This document shows positions 1 through 50,161 of a stretch of 50,161 nucleotides of DNA, piece after piece. This DNA comes from an uncultured Candidatus Saccharibacteria bacterium. Lineage in GTDB: Bacteria; Patescibacteriota; Minisyncoccia; Minisyncoccales; RBG-13-42-11. Below the pieces are notes generated by a model. It saw nothing but the letters and a program-made list of their open reading frames with translations. It was not told the origin of the DNA and did no database searches. The stretch covers positions 4,850 through 55,010 of the forward strand of contig CAYXOH010000001.1 in the NCBI GenBank assembly GCA_964467045.1, given 5' to 3'. The translations under genes and the position numbers were made by a program. Positions within the stretch are counted from its first letter, which is position 1; every line of letters begins with the position of its first letter.

Positions 1-1025
1 CTGTCAATTCTGACATTAGCTGTGATAGTGCCTGCTCCCAATCTGCAGCCTTTGTCAAAGATTGAATCTCCAAAATATCCTGAATGAGTATGAACGTCTT
101 CCTGAAAAATTGAGCGGGTAGCTTCAGCTAAAGCGCCGATTAAAACATTGTTTTCTAAGTTTGTATATTCCCTGACCAAAGAATTATTACCGATTACGCA
201 GTTGTCCCCGATATAACAAGGTCCCTTAATCACTGCTCCTTCATATATTTTTGCATTATTGCCAACATAAACTTTTCCTTTAATAACAACGTTTTTAGAA
301 ATCTGAGCTGAATTCTCAATTTTCCCCTTTAAGTATTTATCCATTAACATCTTGGTTATTTTTAATAAATCCCAGGGATATTTTAGAGACGGCACTTCTT
401 GTTCTACGTTTATTGCTAATCCTGCACCCTTTTCTTTGATGTAAAGGTTGAGTGCTTCCTCAAAAGCATACATTTTTTCCTCAATCCTTTTGAGATAATC
501 AATAAACTCCTTGGGCAAGATGTAAATTCCAATTACTCTAATATTTGAGGGTTCCTTGCCCTTTTCTGGTTTTTCTACCAAACCTATTACCTTATCTGGA
601 TTTGATTTATCCCTTACAAGGATGCCGTAATCCCAGGGCCTATCAGTTTCCTTACTGAACAATACTAATTCTGATTTTCCTTTTTGCAATTTTAATATGT
701 CCTCTATCTCAAAATGGTATGGATCTAAAACTAAAAACTGGCCATCAACCAAGCTTTCTGCCTTTAGAATGGCATCGCCCATTCCTTTCGGTTCTGGTTG
801 AACTACGTATTTAATATCAATATTAAATTGATACTCTTTCAATCCCTCTTCAACTTCTTTTTTAGGATCTTGAATTATGATAATATCTTTAATCCCGGAT
901 TCCTTTAAACTTTCAATAGTATACCAAATCAAAGGTTTCCCCATTATTTTAAGGAGACATTTATGACGCTGGTTCAGGGGCCAGAAACGAGATGACTCCC
1001 CGGCTGCTAAAATTACTGCCTGCAT
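1..1025 (-). CDS. Sugar-1-phosphate nucleotidyltransferase with C-terminal left-handed beta-helix domain (GlmU / archaeal ST0452-like); C-terminus lies beyond the window edge
   Basis: Not in the ORF track (no stop inside the window). My reverse translation from the ATG at 1025 reads [54 protein letters not shown]... (LAAGxxxR NTP-transferase loop). The window edge reads ...[19 protein letters not shown] (hexapeptide repeats). The start overlaps the yvcK-like stop by 13 nt. Confidence 0.8.
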
Positions 1026-2023
1026 AGTTTATAGATAACTTTTGCTAATTTTTTTGAATCATGAAAGACAATTGTTCTTTGATTAGCGTCTTTCACAAGA
1101 ATATCTGCTGAATCCAATTGACGTATTCTATTGTCCAAAAATCTTCCCCCAATAAATTTTTTATTTTTTATCGGGTTACTATCATAATCAATAAATTCTG
1201 CTTTGGGAAATATCTTTCTAACTTTTTTCATTAATTCCGGTTTTAATTTTTCGGTATTAAATATTACATAATCAAGAATTCCTTTCCCTAAATATTTTTC
1301 AAGAATTCTTACAAAATCTTCAACTTTAAAATTATCAGTATTTCCCTCTTGAGTCATAAGGTTACAAATGAAGATTTTCTTACCTTTTGAATGTCTTATA
1401 GACTCTGAAACACCATCAACCAAAAGATTTGGCAGTACACTCGTATAAAACTTTCCGGGTCCAATAATGATAACATCAGCATTCTTTATTGCTGAAATTG
1501 CTTTTGGGTTTGCCTGACTTTCGGGATTCAAAGAAATGTCCTTTATTCCTATTCTGGATACGCTTTTTGAGTTAATAATACTTTCTTCTCCTGTTATTTT
1601 CTTATTATTTTTCAAGGTTGCCGTTATTCTTGCCTTTCTTAAGGTTATGGGATATATTTTTGCCTTTATATTTAATCTCTTGCTTAACTTTCTAATGGCT
1701 TTATCCCAATTCCCTTTTTCCTCTTTGACTGCTTTAACAATTAAAAGATTCCCCAAATTATGCCCCTTAAAGGGACCGATATCAAAACGAAAATGAAAAT
1801 CCTTTATAAAATCTTTATCTTTTGAAGTAGCAATTAGACATTGACGAATGTCGCCGGGAGGAAGAATGTGAAAATCTCTAGCTAATTTACCACTTGAACC
1901 GCCATCATCAAATACCGTAACAATAGCGCTCAACTCTAAGGGAAAATCAACTAAACCAGATAAAATCATAGAAACTCCTGTTCCCCCTCCAAGACAGACG
2001 ACTTTTTTAACTCCCTTTGACAT
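1013..2023 (-). CDS. yvcK: YvcK/GlmR-type protein (CofD / UPF0052 family)
   Basis: 336-aa ORF. The [10 protein letters not shown]-terminal loop and the FDDGGSSG and LPPGDIRQC motifs are hallmarks of the YvcK/CofD family. Confidence 0.8.
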
Positions 2024-2058
2024 AAATTCTCTTTTATTGTAGAATAGACAAGTAAATT

Positions 2059-3318
2059 ATGCAAGATAAATTTCTGATAAAAGGTGGTATTTCTCTTTCT
2101 GGAGAAGTAGAAATCTCAGGATATAAAAATGCAGCGGGAGCAGTTCTGGCTGCTGCTTTGCTTTCTAAGACCCCTTCAACAATAGATAATCTGCCTTTGG
2201 TGTCTGATGTTTTAAACCAAATTGAAATCTTAAAACAGATAGGAGCTGAAGTAGAATGGCTAGATCAGAAAAAAATTAAAATAAATCCAGCTAATATTAT
2301 TCCGGAAAGAATTCCTACAAATCTTTTTGAAAAAATGAGGGTTTCGGTTTTATTTATAGGGCCTCTTTTAGCCAGATTTAAAAAACTAAGGATACCACAT
2401 CCTGGCGGAGATAAAATTGGCTTAAGGCCAATTTCTACTCATCTCAAAGCTCTTGAAGATTTTGGAGTAAAAATTGAAGAAAAAGATGGCTTTTATTATT
2501 TTGAGGCACCAGACGACCTGGAAGGAAAAAAGGTGGTTTTGAAAGAATTTTCCGTAACAACAACTGAAAACTTAATGATGTTAGCTGCTTTATCCAAAGG
2601 AAAAACAAAAATTGAACTAGCTGCTGCTGAACCTCAGGTTCAGGACCTGGGAAACTTCCTAAAAAAGATGGGGCTGCCAATTGAAGGAATAGGCACTCAT
2701 ACAATTACCATTGAGGGACAAGAAACCTTGAGGGGAACAGAATTTAAGATTTGCCCTGATTTATTGGAAGCTGGCACCTTTTTAATCGCTCTTGCCCTGA
2801 CAAATGGTGAAGGAAGAATAAAGAACGTAAATCCTGACCATCTAACAATGTTTTTAGAAAAATTAAAAGAAATCGGAGTTAATCTCGAAACTTCTGATAG
2901 TGAAATCTTAATTAAGCCATCCAGCGAACTAAAATGCGCAAAAATTCAGGCTCTGCCCTATCCCGGATTCCCAACTGACCTTCAGCCTCAAATTTCAGTT
3001 TTACTGACTCAAGCCCAAGGGAAAAGTTTAATCCATGAACCTTTATATGAAAACCGCTTTCAATATCTTCACGAATTAAGAAAAATGGGGGCAGATATTG
3101 AAATTACCGACCCTCATCGGGCTTTAATTTTTGGCAAAAAAGAGTTGACTGGCAATAATCTAAACGCCTTAGATATTCGTTCAGGCGCTGCTCTAATTTT
3201 AGCGGGTTTAATTTCAAAAGAAAAAACCTTAATTGAAAATATTTCTCAAATTGACAGGGGTTACGAAAAAATAGAAGAGAAGTTAAGAAAACTCGGCGCC
3301 CAAATCGAAAAAATATAA
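2059..3318 (+). CDS. murA: UDP-N-acetylglucosamine 1-carboxyvinyltransferase
   Basis: 419-aa ORF with a MurA-type N-terminus (KGG..LSGEVEISGYKNAA) and typical length. The active-site loop reads HPGGDKIGLRPI, with Asp at 2410-2412 where E. coli MurA has Cys115. Confidence 0.95.
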   Translation: MQDKFLIKGGISLSGEVEISGYKNAAGAVLAAALLSKTPSTIDNLPLVSDVLNQIEILKQIGAEVEWLDQKKIKINPANIIPERIPTNLFEKMRVSVLFIGPLLARFKKLRIPHPGGDKIGLRPISTHLKALEDFGVKIEEKDGFYYFEAPDDLEGKKVVLKEFSVTTTENLMMLAALSKGKTKIELAAAEPQVQDLGNFLKKMGLPIEGIGTHTITIEGQETLRGTEFKICPDLLEAGTFLIALALTNGEGRIKNVNPDHLTMFLEKLKEIGVNLETSDSEILIKPSSELKCAKIQALPYPGFPTDLQPQISVLLTQAQGKSLIHEPLYENRFQYLHELRKMGADIEITDPHRALIFGKKELTGNNLNALDIRSGAALILAGLISKEKTLIENISQIDRGYEKIEEKLRKLGAQIEKI

Positions 3319-3346
3319 TTTTTAACAGGTTAAATTCTATTTTAAA

Positions 3347-3372
3347 AACCGCCTTCCTGGCGATTTTTTATT
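3347..3372 (+). terminator. Weak intrinsic terminator candidate after murA
   Basis: A-run, then a CGCC-ttcct-GGCG stem (only 4 bp), followed by ATTTTTTATT. Confidence 0.3.
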
Positions 3373-3475
3373 ATTCTGTTACTCACTATTTTTTTGAAAA
3401 TTAAAAAGGCCAAAAAAAATTAATAAAAGGTGATACTGAATCACTTTTGTAGGTTGAACGAGAATTAATGAGATT

Positions 3476-3934
3476 TTAAACAAATCGCTTTTTCTTGATA
3501 AAAAGTACTATGCTGCCTATTACACCAACTAAAAATGCTATTGGGCAAACAAAGATTGCCATGATAAAGAAAAAAGGCTCGTCCCCCCCTGGGCCAATTC
3601 TATCCCAAAAACCTTGACCAAAAAAGTAAATAAATAAACCGTAAATAAAGTTGTGTAAAATAATGCTGACAGGCATCCCAATAACAGAAGCTCCTGTAAG
3701 TAGTAAAAACCTCTTGGGCCATCCTTTTACTCTTTCCTTTAAGGTTAAAAATGTCAAAATTACACCAAGAAGAAGAGATATAATTGCAAGAGTGACGAAA
3801 AGTGGCCAAAGGGGACGCCTTACGGGCATTGTCATTGGGATAAAAATATAACTTACTGCCATAATAAAAGTTACGACCAAGGTCCAAAATACTGTTGTTA
3901 GTAAAAACCCTTTTCTTTTAATTAAGTTTTCCAT
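3476..3934 (-). CDS. Hypothetical integral membrane protein (about four hydrophobic helices)
   Basis: 152-aa ORF, strongly hydrophobic, with no recognisable family. The nested antisense and alternative-frame ORFs in the track are ignored. Confidence 0.6.
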   Translation of the reverse strand: MENLIKRKGFLLTTVFWTLVVTFIMAVSYIFIPMTMPVRRPLWPLFVTLAIISLLLGVILTFLTLKERVKGWPKRFLLLTGASVIGMPVSIILHNFIYGLFIYFFGQGFWDRIGPGGDEPFFFIMAIFVCPIAFLVGVIGSIVLFIKKKRFV

Positions 3935-3942
3935 ATTTAATT

Positions 3943-3951
3943 ATTCTACCA
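3943..3951 (-). promoter_or_regulatory. Extended -10 (TGGTAGAAT) 8 nt upstream of the ATG at 3934; predicts a leaderless mRNA
   Basis: The minus strand reads ..TTTTTTGGTAGAATAATTAAATATG. The same module recurs at 4636-4644. Confidence 0.4.
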
Positions 3952-4067
3952 AAAAACCGTCTGATTGGCGATTTTTTTTTACGAGCTCCCCCAGTTCAAA
4001 GCTTATTATAATTCTGGAAAACAGGGATTATATGGCGGGGATGAAGGAAAAATTGGCGGAGATTAAG
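3943..4067. repeat. Copy 1 of a duplicated ~130-bp intergenic control module
   Basis: ATTCTACCAAAAAACCG..GGCGA....CCCCAGTTCAAAGCTTATTATAATT..GATTATATG..GATGAAGGAAAAATTG..GGAGATTAAG, shared with 4636-4768. Confidence 0.85.
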
Positions 4068-4112
4068 AATATCTATAAAAATTTAAACCTATTCGCTGTC
4101 GAAGCTAAATAG
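4032..4112 (+). CDS. Candidate 26-codon small ORF (MAGMKEKLAEIKNIYKNLNLFAVEAK)
   Basis: It starts inside repeat copy 1. A paralogous ORF starts at the same point of copy 2. There is no strong SD; expression is unproven. Confidence 0.25.
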   Translation: MAGMKEKLAEIKNIYKNLNLFAVEAK

Positions 4113-4125
4113 AGTTAGAATGTAT

Positions 4126-4629
4126 TTATTTAAGGTTATCAACCAATGTTCCGCTCATAGAAGCGGGAAAAGTAACGATTATGATGCGTTTTAAGGCCAA
4201 AATCCAATCCGTCTGCCAGGGAGCTTGTTGAATTAGCGTCATTAAAATAGAAACAACTACTAAAGAAAGCAGATAAGTAAAGACAATTCTTTTAAAAAAT
4301 TCGAGCTGATGTCCTTTAATGTTGCCTTTGTAAAAATTAAAATAAACAAAGGCAGAAATAAACAAAAGAGACATTATAAGTATCCCAAATACGTTGTTTA
4401 ATGGTAATTTTCCACCTAAATCCCAAACTTCTTGAGTAAAGCTTACGGGAATAGATAAAATTGCAGCTCCCACAATTACCTGAAGAGCATCTTTTAAATG
4501 GAACTCAACCATAAAAGGAGACAGTGTTTTATGAAGTACCTTCCCTCCTTCATCTTTAATAATAAGTAATTCTTTTAATATCCCGCCCACTCGGACAATT
4601 CTTCTAATTGTTTTGAATTTTTCCGTCAT
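4126..4629 (-). CDS. DUF2391-like integral membrane protein
   Basis: 167-aa ORF. A soluble N-terminal segment is followed by about four TM helices, an arrangement I recognise from the DUF2391/TIGR02587 family. The family call is from memory. Confidence 0.65.
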   Translation of the reverse strand: MTEKFKTIRRIVRVGGILKELLIIKDEGGKVLHKTLSPFMVEFHLKDALQVIVGAAILSIPVSFTQEVWDLGGKLPLNNVFGILIMSLLFISAFVYFNFYKGNIKGHQLEFFKRIVFTYLLSLVVVSILMTLIQQAPWQTDWILALKRIIIVTFPASMSGTLVDNLK

Positions 4630-4635
4630 TATCCA

Positions 4636-4644
4636 ATTCTACCA
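4636..4644 (-). promoter_or_regulatory. Extended -10 (TGGTAGAAT) 6 nt upstream of the ATG at 4629; predicts a leaderless mRNA
   Basis: The minus strand reads ..TTTTTTGGTAGAATTGGATAATG. Confidence 0.4.
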
Positions 4645-4768
4645 AAAAACCGCCCAAAAGGCGATAAGTATAATAAGGAGTAACTCAATCCCCAGTTCAA
4701 AGCTTATTATAATTTTAGAAAATAGAGATTATATGAGTATGATGAAGGAAAAATTGATGGAGATTAAG
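4636..4768. repeat. Copy 2 of the duplicated intergenic control module
   Basis: See 3943-4067. A 25-nt core, CCCCAGTTCAAAGCTTATTATAATT, is identical in both copies. Confidence 0.85.
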
Positions 4769-4807
4769 GAGTTTTACAGAACGCCGATTTTGAGTTTGGG
4801 GAAATAA
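4733..4807 (+). CDS. Candidate 24-codon small ORF (MSMMKEKLMEIKEFYRTPILSLGK)
   Basis: Internal ATG of track ORF 4613..4807. Paralogue of 4032-4112 (M-x-x-MKEKL-x-EIK shared). Confidence 0.25.
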   Translation: MSMMKEKLMEIKEFYRTPILSLGK

Positions 4808-4846
4808 AAAAACGGATATTGGCACTTGCCTCACCGTCTTTCTTTC

Positions 4847-5158
4847 TTATTTTTCTTTATCTGGTTTGATAATAATGCCGACTCTTTTATAGCCACCACC
4901 TGGTTTAAGGTTAGAAACATTCCCGCATCCCCACTCAGTCTTCTTCTGACTTGCTAAGGTTATATTCAACCCTCTTAAATCGCTTAAATATTCACATCTA
5001 ACCCGTTTTCTCGTCCAACTGTCGTTAGTTTCAGGACCAGCCCAGGGAAGATAGAAAGGACAAGTATCTTGTTCCGCACAAAGAATTCTGCCACTTTCAT
5101 ACGGATTATTTCTTATCTCTTCTATTTTTAATGCTGTTAATGTGCTTTCTTTTGCCAT
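4847..5158 (-). CDS. Hypothetical 103-aa Cys-containing protein
   Basis: Start moved to MAKESTL.. (ATG 5158) because AAAGGAGGATAAG precedes it. The longer track ORF would also run through the iorB terminator hairpin. Confidence 0.6.
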   Translation of the reverse strand: MAKESTLTALKIEEIRNNPYESGRILCAEQDTCPFYLPWAGPETNDSWTRKRVRCEYLSDLRGLNITLASQKKTEWGCGNVSNLKPGGGYKRVGIIIKPDKEK

Positions 5159-5202
5159 CTTATCCTCCTTTAATGTTGTATTTTTAATCTTACTAATTTG
5201 TA

Positions 5203-5229
5203 TAAAAAAAATCAAGCCCTGATGGCTTG
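5203..5229 (-). terminator. Intrinsic terminator after iorB
   Basis: The minus strand reads CAAGCC-atcag-GGCTTG followed by ATTTTTTTT. Confidence 0.6.
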
Positions 5230-5236
5230 AAAATCG

Positions 5237-5260
5237 TAGCTCCGGGGGTAGGATTCGAAC
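5237..5260 (-). other. Isolated tRNA 3'-end-like fragment (T-loop, 3' T-stem, 3' acceptor strand)
   Basis: The minus strand reads GTTCGAATCCTACCCCCGGAGCTA. The upstream bases cannot form the 5' half of a T arm, so this is not a tRNA gene. Confidence 0.4.
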
Positions 5261-5267
5261 TTTTAGA

Positions 5268-5822
5268 TTAGCTTTTTACCAAATTAAAGGTTTTGAGATT
5301 CAATTCCAGATATTTTGCTGGAATTATTTTTTTAATAGCTTTTTCAATAGAATTTGGTTTTATGGGAATTAATCCTTTAAAAACAGCAAAACTGATTAAA
5401 TAAATTCCAGAAACCACATCTGTACCAAGCTTTTCTTTACAAATTTCTGATGCGGGAATCAAATTAATGTTCTTGCTAATTTTCTTCAGGCTGTCTAAAA
5501 TTTCTTTCTCGGCCAGATTTTTTACCAAGGGGATAGGAATAATATGTTTGTTGATTAAAAACCTTGTCTTTTGATTAGCAAAATTGAGCGCTCGCAAAGT
5601 CTCCTGCATTTCCAAACCTAAAATCAAATCAGCTCTCCCTTGGGGTATTAAAGGTGAATAAACCTTCTTGCCAAGTTTAATATGAACCTCAACAGAGCCG
5701 CCTCTTTGAGATAAGCCGTGAAGTTCAGAAGTTCTTATATCAAGCCCCTCAATTAAAGCGGCTTCAGCAATAATCTGCAAAAGAGTAATTAACCCTTGGC
5801 CGCCCGTTCCGACTATCACCAT
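5268..5822 (-). CDS. iorB: Indolepyruvate/2-oxoacid:ferredoxin oxidoreductase subunit beta
   Basis: MVIVGTGGQG(LIT) N-terminus and length fit IorB/OFOR gamma-type subunits. The ATG at 5822 is preferred over 5855, which would overlap the iorA end. Confidence 0.8.
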   Translation of the reverse strand: MVIVGTGGQGLITLLQIIAEAALIEGLDIRTSELHGLSQRGGSVEVHIKLGKKVYSPLIPQGRADLILGLEMQETLRALNFANQKTRFLINKHIIPIPLVKNLAEKEILDSLKKISKNINLIPASEICKEKLGTDVVSGIYLISFAVFKGLIPIKPNSIEKAIKKIIPAKYLELNLKTFNLVKS

Positions 5823-5833
5823 ATTAAACTGGC

Positions 5834-7465
5834 CTATTTTTTTATCTGGATACATGGTCTTTTAGCAATTATTACTGAAACCTCTGGTTTTCCTAAAAAT
5901 TCTTTTATGGTTTGAATAAATTCCTTCTGGTTTACAGGATCAATTGTTTTTACATTCTTTACCCCACAGCCCCTGATAACTGCTTCAATTTTAATTCCAT
6001 TAGGCGTAACGGGAGCTGCCGGATGAGGCTGATGGCCGGTCATAGCAGTAGTTTCGTTGTTCAGAATAATAATTAAAGGATTTGATTTGTTAAAAACTGT
6101 ATTAATTAAGGCAGGAATTCCGGCATGAAAAAAGGTGCTGTCCCCGATAATAGTTATTAACTTTTGGCCAGTAGCTTTTTTAATTCCGTGAGCAATGCCA
6201 ATTGAAGAACCCATACAGGAAAGATAATCTTGAAGATAGTGGGGCGGAAAACCGGCTAACATATAACAGCCGATATCTCCGCCAAAAACTACATTTTTAG
6301 TATCAACGGCTTTTTTAATCCCTCCAAAAACCAACCAGTAGGGACAGCCGGGACAGAGCTGGGGGAAACGTTTGGGAGCCTGTCTTTTCAATTTGACAGG
6401 TGGCATTTTGTACTTTTTATTTGTAAATTTAGCAATGGCCGAGGTAACAATTCCGGGCTTTAGTTCATCAACTTCAGGAATTAACTTTTTACCAGCCACT
6501 GCCAACTTACAGTTTACTTCTTTAGCTATTATTGCTACTTCTTTTTCTAAAAACGGCTCTAATTCTTCAACTATTAAAACTTTTTTAAAGTTCTTAATAA
6601 ACTTTTTAATTTTCTTTTCGGGCAAAGGATAAAAAAATCCCAGCTTTAAAACTGGTAAATCTAAATTCAGTTCTTTTAATGCTTCCATAACATATAAATA
6701 AGATATACCTGAAGTAATTACTCCCAAACTGGATTTTTTTGATGATTGTTTGTTGATTTGGGATTCTTCGGAAAACTCTCTTATTTTATCAATCTTTTCT
6801 AAAAGTTCTGTTTTCATCTCCATAACTCTCGGCGGCAGAGTAACAAACTTTTTGTAATCTTTAACAAATCTTCCTTCCGGGGTTTTTGATTTAGTAAACT
6901 GGATTTTACTCAAGCTTACTATGCCTCTCTGGTGAGCTACCCTGGTAGTTGTTCTTATCATCACCGGAATTTTAAACTTTTCTGAAATTTGGAAACCTAA
7001 TTTAACAAAATCCTTACATTCTTGAGGATCGGCCGGCTCTAAGGTTGGAATGTGGGCTAAATAAGAAATTCCCCTGGTATTCTCTTCTGACTGGGCTGAG
7101 CTGTGACAGGAAGGATCATCAGCTGATATTATTACTGTCGGACCCTTGGTTCCTGTATAGACAAAGGGAAGTAAAGCATCTAGGGCAACATTTGTCCCGA
7201 AATTCTTCATGGCCATTAAGGTTTTTAATCCGGAAAAAGAAGCGCCGACAGCTGCTTCTAAAGCTACTTTTTCATTTGTCGAAAATTCAAAATAGACCCC
7301 TACTTTAGGGGCAATTTTAAAGAAAGTATTGCCAATTTCTGAAGCTGGCGTTCCAGGATAAGTAGAGACAAATTGAACGCCCGATTCAAGGGCGCCTCTG
7401 ACAATTGCTTCGTTACCAAGTAAAATGATTTTTTTCCTTGGTTTATTCAAAAGGAGTTCCTCCAT
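5834..7465 (-). CDS. iorA: Indolepyruvate:ferredoxin oxidoreductase subunit alpha (TPP-binding)
   Basis: 543-aa ORF with GNEAIVRGALESGV, GTPASEI, CPGCPYW and GDSTFFHAG (TPP) motifs. The ORF ends at ..AKRPCIQIKK, so the C-terminal 2x[4Fe-4S] module found in many IorA proteins is not encoded. Confidence 0.85.
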   Translation of the reverse strand: MEELLLNKPRKKIILLGNEAIVRGALESGVQFVSTYPGTPASEIGNTFFKIAPKVGVYFEFSTNEKVALEAAVGASFSGLKTLMAMKNFGTNVALDALLPFVYTGTKGPTVIISADDPSCHSSAQSEENTRGISYLAHIPTLEPADPQECKDFVKLGFQISEKFKIPVMIRTTTRVAHQRGIVSLSKIQFTKSKTPEGRFVKDYKKFVTLPPRVMEMKTELLEKIDKIREFSEESQINKQSSKKSSLGVITSGISYLYVMEALKELNLDLPVLKLGFFYPLPEKKIKKFIKNFKKVLIVEELEPFLEKEVAIIAKEVNCKLAVAGKKLIPEVDELKPGIVTSAIAKFTNKKYKMPPVKLKRQAPKRFPQLCPGCPYWLVFGGIKKAVDTKNVVFGGDIGCYMLAGFPPHYLQDYLSCMGSSIGIAHGIKKATGQKLITIIGDSTFFHAGIPALINTVFNKSNPLIIILNNETTAMTGHQPHPAAPVTPNGIKIEAVIRGCGVKNVKTIDPVNQKEFIQTIKEFLGKPEVSVIIAKRPCIQIKK

Positions 7466-7476
7466 ATAATATTATT

Positions 7477-9306
7477 TTATTCTACTGTTACGGACTTGGC
7501 AAGATTCCTTGGTTTATCTACGTCGCGCCCAAGCAATGTGGCCACATAATAAGCGAAGAGGTGTAAAGGAATAATGGCTAAAATTGGAGTTAGCATTTCT
7601 AAAGTTTTAGGAATATAAATTACATCGTCAGCTATCTTTTTTATTTCTTCGTTTCCTTGAGTAGCTATGGCAATAACCGGACCCTTTCTGGCTTTAATTT
7701 CCTGAATATTAGAGAACATTTTTTCATAAACCGAATCTGAAGGACAAACTGCCACAGTAGGAAAATTCTCATCTACCAAAGCAATAGGACCGTGTTTCAG
7801 TTCGCCTCCCCCGACTCCTTCAGCGTGCAAATAAGAGATCTCTTTTAATTTTAATGCCCCTTCCAAAGCAATGGAGTAGTTATATTTTCTGCCGATAAAC
7901 CAAAAGTTTTTAAAACCTTTGTATTTTTCAGCTATTTCCTTTATTTGGGGAGCTTGTTTCAGAACTTCTCGGGCCAAATCCGGTAATTTTTTAAGTTCAG
8001 AAATAATTCTTTTTCCGGTTATTAAAGACATTTCTCTTTGCCTCCCCAAATATACTGTTAATAATGCCAAAGAAGTTAATTGGCCAACAAATGCCTTGGT
8101 GGAAGCAACAGCAATTTCAGGACCTGAATAGATGTAAAAACCGGCATCGGTCTCTCTGGCTTGAGTTGAGCCTACAACGTTAGTAATTCCGATTGTTAAA
8201 TTTCCCTTCTTTTTAGCTTCTTTTAAGGAAGCCAGAGTATCGGCTGTTTCTCCAGATTGGGAAACAAAAATAACCGCAGTATCTTTACTTAAAATTGATT
8301 TTCGGCAACGGAACTCCGAACCAAAATCTACTTCAGTAGGAATACCAGCATATTCTTCAAACATATATCTGCTAACCTGCGTAGCATAACCTGCCGTACC
8401 ACAAGCAACCAGAACTAAACGGTTCATTTTTCTTAATCTATCTGACAGGCTATCTAAACTTCCCAATTTGACTGCTCCATCCTCTTCTAATAGTCTGCCC
8501 CTGATGGCATTTTCAATCGCTTCTGGTTCTTCCATTATTTCTTTTAACATAAAGTGCGGATATTCGCCCCTCTGAGCTTCTTCTAATTCCCATTCTATTT
8601 CCTCTGGCTGTTTTTCTTTGAGAATGGAAAAATTATCCGGTGTAACAGTGACTATTTCTCCATCATCAAGATAAATGACTTTTTTGGTATGAGCAATGAC
8701 AGCAGCCGGGTCAGAAGCAATTAAAAATTCATTTTCCCCTAAACCCAGAAGCAAGGGGCTGCCCAATTTAGCAGCAACAATTTTATTCGGGTCGTTCTTA
8801 GAAATGACAACCAAACCATAGGTTCCTTTAAGATGACCCAGGGCTTTTCTGACAGCTTCTTCCAAATTTCCTTGAAAAAATTTCTCAATGAGATGAACTA
8901 CTACTTCGGTATCAGTGTCTGAAGAAAATTGATGACCCTCCTTAAGCAATTCTTTTTTTAGCTCAACATAGTTTTCAATAATACCATTGTGAACTAAATA
9001 GATATTTTTTTGACAATCAAAATGGGGATGGGCATTATTTTCGGTAGCTTCGCCGTGCGTTGCCCAACGGGTATGCAAAATAATGGGGTTGGCAAAAGTG
9101 GCAGCATAATTATTATTTACCTTTTTTTCCAAATTAATAATTTTCCCTACTGCTTTCTGACAAATAATTTCTTTTTTATTTCTGTCCCAAAAAGCAAAAC
9201 CAGCGGAATCATAACCGCGATATTCCAATCTTTTTAGAGCTTCTAAGCCTAACTTAAGAGTATTTGGATTTTCTTTTTTTGAGATGTAGCCTACTATGCC
9301 ACACAT
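7477..9306 (-). CDS. glmS: Glutamine--fructose-6-phosphate aminotransferase
   Basis: 609 aa. MCGIVGY N-terminal nucleophile, two SIS domains, and the typical C-terminal ..LAKSVTVE. Confidence 0.95.
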   Translation of the reverse strand: MCGIVGYISKKENPNTLKLGLEALKRLEYRGYDSAGFAFWDRNKKEIICQKAVGKIINLEKKVNNNYAATFANPIILHTRWATHGEATENNAHPHFDCQKNIYLVHNGIIENYVELKKELLKEGHQFSSDTDTEVVVHLIEKFFQGNLEEAVRKALGHLKGTYGLVVISKNDPNKIVAAKLGSPLLLGLGENEFLIASDPAAVIAHTKKVIYLDDGEIVTVTPDNFSILKEKQPEEIEWELEEAQRGEYPHFMLKEIMEEPEAIENAIRGRLLEEDGAVKLGSLDSLSDRLRKMNRLVLVACGTAGYATQVSRYMFEEYAGIPTEVDFGSEFRCRKSILSKDTAVIFVSQSGETADTLASLKEAKKKGNLTIGITNVVGSTQARETDAGFYIYSGPEIAVASTKAFVGQLTSLALLTVYLGRQREMSLITGKRIISELKKLPDLAREVLKQAPQIKEIAEKYKGFKNFWFIGRKYNYSIALEGALKLKEISYLHAEGVGGGELKHGPIALVDENFPTVAVCPSDSVYEKMFSNIQEIKARKGPVIAIATQGNEEIKKIADDVIYIPKTLEMLTPILAIIPLHLFAYYVATLLGRDVDKPRNLAKSVTVE

Positions 9307-9315
9307 GTTTCTATG

Positions 9316-11712
9316 TTATATGACGATGTTGATTAGTTTACCGGGAACGAAGATAACTCTTTTGATTTTTTTGTCAGCTATCATATTTTTAATCTTTTCT
9401 CTGGAAATTACAAGGGTCTTAGCCTTTTCCTCGGAAAGATCGGCTTCAACTTTGATTTTGTCTCTAACCTTACCATTGACCTGAATAACTAAAGTTATTA
9501 TTTCTTCCTTGATTAATTTGGGATTATATTTCGGCCATTTTTGAAAAGCGATGCTTGCTTTCTGGCCCATTAATCTCCAGAGTTCTTCTGAAATATGGGG
9601 CGCTAAAGGATAAAGTAAGATTAACATATGTTCAAGTGCTTCTTTTCCAACGTTTTCTTTTCTTTCCTGACATAAATTAACAAATTCCATAAAAGCGGCT
9701 ACAGCGGTGTTAAATTTTGTTGCTTCCAAATCCCCATCTATTTTTTTGTTCAGTTTATGTATGGCTCTTAAAATTTCCGGACTGCTTTCCTTGTTTTTAA
9801 TACATTCAGAAATCAGTCTCCAAACTTTTTCCAAAAATCTATAAACTCCCCTTACTCCTTGGGTACTCCAGGTAATAGTTTCTCCAAAGGGCCCCATAAA
9901 CATTTCATAAACCCTTAAAGTGTCTGCTCCGTATTTATTGACAATTTCATCGGGGTTAATGACATTTCCGAAAGATTTTGACATCTTCCTTCCGTCTTCT
10001 GCTAAAACTATACCCTGAGATGTTCTTTTGGAATAAGGTTCTTTTTGAGGAACAACACCGAGATCAAAAAGGAACTTATAAATGAACCGGGAGTATAAAA
10101 GATGCAAAGTCGTATGCTCCATACCGCCATTGTACCAATCAACCGGCAACCAGTATTTTATTTTCTTTTTATCGGCTAAATCTTTATTATTATCAGGATC
10201 GGTATAGCGAAGGAAATACCAATTAGAACCTGCCCAATTGGGCATAGTATCTGTTTCTCTTTTAGCTTTGCCTCCACATTTGGGGCATTTGACATTAACC
10301 CAGTCAGAAACAGCAGCTAAGGGAGATTCACCAGTGCCGGTTGGCTGGTATTTCTCAACATAGGGAAGTTCTACCGACAAATCTTTTTCTGACACCGGCA
10401 CGGCGCCGCATTTCTGACAATGAATTATCGGAATTGGCTCTCCCCAATAATGCTGACGGGAAAAAACCCAGTCTCGCAGTTTATATTGAACTGTTTTTCT
10501 ACCAGAACCTTTTTTTTCAAGCCAACCTGTAATTTTTTCAATTGCTTCCTGAGAAGATAATCCGTTAAACTGGCCAGAATTAACCAACTTACCATAATCA
10601 ACAAAAGCGTCTCTAGAAAGATCACCACCAGAAATAACCTCCCTGGTTTCCAAACCATATTTTTTAGCAAAATCATAATCCCGATAATCGTGGGCCGGAA
10701 CTACCATGACAGCTCCTCCACCATAAGCAGATATCACATAATCCCCTACCCAAATTGGAACTTTCTCATTATTTATAGGATTTATGCAATAACCACCGGT
10801 AAAAACTCCGGTTTTCTCTTTTTCTAATTGTTCTCTTTCAAAATCGCTTTTCTTTTTAGCCTCAGCGATGTATTTTTCAACTTCTTCTTTTTGTTCTGGC
10901 TTAATTATTTTTTTAACCAAAGGGTGTTCTGGAGATATCACAACAGCCGTTACCCCAAACAGAGTATCAGTTCTGGTAGTAAAAACTTGAATTATATCTT
11001 CTGAATCTTTAAATTTGAAATCAATTTCGCTACCATAACTCTTACCAATCCAGTTTATCTGCTGGGCTTTTACTCTTTCTGGATAATCAACATCTTTCAA
11101 ATCATCAATCAACCTGTCAGCATAAGCTGTAATTTTCAGCATCCATTGTTTTAAGACTTTTTTCTCCGCTGGGGTACCACAGCGTTCGCAAGAACCTCCA
11201 ACCACTTCCTCATTAGCCAAACCAATCTTACAAGAGGGACACCAGTTTATCGGAATTTCAGCCTGATAGGCTAAACTCTTTTCAAAAAGTTTAAGAAAAA
11301 TCCACTGAGTCCATTTATAGTATTTAGGATCGGTCGTATTAATTTCTCTTGACCAATCAAAGGAAAGACCCAGGCTTTTAATTTGTCTCTTATAATTAGC
11401 AATATTTTTCTCAGTAGCTACTTGAGGGTGAATGCCGGTTCTGATAGCGTAGTTCTCTGTTGGCAATCCAAAAGCATCCCAGCCAATAGGAAATAAGACA
11501 TTGTAACCTTCCATTCTTTTTTTTCTAACTAGAGCATCTAAAGCAACGTAGGATCTCGCGTGACCAACATGAAGACCGTCTCCCGAAGGATAGGGAAACT
11601 CAATTAAGATGTATTTTTTTGGTTCTTTAGAAAAATCCTCTGCCCGAAACAATTTTTCTTTCTCCCAGTAACCCTGCCATTTTTTCTCAAACTCCTGTGG
11701 ATTATAGCTCAT
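9316..11712 (-). CDS. leuS: Leucine--tRNA ligase
   Basis: 798 aa. HVGH (HIGH) and KMSKS motifs, and a WDAFGLP editing-domain context. Confidence 0.95.
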   Translation of the reverse strand: MSYNPQEFEKKWQGYWEKEKLFRAEDFSKEPKKYILIEFPYPSGDGLHVGHARSYVALDALVRKKRMEGYNVLFPIGWDAFGLPTENYAIRTGIHPQVATEKNIANYKRQIKSLGLSFDWSREINTTDPKYYKWTQWIFLKLFEKSLAYQAEIPINWCPSCKIGLANEEVVGGSCERCGTPAEKKVLKQWMLKITAYADRLIDDLKDVDYPERVKAQQINWIGKSYGSEIDFKFKDSEDIIQVFTTRTDTLFGVTAVVISPEHPLVKKIIKPEQKEEVEKYIAEAKKKSDFEREQLEKEKTGVFTGGYCINPINNEKVPIWVGDYVISAYGGGAVMVVPAHDYRDYDFAKKYGLETREVISGGDLSRDAFVDYGKLVNSGQFNGLSSQEAIEKITGWLEKKGSGRKTVQYKLRDWVFSRQHYWGEPIPIIHCQKCGAVPVSEKDLSVELPYVEKYQPTGTGESPLAAVSDWVNVKCPKCGGKAKRETDTMPNWAGSNWYFLRYTDPDNNKDLADKKKIKYWLPVDWYNGGMEHTTLHLLYSRFIYKFLFDLGVVPQKEPYSKRTSQGIVLAEDGRKMSKSFGNVINPDEIVNKYGADTLRVYEMFMGPFGETITWSTQGVRGVYRFLEKVWRLISECIKNKESSPEILRAIHKLNKKIDGDLEATKFNTAVAAFMEFVNLCQERKENVGKEALEHMLILLYPLAPHISEELWRLMGQKASIAFQKWPKYNPKLIKEEIITLVIQVNGKVRDKIKVEADLSEEKAKTLVISREKIKNMIADKKIKRVIFVPGKLINIVI

Positions 11713-11739
11713 ATTGTTTTAATTTATTCTTAAAATATA

Positions 11740-12540
11740 TCAAACTTGAGCATTTTTTAAAGCTCCACAACACAAACAATTCCTCTGGTTTTTAATTTTA
11801 GGAATGGTATTTATGAGCAGCTTCCTGATATTTTCTACATTGGCCTTCATGGTTTGAATTACTGCTTCTGTATTAACAGGATGAGATTGCCAGGCGTCGT
11901 AATCGGTAACCATTGCCAAAGAAATATAACAAAGCTCAAGCTCTCTGGCTAAAATTGCCTCCGGGACTAAAGTCATTCCAATAACATCAGCAAACTTTCT
12001 GAAGAATTTTGACTCAGCTCGAGTAGAAAACCTGGGACCCTCAATGCACAAATAAGTTCCCTTTTGGTGAATTGAAATTTTCATTCGCTTGCCTTCTTTG
12101 TAGAATATTTTTCTCAATTCAGGACAAAAAGGATCTGCCAATGATACATGAATTGCTCCTTGATCGTAAAAAGTATAATCTCTCTTTCTGGTAAAATCTA
12201 AGAATTGCTCACAAATAACAATATCTCCTGGTTTAAAACTCTTTTTCAAAGAACCTACAGCGCCTATACCAATTATTCTTTCAATGCCTATTTTTCTTAA
12301 ACTCCAAATATTAGCCTTTTGAGGAACTTGATGGGGAGGAAGTTGATGCCTCTTTCCATGCCTGGCCAAAAATGCCACTTCTTTACCTAAAAAACTACCT
12401 ATTTCAATTGGGGCAGAAGGATAGCCAAAGGGAGTTTTAATTTTTATTTCTTTTTCTTTATTAAAAATTCCCGGATCGTAAATTCCGCTTCCTCCAATAA
12501 TTGCTATCCGAGGTTTAGATCTTAAATAATGTTTTGGCAT
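11740..12540 (-). CDS. mtnP: S-methyl-5'-thioadenosine phosphorylase
   Basis: 266 aa. IIGGSG, ARHG..H..PPH.V...ANIW and GMTLVPEAILARE motifs of the MTAP/PNP family. Confidence 0.85.
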   Translation of the reverse strand: MPKHYLRSKPRIAIIGGSGIYDPGIFNKEKEIKIKTPFGYPSAPIEIGSFLGKEVAFLARHGKRHQLPPHQVPQKANIWSLRKIGIERIIGIGAVGSLKKSFKPGDIVICEQFLDFTRKRDYTFYDQGAIHVSLADPFCPELRKIFYKEGKRMKISIHQKGTYLCIEGPRFSTRAESKFFRKFADVIGMTLVPEAILARELELCYISLAMVTDYDAWQSHPVNTEAVIQTMKANVENIRKLLINTIPKIKNQRNCLCCGALKNAQV

Positions 12541-13342
12541 TTTCAGTGGTTATTTTAGCTACTTTTTCATAACTCACTTTCTTTATTTCAGCAATTTCTT
12601 CAGCGATATATCTTACATAAACAGGTTCATTTCTCTTAACTCCAGCTGATGGAGGTGTTAAATATGGACAATCTGTTTCTATTAAAATTTTTTCTAAAGG
12701 CGTTTTTTGGATTATTTCTTTTAAATCTAATTTGTAGATAATTCCGTTGAAACCAAGATAAAAACCCATTTTCAGATATTCTCCTGCTTGCTCCCAAGTC
12801 CCGGTAAAACAATGAACCACTCCTCTAATTTTTGAAGTATTAAATTCTTTTATCGCTCCAATTAAATCATTGTGGGCCATCCGGCAGTGAAAAATAACCG
12901 GCAAATCAAGGTCTTTGGCCAACTTCAATTGATTTAAAAACGTTTCCTTTTGCTTTTCTTTAAACAGCTCTAACTTCTTTTTAGTTTTTGGCTTGTAATA
13001 ATAATCCAAACCAATCTCACCAATAGCTACTACTTTTTCGCTTTTTGCTAATTCTCTGTATTCTTCATAATTGAAATCTTCTTCCCTGGAATTAAAAGAG
13101 CTTTCTTCTTCATCAAATTTTATTTTCACTAAACCGGTATTTAAATGAATAGGGTGGAGACCTACGGCAGCATAAACGCCCTGAGAATACTTTTCTGTAA
13201 TCTCTACTGCTTTCTTGCTTGTCTCATACTGGGAACCTATATTTATCATCCAAACATCATTATCTAAGCTTTTCTTAATCACTTCATCAGCATCATTCTT
13301 ATACGCGCTGAAATTAACATGGGCATGGGTATCAATTAACAT
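12515..13342 (-). CDS. tatD: TatD-family metal-dependent hydrolase
   Basis: 275 aa. MLIDTHAHVNF start and the ETDCPYL motif near the C-terminus. Confidence 0.85.
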   Translation of the reverse strand: MLIDTHAHVNFSAYKNDADEVIKKSLDNDVWMINIGSQYETSKKAVEITEKYSQGVYAAVGLHPIHLNTGLVKIKFDEEESSFNSREEDFNYEEYRELAKSEKVVAIGEIGLDYYYKPKTKKKLELFKEKQKETFLNQLKLAKDLDLPVIFHCRMAHNDLIGAIKEFNTSKIRGVVHCFTGTWEQAGEYLKMGFYLGFNGIIYKLDLKEIIQKTPLEKILIETDCPYLTPPSAGVKRNEPVYVRYIAEEIAEIKKVSYEKVAKITTENAKTLFKI

Positions 13343-14769
13343 TAGATTCTCGGGAATAAAGGTTTACTTTTTTTAGTTTCCATTTGTTCTAATATTTTCT
13401 CTGAGGTTTCTGGTAAAAAGGGTTCTAATAATTTTGCTATTTCTGAAATAGCAAATAATAAATTACTGATAACTTCTTTTTGGTTTTTACCTTCTTCCCA
13501 GGGTCGCTCCTTTTCGATATAGCCATCACAAAAACTAATCAATTCCCAAATTAAAACCAAAACCTCATTAAATCTAAACTCATCTAACTCTTTTTTACAA
13601 TTTTTCCAAGTTTTATTTATTTTATTTTTAAATTCGTAATCTGGTTTAATTCGTAATTGGTAAGAAACTTTTTCTGCCATTGTTAATACTCTAGCTACTA
13701 AATTGCCAAGTCCAGAAGCTAAATCTGAGTTATATCTTCCTTTAAATTTCTGATAAGTAAAGTCCCCATCTTCGGTTGCTGGAATTTCTCTTAAAAGGAA
13801 ATATCTTACCGCATCAGTACCATATTTCTTTACTAATTCTACGGGACAAACTATATTGCCTAATGATTTGGACATTTTTTGACCAGCAAAAGTAATAAAG
13901 CCATGAACTAAGATATTTTTTGGTAAAGGAAGTTTTAAGGCAAAAAGGATAGCTGGCCAAAGTAAAATATGAAATCGAAAAATATCTTTTCCCAGACAAT
14001 GAACGTCAGCTGGCCAGAACTTTCGAAATTTAGCACTGTTTTTGGCGAAATCCAGGGCAGAAATATAATTTAACAAGGCTTCAAACCAAATGTAGATAGT
14101 CTGGCTATCATCGTCGGGAACTGGTATCCCCCATTTTAATTTTTCTTTTGAGCGAGAACAACTTATATCCTCCACTCCCTGGTCAATAAAGGCTAAAATC
14201 TCATTCTTTCTGCTTTCAGGAAAAATCTTAATCTCATCATTTTCTATTACCTTTTTAACTTTATCTGAATATTTTGAAAGTTTAAAAAAATAATTCTCTT
14301 CTTCAATAATCTCTGGTTTTTGCTGGTGATGAGGACATCTTCCATCAACCAAGTCTTTTTTCTTAATAAATGCTTCGCAGCCAACACAATAAAGGCCTTG
14401 GTACTTTTTTTCGTAAATATCGCCGTTGGCTTTTAATTCTGACCAAACCTTTCTCACCGTCGGCCAATGTCTTTTCTGGTCAGTAGTCCTGATAAAATCG
14501 TCATTTGAGAGATTTAAAACCTTCTTCAGCCTTTTATATTTACTGGAGAACTCATCACAAAATTCTTTTGGTTCTTTCTTGCATCCCTCTGCTGCTCTTA
14601 AGACTTTCTGACCATGTTCATCAGTTCCGGTCAAAAAGAAAACTTCCTCTCCTAAATTTCTGTGGTGGCGGGCTAAAATATCTGCCTGGACTAACTCCAA
14701 AGAAAAACCGATATGGGGCGGAGCGTTGGTATAAGCAATACTGGTTGTAATATAAAATTTCTTTGCCAT
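13342..14769 (-). CDS. metG: Methionine--tRNA ligase (short form, no C-terminal tRNA-binding appendix)
   Basis: 475 aa. PPHIGF (HIGH variant), CxxC knuckle region, and KMSKSLGN. The stop overlaps the tatD ATG by 1 nt. Confidence 0.95.
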   Translation of the reverse strand: MAKKFYITTSIAYTNAPPHIGFSLELVQADILARHHRNLGEEVFFLTGTDEHGQKVLRAAEGCKKEPKEFCDEFSSKYKRLKKVLNLSNDDFIRTTDQKRHWPTVRKVWSELKANGDIYEKKYQGLYCVGCEAFIKKKDLVDGRCPHHQQKPEIIEEENYFFKLSKYSDKVKKVIENDEIKIFPESRKNEILAFIDQGVEDISCSRSKEKLKWGIPVPDDDSQTIYIWFEALLNYISALDFAKNSAKFRKFWPADVHCLGKDIFRFHILLWPAILFALKLPLPKNILVHGFITFAGQKMSKSLGNIVCPVELVKKYGTDAVRYFLLREIPATEDGDFTYQKFKGRYNSDLASGLGNLVARVLTMAEKVSYQLRIKPDYEFKNKINKTWKNCKKELDEFRFNEVLVLIWELISFCDGYIEKERPWEEGKNQKEVISNLLFAISEIAKLLEPFLPETSEKILEQMETKKSKPLFPRI

Positions 14770-14774
14770 AATTT

Positions 14775-14797
14775 AAAAAAAGAGGGGGCACCTCTTT
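14775..14797 (-). terminator. Intrinsic terminator after rsmI
   Basis: The minus strand reads AAAGAGG-tgccc-CCTCTTT followed by TTTTAAAT. Confidence 0.55.
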
Positions 14798-14830
14798 CTA
14801 TTTTATCATAAAATTAGCTTGATTTAAATC

Positions 14831-15553
14831 TTATTTTTCTTTTTTAACAATGACCACAAATTCTCCTTTTATTTCTCCTGCTGGTATTTTTTTTATCACT
14901 TCCTCAATATTCCCGCGGTAAATCGTTTCAAACTTTTTAGTTAATTCACGACAAACAACAATTCTTAATTCTTTGTTCGCTGAGCGCAAGCGAGGCGGGA
15001 GATGAGGCGTAGCTTCAGCGACCTTAATTCCTAATTCGTTTAAGGTTTTGACTATTCTGTACGGAGATTCATAAAAAACAACCGGAAGTTTTGAATTAGC
15101 TATTTCTTCAAAAAACTTATTTCTTTTCTTTTTAACCGGCGGGAATCCCAAAAATGAAAATTTATCCATCGGAAAACCAGAAACACTGGCTGCCGCAATT
15201 ACAGCCGAGGCTCCGGGTAGGGGCACTACCTTCACCTGATTATTTAGTGACTCAATGACTTTTTCCACTAATTTTCCGCCGGGATCAGAAACTCCAGGAG
15301 TTCCAGCATCAGAAACCAAGGCTAAGTTTTTCCCCTCTTTTAAAATATTAATAATATATTCCACTTTCTTTAACTGGCTGTGTTCGTGATAACTTAAGGT
15401 TGGTTTTTTGATATTATAGTGATCCAGTAATTTTCTTGTTTCCCTGGTATCTTCGCATAAAATTAAATCAACCTCCTTTAAAACTTCTAATGCACGGAGG
15501 CTGACGTCTTTAAGGTTTCCGATTGGTGTAGCAACAATATAAAGCGCACTCAT
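14831..15553 (-). CDS. rsmI: 16S rRNA (cytidine1402-2'-O)-methyltransferase, with a short element-derived insertion
   Basis: 240 aa. LYIVATPIGNLKDVSLRA..LCEDTR signature and RELTKKFE. The extra peptide KVAEATPHLPPRLRSAN is encoded by the repeat at 14975-15023. Confidence 0.9.
   Translation of the reverse strand: MSALYIVATPIGNLKDVSLRALEVLKEVDLILCEDTRETRKLLDHYNIKKPTLSYHEHSQLKKVEYIINILKEGKNLALVSDAGTPGVSDPGGKLVEKVIESLNNQVKVVPLPGASAVIAAASVSGFPMDKFSFLGFPPVKKKRNKFFEEIANSKLPVVFYESPYRIVKTLNELGIKVAEATPHLPPRLRSANKELRIVVCRELTKKFETIYRGNIEEVIKKIPAGEIKGEFVVIVKKEK
14975..15023 (-). repeat. Two-hairpin element copy, in frame and sense inside rsmI
   Basis: The minus strand reads GGTCGCTGAAGCTACGCCTCATCTCCCGCCTCGCTTGCGCTCAGCGAAC. 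It aligns with the copy at 48001-48057. Confidence 0.8.
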
Positions 15554-16611
15554 AAGACCAGGGGTCTTTCTCTTTTTGGGGAAGGAGAAACAGAAGTTTC
15601 GTACTCTTTTCTTTTCTTTAAAAAGTCTCTTAAAAATTCAAATATTACTCCAGCTAAAGGAATAGCTAAAATTGCTCCTAAAATTCCCAAAAGCTTTCCG
15701 CCAATTGCTAAGGCCACCAACACTAAGACAGGCGGCAGGCCAACAAATCTTTTGGTCAAAACCGGAGTAATGATATTGCCTTCTATTTGCTGGATTAAGA
15801 TAAAAGCCACTAAAACAAAGAGAGCTTTCAACCAAGAATCCAAACCAACAAAAATAAAAGCAATAAGTCCGGCGATAATTGGCCCCAGAACAGGGATAAA
15901 ATCAAGGATTCCCGCTAAAATCGCCAAAATTAAAGCATACTTCACCTTAAACAGATAAAGAGTAAGAAATACAGCTAACCCAACAAAAATACAAACTAAA
16001 ACCCGTGAGCCAAACCAGCCAGCTACCTTAGCTCGAGAATTTTCCCAAAGAGATAAAACATATTTCTCATGCTTTTTTGGAGTCAAAAGCCCAATTACTC
16101 TTTCTGTTGCTTTTTCTTCTAAGGAAAGAAAGAGAGCAATGGCTAAAACAAAAATAGTTGAGCCAATTCCTCCGAAGATAACCGCTAAGGCATTTAATAT
16201 ATCAGAGGAGGCTTTTTGAAGGGTTCTCCCAAGAGCTTGGATAAAAGTATCCATACTTTCAAAAGCTTCTATTCCCAAGCCTTTTAATGACGGAGCAATT
16301 TTTTCAAAATACTGTGGGAAAAGCTGAGAAAATTGCTTAATTTCTATAACAAACATCGGAGCTATTGCATAAATAAGCAAAGATAAAATTCCAAATATTC
16401 CGATGTAAACAAAAATAACTGCTAATGCTTTGGGGATACGTAAACGACGAAGAAAATTAATAGCCGGCTCAAATAAAACAGAGATAATTAAAGCAAAAAG
16501 AACCCAAATTAAAATATCTCTGACTAAGAAAATAAGATAGAATCCCAGGAAAGCAAGGGCGATTTTGAAAATTGTTCCCCAGGAAACGTCTAAAACTCTG
16601 TCACCATTCAT
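15550..16611 (-). CDS. AI-2E family transporter (PerM/UPF0118)
   Basis: 353 aa, about 8 TM helices, with the DFIPVLGPIIAG motif typical of the family. 4-nt overlap with rsmI. Confidence 0.8.
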   Translation of the reverse strand: MNGDRVLDVSWGTIFKIALAFLGFYLIFLVRDILIWVLFALIISVLFEPAINFLRRLRIPKALAVIFVYIGIFGILSLLIYAIAPMFVIEIKQFSQLFPQYFEKIAPSLKGLGIEAFESMDTFIQALGRTLQKASSDILNALAVIFGGIGSTIFVLAIALFLSLEEKATERVIGLLTPKKHEKYVLSLWENSRAKVAGWFGSRVLVCIFVGLAVFLTLYLFKVKYALILAILAGILDFIPVLGPIIAGLIAFIFVGLDSWLKALFVLVAFILIQQIEGNIITPVLTKRFVGLPPVLVLVALAIGGKLLGILGAILAIPLAGVIFEFLRDFLKKRKEYETSVSPSPKRERPLVL

Positions 16612-16629
16612 ACGATTTTTTATTTATAA

Positions 16630-16683
16630 GTTCGATGAGATAAATCTCATCTCTCGTCTTAATTTATATTTTATCTCTCGAAC
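16630..16683 (+). repeat. Two-hairpin element copy (intergenic), bounded by an imperfect 11-12 bp inverted repeat
   Basis: GTTCGATGAGATAAATCTCATCTCTCGTC....ATCTCTCGAAC. The first hairpin is GATGAGAT/ATCTCATC. Confidence 0.7.
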
Positions 16684-16719
16684 GTCGAGATGAAATTTTA
16701 ATTTCATTGAGCAAACGAA
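16684..16719 (+). repeat. Short sub-type element (GTCGAGATGAAATT-tta-AATTTCATTGAG)
   Basis: Near-identical architecture to 50012-50052 (GTCGAAATGAAACT-ga-AGTTTCATTGAG). Confidence 0.65.
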
Positions 16720-16748
16720 TTATGGAAAAGAAGGTTTACCTTCTTTGA

Positions 16749-18017
16749 CTATAATTTTAATAACTTTTCAAATTTTTCTTTATCTTTATGTGGACCAATT
16801 AAAGCTAAATTTAAATTTTTGTTTCTAAAAATATCTTTTGCTACTTTAAGGATATCATTTGGAGTAATTTTATCAATTTTAGCAAAGATTTCCTTTGGGG
16901 TAAGAATTCTTTTTTCAAATATTTCTTGAGTAGCATAAAAGGATGCTTTAGCATCGGAAGATTCTAATAATAATGCTAATTTTCCTTTAAGATTATCTTT
17001 AGCTTTTTTAAGTTCTGATTCAGAAATCTTATTTTGAGATACCTTTCTATATTCTTTTAAAATAGCTGAAATTGCTTTTTCAATTCTCTGATTATCCACT
17101 CCGGCCCGAGCAGTAAAATAACCCGTATCGGGATTTGCCTCTACTTCGGTTTTAATGTAATAAGCCAATCCTAATTTTTCTCTAATTTCTACGAATAACC
17201 TAGAACTCATCATTCCGCCTAAAATTATTCCCAAAACATCCTGGGTGTATCGTTGAGGATGAAAAACATTATATCCCCTCACTCCAAGATATAAGTGTGA
17301 TTGGTCGGTTTTTCTATATTCTAAAAGACATTGAGGACTTTTTTGTTTTTCAATGACTTTTAGCTTTTGGCTTGGACCTACTTCAGCTACGTTAATAAAG
17401 TATTTTTGTATTAATTTCTTAGATTTTTGCTTATTAAAGTTTCCTGCTATGCATAAAATCGTATTTGAAGGGACATATTGTTTCTTCCTGTAATTTATTA
17501 GACTATTGCGGGTTATTCTCCTGACACTTTCTTTAGTGCCGGCAATATCCCAGCCGGCCGGCTGATTACCATATAATAATTTTGGCCACATTACTCCTTC
17601 AACATAACTCATTGGATGGTCGTAAATCATATTAATTTCCTCAATAATTACTTTTTTTTCTTTTTCAATTTCTTTTTGTGGAAGTAAGCTGTTTAAAAAT
17701 ATATCCGAGACCCAATCAAATACTAATTCAAATTGGGAAGCTTCTACTTTGGCAAAGTATCCTGTAAAATCCTGACCGGTAAAAGCATTATAAATCCCCC
17801 CAATCTTGTCCAAGGGTTCTACTACCCCAACAGGAGTAGACCTTTTTTTGGTTCCCTTGAACATCATGTGTTCCAAAAAATGAGAAATCCCATTGATTTC
17901 CTTTGTCTCATACTTTGAACCGGTTCCAACCAAAATTAAAACAGTTACCGCCTGACTGCTTTTTTGAGGAACAGTAATAATCCTTAATCCATTTTTAAGA
18001 GTTGTTTTTGTATACAT
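16749..18017 (-). CDS. M16-family zinc peptidase (insulinase-like)
   Basis: 422 aa with the inverted zinc motif HFLEH plus a downstream E. Confidence 0.85.
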   Translation of the reverse strand: MYTKTTLKNGLRIITVPQKSSQAVTVLILVGTGSKYETKEINGISHFLEHMMFKGTKKRSTPVGVVEPLDKIGGIYNAFTGQDFTGYFAKVEASQFELVFDWVSDIFLNSLLPQKEIEKEKKVIIEEINMIYDHPMSYVEGVMWPKLLYGNQPAGWDIAGTKESVRRITRNSLINYRKKQYVPSNTILCIAGNFNKQKSKKLIQKYFINVAEVGPSQKLKVIEKQKSPQCLLEYRKTDQSHLYLGVRGYNVFHPQRYTQDVLGIILGGMMSSRLFVEIREKLGLAYYIKTEVEANPDTGYFTARAGVDNQRIEKAISAILKEYRKVSQNKISESELKKAKDNLKGKLALLLESSDAKASFYATQEIFEKRILTPKEIFAKIDKITPNDILKVAKDIFRNKNLNLALIGPHKDKEKFEKLLKL

Positions 18018-19318
18018 TCAACTAAATCTTTAATTTTTACTCTTTCTTGCGACATGGTGTCCCTGTCACGAACCGTCAGATCATCCTTTTCTAAAGTTTC
18101 AAAATCAATAGTCACAGCAAATAAGGTGCCGATTTCGTCTTGCCTGCGATAACGTCTTCCGATTGAACCCACTTCATCATACTGGGTCATAAAATGAGGC
18201 TTTAAAATTTCAAAAATCTCTTTAGCTTTCTTGACTAATTCTGGCTTATTTTTGACTAAAGGCATAACTGCCACTTTAATCGGCGCTATTTTCTTATCGA
18301 TTTTAAAAACTACTTCTATTTCCTTGGTAGCTTCGGTTGTCTTTGTTCTGCCACCCTTAATTTCCGTATAGGCATTGCACAAAACAGCCAAAAGAGCTCT
18401 TTCTAATCCCATGGTTGGTTCAATAACATAAGGATAATATTTCTTTTTTGTCTCTTCATCAAAATATTTCAAATCTTTCCCGGAAAACTGACTGTGTCTC
18501 TTTAAATCGTAATCTGTACGATTGGCTACGCCAGCTAACTCTGCCCAGCCAAAGGGAAACTTGTATTCAATATCAACTGTTCTTTTGGAATAATGGGCTA
18601 AGGATTTTTTAGGATGTTCGTAAAGACGCAGGTTCTCTTTCTTCAACCCCAAATCCAAAAAGAATTTTCGCCATTCCTCCAGCCAGAAATCAAACCATTG
18701 TTCATCTTTTCCCGGTTCAACAAAATATTCAATTTCGGCAAGGTCAAATTCTTTGGAACGAAAAGTAAAGTTCCCAGTAGTAATTTCATTTCTAAAACTC
18801 CGGCCAACCTGAGCAATGCCAAAAGGAACTTTTAAACGTTGAGATTCCTGAACTAGTTTAAAGTTGGTAAACATTGATTGGGCAGTTTCTGGTCTTAAAT
18901 AAGTTATATGGGCTTCGTCTTCCACCGGTCCCAGAAAAGTTTTAAACAATAAATTGAATTGCCGAGAAGGAGTGAAATCTTTACCCCCACATTGGGGACA
19001 CTCTTTTTTTGTTAATTGGTCTTCTCTAAAACGGGAATGGCATTTCTTGCACTCAATTAAAGGATCGGTAAAACTTTCAAGGTGTCCTGAAGCTTCCCAA
19101 GTTTTAGGATGCATTAAAACCGTACCATCTATCAAAACTACATCTTCTCGATTTTGAACAAATTTTTTAAGCCAGAGATTCCTGATATTATTTTTTAAAA
19201 GAGCGCCCAGGGGCCCGTAATCCCAAAGTGCCTCCACGCCTCCGTAAATCTCCGAGGATGGAAAAATAAAACCACGTCTTTTGCAAAGTGATACAATTTT
19301 TTCCATTAAAGCTGCCAT
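17984..19318 (-). CDS. glyQS: Glycine--tRNA ligase (dimeric class II type)
   Basis: 444 aa. The N-terminus ..CKRRGFIFPSSEIYGG....WDYGPLG is characteristic. Confidence 0.95.
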   Translation of the reverse strand: MAALMEKIVSLCKRRGFIFPSSEIYGGVEALWDYGPLGALLKNNIRNLWLKKFVQNREDVVLIDGTVLMHPKTWEASGHLESFTDPLIECKKCHSRFREDQLTKKECPQCGGKDFTPSRQFNLLFKTFLGPVEDEAHITYLRPETAQSMFTNFKLVQESQRLKVPFGIAQVGRSFRNEITTGNFTFRSKEFDLAEIEYFVEPGKDEQWFDFWLEEWRKFFLDLGLKKENLRLYEHPKKSLAHYSKRTVDIEYKFPFGWAELAGVANRTDYDLKRHSQFSGKDLKYFDEETKKKYYPYVIEPTMGLERALLAVLCNAYTEIKGGRTKTTEATKEIEVVFKIDKKIAPIKVAVMPLVKNKPELVKKAKEIFEILKPHFMTQYDEVGSIGRRYRRQDEIGTLFAVTIDFETLEKDDLTVRDRDTMSQERVKIKDLVECIQKQLLKMD

Positions 19319-19329
19319 AAATTTGAAAT

Positions 19330-21006
19330 TTATTGTACTACTCCCTGAGAATCGCTCACGGTTTCATCATCCGGTAAGGTAGTATCAATGGCCGTACTGC
19401 TGGCGGTTAATATGGTTTCCGTCCATTGATCCTGACCGCTGATTGTAGCAGCGCTAATTAAGTCCGGGGTTTTTCCTCTTTGTGAGCCGTTTGGGGTAAA
19501 TTCAATCTGGAAAGAAATATTAGGAGCATCATTCAGAACTCCCTGCCCAACTTCTAAATCACCTATCTCCCAAACTAATTCTTTGGATTGAGAATCAAAG
19601 GCAAATTTTTCAGATTCTTCCTCGGGAAAAATTTTACCGGTTAACTTTACTTGAACTGGTAAAACAGCTTTTACTTTGGTGTTTTTTGCTTCCGAATAGT
19701 AATTCTTAACTTGCCAAATTATTGTATAGGTAGTGGCCTCGCCAACAGTTGGTGGTAGGGGTCCTGAATTTCCAAAAACTTCTTCCTGAAAATACCCCTT
19801 TTGGACGATTTCTATTTTTGATTTAACTTTATTGACAAATTCTTCTCTGGCTTGGGGGAGAATAATTCTATTTTTAATCACTGGGTTTTTATTTTCAGGA
19901 GAAGAAATGTGCCATTCATCTTTTAGTTCAACCCAAAACTCTACCTTACCTTCTTCTAATGAATCTAAAAACTGTAGTTCGGGAACTCGTCTCCAATCAA
20001 AAACGATGGAATTATCTCCTGGTTCAAAATTACCAAAATCTGATTTTATACTCTGTAAATCAAAAGCTTCTCCTTCTAATTTGTTGACTAAAGACATATA
20101 AGTTAAAGATTCCTCTCCGATATTCTTAAAGAAAATCTCGTAGTGTAGCAAATCTCCAGGAGAAGCAATATATTCTGGATTATTATTGATTTGCTGAGTA
20201 ATATGTAAATCTGGCTGAACAATTTCTATTCCTTTAGCCGCTTCCTTTAAGAGGACGATTTCTCCATTCTGCCAGCTGCCAATTTTTGCCTGAAAAACTT
20301 TCTCTTCTCCAACTTCTCCTCTAATTTTCCCGGTAATTTCAACTCTTCCGCCGTCAGCTTTATTTAAAAGTCCAATTTCCCAGTCAGTTTTTTCCAATGA
20401 TTCAGGAATAGCACTAATAAATTCAAACTCTGAAGGATAACTAATTGTTATTCTTAAATCAGAAAGCGGATAATCTACATTGGAAAAATAATTCAATCTA
20501 AAGCTCAATTCCTTTCCAGATTCAATTTTTGATGGAATATCAAATTCAAAGGTCAGGGGCACCTTATTAATTTTAGTAGTAAATGTAGTAGATGATTCAT
20601 AGCCAGCTTTTAAATTTTTGGGCCGGTAGCTCAGTAAGGCTTTAGCCGTCTTAATTTCTCCTTCTTTGCCTAAAAGTCGGGCTTTAAAGCTAAAGGTTTT
20701 TTCTTCGCCGGGATAAATCGCCCCGCCAAAATCATCTGAGCCCTTAGTAACCCTCAGAGATTCTTCTCCGACTGGTATAGAATAGTCGGGATACTCAAAA
20801 ATTAATTCAGGTTCCTCCAAGCGAGTGGTTCCGTTATTTTTATACTTAACAATATATTCAATTTCCTGGAGAAGATCGGCTTCTTCCGGACCCAAGATTT
20901 CCACCTTTAAAATATCTTTAGAATAAATATTCTTTTGAAAAAAATAAAAACCTAAAACGCCTGCTAAAATAGCTAAAAATATAATAAAAAGGGTAGCTTT
21001 TTTCAT
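19330..21006 (-). CDS. Hypothetical membrane-anchored extracytoplasmic protein
   Basis: 558 aa. A single N-terminal hydrophobic helix (ATLFIIFLAILAGVLGFYFF) is followed by long beta-rich repetitive sequence. No catalytic motif recognised. Confidence 0.7.
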   Translation of the reverse strand: MKKATLFIIFLAILAGVLGFYFFQKNIYSKDILKVEILGPEEADLLQEIEYIVKYKNNGTTRLEEPELIFEYPDYSIPVGEESLRVTKGSDDFGGAIYPGEEKTFSFKARLLGKEGEIKTAKALLSYRPKNLKAGYESSTTFTTKINKVPLTFEFDIPSKIESGKELSFRLNYFSNVDYPLSDLRITISYPSEFEFISAIPESLEKTDWEIGLLNKADGGRVEITGKIRGEVGEEKVFQAKIGSWQNGEIVLLKEAAKGIEIVQPDLHITQQINNNPEYIASPGDLLHYEIFFKNIGEESLTYMSLVNKLEGEAFDLQSIKSDFGNFEPGDNSIVFDWRRVPELQFLDSLEEGKVEFWVELKDEWHISSPENKNPVIKNRIILPQAREEFVNKVKSKIEIVQKGYFQEEVFGNSGPLPPTVGEATTYTIIWQVKNYYSEAKNTKVKAVLPVQVKLTGKIFPEEESEKFAFDSQSKELVWEIGDLEVGQGVLNDAPNISFQIEFTPNGSQRGKTPDLISAATISGQDQWTETILTASSTAIDTTLPDDETVSDSQGVVQ

Positions 21007-21026
21007 AATATATTTAATTTACCAAA

Positions 21027-21755
21027 TTATTTAATTTGTTCCAAGACTGCCGATAAATAATAGTTGGATATTTTGTTTAATTCGTTGAATGTTTGATTAT
21101 CAATCCTTAATCTTCTTAGAATGGCTAAATCTTTCCTTAAAATAATCCTTAATATTTTTACGGCATCGGAGCTAATTGGCTGGAGAAATTTTGTCTTATC
21201 CTTACATTCCTCTCCTATCAGCCCTCCTTCTTTTAAGCTAAAGGAAATATTATTAGGGATTATTTTTTTCTGACAAATAGAACAGTAATAAAGCTCTACT
21301 TGATAGCCTAAAATAGAAAGAAGATTCCAGAGAAAATAATAGTATATCATAGAACATTGAACAGGGAACGGGAAATGGCTATTGAGTGTTGTAAATGTTT
21401 CCGTTAATAGATGCCAGATTTTGGGGTCGGGCTCCTCTCCTTTAAACAAATTGTCCACCGCATCAGAAATTCGATGGGCAATTGCTATTTTTTTTAGATC
21501 TCCTCTTAAATTTTTAAAGTTGTTGATTAAGATAGCATCAGTTAAGGTTTTGTGGGTTTTTCCCTGAATAAATTCGATTTCTGAAAGATAGAAAATTTCT
21601 AAACCCGCTCTTAGTTTTGATTCTATTTTTCTTTCAGCTTTTGCTAATAAATCCAACCTTCCAAAATCTTTAGTATAAATTGTAAAAATTCTGTCTGCTT
21701 CTCCACGATTAATTTTCTTCAAGATAAAACCTGGCGTTCGGTAATGCAGAAACAT
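21027..21755 (-). CDS. recO: DNA repair protein RecO
   Basis: 242 aa. OB-fold N-terminus (GFILKKINRGEADRIFTIYTKDFGRL) and a C-x2-C ... zinc-like segment (CSICQKK). Confidence 0.85.
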   Translation of the reverse strand: MFLHYRTPGFILKKINRGEADRIFTIYTKDFGRLDLLAKAERKIESKLRAGLEIFYLSEIEFIQGKTHKTLTDAILINNFKNLRGDLKKIAIAHRISDAVDNLFKGEEPDPKIWHLLTETFTTLNSHFPFPVQCSMIYYYFLWNLLSILGYQVELYYCSICQKKIIPNNISFSLKEGGLIGEECKDKTKFLQPISSDAVKILRIILRKDLAILRRLRIDNQTFNELNKISNYYLSAVLEQIK

Positions 21756-21765
21756 ATTTATTTGA

Positions 21766-22068
21766 TTAGTATGGCTTAACTCCAGTAATATCTTGTAAAA
21801 ATCTGATTTTTCTATCAGTACCTACCCTTTCTTGGCTTGTCTTAGCTCGATGTCTTTCCGTCCTTAACTCTCTTAGTCGTCTTTTAACCTCTATTTCTGA
21901 AATATGGCTGCTAAATCTCGAATGGGGAAACATTTCTTTTTCCATTTTCATTCTTTGTTGCAGAGAATACATTCTGCCGCCAGCTCCCGGAATATATGGA
22001 GAAGATTTTTTTAATATTTCTCTCAATTCAGGCCTGGTAATTCCTTTTTTCTTGTTGAAAATAGACAT
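21766..22068 (-). CDS. Hypothetical small basic protein
   Basis: 100-aa ORF packed between recO and ileS. No recognisable family. Confidence 0.55.
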   Translation of the reverse strand: MSIFNKKKGITRPELREILKKSSPYIPGAGGRMYSLQQRMKMEKEMFPHSRFSSHISEIEVKRRLRELRTERHRAKTSQERVGTDRKIRFLQDITGVKPY

Positions 22069-22071
22069 AAT

Positions 22072-25000
22072 TTAAATCTTTTTAATTGCTAACCATAATT
22101 TTTGTTGCTCGACCTTTAATTCTTTTTTTATACCAAAAACTTGTTTTGGTTTTTCTCCTAAAACAAAATTTTTGACTTTTGCTTCTTTGATAATAAATTC
22201 TTTATTTTTTTGGAGGATTTTGTTTAAATTACCTTCTCCAAGAAATCTGACTAAAATTTTATCTTTTGGTTTCAAGTTGGCTTTCTTTCTCATCTCTTGG
22301 ATATTGCGGATTATCTCCCTGACGATGCCTTCTTCTTTAAGTAGCGGAGTTATTTTAGTATCTAATTCTAATTTTTCTTTAAGTTTAGAGTCAAAAACCA
22401 CTTCCTTAATGTTAACTTCTTCAGCAATTAAATTAAGTAAATCATTATCAATTTTTGACTTTTCGCTTTTAATTTTTAATTTTTGAAGCGGTTGTCTAAC
22501 TTTTATTCCGGCCCTTGCCCGCTCGGCCAGTGCTCTGGCAACAATTTCTCTTACCTCTCTCATCTTTTTTTCTAATTTATCATCTTTTATTTTTTTATTT
22601 TCTTCCGGCCAATCTTCTAAATGGCAACTTCTTTTCTTCCCCAGCCCCCGATAGATCACTTCACTTAGGAACGGAATAAAAGGAGCAGTTAGTTTGCTTA
22701 GAGTTAAAAGTGCAAAACTTAAAGTTTCCGAGACCTCTTTTAATTCTTTTTTGCTGGCAGGTTTTTGAAATCTCTTTCTGGAACGCCGGATGTACCATAA
22801 AGAAAGATCTTCAACTACAAAATTCTCAATTGCCCTAGCCGCACCAGTCACATTATACCTATTCAATCTTTGAGTGGCTTCCCGGATAAGATTATCTAGC
22901 CTGGCAATAACCCATTTATCAAGAATATGTTTGGATTTTGGAATTTGGGATTTGGAGTTTGGAATTTCTTTTTTTTGAGCATAGGTTCTTAAAAAAATAT
23001 ATGAGTTCCAGAAAGTCAAGATGAATTTTTTCAGAGCTTGGTCTACTTCTCTTTCAGAAAATAACTTAGCATCTCCCGGCTGGTTTATGGTGTAAAAGTA
23101 CCAGCGAGTGGCATCTGCTCCATATTCTTCAATAATAGAATTCGGTTCAACTACATTGCCTTTGGATTTTGACATCTTATCTCCTTTTTCATCTAAAACA
23201 TGACCCAAAGAGATAGCATTTTTATAAGTCGGCCCTTTCTTTAATAAAGTAGAGATAGCCAAAAGTGTATAAAACCACCCCCGGGTTTGATCAATGGCTT
23301 CAGAAATATAATCTGCCGGGAACTGTTCTTCCTGTAATTTTTGGTTTCCGAAAGGATAATGATATTGAGCAAAAGGCATAGCCCCTGAATCAAACCAGCA
23401 ATCAATCACTTCCGGAGTTCTCTCCATTAAGTTCTGGCATTTGGGACAATAAAATTTAACTTTATCAATGTAAGGACGGTGGAAATCTAATTCCATATTT
23501 TCGTTATACGGCAAATTACTGAACTTTAATTTTCTCAACTCTCCCGTTTTAATATGGGACCTCATTCTTTTTTCTACCATTTGTTTTTGGGAAAGTCCTT
23601 CGTTTGCCCCGGCCAAGGCAGTAATGGGGAATTCATGACTGATAATCAAAACTGTTTTATTCTGATATTTTTTATCGGTATCTTTTAAAAAAGAGTGCAT
23701 TCTTTTTTGTGCATCTGAATAATTTTCTCCTTTTGGTGCTCTAACTTTGAATCTTTTCAGATAATAATCTAATTTTTTAAGTTTTCTTTCCGGATCCCAA
23801 AATCTCCCCGCTATTTTAACTGATTTTCCGTTCAGACCGCCCATATCAAGTTCTCTTAATCTTTTGTCAAATTTCGGTTTAACTCCTGTCTCTCTTTCTA
23901 TAATTTCAGCTGTCTGTCTTGTTCTCAAAAGATCCGAAGAAAAAATTAAATCAATTTTAGCTTTTTTTATTTTTTCAGCCACTTTTGCAATTTGTCTTCT
24001 TCCTCTTTTTGTCAGGGAACATTTGCTTTTTTCTGGCCAGCAAGAAACTAAATTTTTGACATTTCTATCGGACTCCCCGTGTCTCAAAATAAGATATTTA
24101 TTACTGCTGAATTTTTTCAAGAGCAGGTCCTTTTTTGAACCAATAATTTCCACTTGGCCACATTTTTTACATTGCCAAACAGGCAGAGGTGTCCCCCAGT
24201 ATCTTTCCCTAGAAAAAGCCCAATCTTTAATTTCTCTTAACCATTCACCAAATCTCCCCTTTTTTAAATGAGCTGGAATCCAATTAATTTTTTGACTATT
24301 TGCAAGCAAACCTTTTCTGACCTTCTTTACATTTATAAACCAGCTTTGTTTAGCATAATAAAGCAAGGGTGAATTACATCGCCAACAAAAAGGATAATCG
24401 TGACTATAGGGCTCTTTTTTGAAAAGCAGGTTTCTCTTTTTTAAATCTTCAACAATTAAAGGATCAGCCTTTTTAACAAATATTCCTTTCCATGGTTTAA
24501 CTTCCGGAACGAAACAGCCAACTTCATCTACAGTAATAAAAATTGGTAAATTCTTTTCTTTTCCTAATTCCATGTCTTCTTCGCCAAAAGCCGGAGCTAT
24601 ATGAACCAATCCTGTTCCCTCTTCTAAAGAAACAAAGTTGCCAGCAACTATAAACCAAGCTTTTTTATCGGGTTTCATAAATTTATACAAAGGTTCGTAT
24701 TCTAACCCAATTAATTCTTTTCCTTTAATTTCTTCAACAATTTTCCCCTCCACCCCGGAAGCTTTCATTCTTTCCTTGGCTAAAATTAAATAGCAAGCCT
24801 CTTCCCTTGAGGAAGAAGGCGAAGATAAAGATGAGGACGAAGTCTTCATCGCCGATTCATTGTCAGCTTTCACTTTTACATAAGTTAAATTTGGGTTTAC
24901 AGCAACAGCAACATTACCGGGCAATGTCCAGGGAGTGGTCGTCCAAACCAATAAGCTGGTATCTGATTTTAATTTAAATTTTACATATATTGCCGGCTCT

Positions 25001-25587
25001 TCAATTCTTTCGTACCCCAAAGACACTTCATGAGAAGATAAACTCGTTCCACATCTTGGACAATAAGGAACTACTTTGTAATCCTGATAAATGAGGCCCT
25101 TTTTATAAATTTCTTTTAAAATCCACCAAACGCTTTCAATATATTCTGTTTCATATGTAATATAAGGATTTTTTAAATCCAACCAGAAACCGATTCTTTC
25201 GGTTAAACCTTCCCAATCTTTTTTATAATTCCAAACCGATTGTTTGCATAGTTTATTAAACTTAGCTATGCCGTATTTCTCAATATCTTTTTTGCTTTTC
25301 AATCCCAATTTCTTTTCAGTTTCTAATTCAACCGGCAATCCATGGGTATCCCAGCCAGCTTTCCTCAAAACTTTAAATCCCTGCATAGTTTTGTATCTAC
25401 AAATAATATCCTTATAAATTCTGCTTAAAACATGATGGATACCCGGTTTAGCATTAGCGGTTGGAGGTCCTTCAAAAAATACAAAATCCGGCGCCTTTTT
25501 CCGCTGCAAAATGGATTTTTCAAAAACTTGATTGTCTTGCCAAAATTTCAATATTTTCTTTTCGTTTTTGGGAAAATTTATCTCCAT
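22072..25587 (-). CDS. ileS: Isoleucine--tRNA ligase (type 2) carrying an embedded histidine-phosphatase domain and two repeat-derived insertions
   Basis: Start set at MEINFPKNEKKILKFWQ (ATG 25587, 8 nt after the argS stop); the track ORF extends 44 codons into argS. Has the PPTANAKPGIHHVLSR (HIGH-type) motif, the WAFSRERYWGTPLPVW motif and DKMSKSKGN. Confidence 0.93.
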   Translation of the reverse strand: MEINFPKNEKKILKFWQDNQVFEKSILQRKKAPDFVFFEGPPTANAKPGIHHVLSRIYKDIICRYKTMQGFKVLRKAGWDTHGLPVELETEKKLGLKSKKDIEKYGIAKFNKLCKQSVWNYKKDWEGLTERIGFWLDLKNPYITYETEYIESVWWILKEIYKKGLIYQDYKVVPYCPRCGTSLSSHEVSLGYERIEEPAIYVKFKLKSDTSLLVWTTTPWTLPGNVAVAVNPNLTYVKVKADNESAMKTSSSSLSSPSSSREEACYLILAKERMKASGVEGKIVEEIKGKELIGLEYEPLYKFMKPDKKAWFIVAGNFVSLEEGTGLVHIAPAFGEEDMELGKEKNLPIFITVDEVGCFVPEVKPWKGIFVKKADPLIVEDLKKRNLLFKKEPYSHDYPFCWRCNSPLLYYAKQSWFINVKKVRKGLLANSQKINWIPAHLKKGRFGEWLREIKDWAFSRERYWGTPLPVWQCKKCGQVEIIGSKKDLLLKKFSSNKYLILRHGESDRNVKNLVSCWPEKSKCSLTKRGRRQIAKVAEKIKKAKIDLIFSSDLLRTRQTAEIIERETGVKPKFDKRLRELDMGGLNGKSVKIAGRFWDPERKLKKLDYYLKRFKVRAPKGENYSDAQKRMHSFLKDTDKKYQNKTVLIISHEFPITALAGANEGLSQKQMVEKRMRSHIKTGELRKLKFSNLPYNENMELDFHRPYIDKVKFYCPKCQNLMERTPEVIDCWFDSGAMPFAQYHYPFGNQKLQEEQFPADYISEAIDQTRGWFYTLLAISTLLKKGPTYKNAISLGHVLDEKGDKMSKSKGNVVEPNSIIEEYGADATRWYFYTINQPGDAKLFSEREVDQALKKFILTFWNSYIFLRTYAQKKEIPNSKSQIPKSKHILDKWVIARLDNLIREATQRLNRYNVTGAARAIENFVVEDLSLWYIRRSRKRFQKPASKKELKEVSETLSFALLTLSKLTAPFIPFLSEVIYRGLGKKRSCHLEDWPEENKKIKDDKLEKKMREVREIVARALAERARAGIKVRQPLQKLKIKSEKSKIDNDLLNLIAEEVNIKEVVFDSKLKEKLELDTKITPLLKEEGIVREIIRNIQEMRKKANLKPKDKILVRFLGEGNLNKILQKNKEFIIKEAKVKNFVLGEKPKQVFGIKKELKVEQQKLWLAIKKI
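22928..22967 (-). repeat. Heptanucleotide tandem array (coding strand AYYCCAA x ~5.5) inside ileS
   Basis: The plus strand reads GTTTGG ATTTTGG AATTTGG GATTTGG AGTTTGG AATTT and encodes EIPNSKSQIPKSK. A sister array is at 25874-25906. Confidence 0.85.
23500..24102 (-). other. Histidine-phosphatase (PGAM / His_Phos_1-like) domain inserted in IleRS
   Basis: Residues ..YLILRHGESDRN....LTKRGRRQIAKV....IFSSDLLRTRQTAEII....LRELDMGGLNG....PKGENYSD..KRM..FL....VLIISHEFPI. All signature blocks of the family appear in order, between IleRS blocks KCGQVEIIGS and DFHRPYID. Confidence 0.8.
24793..24857 (-). repeat. Two-hairpin element copy, in frame and sense inside ileS
   Basis: The minus strand reads AATCGGCGATGAAGACTTCGTCCTCATCTTTATCTTCGCCTTCTTCCTCAAGGGAAGAGGCTTGC and encodes ESAMKTSSSSLSSPSSSREEAC. 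Confidence 0.8.
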
Positions 25588-25595
25588 AACTTTAT

Positions 25596-27143
25596 TTACA
25601 TTTTCTCTGGGGCAGAAATTCCCATTAATTCTAAAGTGTTCTTTAAGATAATTTTTGTAGCCAAAACCAGAGCTAAACGAGCTTGTGACAAAGACCTGCT
25701 TCCGGTCAGGACTCGACAATCCCTATAGAATTGATGGAAAGCGGTTGCCAGCTCTATTGAATATTGTGGTAATCGCTGAATTTGATAATCCTTGGCAGTG
25801 TCTTCAATAATTTCCGGCAATCTAATCAGTTGTTTAACCAAGTTAAATTCTGAAGGATGAACTAATAATTTTAAGTTTGGATTTTGGGATTTGGAATTTG
25901 GAATTTTTCGCAAGATACTGCAAATCCGGGCGTGGGCATACTGGACATAATAAACAGGACTTTTAGCAGATCTCTCTTTGGCCAAATCCACATCAAACTC
26001 CATCTGGGTATCTAACGATTTCATTAAATAAAAAAATCTTACTGCATCCAATCCCACTTCATTTATTAACCAGTCCAGAGTTATAACTTGCCCCTTCCTT
26101 TTAGAAATCTTTCCCTTTTTTAATCTGACTACCTGAGAAATTAAGATATCTAAATCTCCCTTATACCCCAACATCTTGGCCACTGCTTTTATTTTGCCGA
26201 CATGCCCCTGGTGATCAGCGCCCCAAATATTAATTATTCTATCAAATTTCCTTTCAAACTTATCTTTATGATAGACAATGTCAGAAAGCAAATAAGTTGG
26301 TTCTCCTGTTTCTCTAATTACTACCCAGTCTTTTACGTCACCATATTTTGAAGTTTTTAACCAAACAGCTCTTTCTTTTTTGTAAACTAAGTTTTTATTC
26401 GCCAGCCAATTTCTAATCTTGATTATCTTTCTTTTCTGGTATAAATCATTTTCTTCCGAAATCCATTTATCAAACTTAATTTTCATTTTATTTTCAATAA
26501 AATTTTTGATGTCTTTCTGAATTGATTGAGCTAACAGATATCCAGCCTCTCCTTCATTTTTAGATTTTTTTATTTTATTTTCTATTCTTTTAATTGCTTT
26601 TCTTAAATAATTTGTCAAATAAGTGGTTCCTCTACCCAAAGCAGTTTTTCCTAATTCTTTTATCTGGACACTGTTTTTAGAATCATTAATGTAATATTCA
26701 CGAGTAACCTTATAGCCAGATTTTTCTAAAATATTAGCCAGAGCATCACCAAAAAAAGCTCCCCTGCCGTGTCCTAAATGCAAGAGACCTGTAGGGTTAG
26801 CTGAAATAAATTCAATGTTCACCCTGCACTTTTTTCCGAAAAGTGCAGGGTGAAATTTTCCATAATTCTTTCCCTCCTTCAAAATATCTTTTACCTGTTT
26901 TTGTAAATATTCCCTGGAAAGAAAAAAATTGATAAAACCATTTTTCACTTCTACCTTCTCTAAAATGGGCGATTTTATGTTTTTAGCGATCTCTTGAGGG
27001 TTTTTCTTAAGAACCATCGCTACATTGGTAGCATAATCACCAAAGACTAGATCCACCGGCTCTTCTATTTCAACTTCTATCTTTTTCCCATAAAGACTTC
27101 TAATTGATTTTTCTACTGAATTTTTAATTTCTTCTTTAACCAT
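25596..27143 (-). CDS. argS: Arginine--tRNA ligase
   Basis: 515 aa. SANPTGLLHLGHGRGA (HIGH) and the C-terminal anticodon-binding domain ending ..ISAPEKM. Confidence 0.93.
   Translation of the reverse strand: MVKEEIKNSVEKSIRSLYGKKIEVEIEEPVDLVFGDYATNVAMVLKKNPQEIAKNIKSPILEKVEVKNGFINFFLSREYLQKQVKDILKEGKNYGKFHPALFGKKCRVNIEFISANPTGLLHLGHGRGAFFGDALANILEKSGYKVTREYYINDSKNSVQIKELGKTALGRGTTYLTNYLRKAIKRIENKIKKSKNEGEAGYLLAQSIQKDIKNFIENKMKIKFDKWISEENDLYQKRKIIKIRNWLANKNLVYKKERAVWLKTSKYGDVKDWVVIRETGEPTYLLSDIVYHKDKFERKFDRIINIWGADHQGHVGKIKAVAKMLGYKGDLDILISQVVRLKKGKISKRKGQVITLDWLINEVGLDAVRFFYLMKSLDTQMEFDVDLAKERSAKSPVYYVQYAHARICSILRKIPNSKSQNPNLKLLVHPSEFNLVKQLIRLPEIIEDTAKDYQIQRLPQYSIELATAFHQFYRDCRVLTGSRSLSQARLALVLATKIILKNTLELMGISAPEKM
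25874..25906 (-). repeat. Heptanucleotide tandem array (AYYCCAA x ~4.5) inside argS
   Basis: The plus strand reads AGTTTGG ATTTTGG GATTTGG AATTTGG AATTT and encodes KIPNSKSQNPNLK. It has the same frame and nearly the same sequence as the ileS array. Confidence 0.85.
26818..26854. repeat. Perfect 16-bp-stem hairpin inside argS coding sequence
   Basis: TTCACCCTGCACTTTT-ttccg-AAAAGTGCAGGGTGAA. It encodes KFHPALFGKKCRVN just before the HIGH region. Confidence 0.9.
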
Positions 27144-27206
27144 ATTATGTTTAATTTTACCTTATTTTCCTTTAAAATTAAAGTTTTTAATGATAAGATA
27201 AGTTTG

Positions 27207-27284
27207 ATGAAAATATTAGCTGAAAACCCCGCACCAAAACTTTCGGTTTGGTACGGGGCAGGCAAAAAAGCTTATGGATTATGA
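27207..27284 (+). CDS. Candidate 25-codon upstream ORF (MKILAENPAPKLSVWYGAGKKAYGL) overlapping the smpB start (ATGA)
   Basis: Its first seven codons encode the same MKILAEN as smpB but differ at six synonymous positions. Its stop TGA (27282-27284) overlaps the smpB ATG (27281-27283). Confidence 0.3.
   Translation: MKILAENPAPKLSVWYGAGKKAYGL
27227..27258 (+). promoter_or_regulatory. Imperfect 14-bp-stem hairpin in the smpB leader / uORF
   Basis: CCCCGCACCAAAAC-tttc-GGTTTGGTACGGGG (12 of 14 positions pair). Confidence 0.5.
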
Positions 27285-27733
27285 AAATTCTCGCAGAGAA
27301 TAAAAAAGCGTATTATAATTACCAAATTTTGGAGAAATTTGAGGCGGGAGTTTCTTTAACCGGCCAGGAGGTGAAATCCTTGAAAACAAGGGGAGTAAAT
27401 TTAGCAGGGAACTATATAATTTTAAAAGGTAAAGAGGTTTTTTGGGTAGGGGCTAATATCCCTCCCTACCAACCCAAAAATGCTCCTGCTGATTATGATC
27501 CAGCAAGAGCAAGAAAACTTCTTTTAAAGAAATCTGAAATAAGACGCCTCATTGGCAAGGTAAAAGAAAAAGGGTTGACTTTAGTGCCCTTAAGGGTATA
27601 TACTAAAAACGCTAAAATAAAGCTTGAATTCGGAATTGCCAAGGGGAAGCAAAAGACTGATAAAAGAGAACTAATTAAAAAACGAGAAACAGACAGAGAA
27701 ATCCGCAGAGCGCTTAAGGGCAAAATCCAATAA
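27281..27733 (+). CDS. smpB: SsrA-binding protein
   Basis: MKILAENKKAYYNYQILEKFEAGVSLTGQEVKSLK.. is a canonical SmpB N-terminus. The TTG start at 27248 in the track adds 11 non-conserved residues. Confidence 0.9.
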   Translation: MKILAENKKAYYNYQILEKFEAGVSLTGQEVKSLKTRGVNLAGNYIILKGKEVFWVGANIPPYQPKNAPADYDPARARKLLLKKSEIRRLIGKVKEKGLTLVPLRVYTKNAKIKLEFGIAKGKQKTDKRELIKKRETDREIRRALKGKIQ

Positions 27734-27783
27734 TGGAGAGGGCCGGGCTTTACCCGTGACTAATTAGGTATTGTATTACTAAT

Positions 27784-28132
27784 GGGGGTGAAAGGTTTAG
27801 ACAGGAATTTCAGTCAAAATAGGCAGATAGAGCTACTGGAATCTCTTAAAACTTCCAGTAAAACAAATAAGTGTCAACTTATTTAAGAAACCTGCTTTAG
27901 CTTACGTTTAAAGCAGCATCCGATTTATTGATTCTCGCTAGGTAAAAACCGGGTGTCATATTCAGCGAGATAAGATAGTTCTTTTGTCTCGAAAACTATC
28001 TAAAAGATAGAGACGAGTGGTACCAGAATTTTTGTCTGTTTTTTATCTGGTATTTCAAAAATCAAAACAGAATAAATCTGTAGAGATATTTTGACTAAAT
28101 TTTTGGACGGGAGTTCGCCCTCCCCACCTCCA
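27784..28132 (+). ncRNA. ssrA: tmRNA (transfer-messenger RNA)
   Basis: 5' GGGGGTGAAAGGTTTAGACAGG and 3' GGACGGGAGTTCGCCCTCCCCACCTCCA form the tRNA-Ala-like domain (acceptor GGGGGTG/CACCTCC with G3:U70; T stem GGGAG/CTCCC). It lies directly after smpB. An internal frame ..AAG AAA CCT GCT TTA GCT TAC GTT TAA (..KKPALAYV*, stop 27909-27911) lies in an 8-bp helix like a tag ORF; the resume codon is not assigned. CCA is not encoded (the sequence reads ACA). Confidence 0.85.
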
Positions 28133-28142
28133 CAAAAATCTG

Positions 28143-28649
28143 ATAAAAAAAACATTTATCAACAATCAAATAAGAGCTAAGGAAGTAAGATTAATTGACG
28201 AAACCGGAAAGCAAATGGGAGTAGTTAATTTAGAAGAAGCGCTTCAAGTTGCCAGGGAGCGCAATTTAGATTTAATTCAAGTCACAGAGAAAGTTGAACC
28301 TCCGGTTTGTAAACTGGGAGATTATGGAAAATATCTCTACCGAGAAGAGAAAAAGGAAAAAGCAGCCCATAAACATAAAGGGGGCCAACTGAAGGGGATA
28401 AGGTTAAGTTTTAATATATCCCAACATGATTTAGAAACACGAGTCCATCAGGCAGAAAAATTTTTAAATAAAGGAGATACAGTCAGGGTGGAACTGCTGT
28501 TAAGAGGAAGGGAAAAAACCCTTCAAGATGTAGCTAAGGGAAAAATAGATAAATTTTTAGAAATTTTAAGAGGTACAACTCAAATAAAAATTGAAAGAGA
28601 ATTAAAAAGGGAGTTTAGAGGATTAACTATGATTATTTCCAAACAATAA
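28143..28649 (+). CDS. infC: Translation initiation factor IF-3 with a non-AUG start
   Basis: The conserved N-terminus INNQIRAKEVRLIDETGKQ is encoded upstream of the first ATG (28215). No in-frame ATG/GTG/TTG exists there. The candidates are ATA 28143 and ATC 28158, so the exact start is uncertain. Confidence 0.85.
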   Translation: MKKTFINNQIRAKEVRLIDETGKQMGVVNLEEALQVARERNLDLIQVTEKVEPPVCKLGDYGKYLYREEKKEKAAHKHKGGQLKGIRLSFNISQHDLETRVHQAEKFLNKGDTVRVELLLRGREKTLQDVAKGKIDKFLEILRGTTQIKIERELKREFRGLTMIISKQ

Positions 28650-28650
28650 T

Positions 28651-28851
28651 ATGAGTAAGTTAAAAACCAGAAAATCATTTACCAAACGTTTCAAAATTAC
28701 TAAAACTGGAAAAATATTGAGAAGGGCTACCGGTCTTAACCATTATCGGGCAAAAAAATCCGGTCAAAAAATAAGACAAAGTAGAAAATGGGTTAAAGTT
28801 TCCAGAAGTGAAGCTAAAAAAATAAAGAAATTACTGCCACATCGTCGATGA
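28651..28851 (+). CDS. rpmI: 50S ribosomal protein L35
   Basis: 66 aa. MSKLKTRKSFTKRFKITKTGKILRR.. is typical L35. The stop TGA lies inside the first repeat unit. Confidence 0.93.
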   Translation: MSKLKTRKSFTKRFKITKTGKILRRATGLNHYRAKKSGQKIRQSRKWVKVSRSEAKKIKKLLPHRR

Positions 28852-29009
28852 ATTTAAAGATTCATCTTCATCTGCGCCCACTACGTGGGCTTGATAACAG
28901 TCGATGAATTTAAAGATTCATCTTCATCTGCGCCCACTACGTGGGCTTGATAACAGTCGATGAATTTAAAGATTCATCTTCATCTGCGCCCACTACGTGG
29001 GCTTGATAC
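28845..29009 (+). repeat. Three direct tandem units (56, 56, 53 nt) of the two-hairpin element filling the rpmI-rplT spacer
   Basis: The unit is TCGATGAATTTAAAGATTCATCTTCATCTGCGCCCACTACGTGGGCTTGATAACAG, starting at 28845, 28901 and 28957. The hairpins are GATGAAT/ATTCATC and GCCCAC-tac-GTGGGC. Confidence 0.92.
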
Positions 29010-29357
29010 ATGACTAGAGTAAAAAGAGGAAAAATTGCTCACAAAAGAAGAAAGCGTTTATTAAAATACGCCAAAGGTTTCCGCTGGGGCAGAAAAACAA
29101 AATACAGATTAGCTAAAGATGCTCTCTATCATGCTTGGGAATACGCTTACCGAGACAGAAGAACAAAGAAAAGAGAGTTTAGAAAACTCTGGCAAATCCA
29201 GATTAATGCTGCTTGCAGACAAGCTGGAATTTCTTATAGCAGATTTATTTACGGCCTCAAAAAAAACAAAATTGGCTTAGATAGAAAAATTTTATCTGAA
29301 CTAGCTCAAAACCACTCCGAAATTTTTGAAAAACTCGTAGAAAAAGTAAGAGGCTAA
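29010..29357 (+). CDS. rplT: 50S ribosomal protein L20
   Basis: 115 aa. MTRVKRGKIAHKRRKRLLKYAKGFRWG.. is canonical L20. Confidence 0.95.
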   Translation: MTRVKRGKIAHKRRKRLLKYAKGFRWGRKTKYRLAKDALYHAWEYAYRDRRTKKREFRKLWQIQINAACRQAGISYSRFIYGLKKNKIGLDRKILSELAQNHSEIFEKLVEKVRG

Positions 29358-29386
29358 GGGAAATCTTTCTTTATACATAAAAAAAT

Positions 29387-29411
29387 GCCCACTCTTTACG
29401 GTGGGCTTTTG
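29387..29411 (+). terminator. Intrinsic terminator after rplT
   Basis: GCCCAC-tctttacg-GTGGGC followed by TTTTG. It overlaps the 3' end of the convergent small ORF. Confidence 0.6.
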
Positions 29412-29614
29412 TCTATTATAAGACCTAAAAATCTACTATAATCTTTAGTATAAACCTCGCCCTTACCTCTGCGTATCATTAATTCTTCATCGCTGAGATT
29501 TACGGGCTTAAGTTGATGTTTTGGATTGTCTTTCAATCCTCGTACTGGACATTCTTCCTCATCGGGATCAGTGGTTATCCCGCAACTACATTCTTTCCAT
29601 GGGCTTTTGGGCAT
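29396..29614 (-). CDS. Hypothetical 72-aa Cys-containing protein
   Basis: The ORF is preceded by GAAAAGGAGGTATTCTCA-ATG (full GGAGG SD). No recognisable family. Confidence 0.5.
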   Translation of the reverse strand: MPKSPWKECSCGITTDPDEEECPVRGLKDNPKHQLKPVNLSDEELMIRRGKGEVYTKDYSRFLGLIIDKSPP

Positions 29615-29690
29615 TGAGAATACCTCCTTTTCATTTAAGCTATTATGTACTACTTTAACTTAGTTTATTATACTATTTAATTATTTAAAA

Positions 29691-31175
29691 CTAAATAGGT
29701 CGGATGTCGGCTTCTTCCTGAAGCTGTTTTATATTCTTAAATCCCTGTTTTTGCAGAGATTGTTTTACTCCAATAATTAATTTAGGGAGGAAATTATAGC
29801 CAGACCCTCGATAAGGGACCTTGACTACTACACCTTCAGCAATTCTTGTTTTTACTTTATCTACTGCATATCTGATAGCCGATCTCTGTTCCATAGCCTC
29901 CAAAGACCCCATGCCTCGATATTTTTTAACCATTCTATTCTCTTCGTAATCAAACTCTTTCTCACCGGGCGATTCATCTAAACCAGCAAGAATACTTCCC
30001 ATCATTACAGTTTGAGCGCCTAAGGATAAAGCTTTACTAATATCTCCTGGTTTTTGAACGTCTTGTCCTGCCTCATCCATTACCCTTATTCCTCCATCAG
30101 CAATTAAGGGCATGAAGCCATATTTTGATTCCAACCTTTTAGCTTCCTGAGCACAATCCCAAACCGCTGAAGCCTGGGCTCTGCCCGTCCCGAGTTCCTG
30201 CTGGGTGATACAGGCTGCTCCCGGACCAATGCCTACTCTTATTGCATCGCAAAATTCAAAAGCCTCCTCCATAATTTTTCTAACCATCTCTGCTGAATCA
30301 ACGTTTCCTAAAATAACCTGCAAATCAGGAAAATTTTCTTTAACAAACTTAGCAATTCCTAATTGTTCCCTAAAAACTACGCTGGCATCAACAACTATGC
30401 CGTCAGCCCCGGCATCAGACGCTTTGCCAATTCTCTCTTTAACCAGACTCAACCTGGATTCTGCAGCAATAAATACTTTTAATTGTTTGTTTCCGTCTTT
30501 GGTTGCTAAAGGAAACTGTTCATTTTTCCTAATGTCTGAGTCAGTCACTAAAGCGACTATGTTATCTGCTTCATCTATTATAATTAAAGTATCCAAATTG
30601 TTCTCTCTTATAATCTTATTAGCCGCATTAAGATTGTTTCTATCAACTATTTCTGATTTTTTACCCACGATTAATTTTTCCCTGGGAGTCATCACCTCGC
30701 TTAATTTAGTTTCCATGTCTGCCCTATATCTAACATCCCTATGGGTGACGATTCCTTTTAATTTTGAATTTAGAGTTCCATCTTCAGTAATGGGAGTACT
30801 GAAAAATCCATATTTTTCTGCAATATTATAAACATCTTGAATCGTATTTTGAGAAGATAAAACAACAGGATCATAAACAAACCCTGCCTCAAATTCTTTT
30901 ACTTTTTCTACTTCTTCGATTTGTTCGTCTATAGTTTGGAAATTATAATGGATAACCCCGATTCCTCCCATCAAAGCCATTAAAATTGCCATTTGAGATT
31001 CGGTAACCGTATCCATTGGGGAGGAAACGAAAGGGGTTTTCAAGATTATTTTTTTAGTAAACTGAGTTGTCAAATTTACTGTATCCCGCTCAAAATCAGG
31101 CAACCTATTGGGAACGAGAGTAATATCTTTGTACCAAAATTCTTTATTTTGTAAGTCAGGATGTAATTTTGCCAT
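29691..31175 (-). CDS. guaB: Inosine-5'-monophosphate dehydrogenase (with CBS pair)
   Basis: 494 aa. ..LTTQFTKKIILKTPFVSSPMDTVTES.., GIGPGAACITQ (catalytic Cys loop) and ADGGIR motifs. Confidence 0.9.
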   Translation of the reverse strand: MAKLHPDLQNKEFWYKDITLVPNRLPDFERDTVNLTTQFTKKIILKTPFVSSPMDTVTESQMAILMALMGGIGVIHYNFQTIDEQIEEVEKVKEFEAGFVYDPVVLSSQNTIQDVYNIAEKYGFFSTPITEDGTLNSKLKGIVTHRDVRYRADMETKLSEVMTPREKLIVGKKSEIVDRNNLNAANKIIRENNLDTLIIIDEADNIVALVTDSDIRKNEQFPLATKDGNKQLKVFIAAESRLSLVKERIGKASDAGADGIVVDASVVFREQLGIAKFVKENFPDLQVILGNVDSAEMVRKIMEEAFEFCDAIRVGIGPGAACITQQELGTGRAQASAVWDCAQEAKRLESKYGFMPLIADGGIRVMDEAGQDVQKPGDISKALSLGAQTVMMGSILAGLDESPGEKEFDYEENRMVKKYRGMGSLEAMEQRSAIRYAVDKVKTRIAEGVVVKVPYRGSGYNFLPKLIIGVKQSLQKQGFKNIKQLQEEADIRPI

Positions 31176-31512
31176 GGGTGTTAATTATTATTCCTTCGTT
31201 TTTTAATAAAGTGTTTTTCCTTTTAGTTCCCCGATTATAGCCACCAATTTTTCCAGTTGATGAAGACTTCGTTTTCATCTCCACGCTTCGCTTCGCTCGC
31301 GTATCTGATTTTATAATTCTGTGACAGGGAATTTTTGGATTTACATTTTTATTTAACACATTCCCTACTGCTCGCCAAGCCTTAGGCCTTCCGACAAGCT
31401 TAGCTACTTGTTTATAAGTCATTACTCTTCCCCTTGGAATTTTCTTAACAACCTCATAAACCTTATCTTCAAAATTTGTTTTATGTTCTATGTTCCATGT
31501 TCTATGTTTCAT
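31156..31512 (-). CDS. ogt: Methylated-DNA--protein-cysteine methyltransferase (Ogt/MGMT C-terminal domain type) with an element-derived insertion
   Basis: 118 aa. IPRGRVMTYKQVA, PCHRII (active site) and GKIGGY. A 16-aa insertion, TRAKRSVEMKTKSSST, lies between them. Confidence 0.85.
   Translation of the reverse strand: MKHRTWNIEHKTNFEDKVYEVVKKIPRGRVMTYKQVAKLVGRPKAWRAVGNVLNKNVNPKIPCHRIIKSDTRAKRSVEMKTKSSSTGKIGGYNRGTKRKNTLLKNEGIIINTHGKITS
31256..31302 (+). repeat. Two-hairpin element copy inside ogt, antisense to the gene, frame preserved
   Basis: The plus strand reads GTTGATGAAGACTTCGTTTTCATCTCCACGCTTCGCTTCGCTCGCGT. The first 24 nt are almost identical to the ileS copy. Confidence 0.8.
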
Positions 31513-31520
31513 GTTCTATG
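31482..31520. repeat. Heptanucleotide tandem array (plus YATGTTY, minus RAACATR, ~5.5 units) spanning the NUDIX stop and the ogt start
   Basis: TATGTTC TATGTTC CATGTTC TATGTTT CATGTTC TATGAG. The ogt ATG (31512) and the NUDIX TAG (31502-31504) both lie inside it. Confidence 0.85.
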
Positions 31521-31942
31521 AGATAGTTATTTGCTTTTTTGAGAATTTCTTTAGCATTTTTATATGTAAGTTGTTTTAGAGCATCAGCGTAAGGCAACCA
31601 TTCAAATCCTATGTGCTCCCAGGAAATTTTAACTTCTTTTTCTTTTGTTTCCGCCAGGAGAAATGTAACAAATTTCAAAATATTTTTTCCTTCAAATTTA
31701 AAAAAATATTTAATGGTTTCTTTAAAATCGCTGACAAAGGCAATATTTTTTAAACCCGTTTCTTCTCTTACCTCTCTTTTAACCGTATCTTCCATTTTTT
31801 CTCCTTTCTCAATATGCCCTTTAGGTAAATCCCAATAATCTTTTTGGGCCCGGGAACCAGAAGGATAATGCAAAAGCAAAAATAAGGGCCTTTCACCCTC
31901 TTTTCTAAAAATTATTGCTCCAGCCGATTTTTCTATTGGCAT
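31502..31942 (-). CDS. NUDIX hydrolase
   Basis: 146 aa with the Nudix box GHIEKGEKMEDTVKREVREETGL. Confidence 0.85.
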   Translation of the reverse strand: MPIEKSAGAIIFRKEGERPLFLLLHYPSGSRAQKDYWDLPKGHIEKGEKMEDTVKREVREETGLKNIAFVSDFKETIKYFFKFEGKNILKFVTFLLAETKEKEVKISWEHIGFEWLPYADALKQLTYKNAKEILKKANNYLIEHET

Positions 31943-31945
31943 GAT

Positions 31946-33658
31946 TTAGTGAAAAAACTTTAATAATTTTTCTAACGGCAAGCAATTTATGATGTCTTCT
32001 CTTTCTGCCCAGCCCCGCCTGGCTTGGGCGATGCCTAATTCAATATATCTTAACTGGTCTTTATGATGAGCGTCAGTGTTAATTATCATTTTTACCCCGG
32101 CCTCTTTTGCCCTTCTGATGTTTTGGTCGTTTAAATCTAATCTTTCAGGATAAGAATTAATTTCTAAACATATATTATGTTCTTTGGCTGCTTTCAAAAT
32201 TTTATCAAAATCACACTGAAACTCATCTCTCCTTTTTAAGATTCTGCCGGTGGGATGAGAAATAATATCAATATTTGGATTTTTCATCGCCCGAATTATT
32301 CTTTCTGTCATTTGCTCTTTTTCCATCTTGAAGCTGGAGTGAATACCGGCAATAGCATAATCTAATTCTTTTAGGGCCGAATCTTTAATGTCTATTGAGC
32401 CGTCATTTAAAATATTGGTTTCAGCTCCTTGTAAAATTTTAAAATTCTTAAGTTTAGAATTCAGTTTATTAATTTCTTTTCTTTGTCGAGCTAATTTCTT
32501 TTCATCTAACCCGTGTTCAATTCTTAAAAATTTAGTGTGATCAGAAATTCCTAAATATTCATAACCCATATTTTGAGCTGTCTTGGCTAATTCCTGGATT
32601 GAATTCACTCCACCGTCCCAATTAGAATGACAATGTAAGTCTCCTTTGATGTCTTTGTAGCCAATGACTTTAGGAAGATTCCCCTTTTGAGCTGCCTCTA
32701 CTTCGCCTTGATTTTCTCTTAATTCTGGTTCCATCCACTCCATACCAAGTTTTTTGTAAATCCCCTCTTCTGTTTCACCAGCAATCATCTTTTTATCCCT
32801 GAATAATCCATATTCTGAAAGTTTTAATCCCTTATTTATAGCAATCCTCCGGGTAGCTATGTTGTGCTCTTTGGAACCAGTAAAATACTGGAGAGCTGAA
32901 CCGTAGCTTTTTTTAGGCAAAACCCTTACATCTATGTCAAATCCTTCTTCTGCCCTGACAGAAGATTTAGTGGGACCCTTACCCCATACTTTCACCACTT
33001 CTGGTTGGGAAACAACAAAATCCATTACCTTTTCCGGTTTTTGGGAAATAACCAAAAAATCAGCATCACCAATTGTTTCTTTCATTCTTCTGACTGAACC
33101 CGCATAGTCTACTCTTTCTACCTCTTTTAAATCGTTTAATTTTTTATAAATTATTTTTACCCGTGGCAGAATCTCGCCCAAAAGAAATCTTCCTTTACTT
33201 CTCTTTAAGAAAGCAATTCCTTCTAAAATATTTTTTTCAGTTTTTTCATCAAATCCAAATAAAAGAGAAATTTTATGAGATTTGGCGGCTCTTTCTAAAT
33301 CCTTTAAATTTCTGATGCCCAATTTTTGATAAAGCACTTTTACTCTCTTTGGACCCAATCCTTCCACTGCCGTTAATTCTTCCACCTTAACCGGTGTTTG
33401 TTTTTTTAGCTCCTCGTAATACTTAATTTTGCCCCTTTTTAAATACTCTTCAATCTTTTCTGCAATGCTTTTACCTACCCCGGGAATTTCTTCCAAAGCC
33501 TTAATCCCCCCTTTTTTGTAAATTTCTTCTACGTTTTCTTCCAAACTTTCCAAAGTAATAGCTGCTTTTTGATAAGCATAGGGTTTAAAAGCTACCCCTT
33601 CCATTTCCAAAAAATCAGCAATCTCATATAAAATGTTAGCCAGTTCTTGGTTCTTCAT
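31946..33658 (-). CDS. polX: DNA polymerase X family protein with C-terminal PHP domain
   Basis: Start set at MKNQELANILYEIADFLE (ATG 33658). HhH motifs (GVGKSIAEKI, GLGPKRV) and a PHP domain (GDLHCHSNWDGG .. DAHH). The track start (TTG 33679) lies inside the repeat. Confidence 0.9.
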   Translation of the reverse strand: MKNQELANILYEIADFLEMEGVAFKPYAYQKAAITLESLEENVEEIYKKGGIKALEEIPGVGKSIAEKIEEYLKRGKIKYYEELKKQTPVKVEELTAVEGLGPKRVKVLYQKLGIRNLKDLERAAKSHKISLLFGFDEKTEKNILEGIAFLKRSKGRFLLGEILPRVKIIYKKLNDLKEVERVDYAGSVRRMKETIGDADFLVISQKPEKVMDFVVSQPEVVKVWGKGPTKSSVRAEEGFDIDVRVLPKKSYGSALQYFTGSKEHNIATRRIAINKGLKLSEYGLFRDKKMIAGETEEGIYKKLGMEWMEPELRENQGEVEAAQKGNLPKVIGYKDIKGDLHCHSNWDGGVNSIQELAKTAQNMGYEYLGISDHTKFLRIEHGLDEKKLARQRKEINKLNSKLKNFKILQGAETNILNDGSIDIKDSALKELDYAIAGIHSSFKMEKEQMTERIIRAMKNPNIDIISHPTGRILKRRDEFQCDFDKILKAAKEHNICLEINSYPERLDLNDQNIRRAKEAGVKMIINTDAHHKDQLRYIELGIAQARRGWAEREDIINCLPLEKLLKFFH

Positions 33659-33660
33659 AT

Positions 33661-33772
33661 GCCGAGCCTCGTATAACAAGGCGAATGTAAAGATGAGAAC
33701 AAAATTCTCATCGCCTGCCGAGCCCCGCCCTGCGAGGCGAAGGCGAAGATGAGAAGAAAATTCTCATCGCCT
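33661..33772 (-). repeat. Two direct tandem 56-nt units of the two-hairpin element filling the spacer upstream of polX
   Basis: The units are 33661-33716 and 33717-33772. The minus strand of unit 2 reads AGGCGATGAGAATTTTCTTCTCATCTTCGCCTTCGCCTCGCAGGGCGGGGCTCGGC. Confidence 0.88.
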
Positions 33773-34398
33773 TAAAATAGTTTCTCACTTGGTGGCACTT
33801 TTGGCACAAAATGGTCTTTCGGAAAAATCTGATTACGGATTAAAAACAAAACTGAGGAAGAAATTAAACCAAGGAAAGATACCAAAATAAAAACAGTTTT
33901 AAATCCTAAAATAGTAGCAAGTAATCCACCAAAAGCAGCAGCAAAACCAAAAGCAATACCGAGACCGGTACTTTCAATACTCCAGGAAAATGCTTCCCAT
34001 CCTTTATCTATGTGTCGGGTAAAAATTCCAGCCCAACTGGGAATAACACAGGCCATAGCTAAACCCCTGATAAATTCCAATAAAAAAATGTGCCAAAGTT
34101 GAGTAGAAAGGAAATAACCCAGGGGAATTAAATTAGCAATATACATACCCCAAATTAAAAAAACGAGATCATCTTTCTCTCCTTTTTTAAAATCAAAAAA
34201 ATAGGCAATAAACGGTTGAGCAATAGATTTTGTAATCCAATATGTTGCGGCGATAAAACCTACCATTGCTAAACTTCCCCCTTTAATTTGTTGAGTTAGA
34301 AATATCGCAAAAATAGGTCCGATTAAGCCCCAACCAGATTGAAGAATAAAATCAGAAGTAATTAAAATCTTAATAACTTTATTAATACCAATTTTCAT
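33772..34398 (-). CDS. Six-helix membrane protein resembling half of an MFS transporter
   Basis: 208 aa, about six hydrophobic helices. The family call is tentative. Confidence 0.6.
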   Translation of the reverse strand: MKIGINKVIKILITSDFILQSGWGLIGPIFAIFLTQQIKGGSLAMVGFIAATYWITKSIAQPFIAYFFDFKKGEKDDLVFLIWGMYIANLIPLGYFLSTQLWHIFLLEFIRGLAMACVIPSWAGIFTRHIDKGWEAFSWSIESTGLGIAFGFAAAFGGLLATILGFKTVFILVSFLGLISSSVLFLIRNQIFPKDHFVPKVPPSEKLF

Positions 34399-34399
34399 T

Positions 34400-34813
34400 T
34401 TAAGTTGTCGCGTTGATAATTTTCACCATTATATCTCTATTCCGCGGACGATTATCAAAATCTAAAAATACAATTTGCTGCCAGGTACCTAAAGCTAAAC
34501 GTCCATTTTCTAAGGAGACAACCAAAAAGGGGTTAATTAAGGCTGATCTAACGTGAGCGTAACCATTACAATCCCCCCATTTTTTGCAGTGCTCATAATC
34601 TTTGGTCATCGGAGCAATTTTATCCAAAACTCTTTTTAAATCCTCAATAAGACCTGGTTCATATTCAATAGTTGTAATGCCGCAAGTTGACCCGGGAGAA
34701 GAAACCAAGCAAATTCCGTTTTTAACTTTTGACTCTTCAACTACTTTTTCAACATCTAGGGTGATATCAATGATATCTGTAAATCCCTTGGTAGATATTT
34801 TAAATTTCTGCAT
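34400..34813 (-). CDS. yjbQ: YjbQ/UPF0047 family protein (secondary thiamine-phosphate synthase-like)
   Basis: 137 aa. ..TCGITTIEYEPGL..DL...... NGYAHVRSAL ... GTWQQIVFLDFD are family signatures. Confidence 0.85.
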   Translation of the reverse strand: MQKFKISTKGFTDIIDITLDVEKVVEESKVKNGICLVSSPGSTCGITTIEYEPGLIEDLKRVLDKIAPMTKDYEHCKKWGDCNGYAHVRSALINPFLVVSLENGRLALGTWQQIVFLDFDNRPRNRDIMVKIINATT

Positions 34814-35825
34814 TATTTTTGTCAGCTAACTTATCTATTTTATTAAAAAAATTATTTTTGATTACGATTAAGCCAAAGCGGAATAGAACTGCCAAGCCAG
34901 CTAAGGCAATAATTAATTCTGATCCTCTGATAATCATAGTAAAAGCAGTAGCTGTAGAAATTCCCAGGCCTAAAGAGCTAAATGCAAAAGTTTGAATTGC
35001 TTCGTGGGAGCCCAAAGCGGTAGGGATAGGAATCATTACTGCTAAGTAGTTAAACCCTAATATAGATAAAGTAGGCAAGGCGCCGATGCTCCTACCTAAA
35101 AAGAAAATTAAAAGTCCAGCTCTGGCATACATCACCCCGGCTCTAAAAAAAGAAAGAATAAAGGAAGTCCAAAAGGCTTTATTTTCTAACCTGAAGAAGT
35201 TAAACATTTCTTTTTCTGCCTGCAAAACCACATTGTTATCCTTAATATTCTTTAGTCCGAACAATCTAAAAGCAATCTTAACCATACTTTTCCTTCGAAA
35301 AATCCGTAAATAAACAAATGATATTCCCAAGACAAAGAATAAAAAAACTCCCCCAAAAATTATTGCTAAATTAGCTGGAGGAAAACCTATCATTAAAAGA
35401 AAAATTATCACGCCAAATAAAATAACTACTAAATTAGCGGTCCATTCTAAAATTCTATCAATGATGACTGATGTTAATCCTTTTGTCCAGGAAATATTAT
35501 TGCTTTTTTTTAAGATATAACTCCTGAAAATTTCACCGACCCAAAGCAAAATAGGAGCCAAAAACATCACCGAAAAACCAGCTAAAAAGGGTCTAAAAAG
35601 ACTCCAAAAAGAAACTCTGATTCCCTCTCCCTTTAAAATCTCCTGCCATTTCCAATTACCTATTAGCATTATTAACAAGGTTAAAATAAAGATAACCAGA
35701 CCGTTGATTCCGGTAAAGACTGAAAGGGAATTTTTTATCTCCTGCCAGCCCACTGTCTTACCAATCCAAACAAACAAACCAATACCCACTAAGAAAGAAA
35801 TTATAAATAGGATAAATTTTTTCAT
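34800..35825 (-). CDS. UPF0104 / lysylphosphatidylglycerol-synthase-TM-like (flippase-like) membrane protein
   Basis: 341 aa, about 8 TM helices. The family call rests on overall topology and length only. Confidence 0.6.
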   Translation of the reverse strand: MKKFILFIISFLVGIGLFVWIGKTVGWQEIKNSLSVFTGINGLVIFILTLLIMLIGNWKWQEILKGEGIRVSFWSLFRPFLAGFSVMFLAPILLWVGEIFRSYILKKSNNISWTKGLTSVIIDRILEWTANLVVILFGVIIFLLMIGFPPANLAIIFGGVFLFFVLGISFVYLRIFRRKSMVKIAFRLFGLKNIKDNNVVLQAEKEMFNFFRLENKAFWTSFILSFFRAGVMYARAGLLIFFLGRSIGALPTLSILGFNYLAVMIPIPTALGSHEAIQTFAFSSLGLGISTATAFTMIIRGSELIIALAGLAVLFRFGLIVIKNNFFNKIDKLADKNNAEI

Positions 35826-36586
35826 CTTATAAGCTGTTTTAATATTTTAGCATTTTCTACAGCATATCCCAGAGCATCGTTATTAAAATAAACATAAACG
35901 TCTTCCCTTTGTTTAAGCCACTGCTTTATCTCGCCAGCCAAAAAACTCAGTTCCTTTTTAGTGTAATTGGAGGTAAATAAAACTCTTGAGCCATGCATTC
36001 TTATATAGATGAAACCAGCAGTTATTGCAGCCGCCCGCGGGTAATCGGGAGAGTCAGCAATTACCCAAGCTATATTATATTTTCTAAGTAGTCTGTAAAT
36101 CTTCTTATCACACCAGGATTGATGACGAAATTCAAAAGCATACTTCAGAAAATGTAGAGTATGGAACAGAGAACCAGATTTGGTAATAAGTTTAAGAAAA
36201 TTTTCCAATCTTTGGATATTTTCTGAAGTTGCTTGAAAAGACGGAGGAAATTGAAACAAAATGGGCCCCAGTTTTTCTTTAAGATTTAGGGCATTATTTA
36301 AAAACTTTTTCCAAGCAGTTTTAACTCCTTTTAATCTTTTAATATGAGTAATGAACCTGCTTGCTTTAACTGCAAATAAAAAATATTCAGGGGTTTCTGA
36401 ATACCATTTCCGATAAGTACTTGGTCGAGGTAAATGATAAAAAGAGTAATTTATTTCAGCAGTTTTAAAATGTTGCGAGAAATATTTAAGTTTATGTTTT
36501 AATGGTAAATCTTCAGGATAAAAAGGGCCAACCCAGTGGCTGTAAACCCAGCCGGAAGTACCGATGTAAACTTTGCCCTTGGGCAT
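35822..36586 (-). CDS. DUF72 (YecE) family protein
   Basis: 254 aa. The IGTSGWVYSHWVGPFYPEDLP N-terminus is the DUF72 signature. Confidence 0.85.
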   Translation of the reverse strand: MPKGKVYIGTSGWVYSHWVGPFYPEDLPLKHKLKYFSQHFKTAEINYSFYHLPRPSTYRKWYSETPEYFLFAVKASRFITHIKRLKGVKTAWKKFLNNALNLKEKLGPILFQFPPSFQATSENIQRLENFLKLITKSGSLFHTLHFLKYAFEFRHQSWCDKKIYRLLRKYNIAWVIADSPDYPRAAAITAGFIYIRMHGSRVLFTSNYTKKELSFLAGEIKQWLKQREDVYVYFNNDALGYAVENAKILKQLIR

Positions 36587-36589
36587 AAA

Positions 36590-37339
36590 TTAGCGTAATT
36601 TTTTCTCAAGAAAACCCACAATTTCCGATCTCACTTCGGGAGAAGACCAAGTGTAAATGTGGCCCGGCGTTTCAAGAGCTTGACCTAAAGTAAGATTTTT
36701 TCCTGCCAGTTGAGCAGCCAGCCATCTACCAGGAGCTTTGAATAAAGAAGAAAATAATACCTGAGTTTCTCCCTTAACCAAAGTATCTGTTCTGCTCTTT
36801 AATTGAAGGATGTCTTTCGAAGGAGAAGTTTGGTACCAAAATGGAGATCCTACAGATAACGCACAAAAAGAATCTTTTGCCTCATTTGATATTTTCTTAT
36901 AGGTCTCGGTAGCAAAAACAGCTCCATTTGAAAGACCGGTTATAATTATCTTCTTGTCAGGTGAATTTTCTACAACAAGCTCCAATTCTCTAGCTAAAAC
37001 TCCAGAGGAAAAATCAAAGAAACTGAAAAACTCCCTAGCACTAGAAATCTTTCCCCAAAAAGTATCCCTTGTTCTGTTGTAAGGAATAACAATTGATTTG
37101 TATCCCCAATCATTCAAAGTTTGCTGAATACCTTCAATAATTGGATAAAAATCTTCTGCCCCTTCTAAGGGAGTATCTCCCCAGCCACCAGAATTAAAAA
37201 TAATGATGACATCGTTATCAGCAGCCATGTTTAAAATCTCCTGCGGCTGTAAGTCACTTGGAACTATTTCTGGCCCAAAAAGGAAAAATAAACAACCAAA
37301 GATAACCGATATTAATATTATTTTTTTTGATGTTTGCAT
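36590..37339 (-). CDS. Secreted or membrane-anchored alpha/beta-hydrolase-like protein
   Basis: 249 aa. N-terminal hydrophobic segment and a GLSNG (G-x-S-x-G) nucleophile elbow. Confidence 0.55.
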   Translation of the reverse strand: MQTSKKIILISVIFGCLFFLFGPEIVPSDLQPQEILNMAADNDVIIIFNSGGWGDTPLEGAEDFYPIIEGIQQTLNDWGYKSIVIPYNRTRDTFWGKISSAREFFSFFDFSSGVLARELELVVENSPDKKIIITGLSNGAVFATETYKKISNEAKDSFCALSVGSPFWYQTSPSKDILQLKSRTDTLVKGETQVLFSSLFKAPGRWLAAQLAGKNLTLGQALETPGHIYTWSSPEVRSEIVGFLEKKLR

Positions 37340-37962
37340 TTTTTATGAAACTTTTGATCTAAAATTTCCATAAATTCAAGTAGAACCGGGTCGTCAACTA
37401 ATTCCTCTATTTGAATCCACCATGGCTCAATTGCAAATTTATCTCCCCCCTTCCAATATTCTAAAGCTTGTAACAAATTCTCTATTCTATCTACCTGACG
37501 GACAAATCTCCCTTCTTTTGTTAGTCCCCTCTCATAGGCATTCCATAAACCTTTTATTTCTTTTCGTAAATCGGGAGGTAATTTTTTAATAAGTTTTTTT
37601 AATGCCTTATCTTCTTTTTTATATTTTTCAAGAAAAAACCTTTCTTTCTTTTTTTTAGAAAGTCTTGGCCAATTATTAAAAATTTCTTTCCATTGCTTTT
37701 TATCTCTTGGAAGAATTTTATCATAAGGAGTGGTATCGCCAGCACATACTTCACATAAGTCGTGAATTAAAGACATTTTTAGAATTTTATTCGTATTAAG
37801 CTTCCCTTTACAAGATAAAATCCAGGCCATTATCGTCATCCTAAAGGTATGGGCGGCGATCGTCTCAGGATCCTCTATACCTCTTATCACCCAACCTTTT
37901 CTTTTAACTTTTTTTAATCTTCCAACATCAATTAAAAAATTAAGGATATTTTTCATAGACAA
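37318..37962 (-). CDS. HD-domain phosphohydrolase (YfbR/HDDC2-like)
   Basis: 214 aa. ..IAAHTFRM.. and SLIHDLCEVCAGD (H..HD..D). Confidence 0.8.
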   Translation of the reverse strand: MSMKNILNFLIDVGRLKKVKRKGWVIRGIEDPETIAAHTFRMTIMAWILSCKGKLNTNKILKMSLIHDLCEVCAGDTTPYDKILPRDKKQWKEIFNNWPRLSKKKKERFFLEKYKKEDKALKKLIKKLPPDLRKEIKGLWNAYERGLTKEGRFVRQVDRIENLLQALEYWKGGDKFAIEPWWIQIEELVDDPVLLEFMEILDQKFHKKCKHQKK

Positions 37963-37987
37963 GTTAAATTTAGCATAATTTATCCAA

Positions 37988-38014
37988 TTAAAAAAGAGAG
38001 GAAATTTCCTCTCT
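37988..38014 (-). terminator. Intrinsic terminator after greA
   Basis: The minus strand reads AGAGAGGAAATTTCCTCTCT (perfect palindrome) followed by TTTTTAATT. Confidence 0.6.
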
Positions 38015-38036
38015 TCAATCCAAAATAGAGTTATTT

Positions 38037-38513
38037 TTAAACTATTTTATACTTTATTTTCTTGACCCTATAGGTTGTCTTTATCGGTGAAGAAACAAGA
38101 ATTTCATCGCCAACCCGGTGGCCTAAAAGCGCTTTACCAACCGGTGATTCATCACTAATCTTTCCTATAGAAGGGTTGGCTTCCAAAGAGCCTACAAGAG
38201 TAAACTCATCATTCTGACCGTCTACCCGGACTAAAACTGTCGCTCCTAAATTGACGATATTTTGTTTATCTTTCGATGGTGGTTTTATTAATTCAGCATT
38301 TTTTAGAATGTTTTCTGATTCAATTAGTCTTGACTCCAAAAAATTTAAATCTTCCTGAAAGGAGAGGTATTCAGGGTTCAAATCCTCTGAATGCAAAACC
38401 TTGGGGGATTCGCCCTTAGTTTTTGCTAGTTTTAATTGCTTAAGTTCCCTGTGTTCCTTTTTTAATCTTTCTAATCCTTCTTTAGTTAGATAAAACTTTT
38501 TTTCTTCTGGCAT
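38037..38513 (-). CDS. greA: Transcription elongation factor GreA
   Basis: 158 aa. A coiled-coil N-terminus and the C-terminal ..ISDESPVGKALLGHRVGDEI.V..P signature. Confidence 0.92.
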   Translation of the reverse strand: MPEEKKFYLTKEGLERLKKEHRELKQLKLAKTKGESPKVLHSEDLNPEYLSFQEDLNFLESRLIESENILKNAELIKPPSKDKQNIVNLGATVLVRVDGQNDEFTLVGSLEANPSIGKISDESPVGKALLGHRVGDEILVSSPIKTTYRVKKIKYKIV

Positions 38514-38525
38514 AATTTTTTTTAA

Positions 38526-38584
38526 AATCCCCTTGGTTGAGGGGATTGAAGCCTGTTGAATGAAAATTATTTTAATCCCCTCAA
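38526..38584 (-). promoter_or_regulatory. greA leader with two mutually exclusive hairpins
   Basis: In the RNA, TTGAGGGGATT (38584-38574) or GGGGATT (38532-38526) can each pair with AATCCCCTCAA (38547-38537). The proximal hairpin is followed by TTAAAAAAAAATT-ATG. Confidence 0.35.
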
Positions 38585-38920
38585 TGCTTTAATTTTCTGT
38601 AGGCTAAGCCGCAAACAATAAAAACCCATTTGGTACAAAATGTCATTCCGATTGATTTAATTGAGCTATTTTTCTGATTAAACATTGATGAGATAATCTT
38701 TAGTAACTATCCTCTTTTTTAAATTATAGGCAGGTAAAGAATTTTGTCAAGATACTTTAGAAAACTAACCAAATTATAGGTTTTGCTTTATTCTTTAAAT
38801 TTCTCCCTCAGGACTATCTATTTTATAGAAAGCAAGGCGGGTTGTCAAGAGAGGAAGATGATTCTAAAAGAAACTTGCTGGATCTTTTATTTTAGTCCTA
38901 GAAAATCTAAAATAAACTAT

Positions 38921-39943
38921 ATGGTTGAGATAGATGGGATATATTTAGAGGGCGGCGGACAGATTTTGCGGACGGCTATTGCCTTAGCGGTAGTTACCAA
39001 GAAACCCTGCCGGGTTTTTAATATTCGTAAAGGACGCCCTAAGTCAGGTCTGGTCCAACAGCATCTTTTAGGAATTCAAGCCTTAGCTCAACTTTGTGAA
39101 GGAAAATTAGAAGGGGATTATTTGGGCTCAGAAGAAATTAAATTTTTTCCTGGAGAAAAATACAGGGACCGGGTCTCTGTAAATATTCCAACGGCCGGCA
39201 GCCTGACATTGGTTTTACAAGCTTTAATTCCCCCATCTCTCTCAGTTCCCTCTCCGACAACTATAATTTTCAACGGCGGAGCTACTGATACTTTTTTCTC
39301 ACCAACCATTGATTACTTTCGTTTCGTTTTTCTAAAAATCTTAGGGAAAATGGCTGCTAAAATAGAAATAAATATTCTGAAAAGAGGATATTATCCGGAA
39401 GGCGGAGCTCAGCTAGAATTGATAATTTGTCCAGCCAAATTAAAAAATCTAAATCTGACCGATAGAGGACTATTCAAAAGTATTGCTGCGATTTCTGGTG
39501 CTTCGGAAATTTTAAAAGACAAAAAAGTTGCCGAAAGACAATTGGCGGGAGTAAGAGAAGTTTTGGGTAAATTAAACTTGCCCATTGAAGAAAAGATAGA
39601 ATATTATCAAACTAAAAATTCCGGAAGCCAGGTTTTTTTAATGGCCGAATTTGAAAATACAATAATCGGTACTGACAATCTTGGAAAATTGGGAAAAAGA
39701 GCAGAAGATGTCGGCAAAGAAGCAGCCCTGGGACTGTTAAAAGAACAGAAATCCGAAGCTTGTTTAGATAAATATTTAGCTGACCAGATTCTCCCCTATT
39801 TAGCTCTGGCTGACGGTAAAAGTCAGGTCGCTGTTTCTGAAATTACTAATCATTGCAAAACTAACATTTGGGTTATTGAGAAATTTCTTGAGGGAAAATT
39901 TGAAACTAAAGGAAATTTAATTAAATGGTTTCCAAGTCGATGA
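38921..39943 (+). CDS. rtcA: RNA 3'-terminal phosphate cyclase
   Basis: Start set at MVEIDGIYLEGGGQILRTAIALA (ATG 38921); the 46 upstream codons of the track ORF are not conserved-looking. The stop TGA lies in the repeat at 39936. Confidence 0.88.
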   Translation: MVEIDGIYLEGGGQILRTAIALAVVTKKPCRVFNIRKGRPKSGLVQQHLLGIQALAQLCEGKLEGDYLGSEEIKFFPGEKYRDRVSVNIPTAGSLTLVLQALIPPSLSVPSPTTIIFNGGATDTFFSPTIDYFRFVFLKILGKMAAKIEINILKRGYYPEGGAQLELIICPAKLKNLNLTDRGLFKSIAAISGASEILKDKKVAERQLAGVREVLGKLNLPIEEKIEYYQTKNSGSQVFLMAEFENTIIGTDNLGKLGKRAEDVGKEAALGLLKEQKSEACLDKYLADQILPYLALADGKSQVAVSEITNHCKTNIWVIEKFLEGKFETKGNLIKWFPSR

Positions 39944-39987
39944 AAAATTTTTCATCTTCACCTTCATCCGCCGGAGGCGAACTCGGT
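39936..39987 (+). repeat. Two-hairpin element copy filling the rtcA-ispH spacer
   Basis: GTCGATGAAAAATTTTTCATCTTCACCTTCATCCGCCGGAGGCGAACTCGGTAA. The hairpins are GATGAAAAA/TTTTTCATC and CGCC-gga-GGCG. Confidence 0.85.
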
Positions 39988-39989
39988 AA

Positions 39990-40832
39990 ATGAAAATTAT
40001 TATTGCTAAAAATATTGGTTTCTGTTCCGGGGTCAAAAGAGCAATATCAGTTACAGAACAAGCTTTAAAAGAAAAGACAAAACCCGTTCAGTTTCTGGGC
40101 AGCTTAGTTCATAACGAAAATATTATTGATAAGTTTTTAAAGAGAGGAGTAATTTTAAAAAAGAACTTGAAAGAAATAAAACCCGGCATTTTAATCATCC
40201 AGGCCCACGGTTTTTCTCCTTTCCCCAAAAAATTTGATGAAAAAATCCTTATCAGAGATGCTACTTGTCCCCTGGTAAAAAAAGTCCAAATGCTGGCTAA
40301 CTCCCTCTGGAAAAATAGCTATCAGGTAATTATCATCGGAGATAAGAATCATTCTGAAACTAAGGGGATTAAAGGATATACTAAAAACAAGGCTGTGATT
40401 GTAGAAAATAAAGAACAGGCAAAAAATCTTCCTAAATTTAAAAGGGTGGCTGTGGTAACTCAAACAACTCAAAATTTAAATAATGTAAATGAAATTTTAA
40501 AAGTTTTAAAAAGAAGGCATAAGAAAATAAAATATTTTAATACTCTTTGTTTGGAAGTCCAGAAGCGCCAAAAAGAAACAAGAGTAATTGCAGAAAAAAC
40601 TGACGGAATGCTGGTCATAGGCTCTAAAACTTCTGCTAATACCAAAGGGTTATATCAAATTTCAAAAAATTCCGGAAAACCGGTTTGGTGGGTAAACTCA
40701 TTGGACGAATTAAAAAAACAAAATATTAAAGACGCTATAGTTTTAGGAGTAGTTTCTGGAACATCTGCTGATAATGCAGAAGTTGAAAAAATTAAGAATT
40801 ATTTAAAAAGGGCTCGGCAGGCAAATGGCTAA
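39990..40832 (+). CDS. ispH: 4-hydroxy-3-methylbut-2-enyl diphosphate reductase
   Basis: 280 aa. MKIIIAKNIGFCSGVKRAI.. with conserved Cys positions (CSG, ATCPLV, NTLC). Confidence 0.92.
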   Translation: MKIIIAKNIGFCSGVKRAISVTEQALKEKTKPVQFLGSLVHNENIIDKFLKRGVILKKNLKEIKPGILIIQAHGFSPFPKKFDEKILIRDATCPLVKKVQMLANSLWKNSYQVIIIGDKNHSETKGIKGYTKNKAVIVENKEQAKNLPKFKRVAVVTQTTQNLNNVNEILKVLKRRHKKIKYFNTLCLEVQKRQKETRVIAEKTDGMLVIGSKTSANTKGLYQISKNSGKPVWWVNSLDELKKQNIKDAIVLGVVSGTSADNAEVEKIKNYLKRARQANG

Positions 40833-41868
40833 AAGAAAGAAAACAAAAGTAGTAAAAATAGGCAAAGTAAAAATTGGGGGAAATTACCCTATTATTGTTC
40901 AGTCAATGACCAACACTGATACTTTTAATATTGGAAAAACCGTCAAACAGATTAAAGAATTAGAGAAAGCGGGGTGTGAAATAGTAAGAGTGGGAGTGCC
41001 TGATTTAAAATCTGCCAGAGCGCTTTCAAAAATCAAAAAACAGATAAATATTCCTCTGGTAGCCGATATTCATTTTTCAGCAGAGCTGGCTTTGGAAGCC
41101 ATAAATCAAGGAGTGGATAAATTAAGAATCAATCCTGGTAATTTTCCCAAAGAAAAATTAAAAGAGATAGTAGAAGCGACAAAAAGAAAAAAAATTCCAA
41201 TCAGAATTGGCATTAATTCAGGTTCCCTTGAAAAAGATTTATTGGGAAAACACAAGAGAGTAACTTCGGAAATGATGGTCAAGTCTGCTCTGAGAAATGT
41301 TAAATTATTGGAAAAACTTGGCTTTAGAAATTTGGTTATTTCCTTGAAAGCACCCGATGTTTTAAGAACAGTAAAAGCATATAAATTACTTTCCCGAAAA
41401 ACAAATTATCCTCTTCATCTCGGCGTAACCGAGGCTGGCAGTGAGTTTTCTGGCACAATAAAATCATCCATTGCTTTAGGTTCTCTGTTAATGGATGGTC
41501 TCGGTAATACAATCAGAGTTTCCTTGAGTGCAGATCCGGTTGAAGAAGTAAGAGCAGGCTGGGAAATATTAAAGAGTTTGGGTTTAAGAGAGCGAGGCAT
41601 TAAAATTATTAGTTGTCCTACCTGCGCCAGATCTCAAATAGATGTAATAAAGCTTACCAAAGATATTGAAAAAGAAACCAGCCAGATTAAAAAACCACTA
41701 ACCATGGCTGTTATGGGCTGCGTGGTTAATGGTTTAGGAGAAGGAAGAGAAGCTGATTTGGGAATTGTCGGCCTAGCCAGCAAAATGGCGCTGATTATGC
41801 GTAACGGCAAAATTCAAAAAAGGGTAAAGGAAAAAGAAATACTAAAAGAATTTAAGAAGCTACTTTAA
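40825..41868 (+). CDS. ispG: 4-hydroxy-3-methylbut-2-en-1-yl diphosphate synthase
   Basis: 347 aa. ..IGGNYPIIVQSMTNT.., RVSLSADPVEEV and ISCPTCAR..MGCVVNG. Confidence 0.92.
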   Translation: MAKRKKTKVVKIGKVKIGGNYPIIVQSMTNTDTFNIGKTVKQIKELEKAGCEIVRVGVPDLKSARALSKIKKQINIPLVADIHFSAELALEAINQGVDKLRINPGNFPKEKLKEIVEATKRKKIPIRIGINSGSLEKDLLGKHKRVTSEMMVKSALRNVKLLEKLGFRNLVISLKAPDVLRTVKAYKLLSRKTNYPLHLGVTEAGSEFSGTIKSSIALGSLLMDGLGNTIRVSLSADPVEEVRAGWEILKSLGLRERGIKIISCPTCARSQIDVIKLTKDIEKETSQIKKPLTMAVMGCVVNGLGEGREADLGIVGLASKMALIMRNGKIQKRVKEKEILKEFKKLL

Positions 41869-42868
41869 AATAAGCCTCTATAAGCTTTACAATAAACAGA
41901 ATATAAAGCAGCAGATACATAGCTCCTTCCCAAATATGGATTCTTCTTGAAATTCCGGAAATTACAAAAAGAAGAGTACTAATAACTAAAAATGGCAACC
42001 CAATTGTAAAAGTAAGTTCATCAACCGCCAGAGGTTTAATTAAAGCTGGAATACCGACCACTATTAAAATATTAAAAACATTGGAGCCAAAGATATTTCC
42101 TAAAGCAATTTCATATTTTTTCTTCAGGGCCGCTCTAACTGAAACTACTAATTCCGGCAGTGAAGTGCCCACGGCGACAGCAGTTATAACAATCAGAGAA
42201 GGAGTGACAATTTTAAAAATTTCAGATAATTTAATTACCGATTCAATTGTATAATTAGCTCCTATTGCTAACCCCACGGCTCCCAATATTAAAAAGAGAA
42301 AAACTTTGGGAGTAAGTTTAGGGGTTTTTATTTTTATTTCTTCCTTAACTATCTTTTCTTTTCTCCTTTCTATTCTTGAGGGTAAAACCTCAATTAGTTC
42401 TGAAGTTTCTTCCCCTGCTTTTCTCTGCTGAAAAATAGTGTACAAAAAATAAATAATAAAGGCCAAGATAAGTAAGATTCCCTCGCTAAAAAAAATCTCC
42501 CGGTCCCACATAATAAAAACGAAAAGGGCTGTAACGGCAGCTAAAAGGGGGGCATCTAAATCAATTAAGCTTCTCTTGACGATAAGAGTTTTAGCCACTA
42601 TTGCTGAGAGTCCAACAATTAAAAGAATATTGGCGATATTAGAACCCAAAGCATTGGCAACAACAATTTCTGTTGTCCCCTTAAGGACGGCAGCAATTGA
42701 AGTGGCTAACTCAGGAAAAGAAGTTCCTAGGGCAACAATAGTAACACCTATAATAAAAGGTGAAATTTTAAAAGCTAGTCCAATTTTCTCTGAATTTTCA
42801 ACAAACCAGTCTGCTGATTTCACCAAGAGAGCCAAACTGGCAATAAAAATCAAAATCCACAAAATCAT
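41852..42868 (-). CDS. Calcium/sodium antiporter (CaCA, YrbG-like)
   Basis: 338 aa with two alpha-repeats, GTSFPELATS and GTSLPELVVS. Confidence 0.85.
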   Translation of the reverse strand: MILWILIFIASLALLVKSADWFVENSEKIGLAFKISPFIIGVTIVALGTSFPELATSIAAVLKGTTEIVVANALGSNIANILLIVGLSAIVAKTLIVKRSLIDLDAPLLAAVTALFVFIMWDREIFFSEGILLILAFIIYFLYTIFQQRKAGEETSELIEVLPSRIERRKEKIVKEEIKIKTPKLTPKVFLFLILGAVGLAIGANYTIESVIKLSEIFKIVTPSLIVITAVAVGTSLPELVVSVRAALKKKYEIALGNIFGSNVFNILIVVGIPALIKPLAVDELTFTIGLPFLVISTLLFVISGISRRIHIWEGAMYLLLYILFIVKLIEAYFKVAS

Positions 42869-42879
42869 CTTATTTTAGT

Positions 42880-43245
42880 TTAACAAGTTAAATGAAAAAG
42901 GCCAACAACCTTATTCTCCTCGCCCTCTTCTTCTTCCGAATCTTCATTAATAATATTGAAGGTTTTAGTTGCTTCTTCTGTCCTGTCAATAATTAATTTT
43001 ATCCCTCGTTCTTTAATAAATCTTTCAGCTTGTTCTGTTACTTTGGCCAATCCTGAAACACCGGTTCCTAAAATAATGGTATCCGGATTTTGCTCTGTTG
43101 CTCTTTTAATGTCATCAACATCAAAAACATGGCTTTCTTCCCGCCACCATTCTAAAACTTCACCAGTCCAACGAACCTCAACGTCATACTTATAGGTTTT
43201 TCCATCAATAGTAATTGAGCCAAATTTATATTCTTCTATCATCAA
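42880..43245 (-). CDS. Mth938-like (DUF498) domain protein
   Basis: 121 aa. ..IILGTG.....V......F..RGI.. and the C-terminal ..LFHLTC fit the family. An acidic stretch EDSEEEEGEEN precedes the C-terminus. Confidence 0.65.
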   Translation of the reverse strand: MMIEEYKFGSITIDGKTYKYDVEVRWTGEVLEWWREESHVFDVDDIKRATEQNPDTIILGTGVSGLAKVTEQAERFIKERGIKLIIDRTEEATKTFNIINEDSEEEEGEENKVVGLFHLTC

Positions 43246-44552
43246 AATAAAGTTTCTTGTCTTATTAGTTCTTTTTGCTCTTCTTTCGAAAAAATTCTTA
43301 TCTTGCCATAGACCCCGTCGTATCCTGCTTCTTTGACGACTTTCCCCTCCCTTACTCTCATTATCCCCTCGGCAATTTCAGGTAAAGTTATTTTTTCTAA
43401 ATTTTCCTTGGTAGTATCTAAAAGAATATTAAACTCTGAGTTAAAATTTTCAATTAAATTTTTATATTCTTTCTCTACTTGTTTTGTGCCAGTATTATGT
43501 CCTAAAGCATCGGCAATAATTTCTTCTAAGGGAACCAAATTTTTAAAAGGTATTCTTTTCTCCGGAAGGTAGCCCTCTTCTCTGTCGGCTAACTGCTCTA
43601 CCCTGTTTAAAACACCAACAGTTAGGGGTTTGCCGCAAACCGGACAAATTCCGTTATATTTTTTTGTTTCTTGCGGCGATAACTTGATTTCACAGCTTCG
43701 ATGACCGTCATAATGGTATTTTCCTTCCTCGGGATAAAATTCAATTGTATATAAAAATTTCTGAGGATCTTTATCTTTTATTGCCTGAGTAATAGCAGCA
43801 TAACTTATTTCTGTGTTAAAAACATTGGCTTCTCTGCCTATTTTTGACGGCGAATGGCTATCACTGTTTGAGATTAAAGTAACCTTATCCAATGCTGATA
43901 ACCGCCAATTCATAGCTGGATCAGAAGAAAGGCCCGTCTCGATAGAATATATGTATTTTGAGTAGTCCTCAAAACACTCTTCTATAGAATCAAAGCCAGA
44001 TTTTGACCCAAAGATAGCAAACCAAGGAGTCCAAGCATGAGCGGGAATAATTAAACAATCCTGGGAAATACTTAAAACAATTTTAGTTAATTCTTTAGCG
44101 TCTAATCCTAAAATTGGCCGGCCATCAGATTTTAGATTGCCAACCCAGCCTAATTGAACATTAATTTTCTCTACTACTTCAAAGGAGGGTGCAAAAACTA
44201 TTATATGAATTTTCCTAACCTTGCCTTTGGACAAAGAGGATAAATCCTCTTTTTTACCCTTTGCTATCGCTTGGGTTTTAGAATAAACACAGCTAATTTC
44301 AGTGGTTAGAAGAAAACGTATCTCTGAATTTGAACTTTTTAACCTAAATAAACCCGGTTCGGCTGGTTCTAATTTTTGTTTTAAATTATTAAACCATTCG
44401 GGATGCGTAAAATCACCTGTTCCTAAAACTTTAATCCCCTTTATTCTCGCCCACTTATCAAGATTCTCTAAATCCATTTGAGGAGAAGTCGCCCGAGAAT
44501 ATTTTGAATGTAAATGAAAATCTGCTATAAATTGCATGGTCTCAGAAAGCAA
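43242..44552 (-). CDS. Endonuclease Q (PHP-domain, TIGR00375 family)
   Basis: 436 aa. FIADFHLHSKYSRATS.., GTGDFTHPEW and a C-x2-C Zn segment (CPVCGKPLTVGV). Confidence 0.8.
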   Translation of the reverse strand: MLSETMQFIADFHLHSKYSRATSPQMDLENLDKWARIKGIKVLGTGDFTHPEWFNNLKQKLEPAEPGLFRLKSSNSEIRFLLTTEISCVYSKTQAIAKGKKEDLSSLSKGKVRKIHIIVFAPSFEVVEKINVQLGWVGNLKSDGRPILGLDAKELTKIVLSISQDCLIIPAHAWTPWFAIFGSKSGFDSIEECFEDYSKYIYSIETGLSSDPAMNWRLSALDKVTLISNSDSHSPSKIGREANVFNTEISYAAITQAIKDKDPQKFLYTIEFYPEEGKYHYDGHRSCEIKLSPQETKKYNGICPVCGKPLTVGVLNRVEQLADREEGYLPEKRIPFKNLVPLEEIIADALGHNTGTKQVEKEYKNLIENFNSEFNILLDTTKENLEKITLPEIAEGIMRVREGKVVKEAGYDGVYGKIRIFSKEEQKELIRQETLF

Positions 44553-45690
44553 AAACTTGAGAAATGGCCCCCAAGATAAAAATTGCCATTAAAAAGTATA
44601 ATAAAACAGAGGGAATTTTAAAATTATACTCTGGTACTCTATCTCCCAACTTTTTTGCTTGTTTAAAAACTAGAATGATGATAATTCCCTCAATCACCCC
44701 AACAATTGTCCCAATAAAACTAATTGTTCCAATAAAGCTGCGAAAGCCAACTAAAAATAAGATTAAAGGCAGGCCGCAGGTAAAAAGAACAGCTGAAAGC
44801 TTTGAAAAACCGTAATCATAAATTAGGGTATTCCTTAAATAAAGGCCAATTATCAAAAATGAATCAGCTAAGGTTATAACAGCTGCCAGTGCGCCAAAGA
44901 GGATAATTTTATGGCCTAAAAAAGGGATTAATCCCTGGAGAGTTTCAGGGGAGGTTCCCTCCCCGCTTACTCCTACCATAACCAAAGCAAAAAGTACGTA
45001 AAGAATAGCAATGATAAAAAATGTAGCGATTATAATCTTCTTAAGCTTCTTCCTTTCTTCGGAAGTTCTTAAGACTTCTATTATTTCTGGCACGGCCGAA
45101 AAACCTATTAAGGAGAACATAATTACTCCATAGGGCAGAAAGATATTGGGGGGGTTTACTAAAGTATAATTATCAAGATTAATCTTGGGAAAAGCAAAGC
45201 AAAAAACTATAAATATAATTATAAAGAAAAGGAAATTGGTTACAATCTCAGTCGGAGCAATTAATTTTGTTCCTTTGAAGATAAAATAAGATAAAGATGC
45301 TAAAAAAAATAAACTTAGATAAAAAGAGGGCAGGTCTAAAATGGGAGAAAAAACAATCTTTAAGAAATCTCCGCCAATAATAATATAGGCTAGCAGTGCT
45401 CCCGTTAAACCAACTATAACTGAGATAGTGATAAAAACCCTACCCTGCTTTCCTAAGTATTTTTGAGCAAAACCAGGCAGACGATGTTTTTCTTTGGTTC
45501 TTAAAACTATTTCTCCAAAAAATAAATGAACGCAAAGTGCTGTTCCTCCTAAAATTAAAAGATAAAAAAAGCTAGGTATTAACCCGCTTTTAGCTACTAC
45601 ATAAGGAATTCCGAAAATTCCTGCCCCGACAATAGTCCCAATTAAAATAGATAAAGCAAAGAAAAGGTTTTTCTTGTGCCCAAACATCAC
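44542..45690 (-). CDS. Amino-acid permease (aromatic/Trp-Tyr permease-like, ~11 TM)
   Basis: 382 aa, polytopic, with an N-terminal GTIVGAGIFGIP motif. Confidence 0.72.
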   Translation of the reverse strand: MMFGHKKNLFFALSILIGTIVGAGIFGIPYVVAKSGLIPSFFYLLILGGTALCVHLFFGEIVLRTKEKHRLPGFAQKYLGKQGRVFITISVIVGLTGALLAYIIIGGDFLKIVFSPILDLPSFYLSLFFLASLSYFIFKGTKLIAPTEIVTNFLFFIIIFIVFCFAFPKINLDNYTLVNPPNIFLPYGVIMFSLIGFSAVPEIIEVLRTSEERKKLKKIIIATFFIIAILYVLFALVMVGVSGEGTSPETLQGLIPFLGHKIILFGALAAVITLADSFLIIGLYLRNTLIYDYGFSKLSAVLFTCGLPLILFLVGFRSFIGTISFIGTIVGVIEGIIIILVFKQAKKLGDRVPEYNFKIPSVLLYFLMAIFILGAISQVFAF

Positions 45691-45728
45691 CTTGAAGATC
45701 CAGAGAACAATTAATTAAAACTTTAAAC

Positions 45729-45998
45729 TTACTCTACTTTATAAACCTTGTAGCCATCCCTTACTTTCTGAGCAGTTTTTAAACCCACAGAATTTCCCTT
45801 CTTGGCTTCTTCTATTTTTTTGTGTTCTATTTCCATTGAATCAATCGTTTGAGTAAAATCAGTTTCTCCACCAATAATCCTAATAGTCTCCCCCACTTTA
45901 AGCTTTCCAGAAAGCTCAATGACAGCTACGCCAATGTTGCCGAAATAATGGGTGATTTTTCCTATTAATTTTCCTTCTTCAAGCTTTTCTTCTGGCAT
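45729..45998 (-). CDS. Small EF-Tu-domain-2-like beta-barrel protein (translation elongation factor-like protein)
   Basis: 89 aa. ..IGKITHYFGNIGVAVIELSGKLKVGETIRI.G.. resembles stand-alone EF-Tu domain II proteins. Confidence 0.65.
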   Translation of the reverse strand: MPEEKLEEGKLIGKITHYFGNIGVAVIELSGKLKVGETIRIIGGETDFTQTIDSMEIEHKKIEEAKKGNSVGLKTAQKVRDGYKVYKVE

Positions 45999-46085
45999 AA
46001 ATTTAACGTTTTAGTTTGTCAAAAGCGACCTTTAAATAGTTTAATTCTATAAATATATTGTAGCACAATCTCCTCAAATGAAAAG

Positions 46086-46110
46086 CAGGAAGAAAATCTT
46101 CCTGTTTTTT
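46086..46110. terminator. Bidirectional-looking hairpin terminator downstream of the tRNA locus
   Basis: AAAAG-CAGGAAG-aaaat-CTTCCTG-TTTTTT. On the minus strand it follows the tRNA genes by about 200 nt. Confidence 0.5.
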
Positions 46111-46308
46111 CATAAGGGGGAATAATCCCCGATAAAATTGACTTTTCACTAAGTCTGGCTGGACATTGACCAGGCAGCTGCTGCAGCCTCCTTTATCAAA
46201 GATTATTTGTCCTTAGAGTATAAAACTCGCACCCCCTCGTTTCTAAGTTTAAATTATAATCAGGAGCTGTGTCAACTGCGTTTTATCCCCATTTTATTCA
46301 CAATAATG

Positions 46309-46466
46309 TGTCCCTGGGCTGATTCGAACAGCCAATCTTCCCGCCCCTTTTTGATGTCCCTACTCCGAATCGAACGGAGATCCCAACCTCCGGAGGGTTG
46401 TACTTTATCCGTTAAGCTATAGGGACTTAAAAAGGCGGGACGTTTTATCCATTAAACCACAGGGAC
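46309..46466 (-). tRNA. Arg-type tRNA-like gene whose anticodon loop is replaced by an extended helix enclosing a complete tRNA gene
   Basis: The 5' part (46466-46427) is GTCCCTG TG GTTT AATGGATA AAAC G TCCCG CCTTTTTAA. The 3' part (46354-46309) is TCAAAAAGGGG CGGGA AGATT GGCTG TTCGAAT CAGCC CAGGGAC A. The acceptor, D, anticodon and T stems all pair; no canonical anticodon loop can be formed. Confidence 0.55.
46355..46426 (-). tRNA. tRNA-Arg (anticodon CCG)
   Basis: GTCCCTA TA GCTT AACGGATA AAGT A CAACC CTCCGGA GGTTG GGAT CTCCG TTCGATT CGGAG TAGGGAC A. This is a full cloverleaf with U33, G37 and discriminator A. CCA is not encoded. Confidence 0.92.
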
Positions 46467-46467
46467 G

Positions 46468-47181
46468 TTATTTCTCAGCCACCAGATAAATATTACTTTC
46501 CTTTGTTTTGGTTTTTTTTAGGATTCCAATTTTTTTAATTTTAAGGCCTGCTTTTTGGATTATTTTTCTCAATCCACTAGCCGTAAAACAATGAATATAT
46601 CTTAGAGTAATATCCTGCCATAAAACAAAAAAATCACCAAAATCTAATTTTGCTTTTCCAAAAATCTTCAGGAGTTGATATTTAAAGAAGGCTTTAACTC
46701 TCTTGTATTCACCTATTAAAATCATTCGAAAAGGATTCAGGTTCCAAACGGTTAAAATAAGAACGCCTCCGGGTTTTAAAATCCTCCTTGTTTCTTTTAA
46801 TAATTGGAGCTGAAGTTCTTCGGAAGGAAGATGATGGATAACAGCAAAGCTAAAAACTTTATCAAAGGAATTTTCAGGAAAAGGTAAGCTTAAAGCATCA
46901 GCAATCCTAAGGTCAACTTTGGGATATTTTTTTCTGGCGATCTCAATCATCTTTTCAGAATTATCCACTCCCACATATTCAATCTTTTTCTGAAAAACTT
47001 CAGAAAATCTTCCATTACCGCAACCCAAATCTAAAACTTTGTCACCTGGGGTGATATACTGTAAAAGTAGACTCTTTTGTTCCTCTGGAATATATTCTCT
47101 AGTCTTTGAAAAATCTTCAGCAATCTGGTTATAATCTTTCCGAGTTTTTTCTAATAAATATTTTGCGTATTCTTTATCCAT
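46468..47181 (-). CDS. Class I SAM-dependent methyltransferase, Trm9/ALKBH8-MT-like
   Basis: Start set at MDKEYAKYLLEKT (ATG 47181). IAEDFSKTR, VLDLGCGNGRF and FSFAVIHHLPSEE...LLKETRRILKPGG.LILTVWN match my memory of the Trm9 signature blocks (AVIHH, L.PGG, VW). Confidence 0.75.
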   Translation of the reverse strand: MDKEYAKYLLEKTRKDYNQIAEDFSKTREYIPEEQKSLLLQYITPGDKVLDLGCGNGRFSEVFQKKIEYVGVDNSEKMIEIARKKYPKVDLRIADALSLPFPENSFDKVFSFAVIHHLPSEELQLQLLKETRRILKPGGVLILTVWNLNPFRMILIGEYKRVKAFFKYQLLKIFGKAKLDFGDFFVLWQDITLRYIHCFTASGLRKIIQKAGLKIKKIGILKKTKTKESNIYLVAEK

Positions 47182-48781
47182 GGATGTCCAAAAAATCATT
47201 ATCCAAGAATTAATCAAAACCAAAGCAAAGACTTTGGAGGATTTAGCTAAGGTTAAAAGATGGGCGGCTAAAAAATATAAAACCCCTTGCTCCAGTAATA
47301 TTATTCTACTAAAAACTTACCACGAATTAGTCAAAAATAAAAAGGTAAAAAAATCCTCCATTATTGAAACCTTACTCAGAACCAGACCTATCCGTTCTCT
47401 TTCCGGCATTGTTAATATTTCAGTCTTAACTAAACCTTATCCTTGTCCTGGTAAATGTTTATATTGCCCCCTGGAAAAAGGCATTCCTAAAAGTTATTTA
47501 TCAGGAGAACCTGCAGTAGAAAGGGCTAAAAAACTAAATTACAATCCCTATTTACAAGTTGAAAAGAGAATTGAAATGCTGGAAGCTACAGGCCACCCCA
47601 CAGATAAAATTGAATTAAGAATTGTTGGTGGAACTTGGTCCTGTTACCCAAAAGATTACCAGAGTCAATTTATAAAGAAATGTTTTGATGCTTGTGATAA
47701 GAAGATTGGTAAAACTCTGAAGGAATCTCAAAGATTGAATGAAAAAGCAAAACACAGAATAATTGGTTTATCAATTGAAACAAGGCCAGATTTTATTAAT
47801 CCAACCGAAATCAAAAGGTTAAGGAATTTTGGCGTAACCATGGTAGAGTTGGGAGTTCAATCTATTTATGATGATGTTTTGAAATTAAATTTAAGAGGCC
47901 ACGGAGTCAAAAGAACAATTGTAGCCACAAAACTTTTAAAAGATACCGGTTTCAAAATCCTTTACCAAATGATGCCAAACCTTCCGGGTTCTAATTTAAA
48001 GGTCGCTGAGACAAAGTCTCATCTTCCGCCTCGCGCTACTTTGCAGCGCTCAGCAAGAGATGAAAAAATGTTTGAAGAATTATTTTCCAATCCTAATTTT
48101 CAGCCAGATTTATTAAAGATTTATCCTTGCGCCTTAGTAAAAGAAGCTCCTTTATATAAATGGTGGAAACAAGGAAAATACAAACCTTATACAGAAAAAC
48201 AATTAATAAGCTTAATAAAATCTATTAAACAGAAAATTCCTTATTATGTAAGAATTCAAAGAATAAGTAGAGATATTCCTTCCCCGGCCATTGTTGCAGG
48301 GGGTGCCAAAGTTTCTAACTTGCGTCAGATTCTACTTGGGAATATGAAAAGAGAGGGTTGGCAATGTAAATGTATCAGATGCAGAGAAGTAAAAGAAAAT
48401 TACGATCGGAAGGAAAAGGTTTACCTCTTTAGAATAAATTACATAGCTTCTGATGGAAAAGAAATATTCCTAAGTTTTGAAAATAAAAACAGAACAAAGA
48501 TTTTCAGTCTGCTCCGTCTTCGCATCACCTCTCAAAAAACAGCCATCATCAGAGAACTCCACACTTACGGCCAGCTCCAGCCAATAGCAGAGAAAGTTTC
48601 TGTTATTTCTCCTCAACACAAAGGATTAGGTAAAAGACTAATGAAAGAAGCAGAAAAAATAACCAAAAAAGAATTTGGTTTGAATAAAATTGCCGTAATT
48701 TCCGGCGTCGGAGCAAGAAATTATTATCGTAAACTAGGCTACAAACTAAAAAACACTTATATGACGAAAGTCCCTCTTTAA
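47180..48781 (+). CDS. elp3: Elp3-type radical-SAM / GNAT tRNA uridine(34) carboxymethyl-modification enzyme, with an element-derived insertion
   Basis: 533 aa. Radical-SAM cluster CPGKCLYCP, MPNLPGS, LKIYPC and C-terminal GNAT QHKGLGKRLMKEAE. The extra peptide LKVAETKSHLPPRATLQRSAR is encoded by the repeat. Confidence 0.9.
   Translation: MDVQKIIIQELIKTKAKTLEDLAKVKRWAAKKYKTPCSSNIILLKTYHELVKNKKVKKSSIIETLLRTRPIRSLSGIVNISVLTKPYPCPGKCLYCPLEKGIPKSYLSGEPAVERAKKLNYNPYLQVEKRIEMLEATGHPTDKIELRIVGGTWSCYPKDYQSQFIKKCFDACDKKIGKTLKESQRLNEKAKHRIIGLSIETRPDFINPTEIKRLRNFGVTMVELGVQSIYDDVLKLNLRGHGVKRTIVATKLLKDTGFKILYQMMPNLPGSNLKVAETKSHLPPRATLQRSARDEKMFEELFSNPNFQPDLLKIYPCALVKEAPLYKWWKQGKYKPYTEKQLISLIKSIKQKIPYYVRIQRISRDIPSPAIVAGGAKVSNLRQILLGNMKREGWQCKCIRCREVKENYDRKEKVYLFRINYIASDGKEIFLSFENKNRTKIFSLLRLRITSQKTAIIRELHTYGQLQPIAEKVSVISPQHKGLGKRLMKEAEKITKKEFGLNKIAVISGVGARNYYRKLGYKLKNTYMTKVPL
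48001..48057 (+). repeat. Two-hairpin element copy, in frame and sense inside elp3
   Basis: GGTCGCTGAGACAAAGTCTCATCTTCCGCCTCGCGCTACTTTGCAGCGCTCAGCAAG, with terminal inverted repeat GCTGAG/CTCAGC. Confidence 0.85.
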
Positions 48782-48794
48782 GATTTTCTTAATT

Positions 48795-49988
48795 TTAGAA
48801 AATCTCAGGCCGATAGCCGTCTAGACAGCGCAACCTTTTTTGAGCCTTAACTTTCTCTGAAATAGAAATGTTGCTTTTTTGAATTCCTTTTTCTAAAATT
48901 TCCAAAGTTTTATCATAGGTTTCTCTATCAACAGGAAAAGGAGTGCCGTCTTTCCCTCCAACGGAAAAAGTGTAACGAGCCGGGTCTTGATAAGAGGGTT
49001 TTGCTCCGTAAATTATTTCTGAAACCAAAGAAAGGGCTCTGATTGTCCTCGGACCTATACCCTTCAATGAAAGAAATTGTTCAAAGTTTTTTGGCTCTTC
49101 GGCCCGGGCTCCTGAAATTGTTTTCTCTAACCTTTTCAAATCAAATTTTTCTTCGACAACAGGATGCCAGTAGAATTCTTTGTCGTATAATTTCATTGTT
49201 GTCAGATTTTTTGATTTTTTAACGCGATGAAGTTTTCCGCTCTCGGGTTTGCCTTCATCTTTACTTTCGCTCGGCTTCGCCTCGCTTAGTGTTTGAATTA
49301 AATTTAAATCTTTTAAGAATTGCTTTGGCTCTTCTTTAACTAAACCGAGAGAAATTTCTCTGTTATTGTTGCTTTTTTTTGCGGTTAAATTAAGAGGTTT
49401 TGCCCTAGCTCCGGATATAATGCCTGAATGAGGTTCCTCGATAAAATCTTTAGCAGCGGAAGATAGCCAATGATAACGGCGAGCGGTCTGATTTTGCGTA
49501 TTCATTCCCTGCTGAACAACTACCCAGTTACCCGATTTAGTAAATAAAAAATTATGCTGATAAATCTGGTATTTATCCTGAATAAGAGCAGAATCAACTT
49601 TAGCGGCCATTTTTGAAGCGTAAATTAATTTCGAGGCGAAAGGAAATTGCCTAGAAATTCCGTAAGCAGTAATTTCTTCCGGGGTTTTTCTTGATTCTCT
49701 TTTGCCACCGCAAACATAAACTCCTAACTGGTCTTGTATTTCAAAAAGTCCGGCTTTCAGTGCCCCCAGGGTTGTCACCGTCAGGCCCGAGGAATTCCAA
49801 TCAAAACCCATAACACACCCCAAGCTCTGGAACCAAACCGGATCTGACAATCTCTTTAAAAATTCTTCCGGACCGAATTCTTCAACAATTGCCAGAGCAA
49901 CACCTCGGCCAAGCCTTTTCATTCTTTCAAAAAGCCATCTCGGACACCGCCCATAATCAAGAGGTACTGTAGCAATTCCTGTTCTCAT
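48795..49988 (-). CDS. DUF763 domain protein (HhH-containing), with an element-derived insertion
   Basis: 397 aa. ..PLDYGRCPRWLFERM.., LSDPVWFQSLGCVMGFDWNSSGLT and LKGIGPRTIRAL (HhH). The family call is from memory. Confidence 0.75.
   Translation of the reverse strand: MRTGIATVPLDYGRCPRWLFERMKRLGRGVALAIVEEFGPEEFLKRLSDPVWFQSLGCVMGFDWNSSGLTVTTLGALKAGLFEIQDQLGVYVCGGKRESRKTPEEITAYGISRQFPFASKLIYASKMAAKVDSALIQDKYQIYQHNFLFTKSGNWVVVQQGMNTQNQTARRYHWLSSAAKDFIEEPHSGIISGARAKPLNLTAKKSNNNREISLGLVKEEPKQFLKDLNLIQTLSEAKPSESKDEGKPESGKLHRVKKSKNLTTMKLYDKEFYWHPVVEEKFDLKRLEKTISGARAEEPKNFEQFLSLKGIGPRTIRALSLVSEIIYGAKPSYQDPARYTFSVGGKDGTPFPVDRETYDKTLEILEKGIQKSNISISEKVKAQKRLRCLDGYRPEIF
49223..49286 (+). repeat. Two-hairpin element copy inside the DUF763 gene, antisense to the gene, frame preserved
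   Basis: CGCGATGAAG-(20 nt)-CTTCATCTTTACTTTCGCTCGGCTTCGCCTCGCT. It encodes (antisense) LSEAKPSESKDEGKPESGKLHR. Confidence 0.75.
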
Positions 49989-50011
49989 ATACTGAGCTTT
50001 TATTTATAAAA

Positions 50012-50052
50012 GCGACAGTCGAAATGAAACTGAAGTTTCATTGAGTGTCGTC
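50012..50052 (+). repeat. Short sub-type element (GTCGAAATGAAACT-ga-AGTTTCATTGAG) flanked by GCGACA/TGTCGTC
   Basis: Same architecture as 16684-16719. Confidence 0.65.
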
Positions 50053-50071
50053 ATCACCTACTTTCATTTTA

Positions 50072-50099
50072 CAAAAAAACCACCTAAATAAATAGGTGG
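50072..50099 (-). terminator. Intrinsic terminator for a minus-strand transcript entering from the right window edge
   Basis: The minus strand reads CCACCTA-tttatt-TAGGTGG followed by TTTTTTTGT. Confidence 0.6.
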
Positions 50100-50106
50100 G
50101 AATTTA

Positions 50107-50161
50107 GGCTGTGGGCCCTGGACGATGTTAGAACCTGTCTAATTAGAAGTCTTCTGCCAGA
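50107..50161 (-). ncRNA. Possible 3' half of a small SRP (4.5S-like) RNA, truncated by the window edge
   Basis: The minus strand reads ..TCTGGCAGAAGAC...CATCGTCCAGGGCCCACAGCC. It resembles the E. coli 4.5S 3' strand (..AAGGCAGAUGAC...GCUGGCAGGGCCCCCACCC) and is GC-rich relative to its surroundings. A terminator follows immediately. One reading frame is also open, so a protein C-terminus is not excluded. Confidence 0.3.

Follow-up and report, generated by a model that had tools for sequence, protein, structure and literature searches.

The window, a stretch of 50,161 nt from a metagenome-assembled contig, contains a family of short hairpin-forming DNA units that lie both inside conserved genes and between them. 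The units are 45-70 nt in size, occupy about 1.6% of the stretch, and were located by a covariance model as 14 units across 11 loci. When the window was searched with the pattern G[AC]TGA-N4-32-TCATCT, 13 matches were obtained against 0.95 expected, with a maximum of 4 in any of 100 dinucleotide shuffles. A nhmmer profile built from the copies returned exactly the 12 units listed in the original prediction and no other significant match in the window. All main-type copies of that list were present where they had been placed, as judged by TRF, the pattern, nhmmer and the covariance model (31-64 bits), and the predicted excess over shuffled expectation holds (13 versus about 1), with 87 model matches found within 290 kb of related DNA.

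Six genes of the window carry a unit, namely rsmI, ileS, ogt, a PHP-domain gene, elp3 and DUF763, with lengths of ~48, 63, 48, 48, 54 and 69 nt, respectively. All six are in frame; only lengths divisible by three were found inside genes, and units at gene junctions measure 53 and 56 nt. In rsmI (14831-15553), a single unit of the GGTCGCTGA..CTCAGC sub-family lies at 14976-15023 on the minus strand (34.4 bits, nhmmer E 8.5e-7). It is in sense, encodes KVAEATPHLPPRLRSA, and corresponds to a 14-residue gap against solved RsmI structures. The single unit in ileS (22072-25719), at 24792-24854 on the minus strand (40.4 bits), is also in sense and encodes SAMKTSSSSLSSPSSSREEAC. Six relatives (L134, L132, L145, L139, L130, L147) lack this IleRS insert with a gap of exactly 0, and its junctions, read at the base level, are ambiguous by no more than 1 nt and free of duplication. 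In ogt (31156-31512), a single short-type unit without hairpin 2 at 31255-31302 on the plus strand (31.3 bits) is antisense and comes immediately after the PCHR active-site motif, where Ogt residues 69-87 have no match in solved homologues. This insert occurs in L133/L134 and L135 and is missing in 6 of 8 relatives (L128/L129, L131/L132, L136, L138, L141, L130), whose empty sites read CC^RTCTGA.

The unit in the PHP/MJ0043_C-like gene (43242-44552), at 44229-44278 on the plus strand, is a degenerate short type with a CAAAGA..TCTTT hairpin (17.9 bits). It is antisense and encodes a 16-residue insert, TQAIAKGKKEDLSSLS, which is missing in the 85%-identical L009 orthologue in both protein and DNA alignments. 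The original prediction had overlooked this copy; its five genes with an insert stand, and the number rises to six. In elp3 (47180-48781), a single GGTCGCTGA sub-family unit at 48001-48054 on the plus strand (55.9 bits) is in sense and encodes VAETKSHLPPRATLQRSA. It produces an 18-residue gap against archaeal Elp3 structures, and its junction is exact and without duplication. Only 4 of 120 Elp3 homologues, from three separate clades, carry the insert, and the other 116 lack it, including one with 91% identity. Finally, DUF763 (48795-49988) contains a single antisense unit at 49222-49290 on the plus strand (39.8 bits), whose hairpin 1 is lengthened by a GTTT.CC..GGGTTTGCC module nested in it; the extended hairpin recurs in L085 and L049. 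The DUF763 protein has a 23-residue insert compared with its L005 and L008 orthologues. Close relatives therefore provide an empty orthologous site for five of the six in-gene copies, all except that in rsmI. The proposed insertion in frame and in both orientations was confirmed by the translations, and the encoded residues proved to be absent from orthologues of Elp3, IleRS, Ogt, DUF763 and the PHP protein.

These comparisons bear on the possibility that the in-gene segments are native lineage-specific protein linkers, whose likeness at the DNA level is a convergence of low complexity. S, P, E and K abound in the encoded peptides, which are loop-like, and the Elp3 segment is modelled by AlphaFold as a disordered coil (pLDDT <50, residues 270-291). 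However, the segments are missing in 85-91%-identical orthologues, spacers and genes share one nucleotide architecture across three reading frames and either strand, and compensatory base changes keep the hairpins while altering the amino acids. The empty orthologues and the architecture shared with spacers contradict native linkers, which we regard as extremely improbable.

Between genes, an array fills the spacer between rpmI and rplT at 28844-29008 on the plus strand. It consists of three identical tandem 56-nt units (50-55 bits each; TRF, 2.9 copies at 100% identity), rpmI terminates at the TGA within the first GATGA, and the rplT ATG follows 2 nt past the last unit. The nearest relatives (L128/L129) have no unit at this junction, L131/L132 have one orthologous unit, and the window has three. 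Near-identical L001 and L002, other assemblies of the same strain, have two, so assembly may have influenced the number of units in the array. That the units themselves arose as an artefact of assembly or binning, as this discrepancy and the metagenomic origin of the contig would suggest, has a practically negligible probability, since the elp3, DUF763 and rplT copies are identical base for base in independent JGI assemblies and data from unrelated projects, as well as one genome that is recorded as complete, contain orthologous copies.

Two tandem 56-nt units, 80% identical in a repeat search (64 and 46 bits), span the interval from the MFS stop codon to the polX start codon at 33660-33771 on the minus strand, and they are missing in the 88%-identical contig L158. 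A single 53-nt unit at 39935-39987 on the plus strand (58.8 bits) separates rtcA and lytB; its GATGA supplies the TGA with which rtcA terminates, and lytB begins with an ATG 2 nt beyond the 3' end. The predicted filling of spacers is thus correct at all three of these junctions. The rtcA/lytB unit is missing in L136, and the junction in L128/L129 retains only AGTCGATGA. This remnant looks like the footprint of a deletion and shows, for this one site, that loss by deletion between the hairpin-1 ATGA and a flanking ATGA is possible.

Two other intergenic copies differ from their original description. A full unit of the CAATGA..TCATT variant lies at 49988-50046 on the minus strand (39.9 bits), ends 2 nt before the DUF763 start codon, and has a hairpin 2 of the type GCTTTTATAAATAAAAGC, which recurs in L082, L084 and L049. 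What had been taken for a short plus-strand sub-type at 50012-50052 is really hairpin 1 of this unit. The second, at 16630-16719 on the plus strand between two minus-strand genes (nhmmer E 2e-4, fold z -3.0), consists of two parts, a unit whose 3' half is AT-rich (16630-16683) and, after it, a hairpin of the CAATGA..TCATT type (16684-16719). The copies predicted here are real, but they are not two separate units; the whole is a single composite variant of ~90 nt, which recurs at about 88% identity in L049 (7585-7700), an unrelated contig.

Comparison of the 87 copies revealed a common architecture. From the 5' end, the bases RGKCG are followed by hairpin 1 (GATGA..TCATC), TYC, and a helix P3 of 3-4 bp, which is formed by ACC/GGT or covarying alternatives and whose 3' foot is the end of the unit. 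Hairpin 1 has a GATGA/TCATC base with a free inner stem and loop, and P3 encloses the conserved strands TTCGC and GCTYG together with an optional, freely varying GC-rich hairpin 2. The 3' segment of the original prediction is not simply CGCC-rich sequence, being the covarying P3 around an optional hairpin. One helix begins 4 nt from the 5' end and one finishes at the 3' end, and the hairpins are mutually dissimilar. The junction between tandem units reads GGT^AGGCG and contains GTAG.

All three helices covary. In an alignment that was itself fitted to the covariance model, 92.9% of the cells were paired compared with 72.7% in shuffles, and 283 cells with double changes were counted compared with 80; none of the shuffles attained these values, and sliding the register always made them much lower. 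Even the base of hairpin 1 covaries, occurring as GATGA/TCATC, GAAGA/TCTTC, AAAGA/TCTTT and AATGA/TCATT. The family is defined by structure more than by sequence. On the sense strand we counted 17 G.T and 39 A.C pairs; G.T pairs are not above A.C pairs, and there is thus no sign of a structure that exists only as sense-strand RNA.

Strong covariation in all helices would also be expected of RNAs whose structure serves a function, for instance in intercistronic regulation, mRNA stabilisation or translational coupling, and that are selected at junctions and leave the in-gene copies as by-products. Many copies extend exactly from stop to start, with the upstream ORF ending at the hairpin-1 TGA and the ATG 2 nt past the 3' end. 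As judged from sequence, GAAGGTGAAGATGA on the antisense strand resembles a Shine-Dalgarno motif with an ATG, and hairpin 2 appears to carry a G-rich stretch in its 3' arm, 8-12 nt before the downstream ATG. Between co-directional genes, 22 copies are in sense and 9 antisense (p 0.03), compared with 19 and 11 in ORFs (p 0.2), and a moderate orientation bias of this kind, in favour of the transcribed sense, is compatible with a function at the level of RNA or translation. On the other hand, a cmscan search that covered the entire window with E values up to 1 matched no Rfam family to the hairpin units, its only matches being a tmRNA, a tRNA-Arg and two unrelated sub-threshold ones. Moreover, 31-39 of the 87 copies, according to how ORFs were defined, lie inside long ORFs in both orientations, and junction copies are missing in the nearest relatives with identical gene order. 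Hairpin bases of the GAAGA or AAAGA variants have neither TGA nor ATG, G.U pairs are not in excess, and a single junction, rpmI/rplT, holds from 0 to 3 units. We therefore consider it unlikely that the family consists primarily of functional RNAs.

Orthologous sites could be compared in the empty and the filled state for ileS, ogt, elp3, DUF763, the PHP gene, rpmI/rplT, MFS/polX and rtcA/lytB. At the exact junctions of elp3, ileS and ogt, no target-site duplication of at least 2 nt was present. When the bases beyond the units were compared, those adjoining both ends were weakly biased, and a conserved TGA stood 3 nt (sometimes 4-6) past the 3' end. This TGA occupies +4 to +6 in 26 of 83 copies (binomial p 1.5e-26) and +5 to +7 in 13 more. 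It is already there in empty alleles, at +4 to about +6 in ogt, DUF763, rtcA/lytB and the PHP gene and at +7 in elp3, showing that the units preferentially insert 3 nt upstream of a TGA owned by the host. So marked a preference for one kind of site suggests that insertion is a specific step.

Copies were found in several genomes of Candidatus Nealsonbacteria and related Parcubacteria, in which the host genes also include UvrA, TopA, GpsA, UppP and Sua5. The occupancy of orthologous sites is patchy among relatives, and two genomes have arrays at the same loop of UvrA with different numbers of units. The ogt element with ~40 nt of flank is 95-97% identical to L135/L134, whereas L129, to which the DNA around it is most similar, has no insert. 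At this one site, therefore, the insert was passed between related genomes by short-tract homologous recombination. Such a tract would also fit an old relic family with no dedicated enzyme, in which hairpin slippage makes the arrays and transformation with short-tract recombination moves the alleles. The filling of the elp3 site in three separate clades, the arrays of 0-3 units at one site, the divergence of the dispersed copies and the failure to find a transposase in 779 kb with approximate tblastn queries are in line with this explanation. However, homologous recombination cannot seed a 50-nt structure into dozens of unrelated genes and spacers, close relatives have lineage-specific sites (for example, the window compared with L009 within elp3), and the preference for TGA-adjoining sites again argues for specific insertion. 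We judge movement without an enzyme to be quite improbable.

Based on these observations, we suggest, with a probability of roughly 0.75, that the units are a non-autonomous, structure-defined family of mobile DNA. They are present or absent at orthologous sites, insert without duplication, form tandem arrays, and are read through in an open frame in genes. A protein would recognise the folded single strand or a cruciform and copy or move the unit by a duplication-free route, and frame-breaking copies would then be purged by selection. Duplication-free routes of the IS200/IS605-REP/RAYT, IS91, IS110 and IS607 kinds are known. Recognition as folded single strands, as in IS200/IS605 and REP elements, would account for the covariation and the conserved foot; neither the dissimilarity of the two hairpins nor a TGA separated from the 3' end by 3 nt, however, matches the IS200/IS605 type. 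An unsystematic look through 779 kb revealed no partner transposase or autonomous parent with matching ends, and tblastn with approximate IS200 TnpA and E. coli RAYT queries gave no match at E <0.05 in these 779 kb of low-GC DNA, a partial genome sample. The dispersed copies in the window are divergent and none are near-identical, the sole identical units being tandem, and they thus give no sign of recent transposition in this genome.

A more speculative proposal, to which we give a limited chance, is that the element evolved for low harm, inserting in phase with TGA to become a loop in ORFs and a new stop at gene ends. Its own TGA (positions 7-9) would be in phase with the host TGA 3 nt downstream of the insertion; in-ORF stops would thus always be out of frame, and the loop would be translated. 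At a true TGA stop or an ATGA overlap, the unit would supply a new stop to the upstream gene and leave the downstream ATG intact, and the G-rich hairpin arm could act as a ribosome-binding site. If this is true, a mobile module routinely makes new protein loops and intercistronic spacers in essential CPR genes, and its mover might be a structure-specific enzyme.

CPR/Patescibacteria genomes are regarded as streamlined, yet IleRS, RsmI, Elp3 and Ogt here, and UvrA and TopA in relatives, house such selfish hairpin DNA. Full-text literature searches returned no description of such elements in Patescibacteria, and the family would be a second, independent case of in-frame colonisation of the Rickettsia type. 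The many filled and empty allele pairs in public metagenomes make site choice, loss and the origin of new protein segments directly testable. In practice, the units make proteins look more divergent than they are, displace the predicted gene starts, and may be collapsed during assembly.

Among known systems, REPs are extragenic, consist of one hairpin or an inverted pair, and are mobilised by RAYTs, and IS200/IS605 ends are two similar hairpins abutting a fixed target of 4-5 nt. The present units resemble both in their short GC-rich hairpins, conserved 5'-side bases, lack of target-site duplication and the GTAG at tandem junctions, and they share sub-terminal helices at both ends with IS200/IS605-derived palindrome-associated elements. 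In contrast to the strictly extragenic REPs and REPINs, about 40% of the present copies are intragenic. In contrast to IS200/IS605, they have no fixed abutting target of 4-5 nt, their hairpins are dissimilar, unlike IS608-type ends, and the tblastn search of the 779-kb sample with approximate queries gave no Y1 transposase match.

Classical MITEs and other small mobile sequences, including Correia, ERIC/RU and Nezha, are likewise small, structured and repeated (PMC10969869, PMC2229807, PMC2759123); the classical MITEs have terminal inverted repeats, target-site duplications and a recognisable IS origin. The present units are similarly non-coding, occasionally intragenic with open frames, and presumed to be mobilised in trans. 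They differ in lacking duplications at the three exact junctions; closing complementarity of the termini (6 bp) is confined to the GGTCGCTGAG..CTCAGC sub-family, and no parent IS was seen in the 779 kb looked through. PARCELs (palindromic amphipathic repeat coding elements), which are found in Mollicutes and other microbes, also combine a translated palindromic repeat with minimal genomes and a horizontally patchy distribution; they are described as repeat modules of surface proteins, whereas the present units are dispersed inserts in enzymes and spacers (PMC2996958).

Similar in behaviour are the Rickettsia palindromic elements (RPEs), dispersed palindromic repeats of ~100-150 bp in reduced genomes of Alphaproteobacteria, which are often in frame in housekeeping genes, also lie in spacers, and have no known transposase (PMC10969869). 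The present family likewise shows high-frequency in-frame insertion into unrelated genes, spacer copies, peptides added to host proteins, a reduced genome and no transposase found, and the excess over chance and the empty orthologues support the original reading, in which a palindromic repeat has become dispersed and colonises genes in frame in the manner of the Rickettsia elements. It differs in its unit size and its host, Patescibacteria (Candidatus Nealsonbacteria), in its plan of hairpin 1, P3 and optional hairpin 2, in tandem arrays even inside ORFs, and in its preference for TGA-adjoining sites. The best reading, given the published description of RPEs, is that these units behave like RPEs and are set apart from the RPE family by size and host.

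The repeats are present in the window, a region of 32-40% G+C with dense housekeeping genes, a tmRNA gene and a tRNA-Arg gene, as the original prediction described. The pattern G[AC]TGA-N4-32-TCATCT occurs 13 times there against 0.95 expected by chance, and a profile HMM of the copies recovered from the window the 12 listed units and nothing more. When we applied a covariance model built on 30 copies from the window and related genomes, the 12 units scored 31-64 bits and two further units were found. One lies directly upstream of DUF763 (49988-50046, -; 39.9 bits) and the other inside a PHP/MJ0043_C-like gene (44229-44278, +; 17.9 bits). The stretch at 50012-50052, which had been described as a short sub-type, is actually hairpin 1 of the full minus-strand unit at 49988-50046. 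At 28844-29008, a 56-nt unit forms 2.9 perfect tandem copies (TRF), and the element has undergone tandem amplification. The region 16630-16719 is a composite of ~90 nt, and it occurs a second time in an unrelated contig with ~88% identity.

To describe the anatomy and covariation of the element, we aligned 87 covariance-model hits in 290 kb. From 5' to 3', the unit consists of RGKCG, hairpin 1, TYC, the 5' strand of a short helix (P3), TTCGC, an optional hairpin 2, GCTYG, and the 3' strand of P3, which is the 3' end of the unit. Hairpin 1 has the base GATGA/TCATC with an unconstrained inner stem and loop, hairpin 2 is GC-rich and free in sequence, and the commonest P3 is ACC/GGT. Standard pairs made up 92.9% of the pair cells in the 87 copies compared with 72.7% in column shuffles, and 283 double-change cells were observed compared with 80 in the shuffles. 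None of the shuffles reached the observed pairing values and slid registers were all far below them, although the alignment was fitted to the model and thus favours pairing. Covariation was found even in the conserved hairpin base (GATGA/TCATC, GAAGA/TCTTC, AAAGA/TCTTT, and AATGA/TCATT), and P3 appears as ACC/GGT, ATC/GAT, CCC/GGG, CGC/GCG, AAC/GTT, and ACG/CGT. G.T pairs showed no excess (17, compared with 39 A.C pairs). The repeated unit is under structural constraint. We dropped the readings of GATGA as a hammerhead motif (CUGAUGA) and as a kink-turn or C/D box, since it forms Watson-Crick pairs with TCATC and the two covary. Three sub-families were distinguished: the GGTCGCTGAG..CTCAGC type has a closing helix, the short type lacks hairpin 2, and the third has a module nested within hairpin 1. 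In an Rfam scan, the element matched no family.

Six of the window units lie within ORFs, and all of them are stop-free and keep the frame open. The inserts in rsmI (about 48 nt), ileS (63 nt) and elp3 (54 nt) are in the sense orientation, and those in ogt (48 nt), the PHP/MJ0043_C-like gene (48 nt) and DUF763 (69 nt) are antisense. The proposed in-frame placement within protein genes in both orientations is thus borne out, with three units each way and every length divisible by three. With random lengths, all six would be divisible by three with a probability of (1/3)^6, or about 0.001, while the units at gene junctions are 53 or 56 nt long. Based on this difference, the multiple-of-three lengths are a signature of selection on translated inserts, and the surviving intragenic copies are compatible with translation. 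We also considered archaeal-type mRNA introns, as an RtcB/Archease/RtcA system is encoded nearby. Against this reading, none of the six in-gene units has an in-frame stop codon and each has a length divisible by three, unlike the junction units, and we rejected it.

The inserts in Elp3 and IleRS encode KVAETKSHLPPR and SAMKTSSSS, respectively. Solved homologues are gapped exactly at the inserts, by 18 residues in Elp3, 14 in RsmI and about 17 in Ogt, and an AlphaFold model (mean pLDDT 76) places the Elp3 insert in a coil that is flanked by a strand and a helix and has a pLDDT below 50. When orthologues were compared for the same residues, close relatives lacked the inserts at five loci: in Elp3, 116 of 120 homologues, including one that is 91% identical; in IleRS, six relatives; in Ogt, six of eight; in DUF763, the related contigs L005 and L008; and in the PHP gene, L009. 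These are lineage-specific insertions. Two apparent cases were discarded upon inspection. An 'insert-free' elp3 of 515 residues in L003 has identical DNA and differs in the start-codon call, and the ogt insert suggested in L128/L129 and L131/L132 by flank-projection gaps disappeared in base-level alignment, which showed empty sites.

Three further observations concern these proteins. The closest Elp3 relative (91%), which lacks the insert of the window, carries another unit of the short type elsewhere in elp3 (L009 6482-6531), encoding GEENKFSSSPFANAWQ between GWQ and CKC. IleRS itself (22072-25719, -; 1215 aa) contains a complete His_Phos_1 histidine-phosphatase domain at residues 543-715, in the middle of the catalytic domain; this insert was also detected by tblastn in L128, L147, L134, L141, L136, L139/L145, and L130, and is therefore a clade feature. 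In an exact-sequence look-up, the 397-aa DUF763 protein was grouped with NrdR fragments of 39-55 aa, which looks like a clustering glitch of the collection rather than biology.

At the rpmI/rplT and rtcA/lytB junctions, hairpin 1 provides the TGA stop codon of the upstream ORF, and the start ATG of the next gene lies 2 nt past the unit. The start codons of polX and DUF763 are placed likewise relative to their units. Among the nearest relatives, the same gene order without a unit was found in L128/L129 at rplT and at rtcA/lytB, and in L158 at polX. At the rplT site, L131/L132 contain one orthologous unit compared with three in the window. As the array has two units in two further assemblies of the window's strain, its length may be polymorphic, or may have been collapsed in assembly.

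Other features of the window and its relatives were recorded. The tmRNA gene (27784-28135; 139 bits), found by Rfam and not by ARAGORN, is located directly 3' of smpB. A 38-nt repeat of TTTGGAA-like heptamers (22930-22967 and 25869-25906; copies 87% identical) lies in frame in two synthetase genes, where it encodes EIPNSKSQIPKSK (IleRS) and KIPNSKSQNPNLK (ArgRS). Similar AATCCAAA runs occur at the orthologous position of IleRS in L128, L134, and L136, and the heptamer repeat may represent a second type of repeat residing within genes. A 92-nt direct repeat with 82% identity (3989-4080 and 4690-4781) is positioned upstream of the small neighbouring ORFs 3476-3934 and 4126-4629. RtcB contains an intein in L006 (6484-9468), and in L005 (7232-9378) a free-standing LAGLIDADG ORF adjoins an RtcB without intein, whose called start codon is the ATG within a unit's GATGA; Archease and DUF763 are encoded close by.

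No target-site duplication was found at the exact junctions of elp3, ileS, and ogt. A duplication of TA was rejected because the T of the 3' TA is paired and covaries in P3, and a duplication of ATGA was rejected because the conserved RGKCG precedes the first ATGA and is missing from the empty ileS and ogt sites. The insertions occurred without duplication and with a preference for sites next to TGA. Of 83 copies, 26 have TGA at +4..+6 in the 3' flank (p about 1e-26 for a background of 0.016 per position) and another 13 have it at +5..+7, and about 13 of 28 intragenic copies show such a pattern. Four empty alleles (ogt, DUF763, rtcA/lytB, and the PHP gene) already contain TGA at +4 to about +6, and the empty elp3 allele has it at +7; the ileS site has no such TGA. 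Based on the empty alleles, the TGA is a property of the target and lies outside the unit.

The presence of the element follows relatedness only patchily. Three separate clades carry a unit at the elp3 site and each of them has sisters in which the site is empty, and the ogt insert is common to relatives with PolX 80% identical and missing at 82-90%. The ogt unit together with some 40 nt next to it matches L135/L134 at 95-97% identity while the surrounding DNA is closest to L129, which points to short-tract recombination; for the elp3 insert, no recombination tract was seen beyond about 15-25 nt. In L129, a 93%-identical relative, the rtcA/lytB junction (3257-3263, corresponding to 39935-39990 of the window) reads CCAAGTCGATGAGAATT, which corresponds to the first 9 nt of a unit whose rest is gone. 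L129 keeps AGTCGATGA there, lytB has an altered second codon, and the junction resembles the footprint left by a deletion from the ATGA of hairpin 1 to that of the start codon. Individual inserts can be lost and laterally exchanged, each at one site here, and the ogt tract and the deletion-type remnant partly explain the patchy presence.

We then examined other genomes. Annotations assign the nearest Elp3 relatives to Candidatus Nealsonbacteria or Nealsoniibacteriota. When one genome per species was scanned with a degenerate pattern, the profile-supported matches among those listed were in every case on low-GC contigs, from Ca. Nealsonbacteria including the complete 639-kb genome CP179888.1, a Parcubacteria bacterium, several 'uncultured Ca. 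Saccharibacteria' MAGs, and a few others. The majority of the matches listed were from high-GC Actinobacteria; the profile supports none of these and we regard them as chance. Seven pattern matches in a viral contig collection included no convincing unit. Intragenic hosts in other genomes are UvrA, TopA (two units), GpsA, UppP, Sua5, a GlmU-like enzyme, a glycosyltransferase, an oxidoreductase subunit, and a solute-binding protein. In two Nealsonbacteria-like genomes, UvrA (L054 4773-7892; L050 1-2442) contains four units each, including in-frame tandem arrays (repeated GDEAKxSSSPSPxRAGS) in the same loop with different unit numbers. Since DNA around polX orthologues, sampled irrespective of the element, gave 20 hits in 419 kb compared with 14 in 50 kb in the window, the genome of the window is comparatively element-rich.

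We suggest that a trans-acting enzyme would recognise the folded strand or a cruciform through the conserved feet and the internal loop, leaving the tips free, and would use a duplication-free route. A search of 779 kb with approximate query sequences detected no Y1 transposase. The published genome of Ca. Nealsonbacteria DGGOD1a has been reported to contain 39 transposases, and candidate enzymes therefore exist in the clade. At junctions, 22 units are sense and 9 antisense to transcription (p 0.03), and within ORFs the numbers are 19 and 11 (p 0.2). This moderate sense bias is consistent with selection as well as with insertion biased by replication, and it keeps alive a minority reading in which the units have a role at the level of RNA or translation.

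Selfish DNA thrives here within essential genes of streamlined CPR genomes, and many public pairs of filled and empty alleles make the insertion rule testable. A full-text search combining palindromic or MITE with Patescibacteria, Parcubacteria, or Nealsonbacteria, in which partial journal coverage makes a missing description absence of evidence only, returned no description of the element. The rule by which it selects sites matches neither IS200/IS605 nor REP sequences. Rickettsia palindromic elements, the original comparison, are the closest in behaviour, and ERIC/RU units within genes and other small mobile sequences resemble it more loosely. The element differs from these families in size, host, architecture, and lack of duplication, and it is a member of none of them.

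Follow-up and report, generated by a model that had tools for sequence, protein, structure and literature searches.

How a phosphatase came to lie within an aminoacyl-tRNA synthetase, whether it still works and what it does there are the questions raised by one gene of the window, by which we denote the whole stretch of 50,161 nucleotides that was analysed. Few enzymes have been studied as thoroughly as the aminoacyl-tRNA synthetases, and accessory domains for editing, tRNA binding and signalling are a classic theme among them. A sequence-only reading of the window had claimed that a complete histidine phosphatase, at 23500-24102, is inserted into an otherwise normal isoleucyl-tRNA synthetase (IleRS), here that of a candidate-phyla-radiation bacterium. 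The host gene and its surroundings are as follows.

22072..25587 (-): ileS coding sequence, 1171 aa, from ATG at 25587 to the stop codon TAA at 22072-22074; predicted type-2 IleRS with phosphatase insert
24121..25587 (-): N-terminal part of IleRS, aa 1-489, made up of the initial halves of the Rossmann fold and of CP3 together with the CP core, the CP1 editing domain and CP2; aligns with 1ILE residues 7-477
25432..25443 (-): class I signature G49-I50-H51-H52, a non-canonical GXHH replacing HXGH
23491..24120 (-): insert, aa 490-699, comprising a histidine phosphatase over its full length and short linkers
22075..23490 (-): C-terminal part of IleRS, aa 700-1171, completing the Rossmann fold and carrying the C-terminal domains of type 2 (DUF5915)
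23164-23178 (-): KMSKS motif, aa 804-808, present in 120/120 fusions
22480-22920 (-): anticodon-binding domain (Anticodon_1, Pfam)
25596..27143 (-): argS, the next gene upstream of ileS at a spacing of 8 nt; where relatives have a stand-alone phosphatase gene, it lies between argS and ileS

The reading frame from ATG 25587 to the TAA codon is uninterrupted over 1171 aa, as had been claimed. A longer version starting at TTG 25719 runs into argS (stop 25596), and because of this overlap we regard ATG 25587 as the sensible start. The protein meets the NCBIfam ileS equivalog TIGR00392 despite the insert (906.6 bits, cut-off 621.4). Pfam assigns tRNA-synt_1 (E=1.6e-116) in two separate stretches, Anticodon_1 at aa 890-1036 and DUF5915 at aa 1004-1170. 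Both the KMSKS motif and the anticodon-binding part follow the insert, in line with the earlier claim. Residues 190-399 correspond to solved CP1 editing domains (1WK8, 1UDZ and 1UE0; E=4e-39), and the solved structures closest to the whole protein are the T. thermophilus enzyme and the P. megaterium IleRS2. The GXHH variant of the class I signature is known only in IleRS2, where the swap from HXGH has been linked to mupirocin hyper-resistance (PMC10485003). The window host resembles the IleRS2 enzymes with GXHH of Deinococcus radiodurans and Streptomyces griseus (PMC10485003) in being of type 2 and in having both G49-I50-H51-H52 and DUF5915. Judged by profile, motifs and domains, then, the reading frame is a type-2 IleRS, and aminoacylation of tRNA-Ile is inferred. 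There is no second ileS in the 50-kb window. The models for exceptional IleRSs are not met either (MupA 825 vs 1900, MupB 821 vs 1900 and ileS_w_GNAT 327 vs 1999 bits).

The borders of the insert were taken from the alignment to T. thermophilus IleRS (1ILE), in which residues 2-489 of the window protein correspond to 7-477 and residues 700-1028 to 488-821. The gap between these two blocks places about 10 Thermus residues opposite about 210 residues of the window protein, and the net gain of CP3 over Thermus is about 200 aa. The claimed span of 23500-24102 was essentially right, the measured insert being 23491-24120. The phosphatase splits the CP3 zinc knuckle, leaving CKKC before and CPKC after it.

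24160..24171 (-): first Cys pair of the zinc knuckle, C473-K-K-C476, present in 120/120 fusions; aligns with the CQAC stretch of Thermus
23437..23448 (-): second Cys pair of the zinc knuckle, C714-P-K-C717, present in 120/120 fusions

Both CP3 and its zinc motif have been described for IleRS, and CP3 is a peripheral subdomain whose topology differs among IleRSs (PMC7191050). Unlike characterised IleRS2 enzymes, which have only a small CP3 subdomain at this site, the window protein has a CP3 that hosts a 200-aa enzyme.

The following features identify the insert and its predicted catalytic set.

23575..24093 (-): match to Pfam His_Phos_1 (PF00300), aa 499-671, E=5.1e-34
24076..24084 (-): RHG motif R502-H503-G504, H503 being the predicted phospho-accepting nucleophile
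23923..23925 (-): R555, second catalytic Arg, present in 120/120 fusions and 150/151 divergent domains
23851..23853 (-): E579, predicted general acid (proton donor)
23635..23637 (-): H651, second catalytic His, present in 120/120 fusions and 151/151 divergent domains

The PF00300 match scores 118.1 bits against a cut-off of 21.7 and covers profile positions 2-167 of 194. All of the signature motifs quoted in the sequence-only reading were found at the places given there, namely LILRHGESDRN (aa 499-509), LTKRGRRQIAKV (aa 525-536), IFSSDLLRTRQTAEII (aa 548-563), LRELDMGGLNG (aa 577-587), PKGENYSD (aa 618-625) and VLIISHEFPI (aa 646-655). R502 and H503 are each present in 120/120 fusions and, among the divergent domains, in 151/151 and 150/151, respectively. 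Position 579 is acidic throughout the fusions (96 Glu and 24 Asp of 120), and among the 151 divergent domains it is Glu in 139 and Asp in 11. An AF2 model of the phosphatase domain alone has pLDDT 94.4 and pTM 0.90. Foldseek places this model at TM 0.74-0.81 and rmsd 2.3-3.0 A to Rv2419c, PspA and PhoE, with HFP within the same TM range. The claim of a complete histidine phosphatase inside an otherwise normal IleRS is thereby backed by sequence and predicted fold, as well as by the comparative data given below.

The equivalog cut-offs of the NCBIfam phosphatase families are, on the other hand, not met: dPGM_arch 98-104 vs 225, CobC (TIGR03162) 89.5-94.8 vs 162.9, GpmB 83-88 vs 261, PspA 74-79 vs 350 and SixA 30 vs 74.5 bits. 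On these profile scores the insert is a member of the histidine phosphatase superfamily that falls in none of the dPGM, CobC, GpmB, PspA and SixA functional families. It is of the short small-molecule type of branch 1, like PhoE, PspA and Rv2419c. With the short branch-1 phosphatases, such as Rv2419c (glucosyl-3-phosphoglycerate phosphatase), PspA (phosphoserine phosphatase, 4IJ5), PhoE (1H2E), CobC and HFP (9MMH), it shares a length of about 200 aa, the fold (TM 0.74-0.81) and the Arg-His...Arg...Glu...His set, at only 21-26% identity. The family is set apart by its CWPEK motif, by an R-E pair at 578-579, by a C-terminal KTGExRK strand that is conserved, and by its strongly basic charge. We consider the phosphatase very probably to be catalytically competent; the activity itself is inferred.

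Whether the architecture exists outside this one contig was assessed with the best 120 homologues (60-100% identity) from NCBI, JGI, ENA and Logan assemblies, all 120 of which contain both PF00133 and PF00300. Among the best cluster representatives at 50% identity, 143 of 150 are fusions. The same architecture recurs in hundreds of independent assemblies. The fusion is present in 36 GTDB species representatives, among them a complete genome of 647 kb (L060) and a scaffold of 957 kb (L045). That the IleRS-phosphatase architecture is real and conserved is thus close to certain, and it is widespread in Parcubacteria/Paceibacteria. A chimeric assembly or an error in gene calling is excluded by these independent assemblies, the complete genome and the even base composition. 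No break in base composition occurs at the insert borders, and no flanking repeats were seen there beyond chance AT-rich ones. The window IleRS has no Pfam match to Hint, homing-endonuclease or transposase domains, and a PADLOC search gave no match. An intein or mobile insertion was likewise rejected, given the lack of supporting domains, splicing motifs and flanking repeats and an insert that is in frame and under purifying selection. Nothing was found in favour of an artefact or a selfish insertion of either kind, and we regard this explanation as practically dismissed. A split IleRS was also considered for about 8 cluster representatives of about 750 aa that begin at one shared internal Met. 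We read these as gene-calling artefacts of truncated contigs, since the start of the example that was traced (P0249) is just 32 nt away from a contig end, on a contig of 2.5 kb.

The catalytic set is intact in 148 of 151 complete domains, at identities down to about 31%. The three exceptions are one domain without the nucleophile His, one without the second Arg and one with a gap at the acid position. Values of dN/dS for the insert are 0.014, 0.12 and 0.14, compared to 0.02-0.135 for the IleRS parts, and the conservation of the insert is as strong as the synthetase's own. It had been suggested that the domain could be a purely structural relic, that is, a decayed spacer whose fold is retained as a bulky, non-catalytic replacement of CP3. 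The variable topology of CP3 among IleRSs is all that would speak for this, and it must be set against catalytic residues kept in 148/151 divergent and 120/120 close homologues, dN/dS of 0.01-0.14 that matches the synthetase core, and identical invariant residues retained by the stand-alone orthologues. The relic is ruled out as far as residue conservation and dN/dS can do so, and we give it very little credence. The conservation of catalytic His and Arg among orthologous fusions, on which the earlier reading had staked its claim, holds for R502, H503, R555 and H651 in 120/120. None of the three refuting conditions named in that reading applies, the other two being a missing His_Phos_1 match and assembly breakpoints at the domain borders.

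The pair also occurs in a second arrangement. Syntenic relatives, from sister lineages within the Parcubacteria/Paceibacteria clade, encode the phosphatase as a gene of its own (198 aa), placed immediately before an ileS that lacks the insert. It ends 4 nt before ileS or overlaps it by 10 nt, in loci otherwise syntenic with the window. These stand-alone homologues align over the entire insert, with 53-65% identity to the insert of the window and up to 76% to other inserts. Fusions make up 36 of the 62 Patescibacteria loci and upstream phosphatase genes another 21, so that in 57 of the 62 the phosphatase lies either within ileS or 0-1.9 kb upstream of it on the same strand. This linkage is retained although the IleRS cores are only about 40-50% identical. 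Outside the clade, homologues show no linkage to ileS (0/18). In one locus (L001), identity to fused relatives is 66-73% for ArgRS and phosphatase but only about 50% for IleRS, an apparent replacement or rapid divergence of ileS, and the phosphatase still adjoins ileS. From these data, IleRS and phosphatase form a conserved and undescribed partnership, either fused or adjacent.

Some IleRSs contain two to four copies of the phosphatase at up to four sites, with other surface loops used for the additional ones. Every copy whose sequence reaches as far as the second His retains all five core residues (Arg-His, Arg, Glu, His). The only deviant among the complete extra copies, copy 1 of P0349, differs at two accessory positions. 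Taken together, an upstream gene, an internal domain, several sites and up to four copies amount to a natural Rosetta-stone experiment. The pattern suggests that both activities belong together in a large uncultivated clade with minimal genomes. If the ancestral gene lay beside ileS, its entry into ileS would be favoured by local rearrangement on purely physical grounds, and repeated insertion would then be weaker evidence for coupling than it seems. The phylogenies available were neighbour-joining trees without support values.

The same observations bear on a rival explanation, according to which the domain is a metabolic phosphatase, acting for example on phosphoserine, 3-phosphoglycerate or a sugar phosphate, that has no mechanistic link to aminoacylation and sits in or next to ileS only for constitutive co-expression in a tiny genome. 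Its nearest solved relatives in sequence and fold, PspA, PhoE, CobC, Rv2419c and HFP, are indeed all metabolic small-molecule phosphatases. Given an ancestral location upstream of ileS, chance capture in frame by ileS is physically likely, and CP3, being peripheral and variable in topology between IleRSs, should tolerate insertions (PMC7191050). A mere passenger would not, however, be expected to keep its link in 57/62 loci across IleRS cores of about 40-50% identity, and also in L001, when homologues outside the clade lack the linkage; the several entry loops and the two to four intact copies per IleRS would also be odd for an unrelated enzyme. We doubt this explanation and still treat it as a real possibility. 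If true, it would be a striking case of drift-driven domain capture by an essential enzyme.

A tight physical tie to one single protein would also suit a dedicated regulator. The domain could be a protein phosphatase (of phospho-His, Ser, Thr or Tyr) acting on IleRS or a translation factor, or a sensor of a phosphometabolite that tunes IleRS. The histidine phosphatase superfamily does include protein phosphatases (SixA, PGAM5, Sts-1), and the insert matches SixA weakly (30 bits). This match is, however, below the SixA cut-off of 74.5, the nearest structures are small-molecule enzymes, no kinase gene was found among the annotated or scanned neighbours, and multiple tandem catalytic copies are atypical of a sensor. 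A regulatory module therefore appears improbable to us.

A full-text literature search, including CPR, Patescibacteria and Parcubacteria, found no description of an IleRS or other aminoacyl-tRNA synthetase fused with a histidine phosphatase or phosphoglycerate mutase. A catalytically intact phosphatase within the catalytic body of an aminoacyl-tRNA synthetase is undescribed in the searchable literature, and the separate phosphatase gene upstream of an insert-less ileS, as a second arrangement of the same pair, is new. Related designs are nonetheless known. Insertions in class Ia synthetases include the CP1 editing domain and the leucine-specific domain of LeuRS. As in CP1, a catalytic module is grafted here onto the synthetase body, and CP1 is an established case of a further hydrolytic site that acts in cis. 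NCBIfam NF040702 (isoleucine--tRNA ligase, N-acetyltransferase domain-containing) indicates that IleRS can bear another enzyme domain; the window protein is not of this family because it scores 327 bits against a cut-off of 1999. It differs from both in its site, CP3, and in its inferred chemistry, phosphomonoester hydrolysis in place of aminoacyl-ester hydrolysis or acetyl transfer. In the bifunctional RNase H/acid phosphatase (Rv2228c-type) and in TFIIIC tau55, a branch-1 histidine phosphatase is joined to a nucleic-acid or tRNA-gene protein. These are terminal fusions to proteins other than synthetases, whereas the window protein has a loop insertion in an aminoacyl-tRNA synthetase; the insert does not meet NF005567 (RNase H/acid phosphatase; 82-86 bits, cut-off 326). 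The short branch-1 phosphatases are free-standing metabolic proteins, in contrast to the family of the window, which is tied to ileS (57/62 Patescibacteria loci).

As to function, we infer that coupling between the phosphatase and IleRS is probable. We also lean towards the fuller explanation that the window protein is a genuine, selectively maintained two-enzyme protein with an IleRS-coupled phosphomonoesterase, the activity being inferred. The two enzymes would work together, and the fusion would fix a partnership for which co-translation is otherwise needed. The phosphatase would act as a phosphomonoesterase, via a phospho-His503 intermediate, on phosphorylated species that arise at or bind to IleRS, near the acceptor end or the nucleotide site, and may thus be a second cis-acting clean-up hydrolase alongside CP1. 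We favour a substrate of the nucleotide type, either the 2'/3'-phosphorylated acceptor end of tRNA-Ile or else a nucleoside monophosphate or a phosphorylated compound that binds at the synthetic site. tRNA-Ile with a 2'/3'-phosphorylated acceptor end is not chargeable. The sequence-only reading had already offered, as speculation, dephosphorylation of tRNA ends and hydrolysis of an inhibitor or nucleotide. A specific tRNA-end or nucleotide substrate is, however, a tentative inference only. A new type of proofreading or repair would enter the synthetase repertoire if it were true. Repair or quality control resident on the synthetase, with a 2'/3'-phosphate or pyrophosphate taken off the tRNA-Ile end or a phosphorylated nucleotide-like inhibitor destroyed directly on IleRS, after which charging could go on with no repair pathway apart from it, is possible and, in our view, rather unlikely. 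Such a repair site would make this the first aminoacyl-tRNA synthetase with built-in phosphoesterase activity, an activity that would be modular, being a subunit of its own in some lineages and one to four domains within IleRS elsewhere. We know of no branch-1 histidine phosphatase for which RNA 3'-end dephosphorylation has been shown. A role in tRNA-end repair also leaves unexplained why only IleRS bears the domain.

The full-length AF2 model gives the insert a pLDDT of 90-97, but its pTM is only 0.62, and Foldseek comparison with IleRS structures yields TM 0.30-0.44 by query and 0.38-0.51 by target at rmsd of about 17-19 A. Since the model is globally poor, the phosphatase active site cannot be placed relative to the synthetic site or A76.

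The insert of the window has a net charge of +13.4 per 100 aa and a pI of 10.3. Mean net charges per 100 aa are +6.9 for fused inserts, -0.9 for homologues outside the clade and +2.7 for the IleRS core. The basic charge could stem from a content of Lys that is high throughout these AT-rich genomes. The genes found between phosphatase and ileS vary (HD_3, CYTH, PALP, a PaaX/Cas2-like protein and unknowns), and none is a constant third gene. When the phosphatase gene does not adjoin ileS, its neighbours include MazG, HD/YfbR-like and CYTH proteins, that is, nucleotide phosphohydrolases. The basic charge and these neighbours hint, weakly, at a nucleic-acid or nucleotide substrate.

The ileS reading frame is continuous, and the features of the gene and its surroundings on which the analysis rests are the following:

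22072-25587, minus strand: ileS open reading frame, continuous from ATG 25587, 1171 aa
23491-24120, minus strand: insert, aa 490-699, between C473-K-K-C476 and C714-P-K-C717
25432-25443, minus strand: non-canonical class I HIGH signature G-I-H-H in its swapped form, aa 49-52
25596-27143, minus strand: argS, with its stop 8 nt before the ileS ATG at 25587

ATG 25587 is the sensible start for ileS. The product scores 907 bits against the NCBIfam ileS equivalog TIGR00392 (cut-off 621), and in Pfam it matches tRNA-synt_1 in two separate stretches (E=1.6e-116), Anticodon_1 at aa 890-1036 and DUF5915. The sequence-only reading had claimed a complete PGAM-like phosphatase domain within the body of this synthetase; all the signature motifs that it listed were found where it had placed them in the 1171-aa protein, and the His_Phos_1 (PF00300) match that it had named as a check was obtained at aa 499-671 with E=5.1e-34 and 118 bits against a cut-off of 21.7. 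Alignment to T. thermophilus IleRS (1ILE) pairs residues 2-489 with 7-477 and residues 700-1028 with 488-821, so that about 10 Thermus residues are replaced by about 210, and the four cysteines of C473-K-K-C476 and C714-P-K-C717 correspond in the alignment to the zinc-binding cysteines of CP3 in Thermus. This subdomain connects CP2 with the second half of the Rossmann fold, has a zinc motif in the Thermus enzyme and differs in topology among all solved IleRS structures (PMC7191050). The distance from WGTPLP to WFDSG is 65-70 residues in insert-less relatives versus 264-273 in fused proteins. In the window sequence there is no composition break at the insert, and no repeats flanking it were found. 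Elsewhere in the protein, a Ser-rich low-complexity stretch, NESAMKTSSSSLSSPSSSREEACY (aa 243-266, window 24790-24861, minus strand), lies within the CP1 editing domain; it is not in the homologue consensus and has pLDDT <50 at aa 244-262.

The 120 best full-length homologues from a search with the full protein (1120-1231 aa, 60-100% identity), which stem from NCBI, JGI, ENA and Logan assemblies, all have both PF00133 and PF00300; other IleRSs longer than 1100 aa with the same architecture thus exist, and an assembly artefact is ruled out. R502, H503 (the predicted nucleophile), R555, H651, E621 and R629 are invariant in these homologues, as are KMSKS and the four zinc cysteines, and the E579 position is Glu in 96 and Asp in 24. 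As for the G-I-H-H signature, G49 and H51 are each kept in 119/120 and H52 in 110/120. Type-2 IleRS is the only enzyme type known to have the GXHH form, which has been linked to mupirocin hyper-resistance (PMC10485003); the window host is a bona fide IleRS2 that shares this class. Representatives of 50%-identity clusters were searched exhaustively (200 proteins with E<1e-30), and the best 150 of the 200 were classified with HMMs made from three parts (IleRS-N, phosphatase and IleRS-C), which gave 143 fusions and 7 stand-alone phosphatases. Among 151 complete phosphatase domains taken from divergent representatives, the first Arg and the second His are kept in all, and the nucleophile His, the second Arg and the acid in 150 each. 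Decay of the catalytic residues, which had been raised as a possible refutation, is therefore not seen. For non-saturated pairs of loci, dN/dS of the insert is 0.014 (L044/L045), 0.12 (L009/L010) and 0.14 (L031/L060), compared to 0.02-0.135 for the IleRS N and C parts of the same pairs. Residue conservation and dN/dS rule out a decayed relic.

The AF2 model of the insert alone (pLDDT 94.4, pTM 0.90) resembles Rv2419c glucosyl-3-phosphoglycerate phosphatase (TM 0.80), the riboflavin-pathway HFP 9MMH (0.79), PspA phosphoserine phosphatase (0.77) and PhoE (0.74), and a profile search of PDB sequences gave the same short histidine phosphatases as nearest. These results show that the insert is a bona fide branch-1 histidine phosphatase under purifying selection with its catalytic apparatus intact, as judged from sequence, and its activity is inferred. 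The phosphatase cannot be placed in a functional subfamily, since the window protein meets none of the NCBIfam equivalog cut-offs for dPGM, GpmB, CobC, PspA and SixA; its E-x3-G motif and a domain length of about 200 aa put it among the phosphatases rather than the mutases.

Some IleRSs contain 2-4 phosphatase domains (loci L044 and L045; database proteins P0323, P0347, P0349, P0355, P0357, P0366 and P0375), with the extra copies placed as follows:

P0347, P0357, P0375: tandem copies in CP3
L044:2145-6248, L045:5516-9619: second copy about 55 residues downstream, in the HYPFE...FPADY loop
P0323, P0366: copy at the start of the anticodon-binding domain
P0355: copy at the CP-core/CP2 junction, four copies in all

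L044 and L045 come from two independent MAGs; between them dS is about 0.31-0.38 and dN/dS is 0.014-0.023 (0.014 for the first phosphatase copy). The seven tracked residues are intact in each complete copy except copy 1 of P0349, where Gln replaces both the accessory Glu and the accessory Arg. In P0355, the final copy is truncated. Wherever a copy is covered through the second His, it keeps the core residues (Arg-His, Arg, Glu and His).

Nealsonbacteria and Minisyncoccales-type MAGs also encode many stand-alone proteins of about 198 aa that match the window insert over its whole length at 50-60% identity; the identity of some of these proteins to other fused inserts reaches 76%. The contigs of two of them (P0004 and P0043) carry, in this order, smpB | argS, phosphatase, ileS, a small ORF, recO and DUF7619, and after it a class II aaRS, an M16 peptidase and an AI-2E transporter. 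Their ileS encodes 947-949 aa without the insert, and the phosphatase gene either stops 4 nt short of the ileS start or has a 10-nt overlap with it. The window order is identical except that the phosphatase lies within ileS. We classed 80 loci from a scan of one genome per GTDB species with the same HMMs. Among the 62 Patescibacteria-type loci, 34 have a single phosphatase within IleRS and 2 have two; in 13 a stand-alone gene precedes an insert-less ileS by 0-38 nt, in 8 the phosphatase lies 0.6-1.9 kb upstream on the same strand, and 5 have no ileS in the flank (two of these stop at the phosphatase). The other 18 are distant homologues (28-36% identity) from Chloroflexota, Proteobacteria, Binatia and other non-Patescibacteria lineages, and none has ileS near the phosphatase. 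The phosphatase is thus tied to ileS by fusion or adjacency across a large clade, with record titles that include Nealsonbacteria (with the complete genome CP179889.1), Staskawiczbacteria, Wildermuthbacteria, Portnoybacteria, Paceibacterota and Parcubacteria.

Not every taxonomic label looks reliable. Many loci are titled 'uncultured Candidatus Saccharibacteria', a title that may be generic; many binchicken MAGs bear it, yet their genes group with Nealsonbacteria/Paceibacterota loci. L009 (DATKUR010000003.1), a typical Parcubacteria-type locus, is labelled 'Candidatus Humimicrobiaceae'.

The neighbour-joining trees have no support values and their pattern is indicative only. In the IleRS-core tree (insert removed), loci with a separate upstream gene are basal and paraphyletic and the fused enzymes fall mostly in one derived clade, with exceptions both ways (L029 and L028). 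In the phosphatase tree, rooted with out-of-clade homologues, stand-alone and fused forms are interleaved. At L001:4707-8151 a stand-alone phosphatase lies directly upstream of an insert-less ileS; its ArgRS (66-71% identity) and phosphatase (59-73%) closely match those of fused relatives (the window, L006, L009 and L010), whereas its IleRS reaches only 48-51% identity with theirs and no more than 57% with any other. This suggests that ileS underwent replacement or rapid divergence, with the phosphatase kept directly upstream, and that the fused or separate state has changed more than once.

We infer, as rather probable, that phosphatase and IleRS are functionally coupled. The narrow gap between the separate genes suggests co-translation, and the separate proteins probably form a complex, which is likewise an inference; fusion into CP3 would make such an association permanent. 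The main rival, which we consider doubtful, is an unrelated metabolic phosphatase that would hitch-hike on ileS expression and have been captured because it was located next door. There are two clues, both weak, to a nucleotide or nucleic-acid substrate. The first is the unusual basicity of the domain: net charge per 100 aa is +13.4 in the window insert (pI 10.3), compared to means of +6.9 for fused inserts, -0.9 for out-of-clade homologues, +2.7 for the IleRS core and +3.7 for other window ORFs. The second is the presence, in a few loci where the phosphatase is not directly beside ileS, of MazG, HD_3/YfbR-like and CYTH neighbours (L062:7602-7949, L025:8172-8807, L033:7546-8148), all of them nucleotide phosphohydrolase families. 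Because of these clues we favour, though only tentatively and as a reading that may well fail, a cis-acting phosphomonoesterase that would work through phospho-H503 at the synthetase, by analogy with the resident hydrolytic site of CP1, with either a phosphorylated tRNA-Ile acceptor end or a nucleoside-phosphate ligand as the target to be cleared at IleRS; the activity is inferred. A regulatory or protein-phosphatase role is possible and quite improbable. As a whole, the AF2 model of the full-length protein is unreliable (pTM 0.62; TM to IleRS structures 0.30-0.44 by query and 0.38-0.51 by target).

The inserted phosphatase is a PF00300 member outside all characterised functional families. Class Ia synthetases with an additional catalytic module have precedents in CP1 and the NCBIfam GNAT-containing IleRS, and a histidine phosphatase domain fused to a nucleic-acid enzyme has one in the RNase H/acid phosphatase NF005567, but none of these is a phosphatase inside a synthetase. 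Full-text literature searches found no description of the phosphatase-in-IleRS architecture, and there is no mention of a phosphatase or of CP3 in a 2026 preprint on IleRS domain evolution. Fused sequences are already in public databases, where their only annotation is 'isoleucine--tRNA ligase' or 'class I tRNA ligase family protein'. The fusion is real, widespread, directly testable and surprising to a synthetase specialist, and its function is unknown.

About 8 cluster representatives of about 750 aa (P0243, P0249, P0265, P0302, P0351, P0359, P0369 and P0378) start at a common internal IleRS position, 6 with Met and 2 with Val. A split IleRS gene was considered and rejected; since the start of P0249 (locus L086) lies 32 nt from one end of its 2.5-kb contig, these starts are most likely a gene-calling artefact.

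Just downstream of smpB (window 27248-27733, plus strand) lies a tmRNA gene; ARAGORN did not report it and found only tRNA-Arg(CCG) at 46355-46426. Five aaRS genes, including those of IleRS and ArgRS, lie on one strand within 18 kb (window 9316-27143, minus strand). The tmRNA gene and the other three aaRS genes are:

27784-28135, plus strand: tmRNA gene, Rfam RF00023, 139 bits, divergent from argS
9316-11712, minus strand: LeuRS-like aaRS
13342-14769, minus strand: MetRS-like aaRS
17984-19318, minus strand: class II aaRS, ProRS-like

What the first reader, a model, noticed from the sequence alone, without database searches (positions are those of the whole stretch)
22928..22967. The same heptanucleotide array (AYYCCAA)n is embedded, in the same frame, in two different aminoacyl-tRNA synthetase genes
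The ileS coding strand reads ATT CCA AAC TCC AAA TCC CAA ATT CCA AAA TCC AAA (IPNSKSQIPKSK; 22928-22967). The argS coding strand reads ATT CCA AAT TCC AAA TCC CAA AAT CCA AAC (IPNSKSQNPN; 25874-25906). The period is 7 nt, not 3, so this is not an amino-acid repeat. The two arrays differ essentially by one unit. Both fall in variable linkers (in ArgS right after the conserved YAHARICSILRK). Possible explanations are a second kind of mini-insertion that moves between genes, gene conversion between the two neighbouring genes (they are 3 kb apart), or a shared nucleic-acid signal such as a protein or RNA binding site.
Basis: seen in the sequence. Interest (0 to 1): 0.6.

Follow-up and report, generated by a model that had tools for sequence, protein, structure and literature searches.

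The report
In-frame heptamer repeats in synthetase genes
The matching 7-base repeat runs inside the isoleucyl- and arginyl-tRNA synthetase genes are two copies of a repeat class that is common in this group of ultra-small (CPR/Paceibacteria) bacteria, where such runs are read in frame as surface loops of many essential enzymes and are replaced again and again at the same loop positions.

Summary
ileS (22930-22967) and argS (25876-25906) each carry an (AAATYCC)n array on the coding strand. Both read IPNSKSQ and differ by one unit plus one base.

It is not a two-gene curiosity. Similar arrays sit in frame in uvrA, pheT, gatA, rnhB and murB. Period 7 is the only enriched non-triplet period: 7 arrays against about 0 in simulations.

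In relatives (Nealsonbacteria/Paceibacteria) the density ranges from 0 to 36 arrays per 100 kb. The same ArgRS and IleRS loops hold clear heptamer arrays in 24 of 82 and 13 of 81 sequences. Units differ even between sister taxa, and the outgroup sequences have none.

Arrays are almost always in frame, with the A-rich strand as sense. Clean ones peak at 31-34 nt and are unstructured. The ArgRS array encodes a low-confidence coil. I found no sign of phase variation.

Shared degenerate tails and identical complex arrays at different loci indicate copying between loci. In relatives, inverted arrays bracket PF05635 genes and GC-rich palindromes nest inside arrays.

Best reading: tolerated, copy-prone STRR-like repeat DNA, filtered by selection. 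Gene conversion may explain the ileS/argS likeness only. This is a new variant of a known kind.

The parts
22930..22967 (-). Heptanucleotide array in ileS: (AAATTCC/AAACTCC/AAATCCC/AAAATCC), 5.4 units. It encodes EIPNSKSQIPKSK in the loop between ...FWNSYIFLRTYAQKK and HILDKWVIARL.
   Evidence: the orthologous loop carries arrays of other units in 13 of 81 sequences
25876..25906 (-). Heptanucleotide array in argS, 4.4 units. It encodes KIPNSKSQNPN directly after YAHARICSILRK. In the model these are coil residues 413-423 between two helices.
   Evidence: the orthologous loop carries arrays of other units in 24 of 82 sequences
22072..25719 (-). ileS open reading frame (1215 aa), host of the first array
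25596..27143 (-). argS open reading frame (515 aa), host of the second array
31477..31520 (-). Second heptamer family in the window, (ATAGAAC/ATGAAAC/ATGGAAC)n, 6.3 units. It spans the junction of the Nudix gene and ogt, and contains the Nudix stop codon and the ogt ATG.

Best explanation
The two arrays belong to a class of short tandem heptanucleotide arrays, comparable to STRR or 'long SSR' repeats. This class populates many Paceibacteria/Nealsonbacteria (CPR) genomes. Modules of about 4-5 units (31-34 nt) arise or are copied into permissive DNA, which includes the surface loops of essential enzymes.

Inside genes, selection keeps only arrays that meet three conditions: the sense strand has no stop codon in any of the three frames, the peptide is hydrophilic (K/S/N/Q/I/P), and the net length keeps the frame. 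Such arrays then decay by point mutation, or are overwritten by a new array of another unit.

The arrays do nothing for IleRS or ArgRS beyond supplying a flexible coil. The ileS and argS arrays are nearly identical because one was copied from the other, or both from one source, recently.

Shown here: the periodicity, the enrichment, in-frame coil coding, recurrence at orthologous loops with different units, signs of copying between loci in relatives, and the absence of frameshifted alleles. Inferred: the writing or copying mechanism itself (slippage in steps of three units, or templated copy/gene conversion) and the lack of any host function.
For: Period 7 is the only enriched non-triplet period in this genome: 7 arrays against about 0 simulated.

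The same holds in relatives. Counts were 34, 102 and 16 arrays in about 300 kb of G015, G020 and G002, and 96 in 485 kb of diverse Paceibacteria loci, where no other period exceeds 6.

In this genome the arrays sit in frame in ileS, argS, uvrA, pheT, gatA, rnhB, murB and a glycosyltransferase.

The ArgRS loop has clear period-7 arrays in 24 of 82 sequences, with about 17 different units. Periods 5, 6, 8 and 9 never score above 9 there. The IleRS loop has them in 13 of 81 sequences, and none of the non-CPR outgroup sequences does.

On the ArgRS tree the arrays are scattered. Sister taxa carry different units, and the same unit appears in distant leaves.

Arrays occupy orthologous positions in uvrA, rnhB, gatA, pheT, murB and ileS of G015, G020 and G002, often as inserts of 6-7 aa.

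There are signs of copying between loci. Five G015 AAAAGTC arrays share the degenerate tail YTACAAnnnAAAAnnTAAA. Identical 63-65-nt complex arrays recur at different G020 loci. Each genome has its own dominant units. The ileS/argS pair is the most similar pair in this genome.

Selection acts as a filter. The A-rich strand is the sense strand in 63 of 70 in-ORF arrays. 146 of 254 arrays lie in an open frame, and only 3 look like genes shifted by one or two units. Clean in-ORF arrays peak at 31-34 nt, while those outside ORFs show no such peak.

The ArgRS array encodes a coil of lower confidence in a model with mean pLDDT 92. The sense RNA has no predicted structure, MFE 0.

Density ranges from 0 to 36 arrays per 100 kb among genera of similar GC content. 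All of them lack MutS. This points to lineage-specific activity rather than uniform slippage.
Against: The copying evidence is strongest in the relatives G015 and G020. In this genome it rests on one pair of arrays, with p of about 0.02.

This genome has few arrays (9) and no PF05635 gene. Its arrays may be old inherited remnants, not products of a current process.

The closest relative has a decayed homologous array in argS and none in ileS. That fits vertical descent for argS.

Persistence of arrays at the same loops across a whole class could also mean that selection favours them.
Confidence: 0.6

Rival explanations
1. Pure local replication slippage. Each array grew on the spot from a resident 10-13-nt seed, by polymerase slippage that favours 7-nt steps. 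This is the polymerase-footprint idea of Mrazek et al. 2007 as cited in PMC4692102. Nothing moves between loci. Mismatch repair is absent, and inside genes only changes of three units survive.
For: MutS is absent in 31 of 31 genomes. In-ORF arrays peak at 4.4-4.9 units, which is one resident unit plus three. Many arrays are inserts of 6-7 aa relative to orthologues. Units are very diverse, as site-specific seeds would predict. Heptamer over-representation among SSRs is reported for many bacteria (PMC4692102).
Against: Five G015 loci share degenerate tails and G020 loci share identical complex arrays. Dominant units are genome-specific. Density varies more than 30-fold among genera of similar GC content that all lack MutS. 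Sister taxa carry unrelated units at the same loop. A single step of +21 nt from a single unit is hard to obtain by simple slippage.
Confidence: 0.2
2. Functional nucleic-acid signal. The arrays are binding sites on DNA or mRNA for a multimeric factor that reads tandem heptamers whatever the exact unit. One candidate is the pentameric PF05635 protein, whose genes are bracketed by inverted arrays in relatives. Other candidates are S1, Csp or CsrA-type RNA binders as proposed for TAACTGA repeats. On this reading the arrays modulate expression or processing of the host genes.
For: Arrays persist at the same loops across a whole class. The preferred size is 4-5 units. Inverted arrays flank PF05635 genes in at least 5 of 12 loci. 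The sense RNA is single-stranded and so accessible. A regulator-binding role has been proposed for intergenic TAACTGA heptamers (PMC4679880).
Against: Units differ widely between genomes and even within one genome. This genome and G002 have arrays but no PF05635 gene, and copy number does not track array density (rho 0.36, p 0.38, n = 8). Some relatives have no arrays at all, for example G007 with 0 in 400 kb. Host genes cover many functions.
Confidence: 0.1
3. An isolated gene-conversion event between two neighbouring genes, one of the first reader's options. On this reading a single array arose once in argS or ileS and was copied 3 kb away, and no wider phenomenon exists.
For: The pair is the most similar in the genome: 29 of 31 ungapped matches, or a difference of one unit plus one base. 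The genes are adjacent and co-oriented. The closest relative has a homologous decayed array in argS but none in ileS.
Against: Further arrays of the same family occur in uvrA, pheT and rnhB on other contigs. Hundreds of arrays occur in relatives. Arrays with other units occupy the same two loops in many genera.
Confidence: 0.05
4. Phase-variable contingency locus. Changes in unit number would switch the synthetases on and off or change their frame.
For: A 7-nt unit shifts the frame with each unit gained or lost. Heptanucleotide phase variation is known in Haemophilus HMW adhesin genes (PMC8262952, listed).
Against: The host genes are essential housekeeping genes. The arrays lie deep inside them, not near the 5' end. 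Only 3 of the 108 arrays not in an open frame could be restored by a shift of one or two units (254 arrays tested, 146 in frame).
Confidence: 0.02

Closest known systems
STRR / heptameric long SSRs of cyanobacteria and Xanthomonas (Mazel 1990; Mrazek, Guo & Shah 2007; Rehm et al. 2015, PMC4692102)
   Same: Both are tandem 7-nt units present in many copies per genome, typically about 4 units long. Period 7 stands out among SSR periods. Unit families are lineage-specific, units resemble each other (GGGATTT/GGAATTT here, GGGGATT in Nostoc), and inverted pairs occur.
   Different: The published examples are mainly intergenic, under-represented in coding DNA, and explained by G-quadruplex formation. 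Here most arrays in several genomes lie in frame inside essential genes, at orthologous loops, and most units have no G-tracts.
TAACTGA direct repeats of Beggiatoaceae, Cyanobacteria and Bacteroidetes (MacGregor 2015, PMC4679880)
   Same: Both are heptamer direct repeats of 2-6 copies scattered through the genome. Orientation inside ORFs is dictated by stop codons. A few lie inside or at the ends of ORFs. The array at 31477-31520 in this window, at a gene junction just before a start codon, resembles that arrangement.
   Different: TAACTGA is one fixed unit, lies mostly just upstream of start codons, and is proposed to be regulatory. Here many units occur, mostly inside coding loops.
Small dispersed repeats nested in tandem heptamers in Nostoc (Elhai et al. 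2008, Genome Res 18:1484). The content is from my own knowledge; the reference was confirmed but the paper is not held.
   Same: In relatives, small GC-rich hairpin mini-elements sit inside heptamer arrays, and the array phase continues across the insert.
   Different: The cyanobacterial cases are intergenic. Here both the array and the nested hairpin are translated in frame. No such nested insert is present in the two arrays of this window.
Rickettsia palindromic elements (RPE) and the RPE-like two-hairpin element of this genome
   Same: Both are selfish repeats tolerated in frame within loops of essential proteins.
   Different: RPEs are palindromic hairpins of 100-150 nt. The heptamer arrays have no self-complementarity (MFE 0) and are tandem repeats. 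Copies of this genome's own hairpin element are not flanked by heptamers.
PF05635 ('23S rRNA intervening sequence protein') cassettes with inverted heptamer arms
   Same: In relatives, arrays of the same type bracket PF05635 genes as inverted arms.
   Different: This genome has no PF05635 gene, and the ileS and argS arrays have no inverted partner. The link between solo arrays and cassettes is only an association.

Membership tests
Heptameric long SSR / STRR-type repeats | Head-to-tail repeats of a 7-nt unit, three or more copies | tested here: met
   TRF gives period 7 with 5.4 and 4.4 copies and 83-87% matches
Heptameric long SSR / STRR-type repeats | Genome-wide over-representation of period 7 relative to other periods and to chance | tested here: met
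   7 arrays against about 0 simulated. Relatives have 34, 102 and 16 arrays, against at most 11 for any other period. Diverse loci give 96 against at most 6.
Heptameric long SSR / STRR-type repeats | Predominantly intergenic location, as described for Nostoc and Xanthomonas | tested here: not met
   6 of 9 arrays in this genome and 28 of 38 in G015 lie deep inside long ORFs. 146 of 254 lie in an open frame.
Heptameric long SSR / STRR-type repeats | Unit-number polymorphism between strains | not testable with these tools
A flank-pattern scan of metagenome contigs found nothing.
G-quadruplex-forming heptamers (GGGNATC type) | Four or more consecutive tracts of at least 3 G on one strand | tested here: not met
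   The antisense strands of the ileS and argS arrays have mostly GG tracts. Most units in relatives have no G-tract. Only the uvrA array has four G3-4 tracts.
Phase-variable contingency SSR | Alleles differing by units that are not multiples of three, switching the gene off, usually near the 5' end of non-essential surface genes | tested here: not met
   The hosts are essential aaRS genes and the arrays lie at residues 918 and 413. Only 3 of 254 arrays look like genes shifted by one or two units.
RPE-like in-frame palindromic elements | Self-complementary hairpin structure | tested here: not met
   Sense-strand MFE is 0.0 and -0.4 kcal/mol, no better than shuffles
PF05635 (IVS-protein) cassette arms | An inverted pair of arrays flanking a PF05635 ORF | tested here: not met
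   There is no PF05635 match in this genome and no inverted partner beside either array. The feature is met in relatives at L245, L248, L249, L251 and L255.
Amino-acid (triplet-based) repeat | Period divisible by 3 at the nucleotide level | tested here: not met
   The period is 7. The peptide IPNSKSQ is the three-frame reading of one unit.

The most novel reading that the evidence does not exclude
Paceibacteria (CPR) may harbour an active, so far undescribed process that writes heptamer arrays. It would place modules of about 4-5 units (a net +21 nt or a whole 31-34-nt block) at short seeds, re-write them with new units at the same loops, and supply the inverted arms of PF05635 cassettes. Because 7 = 1 mod 3, such arrays would also act as 'frame buffers'. 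An out-of-frame mini-insert, such as the GC-rich palindromes nested in them, could be brought back into frame by gain or loss of one unit. L167 against L202 shows this pattern: +43 nt of hairpin with loss of one 7-nt unit. The arrays would then be a general route by which selfish DNA becomes protein loop sequence in reduced genomes.
Probability: 0.25. Interest if true: 0.8.

Novelty: new variant of a known kind. Interest (0 to 1): 0.55.

Why it matters
Heptanucleotide repeats have been known since 1990 and are still unexplained. They are described as intergenic features. Here they are translated in essential enzymes of a whole class of ultra-small bacteria. They occur at the same loops with ever-changing units, which gives a natural comparative system of hundreds of datable gains, replacements and decays.

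This system could be used to work out how heptamer arrays arise: by slippage, by templated copying or by mobility. It also shows how non-coding-type repeat DNA is turned into protein sequence in genomes under strong reduction. On the practical side, it warns annotators and phylogeneticists that K/S/N/Q-rich loops in CPR housekeeping proteins are repeat DNA, not homologous residues.

Tried and rejected

2. An exact flank-pattern scan of metagenome contigs for strain variants of the ileS array found nothing.

3. I tested whether heptamers are accumulated 7-bp target-site duplications of this genome's two-hairpin element. Copies of that element are not flanked by heptamers. Inside arrays, a target-site duplication cannot be told apart from a phase-preserving insertion. 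I dropped the idea.

4. I tested whether PF05635 copy number predicts array density. It does not (rho 0.36, p 0.38, n = 8). Only the local bracketing of PF05635 genes by inverted arrays holds.

5. G-quadruplex formation is rejected as a general explanation, because most units lack G-tracts.

6. The orientation bias is not evidence for an RNA-level mechanism. Most T-rich orientations carry TGA or TAG in one frame, and the stop-free ones encode F/G/I/W/L peptides. Selection on the peptide is enough to explain it.

7. Mrazek 2007 (PMC1895974) and Elhai 2008 (PMC2527708) are not held. I cite them second-hand or from memory.

9. Literature searches for heptanucleotide repeats in CPR/Patescibacteria found no description.
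Full report
**1. The observation**

Both genes lie on the minus strand.
- ileS (22072-25719) reads ...AAA AAA GAA ATT CCA AAC TCC AAA TCC CAA ATT CCA AAA TCC AAA CAT..., which gives QKKEIPNSKSQIPKSKH.
- argS (25596-27143) reads ...CGA AAA ATT CCA AAT TCC AAA TCC CAA AAT CCA AAC TTA..., which gives RKIPNSKSQNPNL.
- Tandem Repeats Finder gives period 7 with 5.4 copies at 22930-22967 and 4.4 copies at 25876-25906.
- The arrays differ by one unit and one C/T change.
- The stated coordinates, peptides and context (right after YAHARICSILRK) are correct.

**2. It is not chance and not limited to two genes**

The assembly is 429 kb in 33 contigs with 36% GC. It holds further arrays of the same unit family:
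- uvrA: QIPNPKPQIPN
- pheT: LNSKFQIPN
- rnhB: VQIPNSKFLIPK

Other heptamer families occur in gatA, in murB (two arrays), in a glycosyltransferase, and at the Nudix/ogt junction at 31477-31520.

With one TRF filter (score >=40, >=3 copies, GC >=0.2), period 7 gives 7 arrays. No other period gives more than 2. Ten Markov-3 simulated genomes gave none at period 7 and about 0.1 per period elsewhere.

**3. Lineage and breadth**

Record titles of ArgRS relatives place the genome among Nealsonbacteria/Parcubacteria (Paceibacteria, CPR). I ran TRF on about 300 kb of each of three relatives. Arrays passing the filter at period 7, against the best other period:

| Genome | Period-7 arrays | Any other period |
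|---|---|---|
| G015 | 34 | at most 4 |
| G020 | 102 | at most 22 (period 14); at most 11 otherwise |
| G002 | 16 | at most 5 |

Across 485 kb of 160 diverse loci, period 7 gives 96 arrays and no other period more than 6.

Density ranges from 0 (G007, 400 kb) to 36 per 100 kb (G020). These genera have 31-40% GC. None of 31 related genomes has MutS, whereas the control set finds it in 11 of 14.

**4. The same loops, different units**

ArgRS loop:
- Of 82 ArgRS sequences, 24 have a clear period-7 array in the loop after ...ARICSILRK. A few genomes appear in both collections, so the set is not fully non-redundant.
- About 17 different units occur, including AAAATCC, AAAAGTC, AAAAATC, AAGTATC, AATTATC, AACATCC, GAAATCC and AAAACAC.
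- Periods 5, 6, 8 and 9 never score above 9 in that loop.

IleRS loop:
- Of 81 sequences, 13 have arrays in the loop F..TY...LDKW.
- These include Terrybacteria (AGGGTAC), Niyogibacteria (ACAAGTT) and Gribaldobacteria (AAAGCGC).
- None of the Bacteroidota, Chloroflexota or archaeal outgroup sequences has one.

On an ArgRS tree built with the loop masked, the 21 arrays are scattered. Sister taxa carry unrelated units (L033 AAGCTAC, L034 AAAAACC). The same unit turns up in distant leaves.

Orthologous-site arrays between this genome and G015, G020 or G002 also occur in uvrA, rnhB, gatA, pheT, murB and a second IleRS site. They are often inserts of 6-7 aa relative to the array-free orthologue.

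The closest relative found (ArgRS 77% identical) has a decayed homologous array in argS (IPNHKFPDSN) and no array in ileS.

**5. Properties inside genes**

- The A-rich strand is the sense strand in 63 of 70 in-ORF arrays. Most T-rich orientations contain TGA or TAG in one of the three frames. The stop-free ones would encode F/G/I/W/L. Selection on the peptide therefore accounts for the bias.
- 146 of 254 arrays lie in a frame that stays open for 180 nt on both sides. Only 3 of the rest become open after adding or removing one or two units. So I see no evidence of phase variation.
- Clean in-ORF arrays peak at 31-34 nt (53 of 104). Arrays outside ORFs show no such peak between 24 and 34 nt. 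This fits one resident unit plus three added units (+21 nt).
- An AlphaFold2 model of ArgRS from a 38-sequence alignment has mean pLDDT 92 and pTM 0.91. It places residues 413-423 in a coil between helices 396-412 and 430-439. That ten-residue block has the second-lowest confidence, 68.
- The sense RNA of both arrays has no predicted structure.

**6. Evidence that arrays are copied, not only grown in place**

- In G015, five AAAAGTC arrays in different genes share the degenerate 3' tail YTACAAnnnAAAAnnTAAA.
- In G020, identical 63-65-nt complex arrays recur at separate loci. Their architecture is (unit)4-AAAC/AAAT-(unit)4, and many form inverted pairs.
- Each genome has its own dominant units: AAATTCC here, AAAAGTC in G015, AAATCTC/AAAATTC/AAAGTTC in G020 and AAATTAG in G002.
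- In this genome the ileS/argS pair is the most similar pair, with score 25 against 12-21 for the others. In a simulation of independent arrays drawn from one consensus, 2.3% reach that score.

So a recent copy between the two neighbouring genes, or from one common source, is likely for this pair. It is not proven.

**7. Associations seen in relatives**

Small GC-rich palindromes sit inside the arrays of the ArgRS or IleRS loop in at least ten lineages, and the array phase continues across the insert. One close pair shows the event: L167 has 43 nt of hairpin where L202 has one 7-nt unit, a net gain of 36 nt, and stays in frame.

I followed a lead from earlier notes of this scan and searched for PF05635 ('23S rRNA intervening-sequence protein'). 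Twelve of 31 relatives have it and this genome does not. In at least five of twelve loci the gene is bracketed by inverted heptamer arrays. Copy number does not predict array density (rho 0.36, p 0.38, n = 8).

Copies of this genome's own two-hairpin element are not flanked by heptamers.

**8. What is known**

- Heptamers are reported as the over-represented class among long SSRs in many bacteria, with a polymerase-footprint slippage hypothesis (Mrazek et al. 2007, as cited in PMC4692102).
- GGGAATC arrays in Xanthomonas and GGGGA(T/C)T arrays in Nostoc are intergenic, prefer four units and form G-quadruplexes (PMC4692102).
- TAACTGA repeats in Beggiatoaceae, cyanobacteria and Bacteroidetes lie mostly just upstream of start codons (PMC4679880).
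- Calothrix STRR sequences date from 1990.
- Elhai et al. 2008 described tiny hairpin elements nested in tandem heptamers. That is from my memory; the reference was confirmed.
- My searches found no description of in-frame heptamer arrays in essential genes of CPR bacteria.

**9. Verdict**

The arrays are two members of a clade-wide class of heptanucleotide arrays that are translated as coil loops.

The best-supported account is tolerated, copy-prone repeat DNA filtered by selection for frame, absence of stops and a hydrophilic peptide (confidence 0.6). Pure local slippage comes next (0.2). A unit-independent binding signal is possible (0.1). Gene conversion explains at most the likeness of this one pair. 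Phase variation is disfavoured.

The finding is a new variant of a known kind: known repeat class, unusual coding context and turnover at orthologous loops. The writing mechanism remains inferred. The decisive data would be read-level and strain-level comparisons, which I could not obtain here.

Noticed in passing
window 31477-31520 (minus strand): An (ATAGAAC/ATGAAAC/ATGGAAC)n heptamer array of 6.3 units spans the Nudix/ogt gene junction. It contains both the Nudix stop codon and the ogt ATG, so the two ORFs overlap within the array. Related arrays lie at C14:1657-1683 and C21:6174-6200.
   Followed up: partly
window 28844-29008: A perfect 56-nt tandem repeat of 2.9 copies (GTCGATGAATTTAAAGATTCATCTTCATCTGCGCCCACTACGTGGGCTTGATAACA). 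It is the two-hairpin element family already noted for this genome. Its dispersed copies are not flanked by heptamers.
   Followed up: partly
window 23500-24102 (ileS): IleRS carries an inserted histidine-phosphatase-like segment (LILRHGESDRN...) and a Ser-rich insert (SSSSLSSPSSS). Both are unrelated to the heptamer array.
   Followed up: no
G000 C17:4898-4930 (uvrA): The antisense strand of the uvrA array reads GGGGATTTGGGGTTTGGGATTTGGG. Its four G3-4 tracts make it the only array in this genome with G-quadruplex potential.
   Followed up: no
L249:1416-1869, L251:1419-1884, L255:1433-1811, L245:1449-1850, L248:1461-1884: In relatives, PF05635 ('23S rRNA IVS protein') genes are bracketed by inverted heptamer arrays. 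The gene is absent from the window's genome.
   Followed up: partly
L010, L033, L041, L042, L043, L068, L081, L090, L098 (ArgRS loop); L167, L214 (IleRS loop): GC-rich palindromic mini-inserts of 17-57 nt are nested in the heptamer arrays and read in frame. Comparing L167 with L202 shows 43 nt inserted with loss of one 7-nt unit.
   Followed up: partly
L127:2920-3170 and 5930-6170; L125:4930-5110 (G020): Composite intergenic elements with this layout: a hairpin TTGAATTAC...GTAATTCAA, an A-rich array of about 65 nt, the inverted T-rich array, then a second hairpin. Nearly identical copies recur at several loci.
   Followed up: no
G007 (L277-L296, 400 kb): This genus of the same family has no heptamer array passing the filter, whereas G020 has 36 per 100 kb. 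Array load therefore differs sharply between sister genera.
   Followed up: partly
G000-G030: The MutS domain V (PF00488) was found in none of 31 genomes of this order. The control set finds it in 11 of 14.
   Followed up: yes
L116:8532-8562 (G015) and the orthologous IleRS site in G002: A second IleRS site, after VRQPL, carries a perfect (GAATTAC)4.4 array in G015. It encodes ELRITNYELRK, and G002 has almost the same peptide (ELRITNYELRR). G020 has a different array there, and this genome has KLKIKSEKSKIDN.
   Followed up: no

What the first reader, a model, noticed from the sequence alone, without database searches (positions are those of the whole stretch)
31256..31302. Element inserted antisense six residues after the catalytic PCHR cysteine of Ogt, with the frame preserved
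Ogt reads ..KIPCHRIIKSD-[TRAKRSVEMKTKSSST]-GKIGGYNRG... In MGMT/Ogt proteins as I know them, PCHR(V/I)..S.G is followed almost directly by ..GGY. The 48 extra nucleotides are the reverse complement of a family copy (plus strand GTTGATGAAGACTTCGTTTTCATCTCCACGCTTCGCTTCGCTCGCGT). The element is therefore open in at least one antisense frame as well, and it sits next to the active site of a suicide repair protein.
Basis: partly seen in the sequence, partly recalled or inferred. Interest (0 to 1): 0.6.

Follow-up and report, generated by a model that had tools for sequence, protein, structure and literature searches.

The report
Hairpin repeat translated inside Ogt
A 48-base copy of a small hairpin-forming repeat sits in frame in the DNA-repair gene ogt of a tiny uncultured (CPR) bacterium, adding a floppy 16-residue loop beside the active site. 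The same insert turns up in the ogt genes of several distantly related lineages, apparently passed around by recombination.

Summary
The ORF at window 31156-31512 (-) is a C-domain-only MGMT/Ogt with all catalytic residues. It carries exactly 16 extra residues (TRAKRSVEMKTKSSST; 48 nt, 31255-31302) between S69-D70 and G87. 112 of 119 homologues and all matched solved MGMT structures have nothing there.

The 48 nt are a reverse-oriented copy of a two-hairpin repeat family (GTCGATGA-hairpin-TCATC-tail). A leave-one-out nhmmer model still finds it (E 0.002). About 26 copies score E<0.01 in this 429-kb genome. The family's hairpin motif is found almost only in this bacterial family. AlphaFold2 places the insert as a low-confidence loop at a beta-hairpin tip on an intact MGMT core.

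The insert is not private to this genome. Seven ogt protein clusters in at least four diverged, syntenic lineages carry it at the same site, orientation and frame. It is 94% identical in nucleotides, against 71% for the rest of the gene (58% at third positions). Its changes are star-like and look neutral. Carriers are not one clade (AU p 0.00017), and each has a close insert-free relative. Recombination junctions lie at the insert (Fisher p 4.6e-15).

Best reading: an RPE-like repeat insertion of single origin, tolerated as a loop and shuffled among ogt alleles by homologous recombination. Moderately interesting.

The parts
31156..31512 (-). ogt: a 118-aa MGMT-family protein with the C-terminal (DNA-binding/active-site) domain only. 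It is the only MGMT homologue found in the 429-kb assembly.
   Evidence: ORF list. Pfam PF01035 E=3.9e-27. Single match in G000. Foldseek rmsd 1.1-1.5 A to MGMT C-domains. Y33, R47, N54/N56, P62-C63-H64-R65, Y92 and E106 are all present.
31255..31302 (+). 48-nt repeat copy, with the element's own sense on the + strand and so antisense to ogt. It is translated as T71-T86 (TRAKRSVEMKTKSSST). The boundary may shift by one base to 31256-31303, which makes the element read GTTGATGA...CTCGCGTA.
   Evidence: Empty sites in orthologues..TCAGAT|GGC... nhmmer leave-one-out E=0.002 on the + strand. 50% G+C by my own count of the 48 letters, against 36% for the genome.
31259..31279 (+). Hairpin 1: GATGAAGAC-TTC-GTTTTCATC. 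This copy has one G-T wobble; orthologues have a perfect 9-bp stem (GTCTTCATC).
   Evidence: Fold. Family copies share GATGA/TCATC and have covarying inner stems, with 21 distinct hairpins.
31280..31303 (+). Short-form tail TCCACGCTTCGCTTCGCTCGCGT(A). It lacks the full second GC hairpin of the long (54-56 nt) family copies.
   Evidence: Seed alignment. The same tail subtype occurs at two non-ogt loci of another genome, G061, with different hairpin-1 sequences.
31318..31329 (-). Codons for P62-C63-H64-R65 (catalytic cysteine codon TGT at 31324-31326). This stretch is part of the conserved segment that appears to serve as the left recombination anchor.
   Evidence: Sequence. All lineages are near-identical in the 60 nt left of the insert, while similarity switches partner across it.
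29691..31175 (-). guaB (IMPDH). It overlaps the ogt 3' end by 20 nt. The order polX-nudix-ogt-guaB is conserved in nearly all related loci.
28844..29011 (+). Other copies of the family, for context: three tandem 56-nt units that fill the rpmI-rplT spacer.
33660..33771 (-). Other copies of the family, for context: two tandem 56-nt units directly upstream of the polX start codon.
24793..24857 (-). Other copy of the family, for context: a 63-nt in-frame, sense-oriented insert in ileS. Its hairpin 1 differs from the ogt orthologues' hairpin by one base.

Best explanation
The 48 nt are one copy of a short, GC-rich, two-hairpin interspersed repeat. The family motif is GTCGATGA, a hairpin, TCATC, and a tail ending CTCG(G)YA, in units of 44-63 nt. 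Its hairpin motif is found almost only in this family of CPR/Patescibacteria bacteria.

The copy entered ogt once, in reverse orientation. Its length is a multiple of three and this reading frame of the element has no stop codon, so it is simply translated. The result is a 16-residue loop rich in Lys, Arg and Ser, probably disordered, at the tip of the beta-hairpin that follows the PCHR active site. The MGMT core and the catalytic network stay intact, so the protein most likely still works as a suicide alkyltransferase (inferred, not shown).

The insert now behaves as a separate module of the gene. It is found at the identical site in at least four diverged lineages, and each of these has close insert-free relatives. 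It was most likely passed between (or removed from) ogt alleles by homologous recombination. The left crossover falls in the highly conserved PCHR-coding stretch beside the insert, and the right crossover falls further downstream.

Shown here: family membership, the exact insertion, the intact gene, a non-clade distribution, excess nucleotide conservation, and recombination junctions at the insert. Inferred: single origin, direction of transfer, retained enzyme activity, and neutrality of the loop.
For: Family and orientation:
- nhmmer leave-one-out E=0.002 on the + strand.
- About 26 copies score E<0.01 in G000, several of them in frame in long ORFs in both orientations.
- Inner stems of hairpin 1 covary.
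- The motif occurs in 14 of 19 genomes of the same family (0-118 copies) and almost never in other families of the order; the reversed-pattern control gave 0.

Insertion:
- 112 of 119 homologues have no residue at this point and 7 have exactly 16.
- Empty sites are clean, with no target-site duplication.

Structure:
- AF2 mean pLDDT 81.9, core above 90, insert 58-70, between strands 66-69 and 85-88.
- Foldseek rmsd 1.1-1.5 A to MGMT C-domains.
- Catalytic residues are kept.

Spread:
- Insert nucleotide identity among carriers is 0.94 (third positions 0.95), against 0.71 (0.58) for the rest of the gene.
- All differences are singletons: 9 nonsynonymous and 2 synonymous, which fits neutral expectation (p=0.74).
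- The tree needs 7 changes for 7 carriers, and the AU test rejects one clade at p=0.00017.
- Flanking genes agree. The window's NUDIX is 86% identical to insert-free L022 and 62-70% identical to other carriers. IMPDH of insert-free L024 is 98-99% identical to carriers L018/L029.
- Mosaics: L029 left of the insert is 33:1 L037-like and right of it 3:32 L024-like (Fisher p 4.6e-15). L013 gives p 1.2e-5 and the window p 1e-3.
- The full hairpin-plus-tail variant was found only in ogt: 4 of 4 metagenome hits, and none in genome contigs or viral contigs.
Against: - In the most divergent carrier (L017/P0007) the flanks differ right up to both insert boundaries, so no co-transferred flank is visible there.
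- Recombination between lineages about 25-40% divergent in nucleotides is normally inefficient. Only about 30-60 nt of near-identity is available on the left side.
- Both nearest 'parents' of the recombinant L029 lack the insert, so the actual donor has not been seen.
- In one benchmark, the orthologous polX-upstream copy in the window and L026, hairpin 1 is also nearly invariant (26 of 27 bases by my own count of the alignment). Structural constraint could therefore explain part of the conservation.
- The window's own copy has a weakened hairpin and a degenerate GTTGATGA end.
Confidence: 0.6

Rival explanations
1. Ancient insertion plus selection on the DNA or RNA sequence. The element entered ogt in the common ancestor of all these lineages. 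It has been held nearly constant by nucleotide-level selection, for example on the hairpin as a structural or regulatory signal in the polX-nudix-ogt-guaB transcript. It was then lost precisely many times.
For: The consensus insert folds well on the mRNA strand (-19 kcal/mol, z=-3.5, 0 of 200 shuffles). Synonymous and nonsynonymous sites are equally conserved. P0007's flanks are diverged right up to the insert. Hairpin 1 of the polX-upstream copy is also conserved between the window and L026.
Against: This needs many independent, base-perfect deletions with no flanking direct repeat: at least 7 changes on the tree, and more if all are losses. No compensatory stem changes have accumulated, although host synonymous sites are saturated. 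The tail of the benchmark polX-upstream copy diverged to about 66% (my own count of the alignment), whereas the ogt tail stays about 96% identical. P0006 is as diverged in the host gene as P0007 yet carries the exact consensus insert. No promoter, terminator or Rfam signal was found. Insert-free relatives keep the same operon.
Confidence: 0.15
2. Independent site-specific insertions (homing-like). An unknown enzyme repeatedly inserts this element subtype at the same ogt sequence in different lineages.
For: The family is clearly mobile: relatives carry it at different sites in ileS, and G017 has 118 copies with many identical hairpins. Presence or absence is clean in nearly identical backgrounds, as in L024 versus L029. 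The tail subtype exists at other loci in G061.
Against: All carriers share the same 48 nt, the same length, orientation and frame, while family copies otherwise differ in hairpin sequence and in length (44-63 nt). No donor copy of this variant was found outside ogt, either in G000 or in the public collections. No target consensus or duplication is visible. No Y1 (RAYT) transposase is present in G000, and Y1 presence does not track copy number across relatives.
Confidence: 0.08
3. Adaptive loop. The Lys/Arg-rich peptide gives Ogt a useful new property, such as extra DNA contact, changed substrate range or altered turnover. Positive selection has then carried it across lineages.
For: It has spread into at least four diverged lineages. 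The peptide has net charge about +4. It lies at the position equivalent to human AGT Ser151-Gly153, next to the substrate pocket and DNA backbone; this last point is recalled from the AGT literature and was not tested here.
Against: The peptide shows no purifying selection: 9 nonsynonymous and 2 synonymous changes, including V->G, S->P, E->K and K->E. It is predicted to be disordered. 112 of 119 close homologues do without it, including the nearest relative of every carrier. The charge follows from the element's sequence in this frame.
Confidence: 0.12
4. The insert is not translated. It is skipped by ribosomal bypassing or removed from the mRNA, as for T4 gene 60 or mitochondrial byp elements.
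For: It is a short GC-rich hairpin insert in an AT-rich coding sequence, of similar size (48 nt) to known bypass gaps.
Against: It is open and in frame in all carriers, its length is a multiple of 3, there is no stop after a take-off codon, and no matched take-off and landing codons restore the frame.
Confidence: 0.02

Closest known systems
Rickettsia palindromic elements (RPEs; Ogata et al. 2000, as summarised in PMC10969869 and PMC1779305)
   Same: Both are interspersed palindromic repeats in a small genome. Both are found between genes and in frame inside unrelated, often essential, protein genes. Both are translated as extra peptide segments compatible with the host fold. No transposase is known for either. 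Both show lineage-specific proliferation.
   Different: This element is 44-63 nt, against 100-150 bp for RPEs. It has a different sequence and a two-hairpin layout, and it occurs in a different phylum (CPR/Patescibacteria). This ogt copy is much more conserved than its host gene and is distributed patchily by recombination, which I have not seen reported for RPEs. Sequence relatedness to RPEs was not tested.
REP/BIME elements mobilised by RAYT (Y1) transposases; GTAG/CGTC-tagged REPs (PMC3733652)
   Same: Both are short GC-rich hairpin repeats with a conserved motif at the 5' foot of the stem. Neither makes a target-site duplication.
   Different: REPs are extragenic. No PF01797 gene is present in G000, and PF01797 presence does not track copy number across relatives. 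No family copies flank the four RAYT-like genes I inspected. There is no consistent GTAG or CGTC tag.
Mycobacterial interspersed repetitive units (MIRUs; from my own knowledge)
   Same: The family's intergenic copies form tandem arrays whose small ORFs overlap the stop and start codons of the neighbouring genes. The rpmI-rplT array shows this as a chain of ATGA overlaps.
   Different: MIRUs are intergenic. The ogt copy is intragenic and in reverse orientation. The sequences are unrelated.
Mitochondrial GC clusters / byp elements of yeasts and T4 gene 60 bypass (from my own knowledge)
   Same: Both are short GC-rich hairpin inserts inside coding sequence of an AT-rich genome.
   Different: Byp elements break the frame and are skipped by the ribosome. 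This insert keeps the frame and has no bypass signals.
MGMT/Ogt/Ada-C alkyltransferases (PF01035; PDB 4zye, 1sfe, 1eh6) and ATL proteins (3gva)
   Same: The host protein has the helix-turn-helix, Arg finger, Asn hinge, PCHR cysteine, Tyr and Glu of active alkyltransferases, and it has the same fold.
   Different: It has no N-terminal domain (about 95 aa without the insert). It carries a 16-residue loop where the matched solved structures show only a short gap (2 residues in 4zyg/4zye).

Membership tests
Two-hairpin repeat family of this CPR lineage (no published description found) | Profile match to the family when the copy itself is left out of the model | tested here: met
   nhmmer leave-one-out gave E=0.002, 16.7 bits, on the + strand. 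Orthologous copies score E of about 6e-7, with a model that included the window's own copy.
Two-hairpin repeat family of this CPR lineage (no published description found) | 5' motif G(T/G)CGATGA followed by a hairpin closed by GATGA/TCATC with a variable, covarying inner stem | tested here: met
   Orthologues have GTCGATGA and a perfect 9-bp stem. The window's copy has GTTGATGA and one G-T pair.
Two-hairpin repeat family of this CPR lineage (no published description found) | Second GC-rich hairpin and a terminal CTCGG(C/T)A | tested here: inconclusive
   This is a short-form tail (CTTCGCTTCGCTCGCGTA) with only a weak second stem. The same tail subtype recurs at two other loci in G061, and a similar one in the C17 tandem copies, so it appears to be a subfamily.
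MGMT/Ogt (PF01035) | Domain match above Pfam's gathering score | tested here: met
   94.3 bits against a cut-off of 27.
MGMT/Ogt (PF01035) | PCHR motif with the acceptor cysteine, plus Tyr, Arg finger, Asn hinge, Tyr158-equivalent and Glu | tested here: met
   Y33, R47, N54/N56, P62-C63-H64-R65, Y92 and E106 are present. The mapping to human AGT numbering is from memory.
MGMT/Ogt (PF01035) | Stoichiometric alkyl transfer from O6-alkylguanine to the cysteine | not testable with these tools
   This needs a biochemical assay.
Rickettsia palindromic elements | Palindromic interspersed repeat found in frame in protein genes | tested here: met
Rickettsia palindromic elements | 100-150 bp units of the ten RPE families, in Rickettsiales | tested here: not met
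   Units here are 44-63 nt and the host is CPR. It works like an RPE but is not a member.
REP/RAYT system | Cognate Y1 (RAYT) transposase gene in the genome, usually flanked by the repeats | tested here: not met
   No PF01797 in G000. G017 has 118 copies and no PF01797. Genomes with PF01797 in other families have no copies. No copies lie next to four RAYT-like loci. G000 is only 91% complete.
Translational bypass elements | Insert that interrupts the frame, with matched take-off and landing codons | tested here: not met
   The insert is open, is 48 nt (16 codons), and has no matched codon pair that restores the frame.

The most novel reading that the evidence does not exclude
The insert is a locus-bound invasive module. 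It would be a 48-nt hairpin repeat that, after landing once in ogt, spreads horizontally into empty ogt alleles across genus-level boundaries without any endonuclease of its own. Possible drivers are biased repair of the heteroduplex loop or hairpin-stimulated recombination next to the only conserved stretch of the gene. Alternatively it spreads because the basic loop improves a suicide repair enzyme. Either way, a repeat-derived peptide next to an active site would be moving between species as a unit smaller than a gene.
Probability: 0.2. Interest if true: 0.75.

Novelty: new variant of a known kind. Interest (0 to 1): 0.55.

Why it matters
In-frame palindromic repeats are the textbook oddity of Rickettsia. 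This finding suggests the same phenomenon has arisen independently, with a much smaller element, in the ultra-small genomes of CPR bacteria. I found no description of it for this group in the literature I searched.

The ogt copy adds two points. First, such an insert is tolerated seven residues from the catalytic cysteine of a single-turnover repair protein, in the only MGMT gene of the genome. Second, the insert evolves and travels independently of its host gene. It is nearly identical in lineages whose ogt genes are only 60-80% identical at the nucleotide level. It lies at recombination junctions, and ogt itself is a mosaic of highly diverged 5' and 3' allele types within otherwise 93-99% identical neighbourhoods.

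That makes this locus a natural marker for measuring recombination across lineage boundaries in uncultured CPR populations. It is also a simple test case, with and without 16 residues, for how repeat-derived peptides are absorbed by proteins.

Tried and rejected
- RAYT/IS200-type mobilisation. PF01797 is absent from G000 and its presence is uncorrelated with copy number in 31 relatives. No repeats flank four RAYT-like genes.
- A master copy of the exact variant. None was found in G000 with up to 3 mismatches on a 27-nt core. None was found in genome contigs or viral contigs. The four metagenome hits are all ogt.
- The tail as a unique derived character proving a single origin. I dropped this argument because the same tail subtype occurs at two non-ogt loci in G061 with other hairpins.
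- A regulatory reading. No promoter-like or terminator-like site and no credible Rfam match lie in 31100-31600.
- Bypass or splicing. The sequence has no supporting features.
- Target-site consensus or duplication. None is evident from the ogt, ileS, polX and rpmI-rplT filled and empty sites.
- Strand of hairpin selection. Both stem changes leave G-U on the element-sense strand, but two events are not significant.
- Geometry of the loop relative to DNA. No model coordinates were available in the Python box, so no distances could be measured.

Full report
**1. The observation**

The minus-strand ORF at 31156-31512 encodes a 118-aa protein:

MKHRTWNIEHKTNFEDKVYEVVKKIPRGRVMTYKQVAKLVGRPKAWRAVGNVLNKNVNPKIPCHRIIKSDTRAKRSVEMKTKSSSTGKIGGYNRGTKRKNTLLKNEGIIINTHGKITS

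It matches Pfam PF01035, the MGMT DNA-binding/active-site domain, at 94.3 bits. The match ends at residue 74, which is profile position 63 of 81. Against solved MGMT structures the match splits in two. Query residues 14-68 align to 4zyg residues 71-124, and query 88-110 align to 127-149. Two chain residues therefore stand where the query has nineteen.

In an alignment of the query with 118 homologues, 112 sequences have no residue between D70 and G87 and seven have exactly sixteen.

The insert is 48 nt, at 31255-31302 in codon register. It can equally be placed at 31256-31303 because one boundary base is ambiguous. Seven residues, not six, separate Cys63 from the insert.

**2. It is a copy of the repeat family, in reverse**

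The window and its 428,853-bp genome (33 contigs, 36% G+C) hold a family of short repeats. The layout is G(T/G)CGATGA, a hairpin closed by GATGA/TCATC, then TCT(T/C)CAC..TTCG, a second GC-rich hairpin of variable sequence, and CTCGG(C/T)A.

- An nhmmer model from 14 seeds finds about 26 copies at E<0.01.
- With the ogt copy left out, the model still hits it at E=0.002 on the + strand, which is antisense to ogt.
- The inner stem of hairpin 1 differs from copy to copy but stays paired, with 21 distinct hairpins.
- The hairpin-1 motif occurs in 14 of 19 genomes of the same taxonomic family (0 to 118 copies). It is essentially absent from 12 genomes of other families in the order. A reversed-pattern control found none.

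The ogt copy is a short-form member whose tail is TCCACGCTTCGCTTCGCTCGCGT(A). The same tail subtype, joined to other hairpin-1 sequences, occurs at two non-ogt loci in another genome, MNWE01, labelled 'Parcubacteria group bacterium CG1_02_39_15'.

By my own reading of the consensus, four of the element's six reading frames are open. The frame used here gives TRAKRSVEMKTKSSST.

Other copies in this genome sit in frame in long ORFs, in both orientations. Examples are ileS, a 695-aa ORF, a 547-aa ORF and a 402-aa ORF. Still others fill gene junctions.

**3. The host protein looks intact**

All the residues I recall as the alkyltransferase catalytic network are present: Y33, R47, N54/N56, P62-C63-H64-R65, Y92 and E106 (the mapping to human AGT is from memory).

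AlphaFold2 with the 119-sequence alignment gives a mean pLDDT of 81.9. The core scores above 90. Residues 71-80 average 58 and residues 81-90 average 70. The insert is drawn as a protrusion between strands 66-69 and 85-88. Foldseek superposes the model on MGMT C-domains at rmsd 1.1-1.5 A over 94-99 columns (4zyd, 4zye, 1sfe).

This is the only MGMT homologue found in the assembly. The protein lacks the N-terminal domain of classical Ogt, and so do its roughly 95-aa relatives.

**4. The insert is shared, over-conserved and patchy**

Seven protein clusters (P0001-P0007, 60-77% identical to one another) carry the insert at the same site, orientation and frame. Their contigs share the gene order polX-nudix-ogt-guaB, so they are orthologues.

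*Conservation.* Among carriers the insert is 93.6% identical in nucleotides (94.6% at third positions). The rest of the gene is 71.0% identical (58.2% at third positions). Among identical amino acids the codon is the same in 96% of cases inside the insert, against 64% outside. High conservation starts and stops at the insert boundaries.

*Pattern of change.* Every difference from the consensus is a singleton. There are nine nonsynonymous and two synonymous changes, and neutrality predicts 74% nonsynonymous (p=0.74). The peptide therefore shows no sign of selection as a peptide. The low divergence must reflect either youth or constraint on the nucleotides.

*Distribution.* On a tree of 50 Ogt proteins with the insert columns removed, the seven carriers need seven changes. 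Well-supported branches alone force at least four. No bootstrap tree unites the carriers, and the AU test rejects a single clade (delta lnL 122.6, p=0.00017).

Each carrier has a close insert-free partner: the query with P0008, P0003 with P0020, P0005 with P0021/P0028, P0004 with P0023, P0006 with P0046, and P0002 with P0010/P0011.

The flanking genes agree with this picture. The window's NUDIX protein is 86% identical to that of insert-free L022 and 62-70% identical to those of other carriers. IMPDH of insert-free L024 is 98-99% identical to that of carriers L018/L029.

**5. Recombination junctions lie at the insert**

L029 (carrier) and L024 (empty) are 98-100% identical from about 50 nt upstream of the insert through guaB. 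In the ogt 5' half and the nudix 3' end they are only 65-88% identical.

I counted sites that discriminate between the two nearest relatives, in the 250 nt on each side of the insert.

| Carrier | Relatives compared | Left 250 nt | Right 250 nt | Fisher p |
|---|---|---|---|---|
| L029 | L037-like : L024-like | 33 : 1 | 3 : 32 | 4.6e-15 |
| L013 | L039-like : L024-like | 36 : 4 | 14 : 20 | 1.2e-5 |
| Window | L022-like : L013-like | 37 : 8 | 23 : 25 | 1e-3 |

Within one tight group of genomes (IMPDH 93-99% identical), the ogt 5' halves are only about 60-70% identical in nucleotides. The gene is thus a mosaic of deeply diverged allele halves joined at the conserved PCHR-coding stretch. The insert lies immediately to the right of that stretch.

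**6. What this excludes and what remains**

*Independent transposition into the same site* is unlikely.
- All carriers share the same 48 nt, while family copies elsewhere differ in hairpin sequence and in length.
- The hairpin-plus-tail variant was found nowhere but in ogt: G000, genome contigs, metagenome contigs with four hits all in ogt, and viral contigs.

*An ancient insert held constant by selection on the nucleotides*, with many precise losses, is not excluded.
- For it: the consensus hairpin is strong (-19 kcal/mol, z=-3.5). P0007's flanks are diverged right up to the insert. Hairpin 1 of the orthologous polX-upstream copy is also conserved between the window and L026.
- Against it: this model needs many base-perfect deletions without flanking repeats. 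The tail of that benchmark copy diverged to about 66% (my own count of the alignment), whereas the ogt tail stays about 96% identical. P0006 is as diverged as P0007 in the host gene yet carries the exact consensus insert.

I therefore favour a single origin followed by exchange among ogt alleles through homologous recombination. The direction of each event (gain or loss) is left open.

*The mobilising activity of the family* remains unknown. PF01797 (RAYT-type) genes occur in 15 of 31 relatives but not in G000. Their presence does not track copy number, and the four RAYT loci I inspected have no family copies beside them.

**7. Comparison with known systems**

The behaviour matches Rickettsia palindromic elements, which are repeats inserted in frame in unrelated genes and compatible with the host fold (PMC10969869, PMC1779305). 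This element is not an RPE by size, sequence layout or host.

The intergenic copies behave like MIRUs, with a chain of ATGA stop/start overlaps.

I found no paper describing such elements in CPR/Patescibacteria. Earlier notes of this scan describe the family in this genome. I re-derived the family here and did not rely on those notes.

**8. Verdict**

The general phenomenon is a new variant of a known kind. The points specific to this copy are its position next to the catalytic cysteine, its reverse frame, its excess conservation, and its recombination-driven patchy spread. These make it moderately interesting (0.55).

The read-mapping tool (look-up of sequencing runs) was closed, so within-population polymorphism and expression could not be examined.

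Noticed in passing
window 28844-29013: The three tandem 56-nt family units between rpmI and rplT form an unbroken chain of overlapping stop/start codons (ATGA). The L35 stop at 28849-28851 overlaps an ATG at 28848. Three mini-ORFs follow (MNLKIHLHLRPLRGLDNSR twice, then ..GLDT), each ending on the next ATG. The last stop overlaps the L20 start at 29010. This is a MIRU-like layout that would preserve translational coupling. Relatives L013 and L024 have the two genes 1 nt apart.
   Followed up: partly
L013, L024, L029, L037, L039 (ogt 5' half, about 150 nt before the PCHR codons): In genomes whose polX and guaB are 93-99% identical, the ogt 5' half is only about 60-70% identical in nucleotides. 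The 5' and 3' halves occur in different combinations. ogt therefore appears to be a hotspot of allele replacement or diversifying exchange, independent of the insert.
   Followed up: partly
L019 and L031 (ogt, just upstream of the PCHR codons): A second small GC-rich perfect palindrome, TCCGCCAGCTGGCGGA, replaces a few codons (..NKSASWRTK.. instead of ..NKNQNPK..) in the P0006 allele only. This is another kind of tiny palindromic insert in the same gene.
   Followed up: no
proteins P0039, P0060, P0037/P0042/P0083 (Ogt homologues): Other Ogt homologues carry different short inserts at other positions. P0039 has VVKEDKSSSSPFAAA near the N-terminus, which looks like the same family read in a sense frame. 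P0060 has PAPEPSARYGAGY before PCHR. P0037, P0042 and P0083 have a C-terminal ..RVDPEHCRRIKHG.. type. The small Ogt seems to be hit repeatedly.
   Followed up: no
L026 ileS (15873-19535) and window ileS (about 21000-25000): IleRS of three syntenic relatives carries in-frame inserts at four different sites: one in the window, three in L026 and none in L013. One L026 insert reads VAETSSHLPPRLAKRDSV, typical of the family's sense frame. The family has therefore been mobile since these lineages split.
   Followed up: partly
G017 (relative, same family): This genome holds 118 matches to the hairpin-1 motif, against 0-23 in the other relatives. Many have identical hairpins (GAGGACTGCGTCCTC), which suggests a recent burst. 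It has no PF01797 gene.
   Followed up: no
P0004 (L021): One carrier allele has PCYR instead of PCHR and GNIDGY instead of GxIGGY, two changes at nearly invariant positions. It may be an inactivated allele.
   Followed up: no
window 31482-31520: The ogt start and nudix stop lie in a run of heptanucleotide repeats (CATGTTC/TATGTTC-like). The window's Ogt N-terminus (MKHRTWNIEHKT) differs in length from its relatives' there.
   Followed up: no
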